A stretch of DNA of 55,595 nt from the NCBI GenBank assembly GCA_949283075.1, contig CASDRH010000029.1, positions 1 through 55,595 of the forward strand, in the 5' to 3' direction. Both the position numbers and the translations under genes were made by a program. The stretch comes from an uncultured Pseudomonadota bacterium (GTDB taxonomy: Bacteria > Pseudomonadota > Alphaproteobacteria > Rs-D84 > CASDRH01). The notes beneath the pieces are model-generated. The model saw nothing but the letters and a program-made list of their open reading frames with translations, was not told the DNA's origin and did not search any database. How positions within the stretch are numbered: position 1 is the stretch's first letter; the number at the start of each line of letters is the position of its first letter. Of this stretch, positions 1 to 55,595 are shown piece after piece.

Positions 1-261
1 AACACGACGTCCTGGTGTTGATACGCGTTCAATTTTCTTTATTACGTTTTCGCCTTTGTAATATTTTAAAACAATAGTGATTTCATTTACACCTTTGCGA
101 ACTTCTTCAACAGAATAATCTGTTATAAATCCTTCGTTCTTCAAAACATCAAGAACAGATCTTCTTAATAAAGAGTCTGGTGTTTTAACATATGCTTTTT
201 TAGCCATACCACCATTTCTTATTCTTGCTATCATATCACCGATTGTATCTGTAATTGTCAT
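1..261 (-). CDS. rpsH: 30S ribosomal protein S8, N-terminal part only (gene runs off the window edge)
   Basis: Reverse translation from the ATG (complement of 259-261) gives MTITDTIGDMIARIRNGGMAKK...VSTPGRRV, a typical S8. It lies downstream of rpsN as in the spc operon. Confidence 0.9.
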   Translation of the reverse strand, partial: MTITDTIGDMIARIRNGGMAKKAYVKTPDSLLRRSVLDVLKNEGFITDYSVEEVRKGVNEITIVLKYYKGENVIKKIERVSTPGRRV

Positions 262-297
262 TATTTTTTCCTTTTACTTTTGTTATACAATTTTTAA

Positions 298-603
298 TTA
301 CCAACTTGATTTACGTACTCCTGGAAGTAAGCCTTGGCTTGCTAATTGACGTAATGCAATTCTGCTGATTTTAAATCTTCTGTAAAATCCGTGTGGACGA
401 CCTGTAATCATACAACGATTTCTGATTCTTACTGGGTTTGCATTTCTTGGCAATTTAGCAAGTTTTAAATTTGCTTTGAAAATTTCTTCTGGTTGAGCAT
501 TTCTATCACGAGCAATTTTTAACAATGCAGTTCTTTTATTATAAAGACTTTTGCTTAAAGCAATTCTGCGGTTGTTTTTATTTATCATAGATTTTTTTGC
601 CAT
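298..603 (-). CDS. rpsN: 30S ribosomal protein S14
   Basis: 101 aa ending RNRCxxTGRPHGxYRxFxxSRIxxR...W, and in the expected operon position. Confidence 0.95.
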
Positions 604-618
604 TTACAATATCCTTTA

Positions 619-1170
619 TTATTTTATATCGTTGTAAAATGGGAAGTTAAAAGCATCTAATAAAGCTTTTGCTTCCTTGTTTGTTTTTGCAGTTGTACAA
701 ATTACAATGTCCATACCGCGAATTTTATCAATTTTATCAAAATCAATTTCTGGGAAAATGATATGTTCTTTAATTCCAAATGCATAATTTCCTTTTCCAT
801 CAAAACTACGAGCATTTAAACCACGGAAGTCTTTTGTTCTTGGTAATGCTATATTTATTAATCTGTCCAAGAAATTATACATCATATCTTTTCTTAATGT
901 TACTTTTGCTCCGATTGGCAAACCTGCTCTTAATTTAAATGCAGCAATTGATTTTTTTGATTTACATACAACAGGTTTTTGACCAGAAATTAATGATAAA
1001 TCTTCAACTGCTGAATCAATTGCTTTTTTATCATCAACTGCTTCACCAACACCCATATTCAAAACTATTTTTGTTAGCTTTGGAACAGCTAAATCGCTTT
1101 TAAAACCTAATTTTGTTTTTAATTCAGGTCTTATTTTTTTCTCATAAACTTCTTTTAATCTTGCGACCAT
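619..1170 (-). CDS. rplE: 50S ribosomal protein L5
   Basis: 183 aa. Contains the L5 signature NxGVGEA and lies in the spc operon order. Confidence 0.95.
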
Positions 1171-1189
1171 TTTTACTTTCCTGTTTTAA

Positions 1190-1495
1190 TTAACCAATAA
1201 TTTCACCAGATTTTTTTGCAAATCTTACTTTTTTTCCATCCTTAATTTTATATCCAACACGGGTTGGCTTTCCGTCTTTTGGATCCATCAAAGAAACATT
1301 TGATACATCAATTGGCATTTCTTTTGTTATAATACCACCAGCATTCTCTTGGCCTGGTTTTTGATGTCTTTTAACTAAATTTATACCGGCAACAATAACC
1401 TTATTTTCTTTTGGCATAGCTTTTAAAACTTTGCCTTTTTTTCCTTTATATTTACCAGTTAAAATTATAACATCATCATTCTTTTTTATTTTCAT
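1190..1495 (-). CDS. rplX: 50S ribosomal protein L24
   Basis: 101 aa. KKxDxVxxxxGKxKGKxGKV KOW motif and operon order. Confidence 0.95.
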
Positions 1496-1528
1496 TTTTG
1501 CACCACTTTATTTATTTTATTGCAAATT

Positions 1529-1897
1529 TTACACAACTTCTGGAGCAAGAGACATTATCTTTTGGAAATTTTTGTCTTTTAACTCACGTGCGACTGGACC
1601 AAATACACGAGTTCCAATCATTTCTTTACTGTTATTCAACAACACTGCAGCGTTTGTGTCAAATTTTAATGTAACACCGTCAGGTCTTTGAATTGCTTTT
1701 TTTGTTCTTACTATAACAGCTTTATATACTTTTCCTTTTTCTACTTTACCTTTTGGAATAGCTGTTTTTACAGAAACAACAATAATATCACCAACACCAG
1801 CATATCTACGTTTTGAACCACCCAATACTTTTATACATTGGATTTTCTTTGCACCGGAGTTATCAGCGGCATCAAGCACACTTTGCATTTGTATCAT
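1529..1897 (-). CDS. rplN: 50S ribosomal protein L14
   Basis: 122 aa starting MIQMQSxLxxADNSGAK, which is highly conserved in L14. Confidence 0.97.
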
Positions 1898-1899
1898 AA

Positions 1900-2169
1900 T
1901 TATTCCTTTGCTTGTTTATTTTCTTTACTTTTCTTTACACTTCCTTCGACCACAACCCATTTTACTGTTTTTGAAATAGGTTTGCTTTCGATAATGCTTA
2001 CTGTATCACCTACTTGAATATCTGCATTTTCGTTATGAGCGTGATACTTTTTATTTATTTTAATAAACTTTTTATACAAAGGATGTTTTTCACGACGAAT
2101 AACTTCTACAGTTATTGTATTTTGCATCTTTGTACTTTTAACGATTCCTTGTAATACTCTTCTTGGCAT
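1900..2169 (-). CDS. rpsQ: 30S ribosomal protein S17
   Basis: 89 aa. VxSxKMxxTxxVxV...HPxYxK pattern and operon order. Confidence 0.93.
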
Positions 2170-2184
2170 ATCTATATTCCATTA

Positions 2185-2394
2185 TTATTTTGTTTTATTA
2201 TTATTTGCATTTAAAAATGTTTTTAATCTTGCAATATTTTTTCTAGTCTTTGAAATAGATGAAACATCTTTCAATTGACCAGTTGTTAATTCAAATCGCA
2301 TTTTCATCATATCTTTTTTCATAGATAAGATTTGTGCTTTTAACTCTTCTGCACTAGCGGTTTTCATTTTTAAAATATCTGCATTACTTTTCAT
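2185..2394 (-). CDS. rpmC: 50S ribosomal protein L29
   Basis: 69 aa helical protein between rplP and rpsQ. Confidence 0.88.
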   Translation of the reverse strand: MKSNADILKMKTASAEELKAQILSMKKDMMKMRFELTTGQLKDVSSISKTRKNIARLKTFLNANNNKTK

Positions 2395-2415
2395 TTTCTT
2401 ACCTTTTTAAATTTA

Positions 2416-2832
2416 TTATGCAACTTCTGCACGTGTTACAATTTTTGTTTTTATTGGCAATTTATATTTTGCAAGCTCAAAACATTCTCGAGCAATTTCT
2501 TCACTTACACCATCAAGTTCAAATATAATTCTACCTGGTTGAACTCTTGCAACCCAATATTCAACAGTTCCTTTACCTTTACCTTGACGAACTCCAATTG
2601 CTTTCGCTGTAACTGGAACATCAGGGAATATACGAATCCATAATTTACCTTGTCTTTTCATTGCTCTTGTAATTGCACGACGAGCAGCTTCAATTTGGCG
2701 TGATGTGATACGTTCTGGTTCTAATGCTTTTAAACCATATGAACCAAAGATTAAAGTATATCCAGCTTTTGCATCACCGTGAATTCTACCTTTGTGTTGT
2801 TTTCTATATTTTGTTCTTTTTGGTAATAACAT
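2416..2832 (-). CDS. rplP: 50S ribosomal protein L16
   Basis: 138 aa starting [16 protein letters not shown], the L16 signature. Confidence 0.97.
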
Positions 2833-2850
2833 TTTTATTTCCTTTTTATA

Positions 2851-3531
2851 TTATGCTGTTGCCAATGTTTGTGCATCAGTTTTATTATCCTTTAATTGTT
2901 CATCTTTTACAATATCACCTCTATAAATCCATACTTTAATACCGATGATACCGTATGTTGTATGAGCTTCTGCAAATCCATAATCTATATCAGCACGTAA
3001 TGTATGTAATGGAACTCTTCCTTCTTTGCTCCATTCTGTTCTTGCAATTTCAGCACCATTTAAACGGCCTGCACACATAACTTTAACACCTTTTGCACCC
3101 ATCTTTAATGATTGTTGAATTGCTTTTTTCATAGCTCTTTTATAAGAACCACGTTTTTCAATAGATGTCGCAATTTCCATTGCTGATATTTTAGCATCTA
3201 ATTCTGGTTTACGAACTTCAACAATATTTAAAACAACATCAGAAGATACAAATTTTTGTAAACCTTTTTTTAATACTTCTATATCTGCACCTTTTCTACC
3301 TATAATAATTCCAGGTTTTGCAGAGTATATTGTTATGTGAGCATTTTTTGTTGTTCTATCTATAGTAACTTCTGAAATGCCAGCATTTTTTAATTTTGTA
3401 TTAATATAATTTCTTATTTGCATATCTTCTTTTAATAATTCTGCATACTTATCTTTTGATGCGAACCATTTTGATGACCAAACTTTATTGATCTTTAAAC
3501 GCAAACTTAATGGATGAACTTTTTGTCCCAT
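2851..3531 (-). CDS. rpsC: 30S ribosomal protein S3
   Basis: 226 aa starting MGQKVHPxxxRL, with a KH domain pattern. Confidence 0.97.
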   Translation of the reverse strand: MGQKVHPLSLRLKINKVWSSKWFASKDKYAELLKEDMQIRNYINTKLKNAGISEVTIDRTTKNAHITIYSAKPGIIIGRKGADIEVLKKGLQKFVSSDVVLNIVEVRKPELDAKISAMEIATSIEKRGSYKRAMKKAIQQSLKMGAKGVKVMCAGRLNGAEIARTEWSKEGRVPLHTLRADIDYGFAEAHTTYGIIGIKVWIYRGDIVKDEQLKDNKTDAQTLATA

Positions 3532-3532
3532 A

Positions 3533-3982
3533 TTATTTTACCTCTGTTTCTTTTGTTTCTTTAACTTCTTGCTTTTTCGCATCTTTTTTTGTATTACGAG
3601 CTGGTAATACTTTTTCTTCCAATATGATTGTCATATTTGAAAAAGGTTTATTCATTCTGGAAGCAGTTCCCTTCCATCTATACATCAATCTTTTCATTAC
3701 TATTGATTTACCTACATATGCTTCTTTAACATATAGTTTATCAATATCTAATTTATGATTGTGTTCAGCATTAGCAATAGCAGACATTAATAATTTTTTT
3801 ACGTCTTTTGCTATTCTGCGTTGAGAAAATGTTAATTGTGCTATAGCTGCATCTGCTTTTAAACCACGTATTAATTTTGCCACTAAATTTAATTTTTGTG
3901 GAGATATACGTAGATATTTCGCAACTACACGAACCTCATTTTCTTTTATATTATAACGTCTTGTAGACATAGTTTTTTCCAT
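3533..3982 (-). CDS. rplV: 50S ribosomal protein L22 with a K/E-rich C-terminal extension
   Basis: 149 aa. Lies between rpsS and rpsC and has an ARYLRISPxKxxxVAxxIRG-type motif. Confidence 0.93.
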
Positions 3983-4005
3983 TGTTATCTACCTTCTTTA
4001 CTTTA

Positions 4006-4296
4006 TTATTTTCCACCACTTGGTTTTACATCTTTTCTATTTCCAGAATGACCTTTAAATGTTCTTGTTGGAGCAAACTCACCTAATCTATGTCCAACCA
4101 TATATTCATTAACAACTACTGGTATAAACTTATTTCCATTATGAACAGCAAATGTCATATCTACCATTTGAGGTATTATCATTGAAGCTCTGCTCCAAGT
4201 TTTTATTGGTTTCTTACTGTTCTGTTCAATAGCCCTTTCAACATGTTTCAATAATGATGGATGTATATATGGACCTTTCCAAACTGATCTTGTCAT
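4006..4296 (-). CDS. rpsS: 30S ribosomal protein S19
   Basis: 96 aa starting [16 protein letters not shown], and containing [16 protein letters not shown]. Confidence 0.97.
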
Positions 4297-4309
4297 TTTT
4301 TATACCTTT

Positions 4310-5143
4310 TTATTTCTTTTTTGCTTTATGTCTTGTTGTTAAAATAAATTTATCTGTTCTTTTATTTTTTCTTGTCTTATAACCTTTAGCTTTTACACCT
4401 GTACGAGATACTGGATGCTTACCAAATGTTTTACCATTACCTCCTCCGTGTGGGTGGTCTATAGGGTTCATAGCTGTACCACGAGTATGTGGACGAATAC
4501 CCATTAATCTTGAACGGCCAGCTTTACCCAATTTTACGTTTCTGTTATCTGCATTTGATACAGCACCAATTGTTGCATAACAATCTGCACTTACAACTCT
4601 TAATTCTCCAGAGTTTAATTTAATCTGAGCGTATCCTGCATCTTTACCTGCTAATCCAGCATAACAGCCAGCTGCTCTTGCTATTTGTCCACCAGAACCA
4701 ACTTTCATTTCTATATTATGAATTGTTGTTCCAATAGGAATATTCTTTAATGGTAATGCATTACCTGGTTTTATATCAGCATTTTCACTTGCTATTATTT
4801 TATCACCAATGCTTAATCTTTGAGGTGCTAAAATATAAGATAATGTTCCATCTTCATATTTAATTAAAGCGATGAATGCTGTTCTGTTTGGATCATATTC
4901 TATACGTTCAACAGTAGCAAATATATCTCTTTTTAATCTTTTAAAATCAACTAAACGATAACGTTTCTTCACACCTCCACCAACATTTACTGCTGTTAGG
5001 CGACCCATATTGTTACGTCCACCAGTTTTACGTAAGCCAACTGTTAGGCTTTTAACAGGTTTACCAGAATATAAATCGCTTCTATCGATTAAAACTAAGC
5101 CTCTTAATCCTGCAGTTGTTGGTTTATATGTTTTCAATGCCAT
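4310..5143 (-). CDS. rplB: 50S ribosomal protein L2
   Basis: 277 aa containing MNPxDHPHGGGxG, the L2 signature. Confidence 0.97.
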
Positions 5144-5163
5144 TTTCTTTTACCTTTTTATTT

Positions 5164-5508
5164 TTATTTTATACCTGCAAAAATATCAATATTTGCATCT
5201 TTTTCAAGTGTTATATATGCTTTTTTAATATCTGAACGACATCCTTTAACACCACGGAAAGATTTTATTTTTCCTTTTTTAATTAAAGTATTTACTGATA
5301 CAACTTGAACTCCGTATATAGCAGTAATAGCGTTCATAATATCTTTTTTTGTAGCTTTCATATCAACTTCAAAAACAACTTTACCATTTTCAGCAACATT
5401 TGTTGTTTTTTCAGTAATCAAAGGTCTTTTTAAAACACTGTAAGCCTTTTCTGTCAATTCAGCTTTTAAAACTTTTGTAGCTTTTACATTTTTTGTTTCT
5501 TTTGCCAT
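5164..5508 (-). CDS. rplW: 50S ribosomal protein L23
   Basis: 114 aa between rplD and rplB. Contains an LxxPxxTEK motif. Confidence 0.9.
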   Translation of the reverse strand: MAKETKNVKATKVLKAELTEKAYSVLKRPLITEKTTNVAENGKVVFEVDMKATKKDIMNAITAIYGVQVVSVNTLIKKGKIKSFRGVKGCRSDIKKAYITLEKDANIDIFAGIK

Positions 5509-5526
5509 AATTTTCTACCAGTTTTT

Positions 5527-6213
5527 TTATTTTTCTACTTTCTTTGATTTTGAAGATTTAGTATCTGCAGATTTAACTCCAACTTTTTGATATTTTACAA
5601 ATCTTGCAATTATACCTTCTAAACCTTCTTTTGTTATTAAAATATTTTTATGTTTTAAAATATCATAAACATTTGCACCTTCTGCTGGAATTATATCAAC
5701 TTCTTTTAAATTTCTTACAGCTGTTGCAAAATTTACATCTTCATCTTTTTTTGTAATAAATAAAGGTTTTACTACATTCATTTTTTCAATTTTGTCAGCA
5801 ATTGCTTTTGTTTTTACAGATTCTGTTTTAATGCTATCAACTATACATAAAACACCATCTTTTACTTTTGCTGATAAAGCCATTTTTAACCCTAATGCAC
5901 GAACTTTCTTTTGTAAATCATATCCGTGATCACGAACAACTGGTCCGAATACAACAGCACCACCACGCATTTGAGGTGAACGCATAGAACCTTGACGAGC
6001 TCTACCTGTACCTTTTTGACGGAAAGGTTTCTTTGTTGTACCCATAATATCGCTTATTGTTTTTGATGCATGAGTACCGGCACGACGTTTTGATAACTGC
6101 CATTTTACTACAGCATGCAAAATATCCTTTCTTGGTTCAATACCAAAAATATCTGATGACAATTCTTCTTGCCCAACTACTTTATTATCTAATGATCTAA
6201 TATCAACTTTCAT
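5527..6213 (-). CDS. rplD: 50S ribosomal protein L4
   Basis: 228 aa. KGTGRARxGSxRSPxxRGG motif. Confidence 0.95.
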   Translation of the reverse strand: MKVDIRSLDNKVVGQEELSSDIFGIEPRKDILHAVVKWQLSKRRAGTHASKTISDIMGTTKKPFRQKGTGRARQGSMRSPQMRGGAVVFGPVVRDHGYDLQKKVRALGLKMALSAKVKDGVLCIVDSIKTESVKTKAIADKIEKMNVVKPLFITKKDEDVNFATAVRNLKEVDIIPAEGANVYDILKHKNILITKEGLEGIIARFVKYQKVGVKSADTKSSKSKKVEK

Positions 6214-6231
6214 TTTGCATCCTTTTTAGTA

Positions 6232-6876
6232 TTATTTTTTTGCAGTCTTTTTTTCAGAATCTTTTATAAATACAAAACTTTTCTTTGCACCAGGAACTGC
6301 ACCTTTTACGAATAATAAATTATTTTCTGTATCTATTTCTATAACTTTTAAATTTTGAACTGTAACTGTTTCATTTCCCCAGTGTCCAGCCATCTTTTTA
6401 CCTTTAAATGTTTTTCCTGGATCTTGTCTTTGACCAGTAGATCCATGAGAACGATGAGCTTTTAAAACACCGTGAGACGCTTCAAGTCCACGGAAATTCC
6501 ATCTACGCATAGGACCAGCAAATCCTTTACCAATTGATGTTCCTTGAACATCTACAAAAGCTCCTTTTTCAAAATGAGCAACACTTAAAACATCTCCAAC
6601 ATTTAATATCGAATCACCTGATACTCTGAATTCTTTTACTTTTTCAGCAGGTTTTGTTCCAGCTTTTTGATGTGCTATCAATTGAGGTTTATTTGTGTGT
6701 TTATCTTTTCTTTCACCATAACCTAATTGAACTGCATTATATCCATCTTTTTCATCTGTTTTGACAGCTAAAACACGACAGTTATCAAGTTTCAAGACTG
6801 TTACAGGTACATGTGCACCAACTTCATCGAACAATCTTGTCATTCCTAATTTTTGTGCTATAACGCCCGTTCTCAT
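6232..6876 (-). CDS. rplC: 50S ribosomal protein L3
   Basis: 214 aa starting MRTGVIAxKxGMT, and containing FKGxxMAGHxGxxxVTxQNL. Confidence 0.96.
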   Translation of the reverse strand: MRTGVIAQKLGMTRLFDEVGAHVPVTVLKLDNCRVLAVKTDEKDGYNAVQLGYGERKDKHTNKPQLIAHQKAGTKPAEKVKEFRVSGDSILNVGDVLSVAHFEKGAFVDVQGTSIGKGFAGPMRRWNFRGLEASHGVLKAHRSHGSTGQRQDPGKTFKGKKMAGHWGNETVTVQNLKVIEIDTENNLLFVKGAVPGAKKSFVFIKDSEKKTAKK

Positions 6877-6887
6877 TATCTTGCCCC

Positions 6888-7196
6888 TTATAATTCTATT
6901 TTTATTTCTACACCTGATGGTAAATCTAATTTCATCAATCCATCAACTGTTTGTGGTGTTGGTTCTATAATATCAATAACTCTTTTATGAGTTCTTATTT
7001 CAAACTGCTCACGAGATGTTTTGTAAATATGATAACTCTTGTTAACAGTAAAAATTTCTTTTTTCATAGGTAAAGGAATTGGTCCGCGGACACTTGCCCC
7101 TGTTCTTTTGGCTGTATTTACAATTTCTTTTGTAGATTCATCCAAAACATTATTATCAAAAGATCTTAATTTTATCCTTATATTTGAATTTATCAT
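6888..7196 (-). CDS. rpsJ: 30S ribosomal protein S10
   Basis: 102 aa. IRIKLxxFD...GPIPLP motif. It is the first gene of the S10 operon. Confidence 0.96.
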
Positions 7197-7251
7197 TTTA
7201 TTCCTTTATATTTTGTAAGCAGTAATTTTTATACTCAACTTAATAAAAAAT

Positions 7252-7291
7252 CAACAAAAAAATGAATCAATTTAAATTTTTTTGATTCATT
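7252..7291 (-). terminator. Rho-independent terminator or attenuator hairpin between fusA and rpsJ
   Basis: AATGAATCAA (7261-7270) pairs with TTGATTCATT (7282-7291). On the minus strand the hairpin is followed by TTTTTTGTTG. Confidence 0.55.
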
Positions 7292-7297
7292 TCTTTA

Positions 7298-9385
7298 TTA
7301 TTTACCTTCTCCTTTACTTTTTGCAATAATTTCTTCTGCAACATTACTTGGAACATCAGCATAATTTGAGAATATCATTGTATACTGTGCTCTACCTTGG
7401 CTCATAGAACGCAATGTGTTAACATAACCGAACATATTTGCCAAAGGAACTTTTGCAGAAATTAACTTTGCATTTCCTTGAGAATCCATATTTGCAACCT
7501 GACCACGACGTGAGTTAATATCTCCGATAATATCACCCATATATTCTTCAGGGGTAACAATTTCAACAGCCATAATTGGTTCTAAAATTTTAGGAGCAGC
7601 TTGAGGAATACCTTCACGGAAGGCTGCACGAGCCGCAATTTCGAATGCTAATGTAGAAGAGTCAACTTCGTGATAAGCACCATCAACCAATGTTACTTTG
7701 AAATCTGTACATGGATATCCTGCTAATACACCTGTAGCCATTGCAGATTTTAAACCTTTTTCAACACCTGGAATGTATTCTTTTGGAACAGCTCCACCAA
7801 CTATTTGGCTTTCGAATACAAATCCTGAACCTGATGGTAATGGTTCAAATAACAAATCAACTTTAGCAAATTGTCCAGAACCACCACTCTGCTTTTTATG
7901 AGTATAACTTTCTTTAAATGATTTTCCAATTGTTTCACGGTATGCAACTTGTGGAGCTCCAACATTTGCATCAACTTTGAATTCTCTTTTCATACGATCA
8001 ACAATAATTTCCAAATGCAATTCTCCCATTCCTTTAATTATTGTTTGACCAGATTCTGTATCAACCGAAACTTTGAAAGATGGGTCTTCCATAGCTAAAC
8101 GTTGTAATGCTAACCCCATTTTTTCAACATCTGCTTTTGTTTTTGGTTCAACAGCAACTTCAATAACAGGTTCTGGGAATTCCATTTTTTCTAAAATAAT
8201 AGGATTTGCTGGATCACATAATGTATCACCTGTTGTAGTATCTTTTAAACCAACTAATGCAATAATATCACCTGCATAAGCTTCTTTTATATCTTCACGG
8301 TTATTAGCATGCATTAATAACATACGACCAACACGTTCTTTTTCTTCTTTTACAGAGTTGTAAACATATGAACCTGCCTCTATTTTACCAGAATAAACAC
8401 GAGCAAATGTTAATGAACCAACATATGTATCATTCATAATTTTGAATGCTAAAATTGATAAATGCTCATCATCTGCATTTCTTCTTGTTTCTGGTTGGTC
8501 ATTTTTAGGATTTATACCTTGGACTGCTGGAATATCAACAGGTGAAGGCAAGAAATCAACAACTGCATCTAACAATGGCTGAACACCTTTATTTTTGAAT
8601 GAACTTCCACATAATACTGGAACAAAAGCCATTGAAATTGTTCCTTTACGAATACATTTTTTCAAAGTTTCGATTGATGGCTCTGTTCCATTTAAATAAG
8701 CTTCCATTGCTTCATCATCTTGTTCAACAGCTAATTCAATCATTTTTTGACGAGCTTCTTCAACTTCAGCTTTCATATTTTCTGGAACTTCTTGTTCTTC
8801 GTATGAAGCACCTAAATCTTCGTTTTTCCAAACTAAAGCTTTATTCTTTATTAAATCAACAACTCCTATGAAGTCAGCTTCTTTACCGATTGGAACTTGG
8901 ATAGGTAATGGTGTAGCACCCAATCTATCTTTAATCATAAATACACAATTATTAAAGTCAGCTCCAATACGATCCATTTTGTTTATGAAACACATTTTTG
9001 GAACTTTGTATTTATCAGCTTGTCTCCAAACTGTTTCTGATTGTGGTTGAACGCCTGATACAGATTCAAAAACAGCAACTGCACCGTCTAAAACACGCAA
9101 TGATCTTTCAACTTCAACTGTAAAGTCAACGTGCCCCGGCGTGTCTATAATATTTATTCTATGGTCATTCCAGAAACAAGTTGTAGCAGCAGAAGTAATT
9201 GTGATACCTCTTTCTTGTTCTTGTTCCATCCAGTCCATTGTTGCTGCACCTTCGTGAACTTCTCCTATTTTATGAGATTTTCCTGTATAATATAAGATTC
9301 TTTCTGTTGTAGTTGTTTTACCCGCATCAATATGCGCCATAATTCCTATATTTCTGTATTTTTCAATCGGTTTACTTCTTGGCAT
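7298..9385 (-). CDS. fusA: Elongation factor G
   Basis: 695 aa. Contains [19 protein letters not shown] and DTPGHVDF, and has full-length EF-G architecture. Confidence 0.98.
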
Positions 9386-9413
9386 TGTTTTTATTCCACC
9401 TTTTCTTTGTTAA

Positions 9414-9890
9414 TTACCATCTAAAATGAGCAAATGCTTTATTTGCTTCAGCCATTTTGTGAACATCAATTCTTTTCTTAATTGCATTACCTGTATCGTT
9501 TAAGATATCTGCAAATTCTTTATAAAGCTTTTCGTCCATAGTTTTATCTTTTCTTGCACGTGCAGCATCAATAATCCAGCGGATTGCTAATGCTTGACGA
9601 CGACTTGCTCGAACTTCTGTTGGAACTTGATATGTTGCTCCTCCGATACGACGAGCTCTTACTTCCAATGTTGGTTTTACTTTATCGATGCATTCATTGA
9701 ATTTTTGAATAACTTCACCTGATTTTAATTTTAAATTCTTTTCCATTAAATCAAATGAAGAATATACGATTTTTTCTGCAACTGCTTTTTTTCCATCATA
9801 CATTAAAGAATTAACGAATTTTGCAACTACCAAATCCCCATATTTTGGGTCTGGATTAATTAATCTTTGTTTTGCTCTAGCTTTTCTCAT
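9414..9890 (-). CDS. rpsG: 30S ribosomal protein S7
   Basis: 158 aa in the str operon position, with the C-terminal AxAHFRW signature. Confidence 0.96.
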   Translation of the reverse strand: MRKARAKQRLINPDPKYGDLVVAKFVNSLMYDGKKAVAEKIVYSSFDLMEKNLKLKSGEVIQKFNECIDKVKPTLEVRARRIGGATYQVPTEVRASRRQALAIRWIIDAARARKDKTMDEKLYKEFADILNDTGNAIKKRIDVHKMAEANKAFAHFRW

Positions 9891-9912
9891 TTATAACACC
9901 TTTATAATAAAA

Positions 9913-10287
9913 TTATTCTTTTGGACGTTTTGCACCATATCCAGATCTTTGTTGACGACGTTTTGCAACACCTTGTGTATCTAATACACCTCTGATTATA
10001 TGATAACGAACACCTGGTAAGTCTTTAACACGTCCGCCTCTAATTAAAACAACCGAGTGTTCTTGCAAGTTATGCCCTTCACCCGGTATGTATGCTGTTA
10101 CTTCGAATCCATTTACTAATTTTACACGTGCAACCTTACGCAAAGCTGAATTAGGTTTTTTTGGTGTAGTTGTATAAACTCTTGTACAAACCCCACGTTT
10201 TTGTGGATTTTGTTTCATTGCAGGAACCTTTGTTTTAAAAACTTTGTCTTTTCTTGGTTTCCTAATTAATTGACAAATTGTTGGCAT
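9913..10287 (-). CDS. rpsL: 30S ribosomal protein S12
   Basis: 124 aa starting MPTIxQLIR, and containing [14 protein letters not shown]. Confidence 0.98.
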
Positions 10288-10470
10288 ACTTTCTTTTCCT
10301 TTTATTATTTATATGCATATATGGGATTTACCCATTTTTGATGTATTCACATCTGTTTTATTAATAAAATTATTAATTGTATGATTGGATAGAAAAATTT
10401 ATAAAAAAGTCGTTTTGATATTAAAACGAATCAAAATTTAAAATTTTTCGTAATTTCATACGTGCGCTTG

Positions 10471-10499
10471 ATAGTAAGCTATCAGTATTTTTTTGTCAA
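10471..10499 (-). promoter_or_regulatory. Candidate sigma70-type promoter of the rpsL-rpsG-fusA operon
   Basis: On the minus strand it reads TTGACA (complement of 10494-10499), a 17 nt spacer, then TACTAT (complement of 10471-10476). It lies about 180 nt upstream of rpsL. Confidence 0.4.
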
Positions 10500-10669
10500 G
10501 TATTAAAATGTATTTTTAATCAAATTTTTGCATTTTTTTTATAATTTAAAAAAAATTTATGCAAAATAGATTCAGTTTTATATAATTTAATAATTAAATA
10601 GTATCATTTTTATAAAAATTTAGTTATAAAAAGAATCTGAAAATTAACAAAATAGATATGGAATAAATT

Positions 10670-11470
10670 ATGATATTAAAAAGAATAATTAAAAGAATTT
10701 GGCATTTGTTAACTGGTAAAGTTTTTGGAAGGTCTGAATATTTCCATTATACCGTTCTTGATAGTACTAATGACCACGCTAAAAGGTTAATAAATGCTTC
10801 TATTGTTAAAAAGTCTGCTGTTTTGATTGCTGATGTGCAGACTAATGGTAAAACTACTAAACACAATAAAGTTTGGCAAAGTCAGGAAGGTAATTTATAT
10901 ATTACTTTTATTTATAAAATTCAAAGTCATTATTTAAAAAATATGACTGTTTTATCTTCTGTTATTTCTGCTGCTATATTAAAGACTATATATTATTTTG
11001 CTGTATCACAGGATATTAAACTTACTAATGCTTATATTAAATGGCCAAATGATGTTTTTATAAATCATAAAAAAGTATCTGGAATTTTAATTGAAACAGA
11101 AGAATTTAATAACAATAATTATGTTATTATAGGTTCTGGTATAAATATATTACTTACTCCAATATTAAATGATGGTAAATTTGCAACTAGCTTATTTGAT
11201 GAAGGTATAATTGTATCTCCAGAAAAATTTGCAAAGGTTTATATCAGGTATTTAAAAGAATTATTAGAATTGTCATTAAATGATAAATATGAATATGTAA
11301 GAGATTATGTTGTTAAACACTCTTATAAAATAAATGAGTATATAACTATCAAAACAAAAGATAATACAAGAATTTCTGGTAAATTTGTTCATATTGATAA
11401 AAAAGGAGCTATGATATTAGAAACAAAAGAAGGTGAATTAAAAAGAATTGTTTATGGAAGATTAGAATAA
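10670..11470 (+). CDS. birA: Biotin-[acetyl-CoA-carboxylase] ligase, catalytic domain only (no N-terminal HTH)
   Basis: 266 aa. Contains YTVLDSTNDHAK, KWPNDVFINHKKVSGILIE and a C-terminal SH3-like tail. The glycine-rich biotin loop is degenerate. Confidence 0.75.
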   Translation: MILKRIIKRIWHLLTGKVFGRSEYFHYTVLDSTNDHAKRLINASIVKKSAVLIADVQTNGKTTKHNKVWQSQEGNLYITFIYKIQSHYLKNMTVLSSVISAAILKTIYYFAVSQDIKLTNAYIKWPNDVFINHKKVSGILIETEEFNNNNYVIIGSGINILLTPILNDGKFATSLFDEGIIVSPEKFAKVYIRYLKELLELSLNDKYEYVRDYVVKHSYKINEYITIKTKDNTRISGKFVHIDKKGAMILETKEGELKRIVYGRLE

Positions 11471-11500
11471 TTTTTATTTAATTTTATATCTTTGTATTAT

Positions 11501-11575
11501 GTAGTCATAGTTTAATGGATAAAACTTCGGTTTCCGGAACCGACAATGAGGGTTCGATTCCCCCTGACTGCGCCA
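11501..11575 (+). tRNA. tRNA-Arg (anticodon CCG)
   Basis: Manual cloverleaf fold. The acceptor stem is GTAGTCA/TGACTGC, the anticodon loop is TTCCGGA, the T-arm is GGTTCGATTCC, and CCA is encoded. Confidence 0.9.
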
Positions 11576-11592
11576 TTTGTGTAAATTATTAC

Positions 11593-12096
11593 TTATTGCA
11601 ATATATCTTTGTCTGGTTTGCAGAATTCATCTTTGTAATATCTTTCTACCCATACTTTTCCATTAAGATTATATCCTTTATTTTTTGGAACTACATTTAC
11701 TTTGTCTTTATTTACTAAATATATTGCTTTATCATTTTGTTCTAATGTAAAACCTGCTGCTCTTCTTAATTTTCTTAATTCTTCTCTATTATATCCATAT
11801 AAAAAACATTCTTTCCTTTTATCTTGGTAAAATTTTACTCCACATAAATTTGATATAGCTATTGCGCTTGTATCTGATGTTGAAAATGATTTTAAAAAAT
11901 CAGCACTATATAAACTTCCTTCTTTGCATATCTGATTGCCATTATCGTCCTTTTCTGCAATTATAGGTAATATATATAATCTTTTATAAAAAACATTTTT
12001 AAATACTAATACCTCTTTTGACAGTTCAGGAAAAAAATAATTTGTTGAACAAGCTGTTAAAATTACTAATAAAAATGAATATATAAACTTTTTCAT
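11593..12096 (-). CDS. Hypothetical lipoprotein
   Basis: 167 aa. Signal peptide with lipobox LTAC. Its ATG overlaps (ATGA) the stop of an upstream start-less reading frame. Confidence 0.6.
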   Translation of the reverse strand: MKKFIYSFLLVILTACSTNYFFPELSKEVLVFKNVFYKRLYILPIIAEKDDNGNQICKEGSLYSADFLKSFSTSDTSAIAISNLCGVKFYQDKRKECFLYGYNREELRKLRRAAGFTLEQNDKAIYLVNKDKVNVVPKNKGYNLNGKVWVERYYKDEFCKPDKDILQ

Positions 12097-12313
12097 ATTA
12101 GATCCTTTACTATTTGATAATTTTCTAATACATCTTTTATATTTATATCTATATTTGCTTCATCTTTGATAAATATTTTTAATATATTATTGGCTAATTT
12201 ATTTACTTTTTTATCAATATCATTATATAATTCTTTTACTTTATCGTCTATTTTATTTTGTATATCTGTGATAAATTTATCGATAGCATCTTTTATTTTA
12301 TTATCAAGTTTAT

Positions 12314-13441
12314 TTACTGCTTTATAAACTCATCTTCAACAGCTTTTATTATTTTACTTTTTAAGTCTGTTGTTTTTTCTATAATATCCTCAGTAAATTC
12401 TTTTGATTTATTGGTAAAATCTTTTGCTTGCTTTGTAAAATCTAAAATATCATTTGGTATTTTACTTACGTTATTAGCTGTGTTGTCTAATTTATTTGCC
12501 ATTTTATTTAGATTTCTTGAAAAGCCATTATCAAAAATATTATCGAACTTATTTGTGAATTTATTTGTTTTATCTGTGAAATCTGTAATACCTTTAAAAA
12601 AGTTATTTATATTTTCTGCTTCTTCTTTGATATTAGATGTAAATCTATCAGCTTGATTTACTGCCTTATTCGCTTCTTTTGCTAAGCTATTGATTATTTC
12701 AAATATCTCTTTATCACTTTGATTTTTTTGTTCATTAATATCAGCAAATAAATTACTTATGCTATCAAATGTTTGCTCTGCTCTATTTTCAACTCTGGCT
12801 ATAAATAATTTTGCTGAATTTGTTATATTATCTAATTTTTTATTTATTGCACTTGATAACTCATTATATATATTTGTTGCTAATTTTGTGAATGAAAAAT
12901 CCTCTTCATCGTCCCAGCCTGATAACTCTTTGAATTTATTTAATGGTTTAGCGTATTTTTCTGTAATTTCTTCAAGTTTATTACTAATATATTTTTTACC
13001 AGTATTAGCTAAATTATTAAAAATACCTTTTATTACAAACTTTTTATCACCTGTATCTTTGACTAAATCATTTACATTATTAAATATTTTTCCCCAATCT
13101 ATTGAAATAGATTGTTCTACTGAAATATTTTTATCTTTTATAGTTTGATTTGTGTTTGTTATATCTTTATTTAATCCTTCTATATAAGTTATTGATGCTT
13201 TTAGTTTATTATCAATTTCTTTAATACTTGTTGCTTTATTCAATGTTAATAAATCATCTACTCTTTCTATCATACTCTTTTTACTTTTAATATTTGTGTT
13301 ATTTGTATACTTATTTATATTTATTATTCCACTACCTATTGTTGTTTTTACAATATTTTCTATTAAATTATTTTCTAATGAGAATGCTAGTCCAGTTGTA
13401 GCTTCATTTTCTTTGAATGGTTTAGTTTTATCTTTATTCAT
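12314..13441 (-). CDS. Hypothetical N/K-rich helical protein, translationally coupled to the TpsA-like gene
   Basis: 375 aa. Its ATG overlaps the TGA of the upstream 1062-aa ORF (ATGA at 13438-13441). It has repetitive xFTxK helical segments and no recognisable family. Confidence 0.55.
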   Translation of the reverse strand: MNKDKTKPFKENEATTGLAFSLENNLIENIVKTTIGSGIININKYTNNTNIKSKKSMIERVDDLLTLNKATSIKEIDNKLKASITYIEGLNKDITNTNQTIKDKNISVEQSISIDWGKIFNNVNDLVKDTGDKKFVIKGIFNNLANTGKKYISNKLEEITEKYAKPLNKFKELSGWDDEEDFSFTKLATNIYNELSSAINKKLDNITNSAKLFIARVENRAEQTFDSISNLFADINEQKNQSDKEIFEIINSLAKEANKAVNQADRFTSNIKEEAENINNFFKGITDFTDKTNKFTNKFDNIFDNGFSRNLNKMANKLDNTANNVSKIPNDILDFTKQAKDFTNKSKEFTEDIIEKTTDLKSKIIKAVEDEFIKQ

Positions 13442-16400
13442 TTCGAAAAAATTGTAATTAACAGATGTTTTTTTGATATATTTTGTGATTTTGTTTCAAA
13501 ATAATTTTTTATATCTTCCCATATTAACTCATTTGCAGATATTGATAAATTTCCCATATCAATACCATCTTTTATACTTGCAATTAAAGAACCTTTCATC
13601 GATAAATTTTCACCTATATTTATATCTACAGATTCACTTCCTTTTATAAAGGATATATCATCAGTCCATAATCTATTTATATTTGTTTTACCATTTTGTA
13701 ATGAGAAGCCAGCAGAAGAATCAGAACCATTTGCACCAAAACCGAATGATTTACCTTTTAACTTATATTCATTTTGTAGAGATACTAATTCCATATTTCC
13801 TTTTATATCAGCAATAATATTTTTTCCTTCTGCTTGATAGCCTATACCACTCATATTTTTACCAACGTTATATATGATTGAACCATTATTTGCTGTTGTT
13901 TTTGAGTAATTATATATTAATACATCTTCTGTTTCTTTTGTTTTATCTAAATTACTATAACCAGATACACCTGAACTATTACCTATATTAAAGCCTATAT
14001 TGATATTTGATGAAGAAATATTATTATTTGATTTATTTTCTACAGCACTAAATATTAAGTCTTTAGCAATATTATATAAAATATTACCATTTGATGATAT
14101 TAATTCTGAACCTTTTTGCTCCATATTATCAGCATTAACAATTATATTTCCTTTACTTTGTATATTTGATCCAATAGTATTAACTATATCTGATGTTGAG
14201 TTATCTGAATATTTACTTAATTCTCCTTTTATATTTCCTGTAAATCCTAATGTTGAAATTGATGTTCCTAAATTTGCAATAGCCATTGATAATGAATATG
14301 AAGCTTTAGTAAAATTTAATACAGATAAATCTAATAATTGTTTTGCTTCTTTTATCTCTTCTTCAAGTTCTTTTATTTCTTTTAGTTTCCATAAATCTGA
14401 ATATGTTGTATTATTTTCAATATATTTAATTTTATTTTCTAATTGTTTTATACTGGATTGAACATTTTCCATATCTTTTTTAGCTTTATTAAAATCTTTT
14501 CGTAAATTATTTATATCTAATGATATATGGCTTGCTTCTATAGAAAGTTTATTTTTTATTTCTTCATTTAATTTATCATTATTTACAATTGTGTCTTTAA
14601 CATAACTAATATTAGTTTCTGGTAAATCTATATTTATATCATCATCAAATGTATAAGATATAGTATTTCCATTTAAATCTTTTACTGTTAATTGTGTATT
14701 ATCTTCGTATGTTATTTCATCTCCTTTAATTATTTCTTTCCCAATTATTATTGTGTACCCATCTTTTGTTTTATATGATTTTCCTAATTCATATCCATCT
14801 TCTGGAATTAAATTTGGGTCTAATATTAAATCGTATCCTGTTGATAATTTTAAAATTGTATCAGTGTTGTTATCTCCTATTTGCTGTAATGGACGATCTG
14901 TAATTTCTTTATCTGGAATATTTTCAATAAATGGATTTTTATATATTTCTTCTAAATCTCCAGATAAAATTGGATCAGGGCCTTTTTTATATTGTCCATC
15001 TTGTCCCATAAATGTTATATCTTCATTTGCATATATTTCAGAGCTGTAATTTATAAGGTTATTACCTGTTTTAAATAATATACCTTTTCCTGATAATATT
15101 CCGCTATTTTTATAATTTATAAGGGCATTAAGAGTATCAAATGTAATATTATTTGCTGATTTGATTTTTCCATAATTTTTTAAATTATTTGAATAAAAAT
15201 ATCCTTCATCATTTGATGATATTAAACTTTGATTTTCTAAATTATTTTTTGCTGAAATATTGAGTAAACCAGATGTTATAATTGTTGAAGCATTTGTTAT
15301 GTTATTTTCAGATATAAGTGTTAAATTTTTACCTTGGTTATTGATTTCTCCTTTATTTAGTATTTCATTTCCTGAAATAAGTAATATTTCATTACCTGAT
15401 AATATTTTATCAGAATTAAGAATATTATTTTTAGCTATTAAGTTTATATCATTATCTGCAATTAATTTTGTATTTGCATTTATATCATAATCAGATTTTA
15501 TTTTTACATTTTGAGTATAAATATAATCAGAGTCTATATTTATATCTTTATTTGATTCTAATATAATACTATTTTTAGCATAATTTGATTTGTCTTTTTG
15601 AGTAATACTACCAGATTCTGATTTTATTTTTATGTTATTATTTGATACAGCTTTTTTATATTGAATATCTCCGTCTGATGTAATTTCAATATCATCTAAA
15701 TTAGATACTAAATCTCCATCTATGTTTACTCCTAGTCCTTTTTGGCTTGTATATATTTTTATTTTACCAGCATAAACCCCTCCAATAGCACTGCTATCTA
15801 CTGCTATATCGATATTATTATTTTTTGTGGTAGCATTTGATGACACTTCTTTTGTTTTAAAATTATAACTATTATTTCCTGTTAATAAATTTATTGCGTT
15901 ATCTGAATATATATTACCTTTTATTTTTATAGCACTTGCAACTATATCAGCAGGTGAACCTGATATATTCATACCAAAGTCATTATCTCCTATACCTTCA
16001 ATTTTAATCATAGCATTTGGAGATAAATCAAATGTTTCTATTTCTCCGTTTTCTATATTACTTGAACCAGCAATTATTGATAGTCTGTTTACGTTTATAA
16101 AACCACAACCTATACAAGTTATTCCATTTGGATTTGCTGTTATATAATCTGCTTGTTGGCCGTATATTTCTGTATACCCTTTTAATGTACTTATATCTGT
16201 TCCTGTTACTTCTGATAAAATTATTTTTGCTGCATTTCCTGTTCCAAAGTTTCTATTAAACTCAACGTGCTGACCACTTAATACACTTTGAGCATTTCCA
16301 GAATATTGTTGAAAATTTAAATTGTTTATAATCAATCCATTTTCATTTACGTTAAAATCTGTGAATTTATTATGAGATACTCCTTCTGCTGTTGGCTTTG

Positions 16401-16626
16401 ATATATTTATAACATCAACTCCATTACTTTGAGGCCCAATTGTTGGAGTATCTCCGTTTATGAAAGGATTATGTTGAGAATAATCTATATTTATTCCTTT
16501 ATCTTGTTGATTTATGTTTTGAGCTAATAAAATAGTAGTGTTTGAAAAAATTAAAGAATATATTATTAAATATGATATTAATAATCTTAAATATTTTTTT
16601 ATAAAGCTTTTATATAAATTTATCAT
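13438..16626 (-). CDS. Two-partner-secretion exoprotein (TpsA, filamentous-haemagglutinin/CdiA-like), short form
   Basis: 1062 aa. After the N-terminal signal peptide comes a TPS domain (GVSHNKFTDFNVNENGLIINN ... NAAKIILSEVTG ... GYTEIYGQQADYITANPNGITCIGCGFINV). Beta-helix repeats follow, then a coiled-coil insert and an FHA-2-like Gly/Ser repeat tail. Confidence 0.8.
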   Translation of the reverse strand: MINLYKSFIKKYLRLLISYLIIYSLIFSNTTILLAQNINQQDKGINIDYSQHNPFINGDTPTIGPQSNGVDVINISKPTAEGVSHNKFTDFNVNENGLIINNLNFQQYSGNAQSVLSGQHVEFNRNFGTGNAAKIILSEVTGTDISTLKGYTEIYGQQADYITANPNGITCIGCGFINVNRLSIIAGSSNIENGEIETFDLSPNAMIKIEGIGDNDFGMNISGSPADIVASAIKIKGNIYSDNAINLLTGNNSYNFKTKEVSSNATTKNNNIDIAVDSSAIGGVYAGKIKIYTSQKGLGVNIDGDLVSNLDDIEITSDGDIQYKKAVSNNNIKIKSESGSITQKDKSNYAKNSIILESNKDINIDSDYIYTQNVKIKSDYDINANTKLIADNDINLIAKNNILNSDKILSGNEILLISGNEILNKGEINNQGKNLTLISENNITNASTIITSGLLNISAKNNLENQSLISSNDEGYFYSNNLKNYGKIKSANNITFDTLNALINYKNSGILSGKGILFKTGNNLINYSSEIYANEDITFMGQDGQYKKGPDPILSGDLEEIYKNPFIENIPDKEITDRPLQQIGDNNTDTILKLSTGYDLILDPNLIPEDGYELGKSYKTKDGYTIIIGKEIIKGDEITYEDNTQLTVKDLNGNTISYTFDDDINIDLPETNISYVKDTIVNNDKLNEEIKNKLSIEASHISLDINNLRKDFNKAKKDMENVQSSIKQLENKIKYIENNTTYSDLWKLKEIKELEEEIKEAKQLLDLSVLNFTKASYSLSMAIANLGTSISTLGFTGNIKGELSKYSDNSTSDIVNTIGSNIQSKGNIIVNADNMEQKGSELISSNGNILYNIAKDLIFSAVENKSNNNISSSNINIGFNIGNSSGVSGYSNLDKTKETEDVLIYNYSKTTANNGSIIYNVGKNMSGIGYQAEGKNIIADIKGNMELVSLQNEYKLKGKSFGFGANGSDSSAGFSLQNGKTNINRLWTDDISFIKGSESVDINIGENLSMKGSLIASIKDGIDMGNLSISANELIWEDIKNYFETKSQNISKKHLLITIFSK

Positions 16627-16707
16627 ATCTTTTAAAGCTGTTAATAATATATTTAGATTATGAATATAATTTATATATAAGCAACAGGACGATATTCTTA
16701 TGAAATA

Positions 16708-16783
16708 TGGTGCCGATTAAGGGATTTGAACCCCCGACCTTTTCATTACGAATGAACTGCTCTACCAGCTGAGCTAAATCGGC
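16708..16783 (-). tRNA. tRNA-Thr (anticodon CGU)
   Basis: The reverse complement is GCCGATTTAGCTCAGCTGGTAGAGC...TTCGTAA...GGTTCAAATCC...ACCA. It folds as a cloverleaf. Confidence 0.9.
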
Positions 16784-16798
16784 TTTAAATATTTGTGT

Positions 16799-17362
16799 TT
16801 ATAAAATTAATTGTAAATTTTCTGGAGTGCCTTTTGATGCTCTAATATTTACCGCGATTACTAACATTACCATATCTGGCCCTTCTACTGGTTCTAACAT
16901 ATGGCTTGTGTTTACTGTTATTTTTGTTATCATTTTATCGTCATCAAGCAATGTATATACTGTTTTATTTTTTGCTTGGTTTCTTAAATTATCAGTAACT
17001 TCTTGGCTTGTTTGAGGTCTACGCAATCCATCAAATAACGTTTTCAGTCTATTATCTATGTCTGCTCTTGCTGTACCTAATACTTCTGGGTGTAATAACA
17101 GAATATCTAGTTCCGCAAGCAAATGTAATTCAGGATTTATTATTGGGATAAATCTTATACCGCTTAAACGTTTTACTATATCTTTTTTATTTAGCGGTTT
17201 TTGATTTGGTGTTCCAATATATTTTTTTAACATAGAATATGGAGGTATTTCCAACAGGCTTTTTAATTGGTCAGAAAAAGCAAGTCGAATATCATTTATG
17301 TGATTTGCTCTTTGCTTTGGATAAGTTTTTATTGGACCTTTATATACTAATCTGAATTTCAT
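16799..17362 (-). CDS. Hypothetical protein with a RusA-like (Holliday junction resolvase fold) motif
   Basis: 187 aa. ADIDNRLKTLFDGL ... LLDDDKMITKITV resembles the RusA pattern DxDNxxKxxxDxL ... DDxxV. Recognition is by motif only. Confidence 0.35.
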   Translation of the reverse strand: MKFRLVYKGPIKTYPKQRANHINDIRLAFSDQLKSLLEIPPYSMLKKYIGTPNQKPLNKKDIVKRLSGIRFIPIINPELHLLAELDILLLHPEVLGTARADIDNRLKTLFDGLRRPQTSQEVTDNLRNQAKNKTVYTLLDDDKMITKITVNTSHMLEPVEGPDMVMLVIAVNIRASKGTPENLQLIL

Positions 17363-17382
17363 ATACTTATTCGCTTTTTTTA

Positions 17383-18582
17383 TTATCTATATAAAACATT
17401 TACTGGGGGAAGTTCTTTTCCTTCTATATATTCTAAAAATGCTCCACCAGCGGTTGATACGTATGAAAATCTTTCTTTTGCATTGCACAATTTTAAAGCA
17501 TTGACTGTATCTCCACCACCTGCAACTGATGTTAAATTTCCTTCTTCTGTTAATTTTGCTATTTTATTTATTAAGCATATTGTTCCACCTGCAAATTCTG
17601 GTATTTCAAATGCTCCTACTGGACCATTCATTAAAACTGTTTTTGATTTTTCTAAAATCTTTGATATTGCTTCTGTTGATTTTTGGCCTATATCAACTAT
17701 CATTTCATCATCTGATATATCTGATATTGATTTTATTTTCGTTTCAACATCTGTTTCAAATTTTGGTGCTGTTATACAATCAATAGATGTTATAATTTCA
17801 CAATTATTCTTTTTAGCAAAATCTCTTATTTCTTTTACTATGTTTACCATATTTTTTTCACAAACAGATTTACCAACTTTATATCCTGCTTCAAAATTAA
17901 ATGTTATATCTATTCCACCACCTACTATTAAATAGTCTACTTTTTCTGATAGATTTTTTAATACATCTAATTTTGTTGATACTTTTGAACCTGCCGCTAT
18001 TGCACATACTGGCTTCTTTGGATTTTTTAAAACTGATTCAAGAGCATTTAATTCTTCTTCCATAAGTCTACCTGCAAAAGATGGTAAGAATTTTGTTATT
18101 CCATATGTTGATGCGTGTGAACGATGTGAACAAGAAAATGCATCATTTACATAATAATCAAAACCTTTTGATAATTCTTTTGCAAAATCTTCTTCGTTTT
18201 TTTCTTCTGCTTTATAATAACGTAAATTTTCTAATAAAATTATATCTCCGTTTTGCATATTTGATATTGCTGTTTGAACTTTATCTCCAATGCAATCATC
18301 TATAAACTTTACTTCTTTACCAATACAATTTGATACTTCATTTATGATTTGACTTAAAGAATATTCTTTTTCTTTTGCTTCTGTTGGGCGCCCCATATGA
18401 GATGTTATTACAACTTTTGCATTTGTTTTTGAAAGCTCTATCGCAGTTTTAGCAAATCTTGCTATTCTTGTATTATCTGATATTTTTCCATCTTTCATTG
18501 GAACGTTTAAATCAGCTCTGACAAAAATTACTTTACCTTCTATACCTATATTTTTTAAGTCATCTATATTTTGTAATTTCAT
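17383..18582 (-). CDS. pgk: Phosphoglycerate kinase
   Basis: 399 aa. Contains VFVRADLNVPMKDGKISDNTRI and a C-terminal GGGDT...STAGGAFLE. Confidence 0.97.
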   Translation of the reverse strand: MKLQNIDDLKNIGIEGKVIFVRADLNVPMKDGKISDNTRIARFAKTAIELSKTNAKVVITSHMGRPTEAKEKEYSLSQIINEVSNCIGKEVKFIDDCIGDKVQTAISNMQNGDIILLENLRYYKAEEKNEEDFAKELSKGFDYYVNDAFSCSHRSHASTYGITKFLPSFAGRLMEEELNALESVLKNPKKPVCAIAAGSKVSTKLDVLKNLSEKVDYLIVGGGIDITFNFEAGYKVGKSVCEKNMVNIVKEIRDFAKKNNCEIITSIDCITAPKFETDVETKIKSISDISDDEMIVDIGQKSTEAISKILEKSKTVLMNGPVGAFEIPEFAGGTICLINKIAKLTEEGNLTSVAGGGDTVNALKLCNAKERFSYVSTAGGAFLEYIEGKELPPVNVLYR

Positions 18583-18729
18583 ATTTTTCCCTTTCTAATT
18601 TCTTTATAATTTTATTTTAATATTATCACATTTTATTGAAAATTTACATTCTTTTTTATTTTGATTTATAGCAAAGTTGATGTATCATTCCTAAATATTT
18701 ATATCTTTGATAAATTTACAGGAGGTATT

Positions 18730-19857
18730 ATGAGTATAGCTGATAAAATCTTACAAAATGCAAGTAATTTAATTAAAATGAATACTGTTCAAGAAAATAA
18801 AGAAATCATAATGGATGCTTTACAATATTGTATTGATTTTTTTAAAGGTAAAAAAGTTTTCCATAAAATATTTAAAGATGATGGTATTCAACCTGTTGCT
18901 GTGATATCTAATATTAATCCAAATGAAAGCTTGTCTTTTGATATATTAACTTGTCATCATATTGATATTGTTCCTTGTGATGCTGGACAATTAAACCCTA
19001 AAATTCAAGATGGTAAATTTTATGGAAGAGGTGCTTTGGATATGAAAACATGGCTTTGTGTTTCTATGAATACGCTTGAATATATCATAGATAATAATAT
19101 TCCTGTTAAGTTTGCTATATTGATTACTACCGATGAAGAAACTACTGCTACTGGTGCTGAATATATTACTAAAAATACTGATATAAATGCTAAACTTTTA
19201 TTAGACCCTGATGTAGCAGGTGATATAAATGAAGTTATTCATAGATGTAAAAGTGCAACTTTTATAAAGTTGATTGCAGAAGGTGTTGGTGCTCACGGTT
19301 CACTTCCTTGGAATGGTATTGATGCTAATGAAAAAATTATGCAAGTTATAAGCAAAATTCGTCAGCATTTTAAATATTATTCAAAAGATGGTGAGCAACC
19401 TGAAAGAAATGATGGTTGGGTTGATACTATGCACATAGGGGAAATTAGCGGTGGTTCTGCTGTAAATGTTATTTCTTCATATTGCTATGCTAATTTAGAT
19501 TTCAGATTGACTGAAAATACTCCTAATGAAAAATTATTTAAATTATTAGATGAGTTAATGATTGATGGAGTTAGATATGAAGTTATAAATGAAGGCATTC
19601 TTGTAAATATTGATGAAAATAATATTTATATGAAAACTTATCTTGATATAGCTGAAAAAATTATTGGTAAGCGTCCTAATTTAGCTTCTATTGGTGGAGC
19701 TACTGATGCACGTCATTTTGCTAAAAAAATGCCTTTGATTATGCATAGCGGTTCTGGTGATGGAGAACACGGTTTGGCTGAATATTGTTTAATTTCATCT
19801 GTGGAACAGTTGGCGCAGATTCAAATTGAGTTTATTAAAAAGTTTGCTGAATTATAA
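18730..19857 (+). CDS. M20-family metallopeptidase (ArgE/DapE/CPG2-like)
   Basis: HHIDIVP, GRGALDMK and TTDEE metal-binding motifs. I chose the ATG at 18730 because GGAGG lies 5 nt upstream; the track ORF begins at a TTG at 18661. Confidence 0.8.
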   Translation: MSIADKILQNASNLIKMNTVQENKEIIMDALQYCIDFFKGKKVFHKIFKDDGIQPVAVISNINPNESLSFDILTCHHIDIVPCDAGQLNPKIQDGKFYGRGALDMKTWLCVSMNTLEYIIDNNIPVKFAILITTDEETTATGAEYITKNTDINAKLLLDPDVAGDINEVIHRCKSATFIKLIAEGVGAHGSLPWNGIDANEKIMQVISKIRQHFKYYSKDGEQPERNDGWVDTMHIGEISGGSAVNVISSYCYANLDFRLTENTPNEKLFKLLDELMIDGVRYEVINEGILVNIDENNIYMKTYLDIAEKIIGKRPNLASIGGATDARHFAKKMPLIMHSGSGDGEHGLAEYCLISSVEQLAQIQIEFIKKFAEL

Positions 19858-19919
19858 TTTATGTTTTAAATTTTTGTTTGCATAATTTATTTACTTTTTG
19901 TATTTTATTATGCAGATTT

Positions 19920-19994
<75 letters not shown>

Positions 19995-20012
19995 TTTATT
20001 AATGAGGTGTTT

Positions 20013-20348
20013 ATGTCTTCTTCTCATGAATTCATTGAGTTTGTATGTGAACAGATATACCCTGTTGGAAATATTACTTATCGCAAAATGTTTGGAGAAT
20101 ATGCTTTATATTGTGATGGTAAAGTTTTTGCTTTGGTATGTGATAATCAGTTTTTTGTTAAAATAACTGATGCAGGGAAAGCTATATTGCCTAATTTAAA
20201 TACTGGTAAGCCATATAAAAATGCTTCTGATTATTTTTTGATTTCAGATTTTGATGATACTGAATTATTGTGTTTGTTTATTAGTAGAACTGTTTCTGAA
20301 TTACCAATTAGGATAAAAAAACAAAAGAAAAAGCATTTAAAAATATAA
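20013..20348 (+). CDS. TfoX N-terminal-domain protein
   Basis: 111 aa from the ATG at 20013; the track ORF start lies inside the tRNA. FIEFVCEQI...YRKMFGEYALYCDGKVFALVCDNQFFVK matches the TfoX_N pattern. Confidence 0.6.
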   Translation: MSSSHEFIEFVCEQIYPVGNITYRKMFGEYALYCDGKVFALVCDNQFFVKITDAGKAILPNLNTGKPYKNASDYFLISDFDDTELLCLFISRTVSELPIRIKKQKKKHLKI

Positions 20349-20412
20349 ATACTTTCTTTCAATTCATAAATTTTTTGTTTCTTTATTGTATATTTATATC
20401 AAGAATATCAAT

Positions 20413-22143
20413 TTATAATTTTTGGAAATTATCACATATTTCTAATTCATTTGTATTAGAATTCCAACATCTTTTTTCATATGTTGATTCATCATATAAT
20501 GGATATAATTTCATTTCTGAATTGTTTGAATCTAATTCTATATAAAAATATGATGCTGATGGATTAGGAATTCCTTTTGTATCTCTTCCATTATATCCTG
20601 TAATAAGTATTCCTTTTTCTGGTATAAATTTATATAAAAATGGACTGTCATATACCCAGTTTTTATTTGCATCTTCTATCTTATCTTTTATATTCAACAT
20701 TTCAACAATGTTAATATCAGAAGTATTTTCATTAAATTCTTTTGACATATCTGGTATTAGTTTACCTTCAGTTGTTTCTTCTGCAAAACAATCTTCAAAG
20801 TCTTTTTTTACCCAAACAAAACTTGATGTATCCATTAACCAAGAAAAACATCTTGGTGATATTTGTTTTCCATTATATCTTAATATATTATCTTTTTTTT
20901 CAATATAAAAAGAGCTTGTTTCTGAATTAATTGCTTCCTTTGTTTTTTTTATTATATGTTCTAATTCTGGAGCTTTACCTATTGCTAATTTTTTTTTATT
21001 ATCTAATTTGTCAGTTTCGTTATATGAAACTTCTGTTTTTTTTATATCAGATTTAATTACAACAGGAGTATTTTCTGTTTTTTCTGAAGTATTTTTATTA
21101 TTTTTAATAGCCTTATTTAATTCTTCTTCAGAATCATAAATTTTATCTAAGTCTTCATCAAGAGTATATTTAGTTTCTGTTTTTAATAAACTTATTGTAA
21201 GCTTATCTTCTTCGAATTTTATATAATATTCCGTAAGAGTATATTTTTCTTTTGAATAAAATGTAAAGTTTGCCTCAACTAATGAGCTTGATTTATTAAA
21301 CACATATAATACATTTTTGTCTTTATCAAATCTTATAAAAACATCAGAATCCGCTTCTCCACCTTTATTTATATTAGAGTTTCTAAACCAAATGTATTCG
21401 TTATTATTCTTGAATATTTTACTGATTAAATGATCTTTTTCATTTTCTGTTGGTAATAAAAATCCAAATTCTGTACTTACACGACTTAAATTCTTTTTAT
21501 AATACTCGTTAGATATTGTATTTGAGCAATTTATTATTTCTGTTAAAGGAACTGTTCTTTCTTTTTCTATTACACTTGGGTCGAATAAGCATTCTACACT
21601 TAAAGCTTCTGCTTCTGGGTTAAATGGTGGCATAGAAGAATCTTTTACTATTACTAACTGCCCCACTTCACTTAACAAAAATGGATTATATACACTTTCT
21701 ATATTTTTATTTTTGTATATAGGATAATCACAAACTGCTTTATCATTACCACAATATTTGCTATCTAAAAAACTTTTAGAAGCTATTTTAAACTCTTCTT
21801 CTGATAATAGTGCAGCATCTTCTGATAACTTCTCAGTTACCTTTTCTTGATTGTCTGGAGTGATTATTAAAGTATTGTTTATAGAATCACGGAAAACAAC
21901 TGTAAGTTTAATATCATAATCATCAGATATTTGTTTCCAATCATTTTTATGGTCTGTATATTTTACTTTTATTTCTTTTTTAGTATTTTTGTCTTTTGTT
22001 TTATTATCGCTTATCATTTTATCATTACTTGATATCGTTCCTTTTATAGAAAGCGATATAATTGTGATTATAGCTAGAATTATTACAGATATTGATATTA
22101 TTAAATATTTCTTATTTAGTTTTTTATTTGATTTATTTGACAT
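20413..22143 (-). CDS. Hypothetical membrane-anchored protein, paralogue family member 1
   Basis: 576 aa with an N-terminal TM helix. It shares the motif NILRYNGKQISPRCF with the two upstream genes. Confidence 0.6.
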   Translation of the reverse strand: MSNKSNKKLNKKYLIISISVIILAIITIISLSIKGTISSNDKMISDNKTKDKNTKKEIKVKYTDHKNDWKQISDDYDIKLTVVFRDSINNTLIITPDNQEKVTEKLSEDAALLSEEEFKIASKSFLDSKYCGNDKAVCDYPIYKNKNIESVYNPFLLSEVGQLVIVKDSSMPPFNPEAEALSVECLFDPSVIEKERTVPLTEIINCSNTISNEYYKKNLSRVSTEFGFLLPTENEKDHLISKIFKNNNEYIWFRNSNINKGGEADSDVFIRFDKDKNVLYVFNKSSSLVEANFTFYSKEKYTLTEYYIKFEEDKLTISLLKTETKYTLDEDLDKIYDSEEELNKAIKNNKNTSEKTENTPVVIKSDIKKTEVSYNETDKLDNKKKLAIGKAPELEHIIKKTKEAINSETSSFYIEKKDNILRYNGKQISPRCFSWLMDTSSFVWVKKDFEDCFAEETTEGKLIPDMSKEFNENTSDINIVEMLNIKDKIEDANKNWVYDSPFLYKFIPEKGILITGYNGRDTKGIPNPSASYFYIELDSNNSEMKLYPLYDESTYEKRCWNSNTNELEICDNFQKL

Positions 22144-22200
22144 TATTGCTCCTTTATCTTCATAAAATGCTTTGTATTTGTGGTATAAGTTTTACTTTAT

Positions 22201-23382
22201 TTAAAAAGTTTTATCAATAATTATTTCATAATCTTTATCGTTCAATTTCTTTACAGACTTCATATATAAAGCTTTTAATACTAGATTATTTTTAATCTTT
22301 TCAACGAAATATTTTACATAAGTAGATATTTCATCTTCTTTGTTATTTATAGATACTACATATAGGAATTTGTTATCTCCTTCATACCTGTATCCAGAAT
22401 ATGAATCCTTATCTTTATATTTTATGAAATCTTTTGAATCTAGTTCTGGGAATATTCCTTTATCTATTTTTGATATTTCTGCTTCTTCTCCTTTGTCTTT
22501 TGAAAAATCAATACCTGTGAAAATAACTTTCCCATATTTTACTAACAAATTAGACTGGAATTTACTTTCAAATTCGAATTCTTGAACATCTATTAGTAAA
22601 TCTTTATCTATTTTTTTATATTTTTTATCGTATTCTTCTTTATCTTTTTTTAAATCAGATGCTAAAAAGTATAATGAAATTGGATTGATGTTTTGCCCAT
22701 CGAACTTTAATCTTATACCATCGTTTGTAAAACCTTTTTCTTCTTCTGGTTCTGGAGGATATGGTATTACTTCTTTATAAGTTAAGAACTTTAGTTTTAT
22801 ATTTTCTCCATCTTCTTTTATATTATATTTGAATAACTCTGCTGATTGTGATGAAGGGCCATAACTTCCTCCTGGGACAAAACTAATACTGAATACCATA
22901 AGTATATTTTCTTCTTCTATATATGAATATCCGATTTCCCTTTCATTATCATAATACCATTTATGTCCTTTTAACTCTTCAAACAACCCATATTTTTCTA
23001 TCGAAGACATATCGTTTATAATGTAATCTTTATTTACATCATCTGATAAACAATAATATGGACTTTCACTTTCTATATGTTCTTTTGTTAAAATAACTTC
23101 TTCTGGGTTTGGTTTATCATTCCATCTATTATTATAGACTTGGCTATATGCATCAACAAAGCAATATGGATTTAATACTTTTCCTTTATATTTTAATATA
23201 TTGTCTTCTATTTTTAATATTTTATTTTTTAATAAATCATTTTCTATCTTTCTTGCATAATCAACAGATGTTTTTTCTGGATTTTTCAATAATACTATTA
23301 ATGTTATCATTGATAATAGTATTAAAATTATTGCGATTATAAGAAGTAAATTATTCTTGTTTGTATTATATTGTTTTTTCAT
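22201..23382 (-). CDS. Hypothetical membrane-anchored protein, paralogue family member 2
   Basis: 393 aa with an N-terminal TM helix. Contains the motifs NILKYKGKVLNPYCF and GHKWYYDNEREIGYSYIEEENILMVF. Confidence 0.6.
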   Translation of the reverse strand: MKKQYNTNKNNLLLIIAIILILLSMITLIVLLKNPEKTSVDYARKIENDLLKNKILKIEDNILKYKGKVLNPYCFVDAYSQVYNNRWNDKPNPEEVILTKEHIESESPYYCLSDDVNKDYIINDMSSIEKYGLFEELKGHKWYYDNEREIGYSYIEEENILMVFSISFVPGGSYGPSSQSAELFKYNIKEDGENIKLKFLTYKEVIPYPPEPEEEKGFTNDGIRLKFDGQNINPISLYFLASDLKKDKEEYDKKYKKIDKDLLIDVQEFEFESKFQSNLLVKYGKVIFTGIDFSKDKGEEAEISKIDKGIFPELDSKDFIKYKDKDSYSGYRYEGDNKFLYVVSINNKEDEISTYVKYFVEKIKNNLVLKALYMKSVKKLNDKDYEIIIDKTF

Positions 23383-23397
23383 TTTATGCCCATTTTT

Positions 23398-24060
23398 TTA
23401 ATTTATTGTCCATTGAATTGGGGAGCTTAAATCTCCTGTATCTTGCGAATTTGCTGTTTTAGTATCTTTTAAAATTAACTCTATTTTATCATTTGATATT
23501 TTTATTTCGTATATTTTTAGAGAAGCAAATGAACCAACTGACACGTGATTTATTTCAATTAGCATAAATTTATTTTCATCTTCACTATATGAATATCCGA
23601 TTTCTCTTATATTATCATAATACCAAAAATATCCTTCTGTTTCTGGGAAAATATCGTTATTATCTTCTTCTGATAAGAATTTAATTTCATATATTGAATC
23701 TAATTTGTCTTCTTCATTTTTTAATAAATTCTTACACTCATCCATATCAGCACTGGTTATTATTTTTGTATTTTCTAAATTGTCTATAAAACAATAAGGT
23801 TTTATAATCCAATTGTGATATTGTAATAACGGAATTAAATCATTATTATTTGTTGAGAAAATATAGTAATTATCATTTTCTGATTTTTCTTCATTGTTAG
23901 ATGTTTGAATTTTTGTAATATCTTCTGATACCTCTGTATTTTTACTTAATTTTGTATTAAAAATCTTACTATCTTTTAATGTATACAATGATATTACTAA
24001 CAAGATGAATATGCTTATTAATATAAATATTTTTGACTTTTTATTTTTGAATAACTTCAT
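23398..24060 (-). CDS. Hypothetical membrane-anchored protein, paralogue family member 3
   Basis: 220 aa with an N-terminal TM helix. Contains the motifs LLQYHNWIIKPYCF and GYFWYYDNIREIGYSYSEDENKFMLI. Confidence 0.6.
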   Translation of the reverse strand: MKLFKNKKSKIFILISIFILLVISLYTLKDSKIFNTKLSKNTEVSEDITKIQTSNNEEKSENDNYYIFSTNNNDLIPLLQYHNWIIKPYCFIDNLENTKIITSADMDECKNLLKNEEDKLDSIYEIKFLSEEDNNDIFPETEGYFWYYDNIREIGYSYSEDENKFMLIEINHVSVGSFASLKIYEIKISNDKIELILKDTKTANSQDTGDLSSPIQWTIN

Positions 24061-24178
24061 TTTTTCTCCTATCGCATTAACTTTTTATTAGGTTAACATT
24101 TACAAAATATATAGTCAATTTATATATATGTATTTATTGATTTATTTACAAAAAATAAAAAATATTCTTATTTTGTTC

Positions 24179-24207
24179 TTGACTTATATATGCCAGTATA
24201 TTATATT
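24179..24207 (+). promoter_or_regulatory. Candidate sigma70 promoter in front of the phage-like structural module
   Basis: TTGACT (24179-24184), 17 nt spacer, TATATT (24202-24207). Confidence 0.45.
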
Positions 24208-24246
24208 GTTTTTCGTTAATAGGATAATTGTGTCCAATATTATTTT

Positions 24247-24272
24247 AAGCTGGTTTATTGCCAGCTTTTTTA
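24247..24272 (+). terminator. Intrinsic-terminator-like hairpin inside the leader of the structural module
   Basis: AAGCTGG (24247-24253) pairs with CCAGCTT (24261-24267) and is followed by a T-run. It lies between the promoter and the GGAG RBS of the 24290 ORF. Confidence 0.5.
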
Positions 24273-24289
24273 TTTAATGGAGCTTAAAA

Positions 24290-24568
24290 ATGGTTAGTTT
24301 ATATTTACTTTGTTTTAGTATCTTTATAATCCAAATTTTTATTGTGATTGTTTTTAGATATATGCTTAATAGTTATAGAAAATATTTTGATGATAATATT
24401 ATTAAATTTTATGAAACTATGTTAAATGAAGTATATGAAATATATCTACATATATTTGAATACAAGATATTTATTCAAGATAATTATGCTTCATTTAAAG
24501 ATTTAGAAAAGATGCAAAAAAATATTGATAGTAAGATTAAGGACATATCAAAGATAAAATATATTTAA
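24290..24568 (+). CDS. Small membrane protein (hypothetical)
   Basis: 92 aa with an N-terminal TM helix and a GGAG RBS. Confidence 0.45.
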   Translation: MVSLYLLCFSIFIIQIFIVIVFRYMLNSYRKYFDDNIIKFYETMLNEVYEIYLHIFEYKIFIQDNYASFKDLEKMQKNIDSKIKDISKIKYI

Positions 24569-24598
24569 GTTTAGTTTATATTTAGTTCGAGGTAAATT

Positions 24599-25357
24599 AT
24601 GGAAAATATACAAAATAATAATTCTGAATATTCTTATAAAGGTTATAAAATTCCTGAAAAATTTATTGATAGTAAATCTGGCAAAATAAGGATTGATGCT
24701 TTAATTAAGTCATATTTAGAATTAGAAAAGATGTTAAGTAATCGTGAAAAATATTATAATAAATTTGTGAATGATAGCTCTGATAAATCAGATAATATTT
24801 TAAGCAAATCTTTGCAAGATGAAGATGATAATGTAATTGATCCAAATGATATTGTTATAAAATTAAATTCTGGAATTGTTCAAAATTGTGTAAAAATGAA
24901 TCAAGAGTTATTGCATAATGGTTTTAATATTGAACAGATTCAAAAGGTTTATGAAATAATTGAAGATTGGGTTTTACCAGAATTTATTGATTTTGCTAAA
25001 CAAATGTATTTTGATAACGAAATTGAAAAGTTAAATAATACTTTTGGTGGTGCTGATAAATTTGAATTAGTTGCAAATCAATTATACAAATGGGCTGTTA
25101 AAAATTTAAGTTCTGATGTTTTGAAAATTCTTGCAAGTTCTTATAATGGTATTGTTGCTATGTATTATATGATGATTAAATCTGAACCTATGGTTGATAC
25201 AATACTTGCAGATATTGACGGGAACTTATATACAGAAGATAATTTAAAACAAATGATGAAAAATCCTAAATATTGGTTGCAAAAAGACCCTGATTTCATT
25301 CGTCAGGTATCAGATGGTTTTAAACAATTATATGGTAATCAGGCTTATTTAAAATAA
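24599..25357 (+). CDS. Phage scaffolding protein (T7 gp9-like)
   Basis: 252 aa, acidic and helical, located upstream of the capsid gene. The C-terminal GGADKFELV...LKQMMKNPKYW..DPDFIRQV resembles, from memory, the conserved C-terminal part of T7-group scaffolds. Confidence 0.6.
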   Translation: MENIQNNNSEYSYKGYKIPEKFIDSKSGKIRIDALIKSYLELEKMLSNREKYYNKFVNDSSDKSDNILSKSLQDEDDNVIDPNDIVIKLNSGIVQNCVKMNQELLHNGFNIEQIQKVYEIIEDWVLPEFIDFAKQMYFDNEIEKLNNTFGGADKFELVANQLYKWAVKNLSSDVLKILASSYNGIVAMYYMMIKSEPMVDTILADIDGNLYTEDNLKQMMKNPKYWLQKDPDFIRQVSDGFKQLYGNQAYLK

Positions 25358-25581
25358 ATTTTATAAAATTGACAGTTTTTATTTTTGTTAAGTTAATTCT
25401 TGCTTGTTTTTTCAATAAGATATATACTTTTAAAGTCGTTTGATGAAAAAATGCTTTTATTCATTATTTTTGTATATTTATCATACATTTAATACAAACG
25501 ATTTTAGTTATATGATTTTTGCCAATTTGTAGAGTAACCCATTTTGTTTTTATGGCAAAATTTAATTAAGGATTTATTAAG

Positions 25582-26274
25582 ATGAAAAAAAATGATTATA
25601 AAAATAATCAAGCAGATAATATTAACAAAAAAAACAAATCTGCTTTTAGAAAATTTGTTGATGAATATTTAACTGTTAAAAATGTATTATATTATTATAC
25701 TATCGGTATTATATCTTTTTGTTTAGTTTCAAAAAGTATTGATATACTTGAACATACGGAGGTTTTGAATATCCCTGTGCGTTCAATGTTCTTAATTGAT
25801 ATCGGTAATTTATTATATGATATTACTATTTATTTAGTCCCTGCTTTGTTTATTGGTGCTATGAGTAAAATTATTCGCAAAAAAAGTCAGGGTCGTAAAA
25901 TTGGCTATATTATGACTCAAGGTTTAAAGAAAAAAATATTCTTGTCTTGCTTATTTGCTTTGGCAAATTGTGGGGCTCATATAGCTGTGTTTGAAGGTAT
26001 TACTTTTTCTCATATAGCTTATACTTTTTTATTTTCTTTCTTTATTATGCTTTTGACTATGTCTGCTTTTTTAGGCTTGTTCAAAGAATTGCTTCCTGTA
26101 TTGGATATGGATTTACAACGCAGACCTTCTAATCCTAATAAAAACAAAAATGTTAAAAATTATAATGCTAATAATATGCCTAGCTTAAATGGTATTAACT
26201 TTCAAAATGGTAATTTTGTTGAAAAAGTTAAACGTAAAAACTTTTCTTATCAAAATGATGATTCCAATAATTAA
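25582..26274 (+). CDS. Polytopic membrane protein (hypothetical), inserted between the scaffold and capsid genes
   Basis: 230 aa with about 4 predicted TM segments and an AAGGA RBS. Two terminator hairpins follow it. Confidence 0.55.
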   Translation: MKKNDYKNNQADNINKKNKSAFRKFVDEYLTVKNVLYYYTIGIISFCLVSKSIDILEHTEVLNIPVRSMFLIDIGNLLYDITIYLVPALFIGAMSKIIRKKSQGRKIGYIMTQGLKKKIFLSCLFALANCGAHIAVFEGITFSHIAYTFLFSFFIMLLTMSAFLGLFKELLPVLDMDLQRRPSNPNKNKNVKNYNANNMPSLNGINFQNGNFVEKVKRKNFSYQNDDSNN

Positions 26275-26279
26275 TTATT

Positions 26280-26305
26280 ACCGGATTTTTTAGTCCGGTT
26301 TTTAT
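26280..26305 (+). terminator. Intrinsic terminator
   Basis: ACCGGA (26280-26285) pairs with TCCGGT (26294-26299), followed by a T-run. Confidence 0.6.
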
Positions 26306-26327
26306 TTATTATTTAAAAATAAAATTT

Positions 26328-26365
26328 AACCCTTTTGTTTTCAGAAGGGTTTAATTTTCTTTTTA
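26328..26365 (+). terminator. Second intrinsic-terminator-like hairpin
   Basis: AACCCTT (26328-26334) pairs with AAGGGTT (26345-26351), followed by a T-rich tract. Confidence 0.5.
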
Positions 26366-26401
26366 TTTAATTTCCTTATTCACAATAAAAAGAAATATCT
26401 T

Positions 26402-26515
26402 GTGAAGAAAAATAATGGTGATATCAATACATTTCTCCTTTATCTTTTGTTTATTTTTGTTCAAAAATTCTTAGTTTGTAAAAACTTCTTTATCACCACT
26501 TTTCTTCACTTTTAT
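26402..26515 (+). promoter_or_regulatory. Structured leader upstream of the capsid gene: a long stem enclosing a C/U-rich loop
   Basis: GTGAAGAAAA (26402-26411) pairs with TTTTCTTCAC (26500-26509), and TGGTGATA (26416-26423) pairs with TATCACCA (26491-26498). The 67-nt loop contains TTTCTCCTTTATC, and a T-run follows. Confidence 0.45.
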
Positions 26516-26647
26516 ATAAAGATTTAGGAGTTTTATTTTAAAGTTATTAAAGGCGTTTTCGTTCTTTTTTATAAATTGAATATTAACACAACCTTTGATT
26601 ATTTATTTAATTTTGAAATTTTATATTTAATTATGAAAGGAATTTTA

Positions 26648-27472
26648 ATGTCTGAAAATAGTATTGAAAATGCTTTTATAAAGCAATTTGAAGCTGAGGT
26701 CCATTTGGCTTATCAACAAACTGGAACTAAATTACGTCAGACTGTTAGAAATAAATCTAATGTTGTTGGCGCTACAACTGTGTTCCAAAAAGTTGGTAGA
26801 GGAACTGCTTCTACTAAACAAAGAAATCAACCTATTACTACAATGAATCTTGATTACACCTCTGTTGAATGTAATTTACAAGATTATTATGCCGGTGATT
26901 GGATTGATGCTTTAGACGAAATTAAAACAAATATTGATGAACGTAAAGTTATTGCTTCCGCAGGAGCTTATGCTTTGGGTCGAAAAACTGACGAGTTGAT
27001 TATTACTGAATTAGAAAAAGCAACTCAAATCATCGATGTTGCTGATTCAGGTTTAACAAAAGATAAAATTATGGCGGCTATTGAATTATTAAATGCTGCC
27101 GAAGTCCCTGATGATGGTCAACGCTTCGGTGTAGTCGGTGTTCATCAATGGAATGAATTATTAAAAATTGAGGAGTTTTCATCTGCTTCTTATGTTGGTG
27201 AAAATTATCCTTTCTTAAACGGTTTTGAAAATCGTAAATGGATGGGAATTATCTGGTTATTACATACTGGTCTGCCTTTGTCTGATACAAATCGTAGCTG
27301 CTTTATTTATCATAAGCACTCTATCGGACATGCTTGCGGTCAAGATGTAAAAACTGATATTTTCTGGAATGGAGAATGTGCGGCTTATTTTGTTTCTAAT
27401 TCTATGAGCCAAGGTTCTGCAATAATAGATCAAACTGGTATCGTTAAAATTTTATGTAAAGATACTGCTTAA
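26648..27472 (+). CDS. Phage major capsid protein (HK97 fold, T7 gp10-like class)
   Basis: 274 aa from the ATG at 26648 (AAAGGA RBS). The N-terminal FIKQFEAEVHLAYQQTGTKLRQTVR...FQKVGRG...DYYAGDWIDALDE...GRKTDELII parallels the gp10-type pattern. It sits between the scaffold and tail-adaptor genes. Confidence 0.75.
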   Translation: MSENSIENAFIKQFEAEVHLAYQQTGTKLRQTVRNKSNVVGATTVFQKVGRGTASTKQRNQPITTMNLDYTSVECNLQDYYAGDWIDALDEIKTNIDERKVIASAGAYALGRKTDELIITELEKATQIIDVADSGLTKDKIMAAIELLNAAEVPDDGQRFGVVGVHQWNELLKIEEFSSASYVGENYPFLNGFENRKWMGIIWLLHTGLPLSDTNRSCFIYHKHSIGHACGQDVKTDIFWNGECAAYFVSNSMSQGSAIIDQTGIVKILCKDTA

Positions 27473-27528
27473 TAAATTTGTTTATTGATTGAATCTTTAT
27501 TTTTTGTTTGAATAGAATTATTGATTTC

Positions 27529-27560
27529 GGAGTCGTGATTTTTTTACGGCTCCTTTTATT
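27529..27560 (+). terminator. Intrinsic terminator immediately after the capsid gene
   Basis: GGAGTCGT (27529-27536) pairs with ACGGCTCC (27546-27553), followed by TTTTATTTT. Confidence 0.6.
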
Positions 27561-27586
27561 TTAATTTTTAATTAATGGTTTTTATT

Positions 27587-28150
27587 ATGGCTTTATCTAA
27601 AATTGATTTATGTTCAAAGGCTTTGTTGAAAATCGGAGCTTTTCCAATTTCTTCTTTTGATGGTGATACTCCAGAGCAAATTATTTCTGACCACTTATAT
27701 TATGTTGTAAAACACCAGTTGTTATCTGAATATAATTGGAGTTTTGCTACAATACAGCGTGAGTTAAATATGATAAATGCTAAGCCTTTGTTTAATTTTA
27801 AATATGTATTCACTTTGCCAGAAGATGTAATTTCTGTTATAACTGCTGATAATTTATGTGGTGGTAAAATTGATTATAAAATCGTTAAAGATGAATTACA
27901 TACTAATTCTGATAATGTGCTTTTAAAATATGTGTATGATTGTCCAGAAGAATATTTTTCTTCCGACTTCATTACTCTGATTATTGAAAAATTAGCGGGT
28001 GAATTCGCTATACCTTTAACTGAAAATACTGCAAAAGCTAATTACTTTTTGAATAATGCTAATCTTTTATTATTAAAAGCTAAATCAAAAGATGGCTTAC
28101 AAAAAAAGCCTAGTTCTATTAAAAACTTTGTTTTAAGTGATGTCAGATAA
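27587..28150 (+). CDS. Tail tubular protein A / adaptor (T7 gp11-like)
   Basis: 187 aa (an alternative ATG lies at 27575). The N-terminal CSKALLKIGAFPISSFDGDTPEQ matches the gp11 pattern (xxILASIGExPVxxLEGD). The size and position are as in T7-like phages. Confidence 0.7.
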   Translation: MALSKIDLCSKALLKIGAFPISSFDGDTPEQIISDHLYYVVKHQLLSEYNWSFATIQRELNMINAKPLFNFKYVFTLPEDVISVITADNLCGGKIDYKIVKDELHTNSDNVLLKYVYDCPEEYFSSDFITLIIEKLAGEFAIPLTENTAKANYFLNNANLLLLKAKSKDGLQKKPSSIKNFVLSDVR

Positions 28151-28176
28151 TCTGTCTGATTTTTATTTAATGTTTT

Positions 28177-30117
28177 ATGAAAAGGATTTTTATTATGGGT
28201 AAAATTACAAAGACTTCTAGTAGCTTTTCTTTCGGGGAGGTATCCCCTGATTTAGTTTCAAGAGAAGATTTGGGAACTTATGAAAAAGGGGCTATGGTTT
28301 TAGAAAATTTTGTTGTGTCTGTTATTGGCGGTATTAAACGCAGAAGTGGTTTAGAATTTTTACATAAATTATCTGGTAATGGTAGATTGATTGAATTTCA
28401 TATTGATGAGCAAAATTCTTACTGTATTGTTTTAACAAATTTGAAAATTTCTATTTTTAAAAATGGTAAATTTATTTTTAATATCCCTGCCCCTTGGATT
28501 GAAAGTGATATAAAAGATATTCAATGGGTGCAAAATGAAAATGAATTATTGTTGGTTCATTTTAAATACCCTCCTCGTATTTTGAAAATGAAGTCTGAAA
28601 ACGAATGGATGTTAAATGAATGGGATACTTTGCAAATAGGTGTTAAAAATACTTTGATGCCTTTTGCAAACTTTATAAAAACTTCTGGTATATCTTTTAC
28701 TGTTAATCGTGTTGGCGATAATTTAAGCAAAAATGCTAATATTGTTGCTAGCGATAATTTCTTTTTTAAAGAATATGTTGGTATTCATTTAAAAATTAAC
28801 AATGGATTTTTTCGTGTCACTGAATTTGTTGATGAAAAAACTATGAATTTAGAAATTATAAAAGAACCTGAAAATTTTAATCCTGTTTTTTCTTTTGAAG
28901 AACAAGTTTTTTCTCATTTAAGAGGTTATCCTAAATCAATTACTTTTTATCAAAACAGATTGATTATTGGCTGATCTCGTGATTTACCTTCAAGAATTTG
29001 GATGAGTAAAATTGGAGATTATTTTAATTTTGAACTTGGTGAAGGTTTAGATGATGATGCTATCATATTTGATATTATATCTGATAAACCTGAAATTATT
29101 CAGTCAATTTTTGCCGGTAAACATTTACAGGTTTTTACAACTGATTCTGAATGGGTTATTACTTCTTTTCCTATGACTCCTGCTAGTGTGCAGTTGAAAA
29201 AACAAACTGGAATTGGTTCAATTTCTTCTAGATACATTCCTCCAATGTTTATTGAAGGTTCGACTATGTTCATAGCAAAAAATGGGGTTGAAATTCGTGA
29301 GTTCTTATTCGGCGAAGTTGAACAGGCTTATTCTTCTTTTGACCAAACCGTTCTTTCAAAACACTTGATGCGTTTCCCTTTGGACCAAGCATACGATATT
29401 ACTAACAGAACTTTATATATACCTATGAAAGACGGCTCTATGGCTGTTTTGACTATTAATAAAGATTATGGATTGCGTGCTTGGAGTAAATTTACTACCG
29501 CAGGGAAGTTTTTATCTGTTGCTATTGTTGGGGATAAAACTTATGTAATGGTTCAGAGAAATGATGAAGTCTTTTTAGAATGGTTTAATGATAAAGTTAA
29601 TACTGATTGTTGTATAAAAATTATTGCTGATGATGATTTGAATAATAAAGATATAAATGTTAGTCATCTTAAAAATAAAGTCGTTTATGTTATAGAAGAT
29701 AATATTATTTATCCTGTTCAAAAATTATCTGATAATATTTATCATTTGAAAAATTCAGATGCTGAAAATTTAGAAATAGGTTTGCCTTATATACATACTT
29801 ATGTTCCTTTGCCTCCAATTTTTTCTGGTAATAAATCTGCTAAAAAAGTTATGTTAATAAATGTTGTATTCAGGCTTATGAATTCAAAATATCTATCTGT
29901 TGATACTGGATATGGTATTAGATTTATTCATTTGGATAAATACAATAAAAATGACTTTTTTAATCAAATCGGAAAAAATAAAACTCTTGATGTTGAGGTT
30001 AAATCTTTCGGTTGGAAGCATTCTTTTAATGAACCTGTTTTTAAAATTCAGTCCGCTGTTCCAGCGAATTTTCAAATAGTATCCGTGCAAGCAAATTATC
30101 AAATGGAATCTTTTTAA
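28177..30117 (+). pseudogene. Tail tubular protein B / nozzle (T7 gp12-like), interrupted by one in-frame TGA
   Basis: ORFs 28177-28974 and 29002-30117 are in the same frame, separated only by the TGA at 28972-28974. The sequence across the stop, YQNRLIIG*SRDLPSRIWMSKIGDYFNF, corresponds to the conserved gp12 segment RNRLxFxxG...SxxxxYFNF. Confidence 0.6.
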
Positions 30118-30133
30118 TTTATAGGAGCGTTTT

Positions 30134-30577
30134 ATGTTTAGTTTATTAGATGATGTTATCAATATCGGTTTGAATATATTTGGTAATAAAAAAAAGAAAC
30201 AACAAGCAAAACAAAAAAATGAATTGATACAGCAATTAGCTACTGAACAATATTTGTCAGATAAAGAAGACTTAATTTTAAAACATAATTTACAACAAAA
30301 ACAAAATGTTGATTTGTTAAATAAAACTATTTCTGGAAGTAAGGCTAATTTTGCTAAAAATGGATTGAAGACAAGTCAATCTGCTGATAATGCTATTAAA
30401 GCTATTGATGATGCTGGTAAAGAATTATTAAATCAGCAAAATAAAATATTTGATTTGAATTTAAAAAAATTACAGCAAGCTTATCAGAATAAAATTGCTA
30501 TCGGTAATTTGAATTATAAAACTGAAATTGAAAATGCTGATTTCAACTTAATTAATCAGATTTATAAACAATTCTAA
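30134..30577 (+). CDS. Hypothetical coiled-coil virion-associated protein
   Basis: 147 aa, K/Q-rich and helical. It occupies the position of the T7 internal-virion genes but is far smaller. Confidence 0.4.
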   Translation: MFSLLDDVINIGLNIFGNKKKKQQAKQKNELIQQLATEQYLSDKEDLILKHNLQQKQNVDLLNKTISGSKANFAKNGLKTSQSADNAIKAIDDAGKELLNQQNKIFDLNLKKLQQAYQNKIAIGNLNYKTEIENADFNLINQIYKQF

Positions 30578-30595
30578 TTTTGAAAGGTGGTTTTT

Positions 30596-31474
30596 ATGGA
30601 TAAAAATTATTTTAATAATAAATATAAATTATCTGCTAATATTGATTGTGTTGATGATTTTGACAATTTAAATTGTATTCAAAATGAATCATTTCTTGAT
30701 GATAATGTTGTATCTGATTTTGAAAGTAAAAGCTCTTGTTCTGTGAAGTATATATGCAATGGTAATAATAAATGCTTTGATATACCTTTTAAAATCTTTC
30801 AAAAAGAGTTTATAAAAGTTTATATTGATGATGTATTATAACAATCTGGATTTGATATAATTGAAAATGAACACGGAACCGGAGTTGTATTATTTAACTT
30901 TGATATTGTTTCTGGTAGTCATTTAATTATTACTAGAGAAATGGAGTTTAAAAGAAATTATATATTTCAAACTGGTGGTTCTTTTAAAGCAGAAGAAATA
31001 AATTATGAGCTGGATTATCAAGCAAGTTATATCGCTGAATTAAATGAAGCAATGAAAAATGCTTTAATTCTTCCTAATAAAAGCGGTAATAATAATTTTA
31101 ATAATGTATTGCCTAATCCTCAAAAAGGTTGCGCTTTGGTTTGGAATGAAAACGAAGACGGCTTTGTGAATGCTGATATAGGAAATGTAAAACAATATGC
31201 TGATATGGCAGAGGATTATTATAAATTAACAGAAGATTTGCACAAAGATATTATGGATAAATTGCAAAATTCTGATAATGGCTGGATTGGAGCTTATAAC
31301 AATATTATTGAAATTTTGAAAAATCTTGGTATTGATGCTGGGAAACCAATTGACCCTAATCACTCAATGGTTATTGATTGCGGTTCTGTGAATGACAGTG
31401 CTGATGATAATGTTGATTATGGCAGTATTTCTGAACCTGCTAATGATAATGATGATTATGGGAATATAGTTTAA
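30596..31474 (+). pseudogene. Tail fibre, N-terminal (T7 gp17 tail-attachment) domain only, interrupted by one in-frame TAA
   Basis: ORFs 30587-30841 and 30941-31474 share a frame with a single TAA at 30839-30841. NGNNKCFDIPFKIFQKEFIKVYID and HLIITREMEFKRNYIFQTGGSFKAEEINYELDY parallel DGSNRDFNIPFEYLARKFVVV and ELRRVTSTTDRLVDFTDGSILRAYDLN of T7 gp17, recalled from memory. I take the ATG at 30596 as the start, after GAAAGGTGG. Confidence 0.55.
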
Positions 31475-32214
31475 TATATTTTTTTAGCTTATTTTATGGA
31501 TTTTATTATGATTTTAGATGATGTGAAAAATAGCTCACTTTCAAGTGATGTGAAAAAAAGTAATCGCAAAGTATCATTTATCAGATTTATAAAAATTTAG
31601 AATGATTTACAACAATGGAATGTTCCAGATATTCATAAAGAAATGGCAAAATGGTTAAGTAATTTATACAATAGTAAAAATAAAAAAGGTTTATTATTGG
31701 CTTTTCGTGGGTCTGGGAAATCTTCTATTGCTGGTTTGTTTGCTGCTTGGGTTTTATACAAACAAAATGATTGCAGAGTTTTGATTGTTTCTGCTGATGA
31801 GCGTTTGGCAAAAAAAATGTCTGCAAATGTTAAGAAAATTATTTCTAAACACCCTTTGATGCAGGAATTGAAACCTAAAAAAGGAGATTGGGCAACAAAT
31901 AGCTTTACTATATCTCGCAATAAAGAATTAAGAGACCCTTCCGTTATGGCTATTGGTATTTCTGGAAATATTACTGGTTCTCGCGCCGATGTGATTATTT
32001 GCGATGATGTGGAAGTTCCTAAAAATTGCAACACTTTCTTAAAACGAGAATTATTACGTGAAAAATTAAATGAATTAGAGTTCGTTATTACTCCTAATGG
32101 ATTGATTTTATATCTTGGCACTCCTCATACTTTGAAAACTATCTATAAAACAAATTAGACAAAATATATTATTTCATAAATAACTTGACAAAATAATTTT
32201 ATCGTATAATATCA

Positions 32215-32330
32215 TTGCAAAATATACAAAAACATACTTTTGTATATATTAAAGTAAATCTGACTATCCTCGAAGTTACTCCCTCCTTATTTTCTCTCCT
32301 CTATATTAACTTCGGGGACTTTTTTTATTT
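32215..32330 (+). ncRNA. Candidate small RNA 1 (ends approximate)
   Basis: TTGACA (32185-32190) and TATAAT (32205-32210) lie upstream, but the spacer is only 14 nt. One hairpin spans 32221-32250. The stem CCTCGAAGTTA (32268-32278) pairs with TAACTTCGGGG (32307-32317) around the loop CTCCCTCCTTATTTTCTCTCCTCTATAT, followed by T7. Confidence 0.35.
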
Positions 32331-32529
32331 TAAAATTCACAATTTAGAATCTTGAATGATTTTTATGATTACCGATTCTATATTTTATTAGCCAAAAATA
32401 CATTTTTTGTGCAAAAACACCTTATTTTAAATTGGAAAAAAATATTATTTTTGTCAATTTTTTAAAGCTAAAAATTACGTAAAATCAATATCTTAATACT
32501 TTTATCCTTATGCTTTTATATCAAAAATA

Positions 32530-32558
32530 TTGACTTTTTGATTTTGACTTGCTATAAA
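32530..32558 (+). promoter_or_regulatory. Candidate sigma70 promoter inside the terminase insert
   Basis: TTGACT (32530-32535), 17 nt spacer, TATAAA (32553-32558). Confidence 0.45.
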
Positions 32559-32564
32559 TCTGCC

Positions 32565-32675
32565 CATAAAGCAGGACGAAGTATTTTATATTTCTTCCTT
32601 AAACAACAGAATTTCTCTCTCCTTTCCTCCTTTTCTCCTTTTGTGTTTATGGACCTGCTTTATTTTCTTTTTTTA
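32565..32675 (+). ncRNA. Candidate small RNA 2 or cis-leader of the terminase 3' half (ends approximate)
   Basis: The stem AAGCAGG (32569-32575) pairs with CCTGCTT (32654-32660). It encloses a loop with CTTCCTT...CTCTCTCCTTTCCTCCTTTTCTCCTTTT and is followed by a T-rich tract, 34 nt before the ATG at 32709. Confidence 0.35.
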
Positions 32676-33678
32676 ATCTTATTTATTCTTTTAATTTATG
32701 GTGATGATATGAATAATTTTCTTGATGATGAAAATGATGCTTTCTTGGCTGGATTTGATGTCTTGAAAATTCCTATTATTCGTGATGGCAATCCTGTTTG
32801 GCCAGAACAATTTTCTTTGCAGAAAATTGATGATATTAAACGAAAAACTGGATTGAATAAATTTTCTTCTCAAATGATGCTGGAACCTGTTTCTATTAAT
32901 TTTGGTAGCTTTAATTTAGATGACTTAATCGTTTATAATGATGATTTAGATATAACTGAATCAAATAGTGTTGTAAATTACTATATATCAGGTAAACGAT
33001 TAAAATATTACTCTTGTTATTGGGACCCTTCTTTCGCAGGTGCTAAATCTGATGGCTCCGTTATCGCTGTGGTTTTTATTGATGAAGATTTTCATTATTA
33101 TATACACGATGTTAAATATTTGAACTTTGATACTGAACTTTATAACAACTATAATCAAGAACGTAATAAATCTGCAAAAGAACAATGCAAAGATGTTATT
33201 GATTTTATGTTGCGTTATAACTTATTTGTTTTAAATGTTGAAACAAATGGTATCGGAAAATTTTTGCCTGAACTCTTACGTGATGAAATTACTTCAAGAC
33301 GCCTTAATATATCCGTTAATGAAAAAGTAAATAAAATTTCAAAAGATATTAGAATTATTGATGCAATTAAATGTCCTCTTACATCTGGTTTTGTTCATAT
33401 TAAAAAAAATTTATTAAATACTCAACTTGGTGCAGAGTTCGAAGAATGGAATCCTATCGCTTGCAAAAATAATCAAGTTCGTGATGATGGGCTTGATGCT
33501 GTTGCTGGAGCTATTTTATCAGATGCAGTTTTGATTTCTAGGTTTAAAATTAACCCTTTGAAACATAAAGGTTTTCGCATTTATAAAGTAAAAAATGATT
33601 TTAATGTTTAATAATTAAGGATTTATGATATAATTGTCCAGTATCTTAATTTAACAATATAATAATGGGGATAATATT

Positions 33679-34185
33679 ATGAATCTAAATCGTTTTAAAC
33701 AAACTAATTTATATAAAGGTCGTTCTATGATTGAAATGCTTGGCGTTTTGGCTTTGATGGGCATTTTGACTGCTGCAACTTTCCAAATGTATAATTATGC
33801 TAGCAATAAATCAAAAGCTATGAATATGGAAGACCAGATTAATCAAACTGCTGAAGATGTTAAAACTTTATTCCTTGGCAGAAATTGGGATGGCTTCCAA
33901 AGAATTTCTGATAGAACTTCTTCTGAAAAATATTTTGAAGATAAAAAAATTAAATTACGCGATGCTTGGGGTAATCCTATTTATATTTTAAGAACTGAAA
34001 CAAAAGACCAAAAATTAGCAAGATTTTATATCCAATTAAATGATGTTGAAGCTGCTGATTGTGTTAATTTAGGTAAACGTATTAATCCTACTTTATTACG
34101 TGTTAACAATTTAGATGTTAAACCTGGCCAAATTCCTTTATGTCAGAAAGATAAAAAGAATGTTATGCAATTCTTTTATAGATAA
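33679..34185 (+). CDS. Type IV pilin-like protein (prepilin-type N-terminal domain)
   Basis: 168 aa. KG/RSMIEMLGVLALMGILTAA has Glu at +5 and a hydrophobic helix. A C-terminal Cys pair (CVNLGK...PLCQ) fits a pilin D-region. Confidence 0.65.
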   Translation: MNLNRFKQTNLYKGRSMIEMLGVLALMGILTAATFQMYNYASNKSKAMNMEDQINQTAEDVKTLFLGRNWDGFQRISDRTSSEKYFEDKKIKLRDAWGNPIYILRTETKDQKLARFYIQLNDVEAADCVNLGKRINPTLLRVNNLDVKPGQIPLCQKDKKNVMQFFYR

Positions 34186-34213
34186 TTTAATTATTATATA
34201 ATACATAAATATT

Positions 34214-34245
34214 GGGTGGATTTTTTCCGCCCTTTATTTTTTCAA
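34214..34245 (+). terminator. Intrinsic terminator after the pilin-like gene
   Basis: GGGTGG (34214-34219) pairs with CCGCCC (34227-34232), followed by a T-run. Confidence 0.6.
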
Positions 34246-34385
34246 TTTCGTGTTTATATTAATCTTTTTTGTGGTATAATGTATTTTAATAAATTTAAAA
34301 TATTTTTGTTATATATTTATACTTGTTTTTAATCTGATTTATAAATATTTACAATAACAAGATATGTAAAATAAAGGAATTGAAT

Positions 34386-35342
34386 ATGTTATATAATTTT
34401 AAAAAATCTGCGCGTATTAGTTTACTTACTTTTGCTTGCATTATTTCTGCTTGCTCTTCTGATAATGTTTGTCAAACTAATGAATTGAAAAATCTTAATG
34501 ATGATGAATTAAAATGTATTGATTGCTTAAAAAAAGAACCTGAACAAAAACAGAAAAAACATAAGCAGAAAAATAAAAAGAGAGCTGTAAAAGCTGAAAA
34601 AAAAGTTGAAAAGAAAAAAAATCGTAAAAATAAACAATTAGATAAAATTGAAAAAAAACAAAATAAAGATAACATTAAAAATGATGAAAAAAATAATGTA
34701 TCTGAATTAAATTGGTTTAATCAATTTGATTATAACTTCAATAAAGTTTTTATTAGCTTTAATACCTTTGATGAAAATGTTATTTATAAAAATAATATGA
34801 TTGCTATGGGTGGTAAATCTGATGAAGAGGAATTGAATAATCAAATATCTAATGATGATATTTACAAAACATCTCAAGCAATATCTGATAATATAAATTA
34901 TGATAATGATAATACAACTAATAGCTCTGATAAAAAACCTTTGTTGAATTTTAATATATCTGCAAATGTAGATGATGGCGAAGGAAATACTAAAAGCTAT
35001 GGTATGAAAGTTTCTGGCGATGTTCAAAATAAAGGGGATAAAAAAGCTATCGGTATCAATGTTGTTGGCGGAGAAGATGGTGAACAAAAACCTTTGATGA
35101 ATGTTAAATTTTCTGGTGGTGCTGCTGATGGTAAAGATATAGGCGATGAATCAAAAGGTGCTATGGAAGTTGAAGTCGGACCAATTAAAATGCAGGTCGG
35201 TGTTAATGTGAACACTGAAAATGAAGGGCAACCTACTATAAACCTTGATTGGAATTTAAAAGCTGATGATGAAAATATCTCTTCCGGTAAAGCTAAAGGT
35301 GAAATTAATTTAAAAAATTTAGATGAAGATAATAAACAATAA
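34386..35342 (+). CDS. Hypothetical lipoprotein with a K-rich segment
   Basis: ATG at 34386 after AAAGGA. Signal peptide with lipobox ISAC, and a lysine-rich low-complexity block. Confidence 0.55.
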   Translation: MLYNFKKSARISLLTFACIISACSSDNVCQTNELKNLNDDELKCIDCLKKEPEQKQKKHKQKNKKRAVKAEKKVEKKKNRKNKQLDKIEKKQNKDNIKNDEKNNVSELNWFNQFDYNFNKVFISFNTFDENVIYKNNMIAMGGKSDEEELNNQISNDDIYKTSQAISDNINYDNDNTTNSSDKKPLLNFNISANVDDGEGNTKSYGMKVSGDVQNKGDKKAIGINVVGGEDGEQKPLMNVKFSGGAADGKDIGDESKGAMEVEVGPIKMQVGVNVNTENEGQPTINLDWNLKADDENISSGKAKGEINLKNLDEDNKQ

Positions 35343-35369
35343 TTATTTTGTTAAAAAATTGGTGTAAAT

Positions 35370-36887
35370 ATGGATTTTAAAAAGTATTTTGTTTTTATTT
35401 CTTGTATTGCTATTTCTGCTTGTGCAGAGTTTAATAAAGACTTTCAACAAGATAATTTTAACAGCAATACTTGCAATGGTGCAGATTGCCAAAATCAAAA
35501 TATAAATAATAATATTAATATAAATACTGAACAGAATAATATTGATTCAAGTGCTGATATCGCTTCTGTTGAACCAAATAATGTTGATGTTGTAGAAACA
35601 ACTTTAATTGAAACTGATTTAGAAGAAAAAGCTAAACGTATTAAAGATGAAGAGTTGGAAAAAATTACTAACATATTCAACAGAGATAAAGAAATAAAAC
35701 AACAAGCAGAAGAAAATTACAAAAATGAATTGGCAGATTTGCAAAAAGAAAAAGATAAAATGCAATTACAAGTTGATGAATATCAACGTCAAATAGATGA
35801 GGTTATTAAAAAAGAATATCCTAATGATCCTAAAAAGGCTTTTGCTGAACGCCAAAGTATGCAAGAAAAATTAAATGAATTTAAACAAAGCAAATTAGAT
35901 GAATTAGAAGCTAAAAAAAGAAATGCTGATGATAAATTTAATTCTGTAATTGAACAAATTGCTAAAATTGAACAAGATGCTATTCAGAATTATAAAGCTG
36001 CTTTGGAAAATGTTGATAAAATGCTTCAAGAAGGTAATCTTAATCAACAATATTCAAATACTTCTGATACTAATAATATTAATCAAAATGTTAATAATAC
36101 CGATGATAATTTAAAACCTGTTGATAAAGAGATTAAATTAGTTAAAGAAGAATCTTTTAATTTGTCTGACAATAGCTCTGATAGATGGCTTAAATTACAA
36201 ATACCTGAATGTAATGGTGTTGTTATGCTTCCAAATAATGATACAACTGTTCAACGTTTGGAATATGAAAATGGTAATGTAAATTATGTCGGATTGCTAG
36301 GCTTTGGTTTGTATTCTATACATATCAGCAAATATGATGGGCCTGCTACATTAGATAAAATCAGTCAAAGTTTTACAGAAGATTTACAACAATTTGATGT
36401 AATCGATGAAAAAAGTATTGTTTACAAAGATACTAAATCTAATGGTATTCGTTGGCGTTATTTGAATATGACTCTACAAAATTATGACTTCGGTGATGGT
36501 AATGTTAAACCTCATTACTTCGTTAAACGTGTCGCTGTTAAGGGTAATTTGAAAATTAAATTAGAATATTTCGGTATATTAAAAAGAGGATTTACAGAAC
36601 CTTTAGTTGACTTGTTTATGGATTCTTTCGATTTTAATGATGTCGGAGCTGATAAAAATATAGTTATTAAGGCTATGCTTGAAGATAATGAGAATTATAA
36701 ACAAATGAATTCTTTAAATGATGAAGAGGAAGAAAGCGCTGATGACAATAATCAAGAGGCTGATAATAAATCATTAGATGATAATGAAACTGAAACAAGC
36801 AATAATTTGAATAATTCTACTAATAATTCTGATGTAAATGTGGATAATTCAAAGCCTATGAACATAATTCCTGAATTTAAGAATTAA
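35370..36887 (+). CDS. Hypothetical lipoprotein with a coiled-coil and a globular C-terminal domain
   Basis: 505 aa. Lipobox ISAC, a long E/K/Q coiled-coil, and an acidic N-rich tail. Confidence 0.55.
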   Translation: MDFKKYFVFISCIAISACAEFNKDFQQDNFNSNTCNGADCQNQNINNNININTEQNNIDSSADIASVEPNNVDVVETTLIETDLEEKAKRIKDEELEKITNIFNRDKEIKQQAEENYKNELADLQKEKDKMQLQVDEYQRQIDEVIKKEYPNDPKKAFAERQSMQEKLNEFKQSKLDELEAKKRNADDKFNSVIEQIAKIEQDAIQNYKAALENVDKMLQEGNLNQQYSNTSDTNNINQNVNNTDDNLKPVDKEIKLVKEESFNLSDNSSDRWLKLQIPECNGVVMLPNNDTTVQRLEYENGNVNYVGLLGFGLYSIHISKYDGPATLDKISQSFTEDLQQFDVIDEKSIVYKDTKSNGIRWRYLNMTLQNYDFGDGNVKPHYFVKRVAVKGNLKIKLEYFGILKRGFTEPLVDLFMDSFDFNDVGADKNIVIKAMLEDNENYKQMNSLNDEEEESADDNNQEADNKSLDDNETETSNNLNNSTNNSDVNVDNSKPMNIIPEFKN

Positions 36888-37043
36888 GTTTTTCTATATT
36901 TTTCATATAATTAGATGTTATATTTCATAAAATTTATATTAATTTTAGACAAAATTTGTTTTTTGTATTTATTTTATTGACAAAATATATTTTTATGTTT
37001 ATTTTTTATTTGTAAGTTAATTTTTATAAATAGGAAAAAAATT

Positions 37044-38006
37044 ATGCAAAAATTTAGTAAAGTTTTTAAAGTTTTATTATCTGTTGGTATAGGATTGATG
37101 GTTGGTTCTGTATTCGTTTATAAATTGAACTCTGTATCAATTCAACAAAGCAGTAAAATTGAACCTGATTTAAAAGAAAAAATATATGGTAAAAGTTCAA
37201 ATAAAACTGTTAAAGAAAAGATAGTTGCTAATAAACAATACGAAAATAATGTTAAAATAACTAGAAATAATATTAAAAATGTTGCTTATACTGAAACTGC
37301 TGTTGTTTCTAAACCAAAAGTTATTCGTATTATACGTCGTGAATTTGTTAAAGATAATTATCAACCTGTTGCTAAATCAGAACAATATCTTCCTGAAAAT
37401 AGAAGTTTGTCTTATTATCGTCCTAATTATGATGATGTTAGAAAAATTCAACAAAATGCTGATACTTATGATTATTTGAGAAGTCAGCATAGCCCTGAAT
37501 ATTATCAAAATGAACAAACTGTTAAAGAATTAGAAGACAGAGGATACCTTTCTGTAAATGATTTAGCTTTTATCAAAAACGATGATGATATAAAAGTTTT
37601 TTATGAATACAAGGTTGTTTCTCCTGATACTTTAAGAAAATTAAAAGCTAATAACTATTATAAAAATAATAATGTTAATACTAAAGTTATTAGCAAGCCT
37701 AGAAAAGTTATAAATGCTCCCAATAACTGGGATGTTTTTGATGGTAATTTTGTTTTAAGTGCTGATAATATCGGTGATTTAAAAAGCAATACTGTTATAA
37801 CTGGTAATTTATATATTATGAATTTTAATTGGGTTAAATTACCTGAAAATATAAAAGTTATGGGTAATGTTTATGTTCAAAATTCTCAAGGCGTATTGTT
37901 TAGATATAACACTGTTATTGAAGGTAGCGTCTTTATGAAAGGAAATTCTAGCTTGAAAGCTATGTCTGAAAATGTTAAAATTAAAGGACAAGTGTTTTTA
38001 GGTTAA
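37044..38006 (+). CDS. Hypothetical membrane-anchored protein
   Basis: 320 aa with an N-terminal TM helix. The C-terminal end has short beta-strand repeats (GNLYI, GNVYV, GSVFM, GQVFL). Confidence 0.5.
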   Translation: MQKFSKVFKVLLSVGIGLMVGSVFVYKLNSVSIQQSSKIEPDLKEKIYGKSSNKTVKEKIVANKQYENNVKITRNNIKNVAYTETAVVSKPKVIRIIRREFVKDNYQPVAKSEQYLPENRSLSYYRPNYDDVRKIQQNADTYDYLRSQHSPEYYQNEQTVKELEDRGYLSVNDLAFIKNDDDIKVFYEYKVVSPDTLRKLKANNYYKNNNVNTKVISKPRKVINAPNNWDVFDGNFVLSADNIGDLKSNTVITGNLYIMNFNWVKLPENIKVMGNVYVQNSQGVLFRYNTVIEGSVFMKGNSSLKAMSENVKIKGQVFLG

Positions 38007-38084
38007 TTTAAGTTTTGATTTAAACGATTTTAATTGTTTGTTTTGTCCCGTCTATGAGTTTGATTAAATCGTTTTTATCAATTT

Positions 38085-38108
38085 GATGCTGTAAAGCATC
38101 TTTTTTTT
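38085..38108 (+). terminator. Intrinsic terminator
   Basis: GATGCT (38085-38090) pairs with AGCATC (38095-38100), followed by T8. Confidence 0.65.
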
Positions 38109-38177
38109 ATAAAATACTAGACAATTTTATTTTTACTGTGTAAAATTGCCCTGTTTCATTTGTTATTTCGTTTATAT

Positions 38178-38253
38178 GGTTCGGTAGCTCAGTCGGTAGA
38201 GCAAAGGACTGAAAATCCTTGTGTCGGGGGTTCGATTCCCTCCCGAACCACCA
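38178..38253 (+). tRNA. tRNA-Phe (anticodon GAA)
   Basis: GGTTCGGTAGCTCAGTCGGTAGAGC, anticodon loop CTGAAAA, T-arm GGTTCGATTCC, terminal ACCA. Confidence 0.92.
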
Positions 38254-38331
38254 TTTTATTCATTCTTATCTTTTTATTTTATATATATTGCTTGATTTTA
38301 TTATGTTATGATTTGTGTTATTGTATAATTT

Positions 38332-38368
38332 AAAAAAACATCAGGATTTAAACCTGATGTTTTTTTTT
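38332..38368. terminator. Bidirectional intrinsic terminator
   Basis: A7, then CATCAGG (38339-38345) pairing with CCTGATG (38353-38359), then T9. Confidence 0.65.
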
Positions 38369-38385
38369 AAGAAACCGTACGACAT

Positions 38386-38526
38386 TTATTTTTCCGCTCC
38401 ATATACTTTTACTACTACCGTTAATATTGTTAGTATTACTAACGGTACAATCAATACCAATCCAAATTCCTTTATTAGCTCGATGTCTAAAATCTTAGAT
38501 AACAAAGAATATAATAAATCTATCAT
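38386..38526 (-). CDS. Possible 46-aa hydrophobic peptide
   Basis: MIDLLYSLLSKILDIELIKEFGLVLIVPLVILTILTVVVKVYGAEK. TAGGGGT lies 6-7 nt upstream of the ATG (complement of 38524-38526), and the bidirectional terminator lies downstream. The longer 111-aa track ORF is less convincing. Confidence 0.3.
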   Translation of the reverse strand: MIDLLYSLLSKILDIELIKEFGLVLIVPLVILTILTVVVKVYGAEK

Positions 38527-39043
38527 AAATATACCCCTATAAATATTTATATTCCGTATGTTATTAGGTATTTTTTCTTTTTTCAAGTATTTATAATAAA
38601 AAACATTAGAAATTATATCTCTATAATATCTAATGTTTTTCTTGTGATAATGCATTAATATCAGTCTCTTAATCCTGATATAATTATTACAAATATCAAT
38701 AAAACGAGAATCCACAAACAAATCATATATGCCTTAGCAATGAAATGTATAACTGATAACACTTGCATAAATATAATAACTCCTTAAATTTTAATTTTTT
38801 ATTAATCTTATCCCTTATATACTTTTTATCAAGTAATTATTTTATTTTTAGACTAAAATTATTATTTTTGTCTTTTTTTATAAAATTTTACATATTTTAT
38901 TATGTATTGCTCGCTTATTATCTTATTTTTTGATTTTTTTTAATTATTTTTTAAAAACTTCTGTATATGTGAGGATTTTTGTGATATAATTAAAATCATT
39001 GGAGAAAAACTGATTTTTTAAAGATTTCGATTTGGGGGAGATA

Positions 39044-41035
39044 ATGGGAATCGGATTTAATACCGTTGGTAATTTTTCAAAAATTTCAACAGGTTTCGGA
39101 GATAAAAATCCTGGAAATGCAGTAAATATTACTATTATGGGCGTTGGCGGTGCCGGCGGAAATATCATAAAATTTTTAATGGATAAAAGAATCAGTGGCG
39201 TGAATTTTATTTATGCTAATACTGATTTGCAGGCTTTAAGTGCGAATCCTTCTTCTAATATTATTCAGTTGGGTAAAAAGACTACTGGCGGGTTTGGTGC
39301 CGGTTCTGACCCAAATGTTGGTGAAAAATCTGCTATGGAAGCAACTGAGGAAATTAAAGCTTCTTTAAATGGTACAAATATGCTTATCTTAATTGCTGGT
39401 CTTGGTGGAGGTACTGGAACTGGAGCAAGTCCTGTAATTGCTAAAATTGCAAAAGAAATGGGTATTTTAGTATTATCTTTTGCAGTATTGCCTTTTGATT
39501 TTGAAGGAGACAGAAAAAATGTTGCTGAAAACTGGTTGCAAAACTTATTAGTTTCAAGCGATTCATTAATCAGTTTATCAAATCAAAAATTGTTGAATTT
39601 AGATGATTCAAATTTACGTTTTGATTTGTCTTTGGAAGTTGTCCACGACATAGTTTATCAAGGTGTTAATAGTATTGTTAGTTTGTTAAATCAAAATGAA
39701 CTTATTAATAGAGACTTTTCCGATATCGTCCAAGTTATGAAAGATAAAGGTTTAAGTTTAATAAGCTCTGGTCGTGCAAGTAATAATCAAAATGCTTCTC
39801 GTGCTGTATTGGCAACTGAACAAGCTTTGAATAATCCTTTGTTATCTGATGTTTCTATACACGGAGCAAAGGGTATGATTGTTACTATCTGTGCTAAACA
39901 AGAATCTTTAAAGACTATCGAAGTTAGCGAGGTTATGAACCGTATCACAAAAGAAATGAATTCGCATAATACAAAGGCGAATATTTTATTAGGTGTTTCT
40001 TTTAGCGATGATTATTCTGATGATTTAATTGTTTCTATTATTGCTACTGGTTTAGTGGGTAGAAAAAATGTTAATGCAGATAATGAAACTTTTAATAAAT
40101 TTGATTATTTAAATTCTAATCAAGTTGTTTCTGGATTTGGCCAATCTATAAGTTTGAATGATGAATCTGATGCTTTCTTTAATGATATGGCTAAAAATCA
40201 AGATGTTGTAGAAAGCAATGTTGCTGTTGATAAAAGTTCTTTAAATGACGATAGTAAATTTGATGATTTAAATGATGATATTAAAACAGATAATGATGAG
40301 ATTAATTCAAAAGATGATGATATCGTTGAAATAAAATCTGATAAAAAAGATTTTGATTTTTCTGGATTGAATGATTTCTTATCTGGTGATGCTTTTGGAC
40401 AAGCTAAAAATAATATAGATGACAATTCAAAATCAAAAATAGAATTTGATTCATTTGATTCTGATTTTGGTTTTAGTGATATGAATGATAATATTGATAA
40501 TTCAGATTTCGGTTTGGAAGATGAATATTCTATGGCTGAAAATAAAAAAGGATTTTTTCAATCTTTCTTCGGTCGTAATGATAAATTAAAAAAAGATAAT
40601 AAAGAAAATATTGTTAAAAATTATTTATCAGATAATCAAAAACAAAATAATGATAGTAAGTTAGATGGCAATTTTTCAAATGTTAAAAGCTATTCTGATT
40701 TAGATTTCTTAAACGAATTAAAAGATATAAATGGTTTTGAAAATTCAGATGCTAATAATAAATCTGATGAAAATAAAGATGAAATCAAAATTTCATTTTT
40801 AAATTCTTCTATCGGTGAAGATGATGAATTCTTTTCTGATATAAATTTTGATTCTGATTTTAGTGATGCTGAAAAAGAAATTATCAAAAATGATGTAGGT
40901 AATAATACAAATAATGTTGATGATAATGTTACTTATATTTCTGAAATGGATAATAATAAAAAAGAAGCTCCGAAATATTATACTAAACAAGTTGATATAT
41001 TTGAATTGATTGAAAGTATTACTGGAACAAAATAA
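39044..41035 (+). CDS. ftsZ: Cell division protein FtsZ with a ~320-aa acidic N/D/S-rich C-terminal linker
   Basis: GVGGAGGN, GGFGAGSDPNVG, AGLGGGTGTGASPVIAKIAKE and NRDFSDIVQVM (T7 loop). The ATG at 39044 is preceded by GGGGGAG. Confidence 0.9.
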   Translation: MGIGFNTVGNFSKISTGFGDKNPGNAVNITIMGVGGAGGNIIKFLMDKRISGVNFIYANTDLQALSANPSSNIIQLGKKTTGGFGAGSDPNVGEKSAMEATEEIKASLNGTNMLILIAGLGGGTGTGASPVIAKIAKEMGILVLSFAVLPFDFEGDRKNVAENWLQNLLVSSDSLISLSNQKLLNLDDSNLRFDLSLEVVHDIVYQGVNSIVSLLNQNELINRDFSDIVQVMKDKGLSLISSGRASNNQNASRAVLATEQALNNPLLSDVSIHGAKGMIVTICAKQESLKTIEVSEVMNRITKEMNSHNTKANILLGVSFSDDYSDDLIVSIIATGLVGRKNVNADNETFNKFDYLNSNQVVSGFGQSISLNDESDAFFNDMAKNQDVVESNVAVDKSSLNDDSKFDDLNDDIKTDNDEINSKDDDIVEIKSDKKDFDFSGLNDFLSGDAFGQAKNNIDDNSKSKIEFDSFDSDFGFSDMNDNIDNSDFGLEDEYSMAENKKGFFQSFFGRNDKLKKDNKENIVKNYLSDNQKQNNDSKLDGNFSNVKSYSDLDFLNELKDINGFENSDANNKSDENKDEIKISFLNSSIGEDDEFFSDINFDSDFSDAEKEIIKNDVGNNTNNVDDNVTYISEMDNNKKEAPKYYTKQVDIFELIESITGTK

Positions 41036-41063
41036 TCGTATCAAGAAATAAAAATAAATAAAG

Positions 41064-41093
41064 CGTTTTTGAGTTATCAAAGACGTTTTTTTT
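41064..41093 (+). terminator. Intrinsic terminator after ftsZ
   Basis: CGTTTTTG (41064-41071) pairs with CAAAGACG (41078-41085), followed by T8. Confidence 0.6.
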
Positions 41094-41157
41094 ATTTTTA
41101 TGTTTATTGTTATTGGCGATTTTTAAATTACTTATATTAATCATTAAATTTTAAAGG

Positions 41158-42921
41158 ATGTTTATTATGAATATGTTTATGAATTCTAAAATTATCATTG
41201 ATGATGATTTAAAAAAATCTGTTAATAATATCAAAAAACGTTTTAAAAAAGCTTTTGAACATAGACAAAAATGGGATAATTTATGGCTTGATTGCTATCG
41301 TTATACTATGCCTAATGAAGCTGATTTGTTTTATAAATCTTCTGATAATTCTGATGTAAATAATAATTATAATTTATACGATTCAACCGCTATGGAAGCT
41401 GTTGAAAACTTATCTGCAAATATGTTATCTCAAATTACTCCTGCTTGGAGCAATTGGTTTTCTTTATCTATTGCTGATAATTCTGCTTTGGATAATATGC
41501 CTTTGAATGAAAAAACTGATATAGAATTACAGATTTTAAATAATGAAAAAATTATTCAAAGCCATTTTAATAAATCAAACTTCTATATCGAATTACATCA
41601 ATGCTATATCGACTTGATTACTGTCGGAACTGCTTGCCTATTGTTTGAAGAAAATAAAATTGGCGAAGAATCTGCTTTTAAATTTACAAGTATTCCTATG
41701 TCAGAAATTGCTTTGGAAGAAAACTTTAATGGTAAATTAGATACTATTTTTCGTAGGTCTGCTATTTCTGTTAAAAATTTGATTGATAAATTTACTGATA
41801 TATCTTTATCTGATGAATTGAAAAAATTTGTTGATAATAATCCTAATCATAAAGTTAATATCATTGAATGTGTTTATCCAAATGATAATGAATTTGGAAC
41901 AAATGGTTATAAATATATATCTTTTGTTGATGATGAATTTAATACTTTTTCAAAAGATGATAATCCTATCGTTTTAAAGCAAGGTTTGTTTCCTGTTAAC
42001 CCTTTCATTTGCTTTCGTTGGTTGAAAACTCCTGGGGAAATTTATGGACGCTCCCCTGTTATGAAAGCTTTACCAGATATAAAAACTGCAAATAAAGTTG
42101 TTGAATTGATTTTGAAAAATGCAAGTATTGCTGTTTCCGGTATTTGGCAAGCAGAAGATGATGGTGTCATTAATTTAGATAATATTAAGCTTTCTCCTGG
42201 AACTATTATTCCAAAAGCTGTTGGTTCGGCTGGTTTAAGTCCTTTGCAAACATCTTGTGATTTTGATGTTTCTCAACTGGTCTTAAATGATTTGCGTAAT
42301 AATATCAAAAAATGTTTGCTAGCTGATAATATTTTAGCTATGCAAAATAACAATAAAATGACTGCAACAGAAATAAATGAACGTGTCTTTGAAATGGATA
42401 AAGTGTTAGGAGCTACTTTTGGTCGTTTGCAATTCGAGCTTTTAAATCCAATAATTAAAAGAGCTGTCCAGATTTTAAAAAGACGTGGTGAAATAGATGA
42501 TATAGCTATTGATGGATTTAATGTTTCTGTTTCTTACTCTTCCCCAATTGCAAAAGCTGAAAAAAAGCGTGAGGCTGCAAATATTATTGCTTGGATTCAA
42601 AGTATATCTAATTTAGGTAATGATGCTATCGATTATGTTGATAAAAAAGCTGTCGTTAAATTATTAAATGATTTGTTAGGCATTCCAGATAACTTAATTG
42701 TTAAAGATAATGATGTTATATCTAATGATGTATCCGATGATATTAATAAATGTTTAGATGATATTTTAAATCAAAATAATAATGAAATTAATGAACAGTT
42801 AGAAAACAATTTAAGCAATGAAATTGTGAATAATGATATTTCTGAAAATAATTCAAATAATGATGAACAGATTAACAATAAAAATGATGAGGTTAAAAAT
42901 GATGAACAAAATGTCGAATAG
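41158..42921 (+). CDS. Phage portal / head-to-tail connector protein (T7 gp8-like)
   Basis: 587 aa (alternative starts at 41167, 41173 and 41179). WDNLWLDCYRYTMP, YGRSPVMKALPDIKTANKV and MTATEINERVFEMDKVLGATFGRLQFELLNPIIKR parallel gp8 segments, recalled from memory. The C-terminal N/D/E-rich tail is host-like low complexity. Confidence 0.8.
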   Translation: MFIMNMFMNSKIIIDDDLKKSVNNIKKRFKKAFEHRQKWDNLWLDCYRYTMPNEADLFYKSSDNSDVNNNYNLYDSTAMEAVENLSANMLSQITPAWSNWFSLSIADNSALDNMPLNEKTDIELQILNNEKIIQSHFNKSNFYIELHQCYIDLITVGTACLLFEENKIGEESAFKFTSIPMSEIALEENFNGKLDTIFRRSAISVKNLIDKFTDISLSDELKKFVDNNPNHKVNIIECVYPNDNEFGTNGYKYISFVDDEFNTFSKDDNPIVLKQGLFPVNPFICFRWLKTPGEIYGRSPVMKALPDIKTANKVVELILKNASIAVSGIWQAEDDGVINLDNIKLSPGTIIPKAVGSAGLSPLQTSCDFDVSQLVLNDLRNNIKKCLLADNILAMQNNNKMTATEINERVFEMDKVLGATFGRLQFELLNPIIKRAVQILKRRGEIDDIAIDGFNVSVSYSSPIAKAEKKREAANIIAWIQSISNLGNDAIDYVDKKAVVKLLNDLLGIPDNLIVKDNDVISNDVSDDINKCLDDILNQNNNEINEQLENNLSNEIVNNDISENNSNNDEQINNKNDEVKNDEQNVE

Positions 42922-43132
42922 AGAAATGGAATTGTTTGAAAAAGCTTTTGCTAGATGTTTTGCGAAAGCTGATGGGCAAATAGTTTTGGATTATTTGCAT
43001 AGTATTACTTATGATAAGCCTGTTTCAATTTATGCTAGCGATGCAGAGTTAAGACATAATGAAGGTCAAAAACATATTGTTTTTATTATAAATAGCTTGA
43101 TTAAAAAAGGTTCTGATAGAAACAGATTATAA
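42911..43132 (+). CDS. Small phage-associated protein (hypothetical)
   Basis: 73 aa, MSNREMELFEKAFARCF...LRHNEGQKHIVFIINSL. It overlaps the portal stop by 11 nt. The family was not identified with confidence. Confidence 0.4.
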   Translation: MSNREMELFEKAFARCFAKADGQIVLDYLHSITYDKPVSIYASDAELRHNEGQKHIVFIINSLIKKGSDRNRL

Positions 43133-43137
43133 CAGCT

Positions 43138-43983
43138 TTATGCAAATTTTAATTTTGCATCTTCTATACCAATTGCTGTCATAACACTGTTTAATTCATT
43201 CTTCGCAGCAACGTGTGATAATGATATTCCACTTGATAATTTTTTATTATTTGTAATGTCTGATATCGTTAATCCTTTTAAAAACATTTCTCGGTATATC
43301 ACACGTTCGCCTATTCCTGATAAATATTCAAATCCCATCTTTTCTGATAAGTATTTTAACATTTTATCTACTTCCCTTTTGTTGTTTGCATCAACGTGAG
43401 ATACTCGGTTCCTTAATACTATCCAGCGGAAGTTTTTTGCAATTATCTGGTCAAGATTGTTTTCTCCTGATACTAAACCTTTTAATTTTTCTACGTTCTG
43501 TGCGTAATGTGATTTCGAAAAGAAATTATTTGGAACGTCAAACTTTGCTAATACGTCTAGGTCAAGTAAGCTATCATTTACAGGGGTTATTAAAATATCT
43601 GCGTTCTTATGTCCTGCGTTCGATAAATGGTTATATGTTCCAGGTGTATCAATTATTATTATATCGTAGTTTTGTTTTAAATTGTTTATTTCTGCATCTA
43701 AATCATCTGCGTCTTCTTGTGCACCTTGTTCATCTGCAAATAGCTGAGGTGTCACAACTAAATGTTCTGGTATAGGCAATACTGTTTGGTTTGATTTACA
43801 GAAATTTATCCTGTTTTCAATATAATGTGTTAAGGTTCCTTGGCGTCCATCTAAATCAATTGTTGCAACTTTATATCCAGCATACATATATCCTATTGCT
43901 AGATGTATTGATAAGGTCGACTTTCCAGAGCCTCCCTTTTCATTTCCTACAACTATGACTTTTGGTAGATTCTTATTTAGCAT
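43138..43983 (-). CDS. mipZ: Division-plane positioning ATPase MipZ (ParA-like)
   Basis: 281 aa. VIVVGNEKGGSGKST, IDLDGRQGT, IIIDTPG, WIVLRNR and ERVIYREMF match Caulobacter MipZ along its whole length. Confidence 0.85.
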   Translation of the reverse strand: MLNKNLPKVIVVGNEKGGSGKSTLSIHLAIGYMYAGYKVATIDLDGRQGTLTHYIENRINFCKSNQTVLPIPEHLVVTPQLFADEQGAQEDADDLDAEINNLKQNYDIIIIDTPGTYNHLSNAGHKNADILITPVNDSLLDLDVLAKFDVPNNFFSKSHYAQNVEKLKGLVSGENNLDQIIAKNFRWIVLRNRVSHVDANNKREVDKMLKYLSEKMGFEYLSGIGERVIYREMFLKGLTISDITNNKKLSSGISLSHVAAKNELNSVMTAIGIEDAKLKFA

Positions 43984-44060
43984 TAAATTATTTTTTGCCC
44001 TTCCCTTCTTTTAGATTTTATCACTTTTTTTGAGTGTTTGCAAGGTTCGAGCGTTATATA

Positions 44061-45236
44061 TTATTTATTAAATATGCTTTTTTTTGGTTCTAATTCTTCT
44101 TTTGATAATTTTGCTGTTTCAAAATTATACAGAGCGTTTGATGTTATTATTCTTGATACTAAATCAATATATTCTTTCGTTGTTGAATAGTATTTTAATG
44201 TTTCTACTAATGATATTCCGTCGTATACTTGCCCTTTGTTTCTGAAAATTAATCTCATATTTCTATAACCTGAATAGTATTTTGTTGAATTTAAGACTAA
44301 TGCATAACTGCGGACTGAATCCAATAGTGTTGGAAATGTTTTTACTCTGTGGTTTAAGTTTTTTTCTCTGCTACGTGGCAACATTCCATCATAACTCCAA
44401 GTCCATTGTGCAAATAATGCGTTTCCGTCTAGCAAAAAATGTGATGTGCCCCAACCGGTTTCTTGTGCTGATTGAGCGATTGCTAATGCAACTGATATTT
44501 TATCAACTTTCTTTATTAATGATGGTAAATCATTTACGTCGGTTTTGTATTTTTCTGCTAGCTTATATAAAAAGTCTAGTTGTTGTTTCGTTAATATTAT
44601 CTCGTTTCTTATCTTATAAGCTATTGTTAATAGCTGTTTTCTTTCTTCCTCTATTTCTTCGTTTACTTTCAATATCAATGGTAATAAAAATTTTATAAAT
44701 GCGTCTTTGCGATGGTGTCTGTTTTCTATAAATTCAAAATCTTTCGGTAGCGTTTCTGTAAAAACTCTTGGAACAGGAGCGTTATTATATCTTATCGCAT
44801 CTAAACGATAATTTATTGATGTGAAATATTGTTGTAATTCTTTCGTTGTTTTAAAATGCTTTGTTTCATCAAATGATACGAATAAAAATGATGATATAAA
44901 TATTATAGTAAAAATTATTATACCTATCCAAAATGCTTTGTTTTTCTTTTTTTGTATGTCTATTTGAATTGAGGCAAATTTTTTATATAACCTGATTATA
45001 AATGACAATTTCCCAATACTTTTTATAAATATGTGTTTGATATGTATTAATTGTCTTTTCAGTTTATGGATAATCTTTAATATACCTTGCTTTATTTTAT
45101 TGTATATTTTTATTATCTTTACTGATTTAGTTTTTGTTTGCTTTTGGTTTATAAAATCAAATCCAAGTTGGTTTTGTCTTTTTACTTTGTCCAGATTTGA
45201 TTTATTTTTTAATGAATTTTTTTTATTATGATTCAT
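44061..45236 (-). CDS. Bax-like protein with a glucosaminidase (GH73-type) domain, membrane-anchored
   Basis: 391 aa with a TM helix near residue 105. Contains LAIAQSAQETGWGTSHFLLDGNALFAQW. Confidence 0.6.
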   Translation of the reverse strand: MNHNKKNSLKNKSNLDKVKRQNQLGFDFINQKQTKTKSVKIIKIYNKIKQGILKIIHKLKRQLIHIKHIFIKSIGKLSFIIRLYKKFASIQIDIQKKKNKAFWIGIIIFTIIFISSFLFVSFDETKHFKTTKELQQYFTSINYRLDAIRYNNAPVPRVFTETLPKDFEFIENRHHRKDAFIKFLLPLILKVNEEIEEERKQLLTIAYKIRNEIILTKQQLDFLYKLAEKYKTDVNDLPSLIKKVDKISVALAIAQSAQETGWGTSHFLLDGNALFAQWTWSYDGMLPRSREKNLNHRVKTFPTLLDSVRSYALVLNSTKYYSGYRNMRLIFRNKGQVYDGISLVETLKYYSTTKEYIDLVSRIITSNALYNFETAKLSKEELEPKKSIFNK

Positions 45237-45302
45237 TTCTTAAATCACTTGTATTTAAAAGCTTTGATTTTTATTTAAAATATTAAATCAAAGCATTGTT
45301 TA

Positions 45303-46505
45303 TTAGTCTTCGTCTTTTACAATAACAAATACTTTTCCAATATGATTGGTTTTGTTCCAATATTTCTTTTTTCCTGATGCAAATGTTATCGTATTATCAT
45401 ATTTTAAAGATATTACTCCGATTTCTACAAGCTTATCTATCAATGTTTGTTGAATATCTCCCATATTTAAGCAGCCTTGTGTAGGTCTGTATAACTTACC
45501 TGTGTTTTTATCTTCGTATTGTGGTGGTTCGCTTGGTTCAGCTGAATTTCCGTGTATTCTTAATAAATTTCTTCCTACAACTGCTTGGCCAAGTGCATAT
45601 TCGTTAATCCAATAATCTTTCCAATGCTTCTCATCAATTATTTGAGATAAAATTGGTGCATCAAATGGATATGGGGTTCCTCCTACTGCAACCCAGCCTG
45701 AGTCTATGTCAAGATATGGTTCTTTTCCTAACTCCAAGTTTTCTTCGTTCTTCATTACTCCTTCAACTCTGTATATTCCTTGTGGAGTGTTTGCGTTTGG
45801 ATCTATTCTGTTATTTTTCTTTAATGCTAGCGTATCTCTTGATAATCCTAAAATTGGTTGTTCGTATTCTAACCATTCTCCTTTATGCTTTATTCTTATT
45901 TTTCCTGTGGATAATCTGTCCTTTGGTAAGGTTATATATATAAATGTAAAATCATCACCTTTTCCGTAATTTAATACATCTGATGTTGATGCTTCATCTG
46001 TGCTTTGTTCTTCCATTACTTCTTCTGTTAATGGATAAAAGCAAAATCCGTATTTCTTTTCGTTTGATATTGCCGGATATACTATACAAGGGACAACTTG
46101 TCTTGCAACGTAATTTAATGGTGAATTATCAAAATATGGGTCGTCTTTTTGATACCCTCTTTTTGTTTTGTCTTCTGCAATTCTGTATGTCGCAATTTCA
46201 TCTGTGTTGAATAATACTGTGTCGCCTTTTCTGAATCTGTATGGCATAAATGTTACTGATGGGTCATCGTTTACTGCTCTGTATGTTATTCTTCCCATAT
46301 TAAATAAATTTCCAACATATTCTGTTTGTAATGGGTTTCCATAATTTACTCTTTCTATAAAACGAACTTCTCTTTGATATTGTGTTGCCCTGTATTTTTT
46401 TACCTCTGCATTAGCTGGATTTGTAGCAACTAATATACTTATAAAAATTAGTGCTTTTGTTATATATTTTTTTAATTCGTTTCTATTTAGCATATATCTT
46501 TCCAT
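45303..46505 (-). CDS. Secreted protein with a YkuD-like (L,D-transpeptidase fold) C-terminal motif
   Basis: 400 aa with a signal peptide. RIHGN...(insert)...PTQGCLNM resembles the HG...(S/T)xGCxR/N motif, but the spacing is longer than canonical. Confidence 0.4.
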   Translation of the reverse strand: MERYMLNRNELKKYITKALIFISILVATNPANAEVKKYRATQYQREVRFIERVNYGNPLQTEYVGNLFNMGRITYRAVNDDPSVTFMPYRFRKGDTVLFNTDEIATYRIAEDKTKRGYQKDDPYFDNSPLNYVARQVVPCIVYPAISNEKKYGFCFYPLTEEVMEEQSTDEASTSDVLNYGKGDDFTFIYITLPKDRLSTGKIRIKHKGEWLEYEQPILGLSRDTLALKKNNRIDPNANTPQGIYRVEGVMKNEENLELGKEPYLDIDSGWVAVGGTPYPFDAPILSQIIDEKHWKDYWINEYALGQAVVGRNLLRIHGNSAEPSEPPQYEDKNTGKLYRPTQGCLNMGDIQQTLIDKLVEIGVISLKYDNTITFASGKKKYWNKTNHIGKVFVIVKDED

Positions 46506-46572
46506 ATTTTTCTTATTTTACTTTATACCCATTTTATATGATTTTATTTTATTTTCAATCTTTTGATTTATT

Positions 46573-47550
46573 TTATTCAGAGCGAATTTCATATATCATT
46601 ACTCCAATTAATCTTTTGTTTACCTTTATTCTTTTTATGTATTCGTGTATAGTTTCTTCAAATACTCTTTTTTTGTCTTTGCTTGCGTGACGGAATATTA
46701 TATTTTTTCTTACCATAGGAATAGGATTTGATGAAAAATATTCGTGATATGTGTTGAATAAAAATCCTACGTGTGAAATATCCATATTTGTTCCAAATTT
46801 TTCCATATCTGTTTCTTCGTCTTTCATTACTATTTTTATTAAGCTTGCTGGTGGTAGCTTTGAACCTAATTCCTCCGGTGTTATTTTTAACATCTCTGAA
46901 AATGGAATGTATTCTAGTTTTATTTTTTGTTTATCTAATCCTGTTTTATAATCTGTTATGTCTATGTTATGGATTTTCTTAAACCATCCTTTATAATCAA
47001 TTATTGATGTCTTTGTTTCTGTATGCCCTATGTCCTTTGTTATATCCTTAAATAAATCTTTGTGCATCGGCAACCATTGTGTTGTGAAAAAATGATTCCT
47101 TGTAAGACAATTATTTTTTGTCATATCTTCTGGAGTGCCATTTTTATATCTGAATATTGGTATGTATTTTCTTATTTCTTTTGGTGTTGCATTCTGTAAG
47201 TCTATGTCTAGGATTTCATCATTTTTTGTTTTATTTATTATATCTTCGTTATATTTAAATTTTTCATAATTTGCAATTATATTTGCTAATACTCCTTCAA
47301 CATATGTAACACAATCAAAAGCATCTAATGTATCTGTAATTTCTTCGTGCTCTATATCGCATTTTATTGTATCTGCTATGTATGGGGATCCTATATACCC
47401 AGCGGATGTAGTAAATAAATTTATTGCTGGTAGTCTTATTTTGATACTTTTATCCTCTTTATCTTTTTTTATTAAAATAATTGTAATTATTGATATTAAT
47501 ACTGCTAAGATAATAAAGAATATTGCTTTTTTATTTTTTGCTTTTACCAT
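46573..47550 (-). CDS. Membrane-anchored protein, possibly DUF1460 / amidase-like cysteine-peptidase fold
   Basis: 325 aa with an N-terminal TM helix. The AFDCVTYVEGVLA and ISHVGF motifs were recognised only from memory. Confidence 0.3.
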   Translation of the reverse strand: MVKAKNKKAIFFIILAVLISIITIILIKKDKEDKSIKIRLPAINLFTTSAGYIGSPYIADTIKCDIEHEEITDTLDAFDCVTYVEGVLANIIANYEKFKYNEDIINKTKNDEILDIDLQNATPKEIRKYIPIFRYKNGTPEDMTKNNCLTRNHFFTTQWLPMHKDLFKDITKDIGHTETKTSIIDYKGWFKKIHNIDITDYKTGLDKQKIKLEYIPFSEMLKITPEELGSKLPPASLIKIVMKDEETDMEKFGTNMDISHVGFLFNTYHEYFSSNPIPMVRKNIIFRHASKDKKRVFEETIHEYIKRIKVNKRLIGVMIYEIRSE

Positions 47551-47695
47551 TTTTTTACTCTTATTATATATAAATCTATCGGTTATCGGATTATATATAT
47601 TTTTATTTTATATTCAATGTTTTTTGCTTGATATGATTGTAATTGGTTTGTAATATACAACAACCGGTTTAATTTTTTTAAGAAATGAGAGTTTT

Positions 47696-50587
47696 ATGGA
47701 TAAAGAGAAAAAAGTTAAAGTTCCACTTTATAAGAAAAAAAACGATAGTAATATGAACAATAAACATCACAAAGAAGATAATATTATCTTAAATGATGAT
47801 AATAATGCTGAATTGGTAAATAATGAAGATATATTTAACGAAGATGCTATTGTATTAAATCAAAGCGATGATGTGATGTATAATTCAAATAACTTGAAAA
47901 ATAAAAAAGTTAAAAATAAAGGAAAAAGTTTCTTTAAATTTCAATTGAAAAAATTTAATTTCTGGTATGGTGTTTTTGGCGGAGCTGTTTTGTCTTTAAT
48001 CATCATTATATATTTGTTTGCTAGATATAGTATTGATTTGCCAGATTATGATAAATTAGCTGAATATAAACCTTCTATCATTACACGATTTTATGCCGGT
48101 GATGGAACTTTATTAACTGAATATGCAGAAGAAAACAGAGTTTTTGTTGAATATGACCAGTTGCCTCCGAATCTTATAAATGCCTTTTTATCAGCAGAAG
48201 ATAAAAAGTTTTGGAAACATTCCGGTATCGATGTTTGGGGCATTATGCGTGCTATTTTATCAAATATTAAAGCTATGTTTACCGGTGGTAATTTCCAAGG
48301 TGCTTCAACAATTACTCAACAGGTCGCAAAAAATTTCTTTTTATCTTCTGAACGTTCTTTGGAAAGAAAAATTAAAGAGGCTATTTTAGCTTTGAAAATT
48401 GAGCGTGCCTTTACAAAAAAACATATTCTTGTTTTATATTTTAATCAAATTTATTTGGGGGCTAGGTCTTATGGTGTTGCTGCGGCTGCTCAAAGTTATT
48501 TTAATAAAACTTTAAATGAATTGTCTTTATCTGAATGTGCGTTTTTAGCTGCTTTGCCAAAGGCTCCTAATAATTACAATCCTGTGACGAAAAAAGAAAG
48601 AGCTATTGAAAGACGTAATTGGGTATTACAAAGAATGCTCGCAAATGGATATATCACAGAAGATGAATATGAAAATGCTAAAAATGATGATTTAGTAGTT
48701 AGCAAAAATTTGGTTGAAACAAAAGAAAATGCTAACCTTTACTTCACAGAAGAAGTTAGAAGATTGTTAAGCAAAACTTATGGAACAGAACAGCTATATC
48801 GTGGTGGGCTTGTTGTTAGAACAACTGCAAATTCTGAATATCAGAAAATTGCAACAGAAGCTTTACGTAATATGATTTTAGCTTATGATAAAAGAACTGG
48901 TTGGAAAGGCCCTGAAACTAGTTATAACTTATCTGATTACAGCTGGATTGATGAAAAGATTTCAGAGCTTAAAAAGAATAGAGAAAAGTTAAAAGCTGAA
49001 ACTGATGCTTTAGAAGATTCTGATGGTGATGAAGCTTCAGAAGTTAAGGTTAAAACTGATGGTCCATTGGAAAGATTAAATGATTTAAAGAAAAAACTTG
49101 CTGCAAATGCTGGGCTTGAAAAAAGTAAAAGAGTTCCTGATTGGTTCATTATATTGAATTATGACCCTGTTATTTCTGGTATGGAAAAACAAGGTTGGAG
49201 AAAAGCTATTGTCTTATCTGTTGATGACCAAAATGCAAAAATCGGTATGAAGGATAAGGTTATCGCAAATGTTAATTTATCAACTGCTATGTGGGCAAGA
49301 CCAACTCATATGGAAACTATGACTGTTGGACCTGTTCCAACAAGTATGCGTCAGATTGTTAAACCTGGTGATGTTATATTCGTTGAACCAACTGATAAAA
49401 AAGGTGAATTTGCTTTAAAACAAAATCCTAAATTAGAAGGGGCTTTAGTTGCTATGGACCCTCATACTGGACGTGTTTTAACTCTTGTTGGGGGCTTCTC
49501 TTTCGCAAAATCTAAATTTAATCGTGCTACACAAGCTAAACGTCAGCCGGGTTCTGCTATTAAACCTTTGATGTATTTGACTGCTTTGGTTCGCCCTAAT
49601 TATGAACCAAACAGCATTTTATTAGATGCTCCTATCGTTATGGAAAAAGAAGATGGTAATTTGTGGAAACCTGATAATGCTGATAATCAATTCTGGGGGC
49701 CGATGACTTTAAGACAAGCTTTGATGAGGTCTAAAAATTCTCCTGCAATACGTCTTGCAAATGCTGTCGGTATACATAATGCTGTCAGAATGGCTGAAAA
49801 ATTCGGAGTTTACAAAGATATTAAAAATGAAGATATCAATTTATCTATGGCTTTGGGTTCTGGTGATACAACTGTTCTTGATTTGACTACTGCCTTTGCT
49901 TCTATATTAAATGGTGGTAAGAAAATTACTCCTCGTTTAGTTGACAGAATTCAAGATAGAGATGGTAGAACTATTTACAACTTCGAACAACGTCAATGTG
50001 AAGGTTGTCAAACTGAATGGCAAGATGGATTGCTTCCTCCGATTATTGAGGACCAACGTGAGCAATTGGCTGACCCTCGCGGTGTTTATCAGTTGATTTC
50101 TATTATGGAAGGTGTCGTTAGTGCCGGTGGAACTGGAACTATGGCTAGAATACCTGGTAGAACTATTGCTGGAAAAACTGGAACAACTAATGATAATAAA
50201 GACGGTTGGTTTGTTGGTGGAACTACTGACTTAGTCGTAGGTGTATGGGTAGGTTTTGACCAACCTAGAAATATGGGTGAGTATAATAATGGTGCTACTT
50301 TATCTGCTCCTATATTTGAGGCTTTTGTAAGAAGAGCTTTGGCTGGAACAAAAGATAAAGCTTTCCCTGTTCCAGATGGTATTAAGTTTGTTCGCATAAA
50401 TGATAAAACTGGTAATGTTGCAACTGCAAATGATGACCCAAAAGATGTCGTTTTAATGCCGTTGAAAAATCCAGATGCTATGCGTCAAAATAATAATTCT
50501 GAATCAAATAATATGAATAATCCTGAAAGCAATAGACCTTATATTGCTCCTGGTAATTATCAGAATGATCCAGAGGGTATTTTTTAA
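47696..50587 (+). CDS. mrcA: Penicillin-binding protein 1A (bifunctional transglycosylase/transpeptidase) with an N/K-rich N-terminal extension
   Basis: 963 aa. GT51 motifs EDKKFWKHSGID, GASTITQQVAKN and RKIKE. Transpeptidase motifs SAIKP, SKN and KTGTT. Confidence 0.93.
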   Translation: MDKEKKVKVPLYKKKNDSNMNNKHHKEDNIILNDDNNAELVNNEDIFNEDAIVLNQSDDVMYNSNNLKNKKVKNKGKSFFKFQLKKFNFWYGVFGGAVLSLIIIIYLFARYSIDLPDYDKLAEYKPSIITRFYAGDGTLLTEYAEENRVFVEYDQLPPNLINAFLSAEDKKFWKHSGIDVWGIMRAILSNIKAMFTGGNFQGASTITQQVAKNFFLSSERSLERKIKEAILALKIERAFTKKHILVLYFNQIYLGARSYGVAAAAQSYFNKTLNELSLSECAFLAALPKAPNNYNPVTKKERAIERRNWVLQRMLANGYITEDEYENAKNDDLVVSKNLVETKENANLYFTEEVRRLLSKTYGTEQLYRGGLVVRTTANSEYQKIATEALRNMILAYDKRTGWKGPETSYNLSDYSWIDEKISELKKNREKLKAETDALEDSDGDEASEVKVKTDGPLERLNDLKKKLAANAGLEKSKRVPDWFIILNYDPVISGMEKQGWRKAIVLSVDDQNAKIGMKDKVIANVNLSTAMWARPTHMETMTVGPVPTSMRQIVKPGDVIFVEPTDKKGEFALKQNPKLEGALVAMDPHTGRVLTLVGGFSFAKSKFNRATQAKRQPGSAIKPLMYLTALVRPNYEPNSILLDAPIVMEKEDGNLWKPDNADNQFWGPMTLRQALMRSKNSPAIRLANAVGIHNAVRMAEKFGVYKDIKNEDINLSMALGSGDTTVLDLTTAFASILNGGKKITPRLVDRIQDRDGRTIYNFEQRQCEGCQTEWQDGLLPPIIEDQREQLADPRGVYQLISIMEGVVSAGGTGTMARIPGRTIAGKTGTTNDNKDGWFVGGTTDLVVGVWVGFDQPRNMGEYNNGATLSAPIFEAFVRRALAGTKDKAFPVPDGIKFVRINDKTGNVATANDDPKDVVLMPLKNPDAMRQNNNSESNNMNNPESNRPYIAPGNYQNDPEGIF

Positions 50588-50616
50588 TTAAAAATATTTA
50601 AAATGAAAGGTTTATA

Positions 50617-51945
50617 ATGGTTGCAAAAGTCGTTATTAAAGGAGGTAATAAATTATCTGGTAAAGTTCGCATTATGGGAGCGAAAAATTCCGTGTTGGAA
50701 TTAGTACCAGCAACTTTGTTGACTGATGAAAAAGTTGTTTTGAAAAATGTGCCTGTTTTAAAAGATGTCGAAACAATTGTTGAATTGATGAAGGCTTTTG
50801 GAACTGACGTTCAATGGGATAAAGAAAATTGCACTTTAACTTTACAAACAAAAGAAATTATTTCTAATAAGGCTCCTTATGAAATTGTGAAGACTATGCG
50901 TGCTTCTATTTATGTTTTAGGGGCTTTGTTAGGTAGATGCGGATCTGCTCGCGTTTCTTTTCCTGGCGGCTGTGTAATAGGAACAAGACCTATTGATATT
51001 CACGTTCGTGCAATGAAATGTCTTGGTGCTTCTGTTGAAACTATTCACGGTTATATCGTTGCAAAAGCTCCAACAGTTGATGGCGAAACAAGATTAATCG
51101 GTGATGTTATGGATTTATTGGTAACAGAAAAATCTGGACATAAAATTACAACTCACGGAGGATGTGTTAATGCTATTTTAGCAGCTGTTTTAGCTAAAGG
51201 ACAAACGGTTATTGAAAATGCCTCTATGGAACCTGAATTAGATGATTTGATTTCTATGTTAAATTTGATGGGGGCTAAAATTAAACGTGATAAATATGAT
51301 GATGGAACTGATGTTATAATCATTGATGGTGTTGATAAATTACACGGATGTGAATATTCTGTAATGCCTGATAGAATGGAAGCAATGACTTATGCTATTG
51401 TTGGAGCTATGAATGGTGGCGTTGTTGAAGTTCAGAATATTGATACTTCTAAAATGGAATATTTCTTGGAAAAATTTAAAGAAGCTGGTGTCGTATTTGA
51501 TGATAAAGGCGATTCTTTAATTGTTTATGGTGATAAAACTAAATTAAAAGCTGTTGATGTTGAAACTCTACCTTATCCAGGCTTTCCAACTGATATTCAA
51601 TCCCCTTTTATGACTTTGATTAGTGTTGCAGAAGGTAAATCAACATTGTGTGAAAATGTCTGGGAAAATAGATTTCAATGTGTACAAGAATTGCAACGTA
51701 TGGGAGCAAATGCTGATATAATAAATCCTAATACAGTTTGCTTTACTGGTGTTGAATCTTTGGACCCAACTGATGTAATTGCTTCTGAATTACGTGGTGG
51801 TATGGCTTTAGTTTTAGCTGGTTTGGTTGCAAAACCAACTGGTTATACAAATATTCATAGAGCTTATCATATTTTTAGAGGTTATGCTAACTTCGCTGAA
51901 AATTTAAGAAATTTAGGTGCTGAAATATCAATTGAAGATGAATAA
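50617..51945 (+). CDS. murA: UDP-N-acetylglucosamine 1-carboxyvinyltransferase
   Basis: 442 aa. Contains MGAKNS and the active-site segment PGGCVIGTRPID, and has full-length MurA architecture. Confidence 0.95.
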   Translation: MVAKVVIKGGNKLSGKVRIMGAKNSVLELVPATLLTDEKVVLKNVPVLKDVETIVELMKAFGTDVQWDKENCTLTLQTKEIISNKAPYEIVKTMRASIYVLGALLGRCGSARVSFPGGCVIGTRPIDIHVRAMKCLGASVETIHGYIVAKAPTVDGETRLIGDVMDLLVTEKSGHKITTHGGCVNAILAAVLAKGQTVIENASMEPELDDLISMLNLMGAKIKRDKYDDGTDVIIIDGVDKLHGCEYSVMPDRMEAMTYAIVGAMNGGVVEVQNIDTSKMEYFLEKFKEAGVVFDDKGDSLIVYGDKTKLKAVDVETLPYPGFPTDIQSPFMTLISVAEGKSTLCENVWENRFQCVQELQRMGANADIINPNTVCFTGVESLDPTDVIASELRGGMALVLAGLVAKPTGYTNIHRAYHIFRGYANFAENLRNLGAEISIEDE

Positions 51946-51976
51946 TAAATTTTTAATTTTATTGATATTATGCAAT

Positions 51977-52008
51977 AAAAAAAGCTCTGATATTCAGAGC
52001 TTTTATTT
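51977..52008. terminator. Bidirectional terminator between murA and the convergent TPR gene
   Basis: AAAGCTCTGA pairs with TCAGAGCTTT, flanked by A-runs and T-runs. Confidence 0.6.
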
Positions 52009-52023
52009 TATTTTTAATGTTGT

Positions 52024-52761
52024 TTATTTTTTGTTTTTTGGTTTCATTTTCTTTACCAAATCTAACAACTCTTTACATTGTTCATAACGTTGTTGATAGC
52101 TTGATTGGAATGCTAAAATATCGTTATTTGTTTTTGATTGATTATATAAATCTGAATATGCTCCAAGTGCCCATTCCAAATTTGCTTCTGCAAGGTCAAA
52201 GTCACGTAAGCTCATACGTATTGCTCCTAATGACTGATATGCATTTGCTCTGAAGAATTTACCATTATATGTATCATCTGATTTTTCAATCACTGTGTTA
52301 TAATCATTAACTGCATCTGATACATTTTGTAATGCTAAATTAACTAATGCTCTATTGAAATATAAACTTACTTCATTTGGATTAAATGCAATTGCTCTGT
52401 TGTAATCATCAAGTGCTTTATCATTATCCTTTACGAAATCACGATGGATTAAGCCTCTTGCTGCATACAATGAATAATTTGCTTGATCCATTTCAATCGC
52501 TTTATTTATTGTTGATAATGCGTTTTTTGTATCTTCTTCTAAATTATCTCCTAAGAATACATATCTTAATGCTTTTTTACGCAATGCTTCTGCTTCTGGT
52601 TTTGCGTTAGGAGCTTTTGGTGATCTTTCAATAATTCCTGCAATCAATGATTTTGGATTGTTTGGGTCATCAATTGTTGGTTCTGATGTTGTTGTTTCAC
52701 ATCCAGCCATTATTATTGCCAATGCTGATATGATTAAATATTTTTTAAAGTTTAATTTCAT
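52024..52761 (-). CDS. TPR-repeat lipoprotein
   Basis: 245 aa. Lipobox MAGC and several TPR-like A/Y/N helical repeats. Confidence 0.65.
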   Translation of the reverse strand: MKLNFKKYLIISALAIIMAGCETTTSEPTIDDPNNPKSLIAGIIERSPKAPNAKPEAEALRKKALRYVFLGDNLEEDTKNALSTINKAIEMDQANYSLYAARGLIHRDFVKDNDKALDDYNRAIAFNPNEVSLYFNRALVNLALQNVSDAVNDYNTVIEKSDDTYNGKFFRANAYQSLGAIRMSLRDFDLAEANLEWALGAYSDLYNQSKTNNDILAFQSSYQQRYEQCKELLDLVKKMKPKNKK

Positions 52762-52845
52762 TTTATTCCCTCCATAAAATTTTTATGATAAGATTATATT
52801 ATAATTTTTGCTATCTTTCAACAAGTATTTCAATACTTAAATTCT

Positions 52846-53424
52846 TTATTTTATTAGTTTATACCCGTTTCTTTCAGTGATAATTATCTTTGGATTTGAT
52901 GAATCTTTTTCTATTTTTTGTCTTAATTTATATATATGAGATTCAAGTGTATGAGTATCTATACTTTCAGAATATCCCCAGATTGTTAAAAGTAAATCCT
53001 GTTTACTGATAGTATTATCAGGAGCGTTATATAAATGTGTTATTATAGATATTTCTTTTTCTGTTAAATCTATTTCTTGGTTATCGATTATTGCTTTTTG
53101 CAATGTCGTATTTATTAAAATATTTTGTATCTTTATTTCTGTTGTTATTTTCTTTTTGTTTATATCTAAAAGTTTATCTATTGATGTTAATATTGATATG
53201 AATTTTACAGGTTTATTAAGAGATATACTATTTAATGAGTTTATTGATAATGTTATTTTATATTCTGATATATTTATTAAAATTGAATCGTTATTTGAAT
53301 TTGATTGTAAAGATTTATTGCAATTTAATTCATAATTATCCAATGATTTATTATTGAATACTTCTTTTAAAGAATTTATTTCTTTATCGTTATTTCCTGT
53401 AATATTTAATATTATTTTTTCCAT
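52846..53424 (-). CDS. OmpR/PhoB-type winged-helix DNA-binding protein with a degenerate, shortened receiver-like N-terminus
   Basis: 192 aa. The C-terminal LTEKEISIITHL...ISKQDLLLTIWGY...DTHTLESHIYKLRQKIE...ITERNGYKL is a Trans_reg_C domain. The N-terminus lacks the acidic pocket and the phospho-acceptor Asp. Confidence 0.7.
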   Translation of the reverse strand: MEKIILNITGNNDKEINSLKEVFNNKSLDNYELNCNKSLQSNSNNDSILINISEYKITLSINSLNSISLNKPVKFISILTSIDKLLDINKKKITTEIKIQNILINTTLQKAIIDNQEIDLTEKEISIITHLYNAPDNTISKQDLLLTIWGYSESIDTHTLESHIYKLRQKIEKDSSNPKIIITERNGYKLIK

Positions 53425-53544
53425 ATTTATTTAATTGTAAAAGATTTTTTATTATTTTATAATCCTGTATTCATTAATATGATGCATTGTATCATATTTT
53501 AAGTTTAATAATCAATTTTATATTTATTTGGAGGTATTAGTTTG

Positions 53545-54273
53545 ATGAAAAATTATTTAAAATATTTTATGGTTGGAGCATTTGCTTTTAGTATTGCTTC
53601 TTGTACTGCTATTTATACAAGAATGTCTAAATCTGATATGCAAGTTAAAGTTGAAATGAGTGATACTATTTGGTTAGATCCTGTCGCTCCTGAACAACAA
53701 ACTATTTACGTTCAAATTAGAAATACTTCTGGTAGTCCTTATTTTGGAGACTTTAATCAGTATATAAAGGCTGAATTTACTAATAAAGGTTATAGTGTTG
53801 TAAATGATCCTAACAAAGCTCATTATTTAATGCAGGTTAATATAAAAACTGCAAACTTAGTTTTAGAAACATCTGATGGTCAAGTTTCTGGTGTCCCAGG
53901 TGCTATATTGGGAGGTGTTGTAGGTTCTCAAGTAGGTGGTGGTAAAGGTAATGAGCTTGCTACTACTGCTGGTGCTGTTGTTGGTGGCCTTGCAACAATG
54001 TATCTTGATGCTAAAACAAAAGATGGTTATTACAATGTTGTAGTTGATATTAAATTACAAGAAAAAACTGATGATGTTGTTAAATCAAAAGAATATCAAG
54101 TTCAAGCTCAAGGAAATAGCGGTGAAAGAATCACTACATCTTCTGGAACTTCAAATCGCAAGTCTTATACAACTATCTTAACTGCAACTTCAAACAAAGT
54201 TAATTTAACAGAAGAAGAAGGGACTGCTGTTATGCAAGAAAGAATTGCTTCTTCTTTAGCTGGATTGTTTTAA
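53545..54273 (+). CDS. traT: TraT-like outer-membrane lipoprotein (surface exclusion / complement resistance family)
   Basis: ATG at 53545 after GGAGG. Lipobox IASC. VKVEMSDTIWLDP, YVQIRNTS, YNVVVDIKLQEKT and SNKVNLTEEEG...LAGLF align along the whole length with F-plasmid TraT. Confidence 0.8.
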   Translation: MKNYLKYFMVGAFAFSIASCTAIYTRMSKSDMQVKVEMSDTIWLDPVAPEQQTIYVQIRNTSGSPYFGDFNQYIKAEFTNKGYSVVNDPNKAHYLMQVNIKTANLVLETSDGQVSGVPGAILGGVVGSQVGGGKGNELATTAGAVVGGLATMYLDAKTKDGYYNVVVDIKLQEKTDDVVKSKEYQVQAQGNSGERITTSSGTSNRKSYTTILTATSNKVNLTEEEGTAVMQERIASSLAGLF

Positions 54274-54298
54274 AATATAAACAGTCTTTTAATTTAAA

Positions 54299-54330
54299 AA
54301 CCCTATCATTATTTGATAGGGTTATTTTTT
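54299..54330. terminator. Bidirectional intrinsic terminator
   Basis: AACCCTATCA (54299-54308) pairs with TGATAGGGTT (54315-54324), flanked by A-runs and T-runs. Confidence 0.65.
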
Positions 54331-54347
54331 ATTATAATTTTTATTTT

Positions 54348-54674
54348 TTATTTGCACTTTTTTTCTAAATTATTTATTACTGCTCTGTCTTTTTGCTGAA
54401 TCGCCTTTACCAATACTTCATTTGGCATTTGCAATAATCCTTTTAATATGCAACAACCTTGTCTATTCATATCGCCTATAACTGGACAATTTTCTTTATA
54501 TTCATCTTGTAAGGTAATTTTTATCATTTCTGCTATTAACTCTTGGTTAACAGCTTCTGGATTTCCTTGGTTTTGATTATTTAATTCCTCTTGATTATCT
54601 GCATTTTGTGCAAATATATTGGAACATATGAAAAATGTTGATATAAACAAAAATATATGAATATTTATCTTCAT
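54348..54674 (-). CDS. Small secreted Cys-containing protein (hypothetical)
   Basis: 108 aa with a signal peptide. Confidence 0.45.
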   Translation of the reverse strand: MKINIHIFLFISTFFICSNIFAQNADNQEELNNQNQGNPEAVNQELIAEMIKITLQDEYKENCPVIGDMNRQGCCILKGLLQMPNEVLVKAIQQKDRAVINNLEKKCK

Positions 54675-54761
54675 ATTCCCTACCCTTTCTTATTTAATAT
54701 ATATTATTAAATTTTAAGGTAGATTGCAAAAAGAAAATATAATACTTATATATTTTTATTA

Positions 54762-55229
54762 TTAAAAATCGTTAATTTCTATATATCTTGCCTTTGTTCC
54801 ATCAGGCCTTTTGATATACAATACATTTATATCATCTTCTTTATTTTCTGCATCGTCCATATCAATATTTATAACTTTTGCTCCTGATGGAGTTTGCATA
54901 TATTTGACTTCTTCTTTACCTGGATGACGTGGTGGCTTTGGAACTAAATATCCTCCATATACAGGTATTGTTGGATATACTGGATTTATTATAGGTTGAT
55001 GATAATATACATAACAATTGTTTCCATTACATATAGTTTGACCATTTAACAAAAATCTTGATATTCCTATATCTCCAGATATTTTTGTAAAATCATCATC
55101 TGTATAAATTGTTGCTGATTTTGTGCCTGTTTCATCTTTCTTTATAATATGTGATGTGCTTTGAGCAATTACTGGGAATGAAATAGCTGATAATACTGCT
55201 GATATTATTATATATTTAAATTTATTCAT
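54762..55229 (-). CDS. Secreted protein (hypothetical)
   Basis: 155 aa with a signal peptide (VIAQS). Confidence 0.45.
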   Translation of the reverse strand: MNKFKYIIISAVLSAISFPVIAQSTSHIIKKDETGTKSATIYTDDDFTKISGDIGISRFLLNGQTICNGNNCYVYYHQPIINPVYPTIPVYGGYLVPKPPRHPGKEEVKYMQTPSGAKVINIDMDDAENKEDDINVLYIKRPDGTKARYIEINDF

Positions 55230-55329
55230 AATATAATCCTTTCTTTACTTATATTATATATTATTTAAATATTTTATTAAATAAATTTATTTTGTTGACA
55301 ATCGTATGTATTAAATATATCATTTTTTT

Positions 55330-55410
55330 ATATTTCGTATTTGTTTAATTTAGTATTTGTTTATTTTCATAATATACACATGCCCTAGTTATATAACTAG
55401 GGTCTTTTTT
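55330..55410 (+). ncRNA. Candidate ~80-nt small RNA (ends approximate)
   Basis: TTGACA (55295-55300), 17 nt spacer, TATCAT lie upstream. The perfect palindrome CCCTAGTTAT/ATAACTAGGG (55383-55402) followed by a T-run lies downstream. The body contains the direct repeat GTATTTGTTTA twice. No ORF is present. Confidence 0.3.
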
Positions 55411-55581
55411 ATAATTAAATCAATTTTAAGTTCTTATAAATTATAGAATTTTTTTGTTTTTAAATAAATAAAAACACTTTTTTAAAATACTTGACAAAAA
55501 TCTTATTTAGTTTAAAATAACACGCAATATCATATTTTTATATGGTATTTCTAAAAATAATATTTGTACAAGGAGGCACAT

Positions 55582-55595
55582 ATGCCACAAAACAA
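55582..55595 (+). CDS. 5' end of an unidentified CDS (runs off the window)
   Basis: ATG at 55582 with AGGAGG 5 nt upstream. TTGACA-16-TAAAAT lies at 55491-55518. Confidence 0.4.

Follow-up and report, generated by a model that had tools for sequence, protein, structure and literature searches.

An uncultured, very AT-rich alphaproteobacterium carries T7-type head, tail and DNA-packaging genes that are woven around the cell-division gene ftsZ. The homology, gene content and synteny of this set, its co-divergence with host genes, the purifying selection acting on it and the covariation in an associated RNA point to a GTA-like gene set of T7-supergroup origin, which probably has been inherited vertically under selection and was disabled in the present strain. 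Since the relatives inherited and conserved the particle genes without replication or integration genes, the set looks like a new kind of GTA-like particle.

Profile searches in the 55,595-nucleotide stretch of DNA analysed here (the window) place the particle cluster at 24.6–43.1 kb and identify scaffold, capsid, adaptor, nozzle, fibre, large terminase and portal as well as a Bbp19-like gene (Table 1). The order of the cluster is circularly permuted, running from the scaffold via the terminase to the portal and the Bbp19-like gene, with ftsZ and tRNA-Phe inside, and its base composition matches that of the host flanks. A first-pass annotation of the same DNA had described this gene order, the gap of 7.5 kb between terminase and portal, and the positions of tRNA-Phe, ftsZ and mipZ, all of which were recovered upon re-annotation. 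The seven phage families it had named were confirmed at their places, with the window proteins of scaffold and fibre below the Pfam cut-offs, except that the capsid belongs to PF19821 (Phage_capsid_2) and not to the T7 gp10 family as such. The Bbp19-like gene, the division of the terminase into two genes, the in-frame stops and the small RNA had escaped it.

Table 1. Features of the particle cluster and of the genes interleaved with it (window coordinates).
Feature	Coordinates	Strand	Evidence and remarks
Promoter-like site and short hairpin-ended leader (uncertain part)	24179..24275	+	upstream of scaffold operon
Scaffold, T7 gp9-like capsid assembly protein	24599..25357	+	PF05396 E 1.8e-4, under Pfam cut-off
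Membrane protein with basic termini, accessory, between scaffold and capsid	25582..26274	+	no family match
Major capsid protein	26648..27472	+	PF19821 E 3.4e-70; phrog_3437 E 8e-69
Tail adaptor, gp11-like, tubular tail A	27587..28150	+	phrog_394 E 1.5e-32
Tail nozzle, gp12-like, tubular tail B	28195..30117	+	phrog_376 E 7e-42 / 1e-47 (two halves); in-frame TGA 28972-28974
Small coiled-coil protein, 147 aa, in internal-virion-protein slot	30134..30577	+	no match for window protein itself
Short tail fibre, T7 gp17 N-domain type	30596..31474	+	PF03906 E 0.008; in-frame TAA 30839-30841
Terminase large subunit, N-terminal gene (terminase-N: Walker A, Walker B, coupling motif)	31508..32158	+	phrog_38 positions 297-455, E 5e-42; in-frame TAG 31598-31600
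Small RNA 1, own promoter-like site, terminator hairpin with 28-nt CU-rich loop containing CCUCCUUA	32216..32330	+	fold z-score -4.8
Small RNA 2, second promoter-like site and hairpin, CU-rich loop (UUUCUCUCUCCUUUCCUCCUUUUCUCC), T-run	32556..32690	+	fold z-score -5.3
Terminase large subunit, C-terminal gene (terminase-C: rest of ATPase and RNase H-like nuclease)	32709..33611	+	phrog_38 positions 467-701, E 9e-32; PF22530 E 1e-4
Type IV pilin-like protein, prepilin motif G|RSMIE	33679..34185	+	homologous to L087 pilin-like genes (tblastn E 4e-9)
320-aa protein	37044..38006	+	C-terminal domain resembles conserved 218-220-aa gene after terminase-C in relatives
tRNA-Phe(GAA), interleaved host gene	38178..38253	+	ARAGORN and Rfam
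ftsZ, host cell-division gene, not phage-derived	39032..41035	+	PF00091 and PF12327; E 6e-62 to solved FtsZ structures
Portal, gp8-like head-tail connector, N/D/E-rich low-complexity C-terminal tail	41158..42921	+	PF12236 E 4e-121; phrog_332 E 4e-109
Bbp19-like small protein	42911..43132	+	PF25181 E 5e-8; start overlaps portal gene end

Pfam and PHROG profile searches of the window detected no integrase, polymerase, primase, replication gene or lysis cassette, in line with the first-pass claim that integrase, RNA/DNA polymerase, primase and lysis cassette are missing, and the other large open reading frames revealed cellular functions only in Pfam scans. Neither att repeats nor integrase, replication or lysis modules, which would mark an intact or recently rearranged prophage, were found near the cluster within the window. 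Phage-derived structural and packaging genes that reside in the chromosome without genes for replication, integration or excision are characteristic of a GTA (viriform), and this is the content both of the window and of the 21-kb slices of its relatives. The single-subunit RNA polymerase and the replication genes that Autographiviridae, the T7-like phages proper, possess were found neither in the window nor in any related locus. No small terminase was recognised in the cluster. Upstream of the scaffold operon, TTGACT-N17-TATATT (24179–24207) is followed by a terminator-like hairpin (24247–24267; fold z-score -3.8). A replication origin at the switch of coding strand and GC skew near 24 kb was considered and rejected, with 23 DnaA-box matches against 20 expected; such an origin would have paralleled the run-off replication of Bartonella.

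The portal is of the gp8 type (Head-tail_con) that characterizes the T7 supergroup. Its low-complexity tail, taken in the first-pass annotation as a sign of long residence, is real but has no counterpart in relatives at ≤60% identity; as only the closest strains have it, it is weak evidence for long residence. A Bbp19-like gene follows the portal in 26 related loci. The scaffold is 24–40% identical to portal-adjacent scaffold genes in dozens of related loci, and the scaffolds of two relatives (L001 and L088) carry precomputed PF05396 matches. In the slot between scaffold and capsid, L087 encodes a 202-aa membrane protein with basic ends and L001 a basic protein with Lys/Ala repeats. The capsid protein shares 69–71% identity with those of L001 and L087, and its gene is followed by a terminator-like hairpin at 27529–27553.

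Moreover, the tail contains the combination of gp11-type adaptor (phrog_394) and gp12-type nozzle (phrog_376) that is typical for the T7 supergroup. The adaptor start was set in accordance with the 187-aa gene annotated in sister contig L089, and the nozzle has an additional, weak match to PF25675 (Phage_nozzle). The fibre aligns with the 237–240-aa fibres of L001, L085 and L087, and its orthologues in L087 and L093 give weak PF03906 matches. Between nozzle and fibre no large core proteins of the gp14-gp15-gp16 type were found. The first-pass statement that internal core and ejection proteins are lacking thus holds for the large gp15/gp16 type only, since the slot of the 147-aa protein is occupied in L001, L085 and L003 by small genes matching phrog_418 ('internal virion protein', E 4e-7 to 2e-5).

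The large terminase is divided into two clean genes, which are separated by about 550 nt of non-coding DNA. Terminase-N is colinear with the first half and terminase-C with the second half of the unsplit 488–492-aa terminases of loci L005 and L012. The two halves retain every conserved block of the unsplit enzyme, no conserved residue is removed by the split, and both are conserved even where they lie 4 kb apart in relatives. The two-gene terminase is a naturally occurring test case for the cooperation between the ATPase and the nuclease of a packaging motor.

Nozzle, fibre and terminase-N each contain one in-frame stop with both halves in the same frame. The nozzle TGA aligns with Gly in four relatives and with Ala in L085, and the terminase-N TAG with an invariant Trp. 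Three contigs of sister strains (L089, L090 and L091; 99.6% nucleotide identity), each covering parts of the cluster, have a sense codon at every stop site they cover, namely GGA in an intact 640-aa nozzle gene, CAA in an intact 292-aa fibre gene and TGG in a 216-aa terminase-N gene, so that the three nonsense codons are private to the window; the particle genes of these contigs are intact over the covered parts. An alternative code (TGA=Trp) and programmed read-through were both rejected, since the long host genes read under code 11, three different stop codons replace Gly, Gln and Trp, and the sister strains have sense codons. Among the tRNAs found in the window there is no suppressor tRNA. 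In the tail genes, 11 non-synonymous differences stand against 3 synonymous ones between window and sister strain, indicating relaxed constraint in this strain, and the three nonsense codons compare with 1.7 expected under neutrality. Most likely, the window copy is crippled by recent inactivation, and it does look like a case of very early decay.

Two putative small RNA genes are situated at the break of the terminase. The promoter-like site of small RNA 1 comprises TTGACA at 32185 and a TATAAT-like -10 box downstream. This RNA lies directly 3' of terminase-N in six other loci, with compensatory changes in 8 of 11 stem pairs, and nine further copies were found in metagenome contigs, seven of them with terminase-N just upstream. 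It thus co-occurs with the split terminase, its stem covaries, and its CU-rich loop resembles an anti-Shine-Dalgarno sequence. Small RNA 1 has no match in Rfam; known RNA families in the terminase gap were rejected, as Rfam searches at gathering and permissive thresholds returned tRNAs only. The conserved small RNA at the split represents a new RNA family, whose putative regulatory role is open to testing. CU motifs nearly identical to that of small RNA 2 occur in L001 (8056), L085 (5556) and L087 (7800). Among the 56 start regions in the window, the best predicted small-RNA target is ftsZ (-19.6 kcal/mol). However, ftsZ ranks anywhere from 1st to 16th among the local start regions of the relatives, and a specific targeting of ftsZ remains speculation.

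Several host and accessory genes are interleaved with the particle genes. L087 has two pilin-like genes between terminase-C and portal, with PF07963 (N_methyl) matches under the Pfam cut-off (E 0.013 and 5e-4). The 320-aa protein shares 32–46% identity over 86–103 residues with the 218–220-aa proteins of L001, L085, L003 and L086, a family with dN/dS of 0.13–0.32. The tRNA-Phe, which lies inside the window cluster without an accompanying integrase, is located between terminase-N and ftsZ in the same four relatives. ftsZ has its own terminator-like hairpin at 41060–41089 and is followed immediately by the portal gene in L001, L003, L085, L086 and L092.

Four relatives (L001, L003, L085 and L086), located by searching for the element itself and read as 21-kb slices of their contigs, display the same ftsZ-interleaved layout, the split terminase and all particle genes intact. 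Across the five genomes compared, the divergence of the particle genes tracks that of ftsZ and mipZ. Identities between L003 and L086 are 83% for ftsZ, 81% for the portal, 85% for terminase-N and 82% for terminase-C; those between L001 and L085 are 76% for ftsZ, 85% for mipZ and 77% for the portal; those between the window and the other relatives are 43% for ftsZ, 64% for mipZ, 52–54% for the portal and 69% for the capsid. Particle-gene dN/dS amounts to 0.11–0.18 (L003/L086) and 0.13–0.47 (L001/L085), compared with 0.07–0.14 for ftsZ and mipZ; these values are rough because dS, at 0.8–1.8, is near saturation. Values for the window versus L001 were discarded owing to saturated substitutions and poor global alignments. 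Vertical inheritance and purifying selection, another hallmark of a GTA (viriform), are thus seen in five genomes, with dS near saturation and three nonsense codons in the window copy. The first-pass annotation had set domestication against a decaying, rearranged prophage. Four relatives preserve the ftsZ-interleaved arrangement. The conditions that it had named as refuting domestication were not borne out as far as the analysis reached: the profile searches confirmed the phage families, dN/dS is about 0.1–0.5 and not near 1, and the missing modules are found neither in the window, which also has no att repeats, nor in the 21-kb slices. Long-resident domestication fits the lineage far better; early decay, on the other hand, is what the three private stops of this copy suggest.

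The window cluster corresponds to a uniform 12–13 kb element in rearranged form; the genes of this element run from a repressor and two small genes through portal, scaffold, capsid, adaptor, nozzle and spike to terminase and, in some cases, a lysin. Genomes of at least 247 alphaproteobacterial species carry this canonical element, as do at least 58 IMG/VR entries, and a replication module accompanies it in none of them. Each of these 58 entries, which are 9 kb or longer, shows the canonical architecture, and the longest does not exceed 18.8 kb. As the genome collection and IMG/VR were each scanned with six exact peptide words from the query portal, these counts are lower bounds; the ftsZ-linked relatives were missed by these scans and found by protein search. 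The module is uniform, its host flanks are lineage-specific, and 8–10 Roseomonas loci share all three upstream host genes. The repressor is a divergent CI-type protein (phrog_4; HTH_26 just under the Pfam cut-off), and many members carry a Hydrolase_2 lysin. In contrast, repressor, two small genes and Hydrolase_2 lysin are absent from the loci of the ftsZ-linked clade; no regulator was identified in the window cluster, and the clade has the conserved small RNA. Carriers of the canonical element include culturable Roseomonas and Pseudoroseomonas as well as gut and environmental lineages. Viral databases currently file these 12–13 kb regions as 'proviruses'.

Particle formation, packaging of host DNA, transfer and a role of the small RNA may be pictured as follows. 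An ancestor of the lineage would have gained a compact T7-supergroup element for head, short tail and DNA packaging, which would then have been passed on vertically under purifying selection and scrambled into the core genome. Within the clade, the terminase was divided in two, and a conserved small-RNA gene lies where it was split. On induction, the cell might make short-tailed capsids, and the two-chain terminase without recognisable small subunit could fill them with cellular DNA in a headful manner, like GTAs. Delivery into a recipient would rest on recipient functions, since the large ejection proteins gp15/gp16 are missing; in the case of RcGTA, such recipient functions are competence proteins. 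The pilin-like gene of the cluster and a nearby TfoX gene may, speculatively, relate to delivery. The CU-loop small RNAs probably restrain the translation of cluster or neighbour genes by pairing at ribosome-binding sites.

More tentatively, a second, independently domesticated alphaproteobacterial GTA family could have arisen from a T7-supergroup podovirus and now be present in hundreds of species. In the AT-rich clade it might have been wired into the cell-division locus, with the packaging enzyme made as two chains and an anti-Shine-Dalgarno small RNA coupling particle production to the translation of ftsZ, of tail genes or of both. If this is true, phage particles have been domesticated repeatedly, from very different phages, within one class, and alphaproteobacteria of gut, freshwater and soil have a large route for exchanging genes that has gone unrecognised. 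The GTA idea is directly testable because some canonical carriers are cultured strains.

The particle could also serve the host otherwise than by gene transfer, either as a PBSX-like, SOS-induced killing particle that packages DNA without delivering it or as a device for the release of DNA or protein. With its CI-type repressor and, in many members, a Hydrolase_2 lysin, the canonical family recalls PBSX and similar inducible defective prophages, the missing gp15/gp16-type ejection proteins speak against an efficient injection of DNA, and the same caveat was raised for FpGTA by its authors (PMC12946183). However, the complete packaging motor, consisting of the portal and both terminase halves, is under purifying selection, so that packaged DNA without a role is hard to explain, and no toxin or cargo is indicated in the sequence. 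We consider this alternative unlikely.

A non-functional prophage remnant that is slow to decay could persist through its interleaving with essential genes such as ftsZ. The split terminase, the scrambled gene order, the absence of canonical regulatory and lysis genes from the locus and the near-neutral number of nonsense codons in the window copy would fit such a remnant, but linkage to ftsZ cannot hold reading frames open. Pseudogenes, dN/dS near 1 and gene loss are not what the clade displays: at about 50% protein identity, four relatives still have every particle gene intact, as do the sister contigs over the parts that they cover, and the terminase split has cost no conserved residue. Stops and relaxed tail genes occur in the window copy alone. 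For the clade this explanation is already largely refuted, and overall it appears quite unlikely. Capsid-forming phage satellites exist, and a helper-dependent element with its own virion genes, borrowing replication and induction from a helper phage, would agree with the small size and the control module of a repressor plus two small genes; the identical architecture across many alphaproteobacterial lineages could likewise reflect horizontal spread. Against this, no integrase or replication initiator was found in roughly 140 loci examined, the chromosomal position is kept within lineages with a divergence that parallels host genes, and whole head and tail are encoded instead of a partial set, which makes a satellite highly improbable.

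Only a handful of GTA families are known, and the alphaproteobacterial ones studied so far all derive from siphovirus-like ancestors. The closest cultured phages of the present set are of the HTVC010P type, with 30–33% portal identity. These pelagiphages and other T7-supergroup podoviruses share the structural families and, with the canonical element, the order from portal, scaffold, capsid, adaptor and nozzle to terminase. However, these phages replicate and have genomes of 34–36 kb, which encode DNA polymerase, primase/helicase and large internal virion proteins; the chromosomal elements of 12–13 kb lack all of these and form a separate, much closer-knit group with 40–60% identity among themselves.

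[quoted passage not shown] The podovirus-prophage study of Hardies et al. 2023 (PMC10386132), considered as a prior report, deals with another lineage and says nothing of domestication. FpGTA likewise lacks replication genes, and its compact operon of about 10 kb encodes terminase, portal, scaffold, capsid and the proteins of a short tail. In contrast to the window set, it is found in another phylum (Firmicutes), includes a candidate small terminase, keeps lysis genes in a second operon and has been documented by microscopy, proteomics and data on the packaged DNA; no evidence for a common descent of the two was found.

In PBSX-type inducible defective prophages as in the canonical family, with its CI-type repressor and lysin, the host retains a set of particle genes that does not replicate and is under the control of a repressor, but PBSX is a myovirus-like Bacillus particle and the window clade lacks repressor and lysin at the locus. 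In E. coli, the cryptic prophage Qin encodes the small RNA DicF, which pairs with the ribosome-binding site of ftsZ and so prevents its translation. The small RNA of the window is analogous in being encoded in phage-derived DNA; however, the two share no sequence similarity, and the predicted ftsZ target, best in the window, has an inconsistent rank in the relatives.

RcGTA-type elements of Rhodobacter, Caulobacter and Dinoroseobacter descend from an HK97-like siphovirus with tape measure and long tail. The window set differs by its T7-supergroup origin (gp8-like portal, gp11/gp12 adaptor and nozzle, gp17-type fibre), by its two-gene terminase and in that no small terminase was recognised. Despite these differences, both are phage-derived chromosomal head-tail-packaging clusters of about 12–15 kb without replication or integration genes; both are inherited vertically, are subject to purifying selection and have some of their parts scattered over the genome.

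The T7-type phage families named in the first-pass annotation were all matched by profile searches between 24.6 and 43.1 kb of the window, scaffold and fibre weakly. Resemblance to an integrase, polymerase, primase/helicase or small terminase is absent from the window as stated there, and likewise no holin was detected. Base composition (G+C about 28%) is unbroken at the cluster, and genetic code 11 fits the ordinary bacterial genes of the window. The latter comprise a ribosomal protein operon, EF-G, PGK, a two-partner-secretion haemagglutinin, PBP1A, a MurA/AroA-type enzyme, MipZ and FtsZ. The EF-G sequence matches a metagenomic protein at 100% identity; among named proteins, annotated as coming from Rickettsiales or Rhodospirillales MAGs, identity peaks at 74–76%, which makes the host an uncultured alphaproteobacterium lacking close named relatives. 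Terminator-like hairpins follow the membrane-protein gene 3' of scaffold, the capsid and pilin genes, ftsZ and a 320-aa gene, splitting the cluster region into several transcription units, so that ftsZ expression would stay its own.

Profile matches of the particle genes and positions of features in the window and related loci
Feature	Sequence	Position (strand)	Remark
Scaffold	window		PF05396, weak match
Capsid	window		PF19821, E 3e-70
Adaptor	window		phrog_394
Nozzle, stop codon	window	28972	phrog_376
Fibre, stop codon	window	30839	PF03906, weak match
Large terminase	window		phrog_38
Terminase-N, stop codon	window	31598	
Portal	window		PF12236, E 4e-121
Bbp19-like gene	window		overlaps 3' end of portal gene
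Small RNA	window	32216-32330, 32556-32690	latter is second CU-loop unit
Small RNA	L001	7456-7514, 8042-8107	
Small RNA	L085	4168-4226, 5542-5607	
Small RNA	L003	2944-3004	
Small RNA	L086	3578-3638	
Small RNA	L087	7712-7776	
Type IV pilin-like	window	33679-34185	
Type IV pilin-like	L087	8838-9284, 9297-9764	
320-aa gene	window	37044-38006	
tRNA-Phe(GAA)	window	38178-38253	
tRNA-Phe(GAA)	L001	8162-8237	
tRNA-Phe(GAA)	L085	7876-7951	
tRNA-Phe(GAA)	L003	5411-5486 (-)	
tRNA-Phe(GAA)	L086	5714-5789 (-)	
Haemagglutinin-like, followed by 375-aa protein	window	12314-16626 (-)	former 1062 aa, with TPS domain and haemagglutinin repeats
TfoX N-domain gene	window	19920-20348	
Three adjacent genes	window	20413-24060 (-)	576, 393 and 220 aa
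Glucosaminidase-domain protein, AmiA-like amidase homologue	window	44061-45236, 46573-47550 (-)	just past mipZ
Receptor-like fragment	L093	5734-6435 (-)	

Among the flanking genes, the filamentous haemagglutinin-like two-partner-secretion protein is followed by a 375-aa protein whose DUF948 match is barely over the Pfam cut-off, with no individual domain significant; both fit a host- or surface-associated lifestyle. The three adjacent genes upstream of the cluster encode N-terminal signal or anchor sequences and gave no family match, and the 393- and 220-aa products have a WYYDNxREIGYSY motif in common and look paralogous. The glucosaminidase-domain protein and the AmiA-like amidase, sole candidate lytic enzymes near the cluster, adjoin PBP1A and the MurA/AroA-type gene and are probably host cell-wall genes.

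Portal homologues number in the thousands, and the best of them (45–60% identity) are all chromosomal in alphaproteobacterial MAGs, several on contigs of 0.2–1 Mb. Relatives were sampled by searching with the element itself, taking a 21-kb slice around each match. Four of them with 52–54% portal identity (L001, L085, L003 and L086) retain the interleaved layout at the ftsZ locus, where the first-pass annotation had called for a synteny comparison. The order is adaptor, nozzle, small internal protein, (fibre), the N-terminal terminase half (terminase-N), a non-coding gap, tRNA-Phe, ftsZ, portal, the C-terminal half (terminase-C), a conserved 220-aa gene and Bbp19-like, with mipZ or other host genes at the end. 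In a further relative, L087, the cluster lacks ftsZ: terminase-N and terminase-C are followed by a pair of pilin-like genes and then portal, with host genes immediately after. Particle genes are all intact in these relatives, and their protein identities follow those of ftsZ and mipZ in all pairs, with the same grouping. Nei-Gojobori dN/dS of the particle genes in the two informative pairs was 0.11–0.18 (L003/L086) and 0.13–0.47 (L001/L085), values that are approximate because dS is 0.8–1.8; ftsZ and mipZ gave 0.07–0.14. The full range of 0.11–0.47 is not near 1, the value that, with patchy presence among close relatives, was previously named as speaking against domestication. Frames remaining open at 40–85% identity despite saturated synonymous sites provide strong evidence of selection. 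Taken together, these observations support inheritance of the particle genes under selection. Within the cluster, tRNA-Phe(GAA) is a conserved neighbour of ftsZ, with no integrase beside it; it may once have served as the ancestral phage's attachment site, or it may be a passenger.

The window copy itself carries one in-frame nonsense codon each in nozzle (TGA), fibre (TAA) and terminase-N (TAG), the halves lying in the same frame in every case. The relatives encode Gly at the nozzle site (Ala in one of them), Gln or Ile at the fibre site and an invariant Trp at the terminase-N site. Three sister-strain contigs, 99.6% identical at the nucleotide level, have the sense codons GGA, CAA and TGG at all stop sites each covers, and encode intact proteins of 640 aa (nozzle), 292 aa (fibre) and 216 aa (terminase-N), so that the three stops are private to the window sequence. 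Compared with L089, one of these contigs, the tail genes show 11 non-synonymous versus 3 synonymous differences, and nonsense changes make up 3 of 33 substitutions, no fewer than the 1.7 expected under neutrality. Judged from these differences, the window copy would either have lost constraint very recently or have been inactivated under selection. The terminase genes differ from L089 almost exclusively by synonymous changes, tightly clustered at 31708–31735, 33056–33065 and 33221–33374, a pattern more suggestive of short tracts of recombination than of point mutation. Compared with the same contig, 6 nt are missing from the window at 22120, inside the 576-aa gene, and an additional 11 nt occupy 38603–38613 in the tRNA-Phe–ftsZ spacer. 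L092, another locus with ftsZ directly upstream of portal, displays in-frame gaps of 54 and 60 nt in the portal region, possibly assembly artefacts.

At least 247 portal relatives came out of a pattern-limited search through GTDB species genomes. ORF clustering of about 60 longer loci (>12 kb) among the best 80 revealed one uniform module: a divergent CI-type repressor, two small genes, portal, (Bbp19-like), scaffold, capsid, (small protein), adaptor, nozzle, internal virion protein, (tail spike with T7-type N-domain), a small gene and an unsplit terminase (about 490 aa), to which many loci add a Hydrolase_2 lysin. The flanks are host genes common within lineages; 8–10 Roseomonas loci have an identical set of three upstream genes, and several gut MAGs have downstream genes in common. 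Carriers include many MAGs of gut Alphaproteobacteria, Geminicoccaceae and, in culture, strains of Pseudoroseomonas and Acetobacteraceae such as Pseudoroseomonas ludipueritiae DSM 14915, P. wenyumeiae Z23 and Acetobacteraceae bacterium AT-5844. All 58 IMG/VR entries of at least 9 kb possess this architecture end to end, their sizes clustering at 11.5–14.5 kb with none above 18.8 kb. No replication or integration module accompanies any member in the 21-kb GTDB slices or the IMG/VR entries, and the closest cultured phages, HTVC010P-type pelagiphages, reach 30–33% portal identity. The window cluster, in which the repressor, its two small neighbours and the lysin were not found, can therefore be regarded as derived, by rearrangement and circular permutation, from a widespread replication-less element of 12–13 kb. 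This element is filed as proviruses in IMG/VR. Azospirillum loci have only portal and scaffold in common with it, and their neighbouring genes differ.

The split terminase is common to the window, the four ftsZ-linked relatives and L087. The two chains are colinear with the unsplit enzyme, no conserved block being lost: terminase-N holds Walker A, Walker B and the coupling motif, terminase-C what is left of the ATPase along with the RNase H-like nuclease residues. Some 4 kb separate the halves in L001-type loci, where they flank ftsZ and portal. Purifying selection acts on both. We know of no earlier conserved two-gene large terminase. Terminase-N is likewise a separate gene in L093, a relative with 40% G+C, where it is followed by an opposite-strand gene fragment resembling an outer-membrane receptor; this contig may be chimeric or differently arranged.

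Directly downstream of terminase-N, all six of these loci other than L093 harbor a putative small RNA gene preceded by a promoter-like site of its own. The gene ends in a terminator hairpin whose loop carries a conserved CU-rich sequence including CCUCCUUA, which matches the 3' end of 16S rRNA. The stem covaries, with compensatory changes in 8 of 11 pairs, and paired cells amount to 98.9% in a larger model-fitted alignment versus 75% in shuffles. A covariance model detected one strong copy per split-terminase locus, none in L093 and none in 56 searched loci without the split. Applied to metagenomes together with an exact 19-mer scan, it yielded nine more copies, seven of them with terminase-N immediately upstream. 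The second CU-loop unit of the window recurs in L001, L085 and L087. The RNA has no Rfam match and would constitute a new family. Predicted pairing favours purine-rich ribosome-binding sites; the top site in the window is ftsZ, inconsistently so in the relatives. To our knowledge, a dedicated small RNA at a terminase split is without earlier instance.

Scaffold, capsid, portal, adaptor, nozzle, small internal protein, short fibre and a complete two-chain terminase are present, by homology the set that would be required for assembling a short-tailed capsid and loading DNA. In combination with the lack of any recognisable replication, integration or small-terminase gene, with vertical inheritance and with selection, this corresponds to a gene transfer agent (GTA) profile, for which reason it is proposed that cellular DNA may be packaged headful-wise into short-tailed capsids. 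Since gp15/gp16-type ejection proteins are missing, delivery of DNA would have to draw on functions of the recipient. Genes for pilin-like proteins that carry a prepilin cleavage motif lie directly after terminase-C, conserved in two lineages with 48% portal identity. About 4 kb upstream of the cluster lies a gene of the competence-regulator family TfoX (N-domain), whose listed TTG start overlaps tRNA-Thr(GGU), so that the real start is probably further downstream. Speculatively, both genes may bear on DNA delivery.

Reliance on recipient functions, supposed here, is known for RcGTA, the alphaproteobacterial GTA of HK97-like siphovirus origin. On genomic criteria the element would be GTA-like. 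Full-text searches returned no T7-type domesticated particle or GTA in Alphaproteobacteria, in keeping with the initial remark that no T7-like GTA had been described. In Faecalibacterium, FpGTA was named in 2026 as the first podovirus-like GTA-like element (PMC12946183).

What the first reader, a model, noticed from the sequence alone, without database searches (positions are those of the whole stretch)
31496..33611. T7-type large terminase split just after the ATPase coupling motif by a 550-bp non-coding segment (intron versus insertion versus two-piece gene)
Part 1 ends ...NGLILYLGTPHTLKTIYKTN-TAG (32156-32158). Homology resumes at ...MNNFLDDENDAFLAGFDVLKIPI (ATG at 32709), the point expected from T7 gp19 (...[28 protein letters not shown]...). 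No coding sequence appears to be lost, so the interruption is precise. The halves are in different frames. A U at 32156 and a G at 32703 or 32706 would allow a group-I-style splice that restores one frame (TIYKTN-Y-(D)-MNNF...). This is weak evidence because such U/G pairs are common. Alternatively, a good promoter (TTGACT-17-TATAAA, 32530-32558) and a GGTGA RBS could express the nuclease half separately.
Basis: partly seen in the sequence, partly recalled or inferred. Interest (0 to 1): 0.7.

Follow-up and report, generated by a model that had tools for sequence, protein, structure and literature searches.

The report
Phage terminase split into two genes
In this bacterial chromosome, the DNA-packaging enzyme gene of a phage-derived gene cluster is divided between its two domains into two separately conserved genes, with two small-RNA genes (not an intron) in between, and this strain's copy has also started to decay.

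Summary
A T7-type large terminase (TerL) stops at 32158 right after the ATPase coupling motif. It resumes at ATG 32709 in another frame, and no residues are lost.

It is not an intron. No group I or II core was found. The same split occurs at the same residue in at least 11 other species-level lineages. In most of these the two halves lie kilobases apart, with ftsZ and the portal gene between them.

Both halves keep their catalytic motifs and are under strong purifying selection (dN/dS 0.03-0.16). This is therefore an old, maintained two-gene terminase and not a fresh insertional pseudogene.

The 550-bp "non-coding" spacer holds two conserved, structured small-RNA genes. Each has a promoter, a covarying stem, an invariant CU-rich loop resembling an anti-Shine-Dalgarno sequence, and a U-tract. 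The two earliest-branching lineages have only such RNA gene(s) between the halves, so an sRNA-gene insertion probably caused the split.

The cluster contains structural and packaging genes only and is interleaved with tRNA-Phe, ftsZ and mipZ. That points to a domesticated, GTA-like element.

The window strain carries three extra, recent nonsense mutations (TerL-N, tail tube B, one more), so its own copy is probably decaying.

The parts
31496..31600 (+). 5' end of terL-N (first 34 codons), cut off in this strain by an in-frame TAG at 31598-31600
   Evidence: Same frame as 31643-32158. The TAG aligns with a conserved Trp of homologues. The codon is TGG in L001-L004, L007 and L009, and TAG only in the window, L005 and L006.
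31643..32158 (+). terL-N: ATPase half of a T7-type large terminase, with Walker A (GSGKS), Walker B (VIICDDVE) and coupling motif (LGTPHT); stop TAG at 32156-32158
   Evidence: phrog_38 E 5e-42. Terminase_6N and ResIII Pfam hits. T7 gp19 4bij residues 15-215. A 216-aa intact version exists in sister strains. dN/dS 0.03-0.13.
32185..32212 (+). Promoter-like site of small-RNA unit 1 (TTGACA-16-TAATAT)
   Evidence: 10 of 12 matches. Promoter-like hexamers are common in this AT-rich DNA, so this is weak evidence on its own.
32221..32336 (+). Small-RNA unit 1. It has a 5' hairpin, then a 12-bp stem (32267-32278 / 32307-32318) closing a 28-nt unpaired CU-rich loop (ACUCCCUCCUUAUUUUCUCUCCUCUAUAU), then a U-tract.
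   Evidence: Fold z -5.3 on + strand versus -2.05 on - strand. Homologues found about 190 nt downstream of terL-N in 6 genome loci and 9 metagenome contigs. Loop invariant and stem covarying: 6 of 11 pairs compensatory, 0 of 500 shuffles. CM R1 scores 70.7 bits. Only one substitution among 9 strain contigs.
32337..32529 (.). Variable AT-rich spacer between the two RNA units
   Evidence: Holds 11 of the 16 polymorphic sites of the 550-bp segment among strains (32401-32513). No conserved structure.
32530..32558 (+). Promoter-like site of small-RNA unit 2 (TTGACT-17-TATAAA); possibly also the source of read-through transcription into terL-C
   Evidence: Sequence. The same TTGACTTTTT... box lies upstream of unit 2 in sister species.
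32560..32682 (+). Small-RNA unit 2. An outer stem (32566-32575 / 32654-32663) and inner stems expose a 27-nt CU-rich loop containing UCUCUCCUUUCCUCCUUUUCUCCU, followed by a U-tract.
   Evidence: Fold z -4.5 on + strand. Inverted repeat I24. The 24-nt loop core is invariant in 11 sequences that carry three unrelated stems. No substitution among strains, only a T-run indel at 32667.
32699..32703 (+). GGTGA ribosome-binding site of terL-C
   Evidence: Sequence, 5 nt before ATG 32709.
32709..33611 (+). terL-C: RNase H-like nuclease half of the terminase, with catalytic motifs WDPSF, ETNGIGK and DDGLDAV
   Evidence: phrog_38 E 8e-32. PF22530 Terminase-T7_RNaseH-like 23.5 bits, below the cut-off of 27. 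Alignment A1. A 300-aa ORF in all 9 strain contigs. dN/dS 0.04-0.16.
24599..31474 (+). Rest of the T7-like structural module: scaffold (24599-25357), major capsid protein (26576-27472), tail tube A (27575-28150), tail tube B (28177-30117, broken by TGA at 28972-28974), 30134-30577, and 30587-31474 (broken by TAA at 30839-30841)
   Evidence: Pfam and PHROG hits. Intact 640-aa tube B and a 292-aa gene in L001, L004 and L007. Point mutations GGA>TGA and CAA>TAA.
38178..43983 (.). tRNA-Phe (38178-38253, +), ftsZ (39032/39044-41035, +), T7-type portal (41158-42921, +) and mipZ (43138-43983, -). In sister species this host/phage mosaic lies between the two terminase halves.
   Evidence: FtsZ Tubulin + FtsZ_C; Head-tail_con E 4e-121; MipZ E 7e-78. 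Synteny in L010-L018 and L022.

Best explanation
**What it is.** This is an old, evolutionarily maintained two-gene large terminase. It is neither an intron-containing gene nor a fresh pseudogene. The ATPase domain (terL-N) and the nuclease domain (terL-C) of a T7-type TerL are encoded and translated separately. Each has its own start and stop codon, and terL-C has a visible ribosome-binding site.

**How the split arose.** It most likely arose once, when a small-RNA gene (promoter, hairpin with CU-rich loop, terminator) became inserted in the flexible interdomain linker. In the two earliest-branching lineages (the window species and L085) only such RNA gene(s) separate the halves. In the derived clade a later rearrangement put tRNA-Phe, ftsZ and the portal gene between them.

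**How it probably works (inferred).** The two polypeptides would associate non-covalently at the portal. The nuclease half carries the usual portal-docking C-terminus, and in the derived clade it lies immediately after the portal gene. The cluster contains only structural and packaging genes and is anchored among host genes, which suggests a domesticated, GTA-like particle system.

**The spacer RNAs (inferred function).** They look like independent regulatory sRNAs with single-stranded loops resembling anti-Shine-Dalgarno sequences.

**Shown versus inferred.**
- Shown: the anatomy, the conserved break point, selection on both halves, absence of an intron core, and RNA structure with covariation.
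- Inferred: association of the halves, particle production, and the sRNA targets.

**This strain.** Recent nonsense mutations in terL-N, tail tube B and one more gene suggest its copy is being lost.
For: 1. Precise break in the linker with nothing lost.
2. All 9 strain contigs (98-99% nt identity) have the same gap. Three of them (L001, L004, L007) have every structural gene intact, including a 215-216-aa terL-N.
3. In 10 other species-level loci the N half (about 200 aa, ending ...GTPHT.DTIYK[VI]*) and/or the C half (about 291-298 aa, starting M..ED..FL.G[FY]D.LKIPVIENG) were recovered as separate intact ORFs broken at the same residue: the C half in all 10, the N half in the 6 whose locus reaches it. 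They lie 3-9 kb apart, in the order terL-N ... ftsZ, portal, terL-C, with the sRNAs and tRNA-Phe also in between in the low-GC loci.
4. L085 has terL-N, a 270-bp spacer holding one CU-loop RNA gene, then terL-C.
5. The split clade is monophyletic in 90 of 100 bootstraps. The clade with ftsZ between the halves has 94 of 100. The window and L085 fall outside that clade. Intact-TerL relatives are the outgroups.
6. dN/dS is 0.03-0.13 for the N half and 0.09-0.16 for the C half between species, and 0.04-0.11 within the window species. Walker A/B, the coupling motif and the D/E/D nuclease motifs are retained.
7. No group I or II intron or any other Rfam family in the spacer at E<=10.
8. Spacer RNAs: fold z -5.3 and -4.5. 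Loops are invariant across species while stems differ with compensatory changes. Unit 1 is always about 190 nt after terL-N where upstream sequence exists.
9. Context: no integrase or replication genes; the flanking genes are housekeeping genes.
Against: - No expression, protein or particle data exist; everything comes from metagenome-assembled sequence.
- From memory, T4 gp17 domains expressed separately do not reconstitute packaging in vitro. That makes a working split motor non-trivial.
- In the window, terL-C sits directly behind the unit-2 terminator with no promoter of its own, so its transcription would depend on read-through.
- The window strain (with L005 and L006) has three nonsense mutations in the module, and L002 and L003 have a frameshift in the terL-N 5' end. 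Selection is therefore relaxed in at least some present-day strains.
- Purifying selection shows that each half is useful. It does not show that they still work together in packaging.
- The trees are NJ trees on short proteins, and the window sits on a long branch.
Confidence: 0.72

Rival explanations
1. The 550 bp are a self-splicing group I or group II intron (or a degenerate one). It is removed from the mRNA to restore a single TerL reading frame.
For: The break is precise and lies in a different frame. The segment as a whole is more structured than shuffles, z -3.5. From memory, introns occur in phage terminase genes and in the herpesvirus TerL gene.
Against: No intron family hit at E<=10. 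The structure is fully accounted for by two independent promoter-hairpin-terminator units, with a poorly conserved spacer between them. In 10 sister species the C half is an ORF of its own next to the portal gene, and where the N half is also in the locus it lies kilobases upstream with ftsZ and the portal gene between them on the same strand. L085 has a different, 270-bp spacer. Nothing is conserved at the would-be splice sites.
Confidence: 0.02
2. This is a plain insertional pseudogene in a decaying cryptic prophage. The terminase was destroyed by junk or mobile DNA and both pieces are drifting.
For: The window strain carries three nonsense mutations in the module (TAG 31598, TGA 28972, TAA 30839). 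L002 and L003 carry a frameshift. No replication or integrase genes remain.
Against: The split is shared by lineages whose TerL halves are only 35-70% identical, yet both ORFs are intact wherever they were recovered. dN/dS is 0.03-0.16 and catalytic motifs are kept. Strains of the same species have all structural genes intact. The inserted DNA is itself conserved, functional-looking RNA genes. No terminal inverted repeats or target duplication beyond weak AT-rich matches.
Confidence: 0.1
3. Both halves are kept by selection, but for separate, exapted host functions. Examples would be a stand-alone ATPase and a stand-alone RNase H-like nuclease used in defence or DNA metabolism. They no longer form a packaging motor.
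For: Selection on each half does not prove joint function. The halves can be far apart and in different transcription units. From memory, separated T4 TerL domains do not package in vitro.
Against: Both halves always co-occur with a complete, equally conserved capsid, scaffold, portal and tail-tube set. terL-C stays glued to the portal gene, or to terL-N. The lytic Parabacteroides phage phiPDS1 is reported to encode the two TerL domains as two CDS (PMC10773633), so a split enzyme can be compatible with packaging.
Confidence: 0.13
4. The halves are joined by another recoding or joining device: stop-codon reassignment plus ribosomal bypassing, trans-splicing, or a split intein.
For: In-frame stops in two module genes at first suggested recoding.
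Against: The three in-frame stops are three different codons. They are plain point mutations of TGG, GGA and CAA that are present in other strains. Host genes end in all three stop codons. TAG 32156 is followed by TAA seven codons later. There are no intein-sized extensions at either junction. No suppressor tRNA was found.
Confidence: 0.02

Closest known systems
T7 gp19 / DNA maturase B type large terminase (PHROG 38; PDB 4bij)
   Same: The N half aligns to gp19 residues 15-215 with Walker A/B and the coupling motif. The C half is the RNase H-like nuclease with D/E/D motifs. The gene neighbourhood is T7-like: portal, scaffold, capsid, tail tubes A and B.
   Different: It is encoded as two genes instead of one polypeptide. 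It is only about 27% identical to any isolated phage TerL. It belongs to a chromosomal alphaproteobacterial family.
Two-CDS large terminase of Parabacteroides phage phiPDS1 (PMC10773633)
   Same: The two TerL domains are annotated as two separate CDS in an infectious phage. This is the nearest published precedent for a two-piece TerL.
   Different: The phage type and host differ. The authors left open an assembly or genetic-code artefact. No conserved RNA genes were reported between the halves, and no comparative evidence of age or selection.
Intron- or intein-interrupted terminase genes (herpesvirus UL15 two-exon gene; phage TerL genes with group I introns or inteins). Cited from memory.
   Same: An essential packaging ATPase/nuclease gene interrupted near domain boundaries.
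   Different: In those cases the product is rejoined at the RNA or protein level. Here no intron or intein features exist and the halves can be kilobases apart.
Gene transfer agents such as RcGTA. General knowledge, plus PMC7947584, PMC9254644 and PMC6821227 listed.
   Same: Phage-derived head, tail and packaging genes without replication or integration functions, embedded in the chromosome, vertically inherited in Alphaproteobacteria, and partly scattered over several loci.
   Different: RcGTA is HK97/siphovirus-like with an intact TerL, whereas this module is T7/podovirus-like. No particle or DNA-transfer data exist. No paper describing a T7-like GTA was found.
Alphaproteobacterial anti-SD sRNAs (the alpha-r14 / 'cuckoo' / CcsR / NfeR1 group with CCUCCUCCC loops) and the prophage sRNA DicF that blocks ftsZ translation. 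Cited from memory.
   Same: Short transcripts, tandem copies, C/U-rich motifs resembling anti-Shine-Dalgarno sequences displayed in hairpin loops. They sit beside ftsZ in sister species, and the ftsZ leader is the best predicted pairing partner.
   Different: No Rfam model matches. The loops are much longer (about 28 nt) and almost invariant. The target is untested.

Membership tests
T7-type large terminase (gp19-like TerL) | N-terminal ASCE ATPase domain with Walker A, Walker B and coupling motif, homologous to gp19 | tested here: met
   phrog_38 E 5e-42. The family profile hits 4bij residues 15-215 at E 7e-39. Motifs are visible in A1.
T7-type large terminase (gp19-like TerL) | C-terminal RNase H-like nuclease domain with conserved acidic catalytic residues | tested here: met
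   phrog_38 E 8e-32. WDPS, ETNG and DDGLD are conserved. Pfam PF22530 scores only 23.5 bits, below the cut-off of 27.
T7-type large terminase (gp19-like TerL) | Both domains in one polypeptide | tested here: not met
   Separate ORFs in the window, 9 strain contigs, L085 and 10 sister species.
Group I intron | Conserved catalytic core (Rfam RF00028-type model match) | tested here: not met
   No hit at E<=10 in 31900-32900, nor at gathering threshold in the whole window.
Group II intron | Domain V / D1-D4 core or intron-encoded reverse transcriptase | tested here: not met
   No Rfam hit. No ORF of at least 50 aa in the spacer.
Any cis-spliced intron | Exons contiguous apart from the intron in all carriers | tested here: not met
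   ftsZ and the portal gene (plus tRNA-Phe in L012) lie between the halves in L010-L012, L014, L016 and L022; in L013, L015, L017 and L018 only the ftsZ, portal, terL-C side lies within the locus.
Split intein (protein trans-splicing) | Intein N-fragment after the N-extein and C-fragment before the C-extein | tested here: not met
   The N half ends 2-3 residues after TIY. The C half starts about 10 residues before FL.GF. No extra domains.
Gene transfer agent (functional class) | Phage-like structural and packaging genes without replication, integration or lysogeny module, fixed in the chromosome | tested here: met
   Only structural hits in 24.6-33.6 kb and for the portal. Neighbours are birA, pgk, ftsZ, mipZ, PBP1A and the like. 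Synteny with ftsZ and mipZ holds across species.
Gene transfer agent (functional class) | Particles that package random host DNA and transfer it | not testable with these tools
   Needs cultivation or particle purification and sequencing.
alpha-r14 / cuckoo / CcsR-type anti-SD sRNAs | C/U-rich anti-SD motif exposed in hairpin loops of a short, independently transcribed RNA | tested here: met
   CCUCCUU(A) lies within 27-28-nt unpaired loops. Promoter-like boxes and U-tract terminators are present.
alpha-r14 / cuckoo / CcsR-type anti-SD sRNAs | Sequence/structure match to a curated family model | tested here: not met
   No Rfam 15 family at E<=10 covers either unit in the window, L011 or L012.
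DicF-like ftsZ-targeting sRNA | Base-pairing with the ftsZ translation-initiation region that represses it | tested here: inconclusive
   ftsZ is rank 1 of 56 ORFs in the window and rank 1-5 in 9 sister loci for predicted duplex energy. This may only reflect a strong GA-rich SD, and the loci are not independent. No DicF Rfam hit.

The most novel reading that the evidence does not exclude
An sRNA-gene insertion converted a single-chain viral packaging motor into a working two-subunit terminase (ATPase plus nuclease). It has since been inherited vertically as part of a previously undescribed T7/podovirus-type gene-transfer-agent-like system wrapped around ftsZ in a clade of gut/rumen Alphaproteobacteria. 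The inserted sRNAs, which resemble anti-Shine-Dalgarno sequences, would tie particle production to translation of ftsZ or other strong-SD genes, as DicF does.
Probability: 0.2. Interest if true: 0.85.

Novelty: new variant of a known kind. Interest (0 to 1): 0.62.

Why it matters
- Large terminases are treated as obligate two-domain single chains, and interdomain communication is central to current packaging models. A natural split that has been kept under selection for a long time gives a ready-made system to ask whether covalent linkage is needed.
- The context adds a candidate for a new class of domesticated phage element: T7-like, structural genes only, interleaved with cell-division genes. 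It occurs in Alphaproteobacteria that apparently have no described GTA of this kind.
- The spacer contains a new, very strongly conserved pair of sRNAs that no Rfam family covers.
- For annotation, such "broken" terminases should not automatically be called pseudogenes or introns.

Tried and rejected
- **Intron models.** Rfam gathering scan of the whole window and E<=10 scan of 31900-32900 found nothing relevant.
- **Stop-codon recoding.** In-frame TAG and TGA in module genes suggested recoding. Rejected because the three lesions use three different stop codons, are sense codons in sister strains, host genes use all three stops, and no suppressor tRNA exists.
- **Mobile-element signature.** Only weak AT-rich inverted repeats (27 nt, 70%) and no target duplication.
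- **N-terminal extension of terL-C.** The open frame from TTG 32538 is not coding: a T-run indel at 32667 among strains shifts it.
- **Dispersed repeat.** Only these two CU-rich loops exist in 55.6 kb.
- **Phage origin of the RNAs.** Both loop motifs are absent from IMG/VR as exact matches, although a unit-2-like copy with one mismatch exists in L085.
- **Rfam identity of the RNAs in sister loci.** None.
- **Literature.** Searches for a T7-like GTA or a conserved split TerL found no description. The only precedent found is phiPDS1.
- **ORF scan of a high-GC IMG/VR locus (L094).** Uninformative because of spurious ORFs.
- **Close relatives.** The species-representative genome scan found no relative closer than 43% identity for the window species.
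Full report
**1. The observation.** The window is an AT-rich (about 27% GC) piece of bacterial chromosome. It has a ribosomal-protein/EF-G operon at 0.3-10 kb, four tRNAs, and birA, pgk, PBP1A, ftsZ and mipZ. Between 24.6 and 33.6 kb lies a T7-like structural module: scaffold, major capsid protein, tail tubes A and B, two small genes, and a large terminase. The terminase is interrupted as described.

- The ATPase part ends ...LGTPHTLKTIYKTN-TAG at 32156-32158.
- The nuclease part starts at ATG 32709, behind a GGTGA box, in another frame.
- PHROG 38 covers profile positions 297-455 with part 1 and 468-701 with part 2.
- A family profile maps part 1 onto T7 gp19 residues 15-215.
- Alignment with 12 uninterrupted homologues puts the break in the short variable linker, with no residues missing.

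An in-frame TAG at 31598-31600 replaces a conserved Trp. The spacer is not featureless.

**2. It is not an intron, recoding or an intein.**

- Rfam finds only the four tRNAs at gathering threshold and nothing intron-like at E<=10 across 31900-32900.
- The in-frame stops in the module are TAG 31598, TGA 28972 and TAA 30839. They are three different codons. In sister strains they read TGG, GGA and CAA. Host genes use all three stops, and no suppressor tRNA is present.
- No intein-sized sequence flanks the junction.

**3. The split is species-wide and clade-wide.** Exact-protein look-ups retrieved nine contigs of the same species from other metagenomes at 98-99% nucleotide identity. All have the same gap of about 550 bp. 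L001, L004 and L007 have a 215-216-aa terL-N, a 640-aa tail tube B and an intact 283-292-aa neighbouring gene.

A scan of species-representative genomes found no close relative. It did find 27 loci at 34-43% identity. In ten of them the halves do not form one contiguous gene (L010-L018 and L022; gut, rumen and insect-associated Alphaproteobacteria or "Rickettsiales" MAGs).

- terL-C is an intact ORF of about 291-298 aa in all ten, and terL-N an intact ORF of about 200 aa in the six loci that reach it. Both are broken at the same residue (...TIYK[VI]* and M..ED..FL.G[FY]D.LKIPVIENG).
- Where both halves are in the locus they lie 3-9 kb apart, in the order scaffold, capsid, tube A, tube B, x, terL-N, sRNAs (in the low-GC loci), (tRNA-Phe), ftsZ, portal, terL-C, x, mipZ.
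- The other 17 loci have a contiguous TerL, as do 78 of 80 IMG/VR loci (one further locus ends before the C half).
- One IMG/VR contig, L085, has terL-N, then a 270-bp spacer, then terL-C.

**4. Both halves are under selection.** Nei-Gojobori dN/dS values are:

| Comparison | dN/dS |
|---|---|
| terL-N between sister species | 0.03-0.13 |
| terL-C between sister species | 0.09-0.16 |
| Both halves within the window species | 0.04-0.11 |

Walker A/B, the coupling motif and the nuclease acidic motifs are retained throughout. This rules out neutral drift since the split.

**5. History.** NJ trees of the portal, terL-N, terL-C and the concatenated halves give one split clade nested among intact-TerL relatives. 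Bootstrap support on the concatenate is 90/100 for the split clade and 94/100 for the subclade with ftsZ and portal between the halves. The window and L085 fall outside that subclade, as a grade in 68 replicates or as a pair in 29.

Both outside lineages have adjacent halves separated only by CU-loop RNA gene(s). The simplest history is therefore:

1. Insertion of an sRNA gene into the linker.
2. Duplication of the sRNA, giving two units in the window and in the low-GC sister species.
3. Later translocation of the terL-C block to a position behind the portal.

This ordering is inference from short-protein NJ trees.

**6. What the 550 bp contain.** Two units fold far better than shuffles on the + strand (z -5.3 and -4.5, versus about -2 on the - strand). 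Each has a promoter-like box, a long stem, an unpaired CU-rich loop of about 28 nt and a U-tract.

- **Unit 1 distribution.** The same unit occurs just downstream of terL-N in L010-L014 and L016. It also occurs in nine metagenome contigs recovered with the unit-1 loop 19-mer, always about 190 nt after terL-N where upstream sequence exists.
- **Unit 1 structure.** The loop is invariant in 13 sequences. The closing helix shows compensatory changes at 6 of 11 pairs, 96.8% of cells are paired, and 0 of 500 shuffles reach the observed covariation.
- **Unit 2.** The 24-nt loop core is invariant in 11 sequences that use three unrelated stems: the window, L085 and the sister clade.
- **Within-species variation.** Among strains the two units carry one substitution and one T-run indel. 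The 229 nt between them (32331-32559) carry 11 variable sites.
- **Model search.** A covariance model of unit 1 finds it only in the window and the low-GC sister clade. It weakly detects unit 2, and finds nothing in the intact-TerL outgroups.
- **Family identity.** No Rfam family matches.
- **Loop content.** The loops contain CCUCCUU(A). From general knowledge this is the anti-Shine-Dalgarno sequence at the 16S rRNA 3' end.
- **Predicted target.** Duplex energies rank the GA-rich ftsZ leader first of 56 ORFs in the window and 1st-5th in nine sister loci. This is a lead only. ftsZ may simply have the strongest SD, and the loci are related.

**7. Nature of the module.** No integrase, replication or lysogeny genes lie in the window. 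The portal sits between ftsZ and mipZ, 7.5 kb from the rest. More distant Alphaproteobacteria carry compact, structural-only versions of about 10 kb flanked by host genes.

- L165 has a LexA-like S24 repressor, portal, Bbp19, scaffold, capsid, tubes, TerL and Hydrolase_2.
- The Curvivirga locus L084 has Hydrolase_2 and GTA_holin_3TM.

Isolated phages are only about 27% identical in TerL, whereas about 3,500 chromosomal homologues were found, the best of them 41-47% identical. This fits a domesticated, GTA-like element. No paper describing one was found. The function remains inferred.

**8. State of this strain.** The window, L005 and L006 share three nonsense point mutations: terL-N TGG>TAG, tube B GGA>TGA, and gene 30587 CAA>TAA. 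L002 and L003 have a +A frameshift at 31552. The window's copy is therefore probably no longer fully functional, even though the species and the clade maintain the genes.

**9. Comparison and verdict.** The two halves belong to the T7-type TerL family by domain homology but fail its single-polypeptide feature. The nearest precedent is phage phiPDS1, reported with the two TerL domains as two CDS (PMC10773633). Intron- or intein-interrupted terminases are different in kind.

The finding is a new variant of a known kind: a conserved two-gene terminase with sRNA genes at the break, inside a probable podovirus-type domesticated element. Confidence is about 0.7 that it is an old, selected two-piece gene and not an intron or simple pseudogene. 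Confidence is lower (about 0.4) that the halves still cooperate in DNA packaging.

Noticed in passing
window 28972-28974, 30839-30841, 31598-31600: There are three nonsense point mutations in three structural or packaging genes: GGA>TGA in tail tube B, CAA>TAA in the 292-aa gene, and TGG>TAG in terL-N. They are shared with L005 and L006 but absent from L001, L004 and L007. This sublineage seems to be losing the element.
   Followed up: yes
window 31552 (A-run); L002, L003: A second, independent lesion in the terL-N 5' end: a +A frameshift in a run of seven A in two other strain contigs. Both lesions leave the 171-aa ORF from ATG 31643 intact. The first 45 or so residues may be dispensable, or may be a mutational hot spot.
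   Followed up: partly
window 38178-43983; L010-L018, L022: The T7-type portal gene sits between ftsZ and mipZ, away from the capsid genes. tRNA-Phe and ftsZ are embedded in the phage-derived module, and this mosaic is syntenic across species.
   Followed up: partly
window 39009-39055 (ftsZ leader); sister loci: The ftsZ translation-initiation regions are unusually GA-rich (GGGGGAG, GGAGAGAG). They are the best predicted pairing partner of both CU-rich loops: rank 1 of 56 in the window and rank 1-5 in nine sister loci.
   Followed up: partly
L010 1821-1937 (-), L055, L064, L073, L077, L076: sRNA unit 2 occurs in either orientation and at variable distance from unit 1 in different species, so it behaves as an independent gene. 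The unit-1 model weakly detects unit 2 (E 0.002-0.07), which suggests the two are paralogues.
   Followed up: partly
L165 1428-12400; L084 1566-12700; L083: Other Alphaproteobacteria (a 310-kb MAG contig, Curvivirga, Magnetospira QH-2) carry compact T7-like clusters of about 10 kb. They have structural and lysis genes only (portal, Bbp19, scaffold, capsid, tubes, TerL, Hydrolase_2, GTA_holin_3TM, a LexA-like repressor) and are flanked by host genes. IMG/VR lists many as 12-22-kb 'proviruses'.
   Followed up: partly
window 33679-34185: A 168-aa protein directly after terL-C has an N-terminus like a type IV prepilin (G-RSMIE then a hydrophobic helix). It has no Pfam or PHROG hit. It and the next three genes (34380-38006) have no known function. 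[quoted passage not shown]
   Followed up: no
window 20413-24060 (-): Three consecutive minus-strand ORFs (576, 393 and 220 aa) between tRNA-Thr and the scaffold gene have no Pfam or PHROG match. They are conserved in the strain contigs. It is unknown whether they belong to the element.
   Followed up: no
L011 3066-3172 (-), L014 3315-3421 (-), L010 1309-1418 (-) and others: The unit-1 covariance model gives recurrent weak hits (E 0.03-0.09) on the opposite strand just upstream of unit 1 in several sister loci. This could be a further hairpin element or an artefact of AT-rich palindromes.
   Followed up: no
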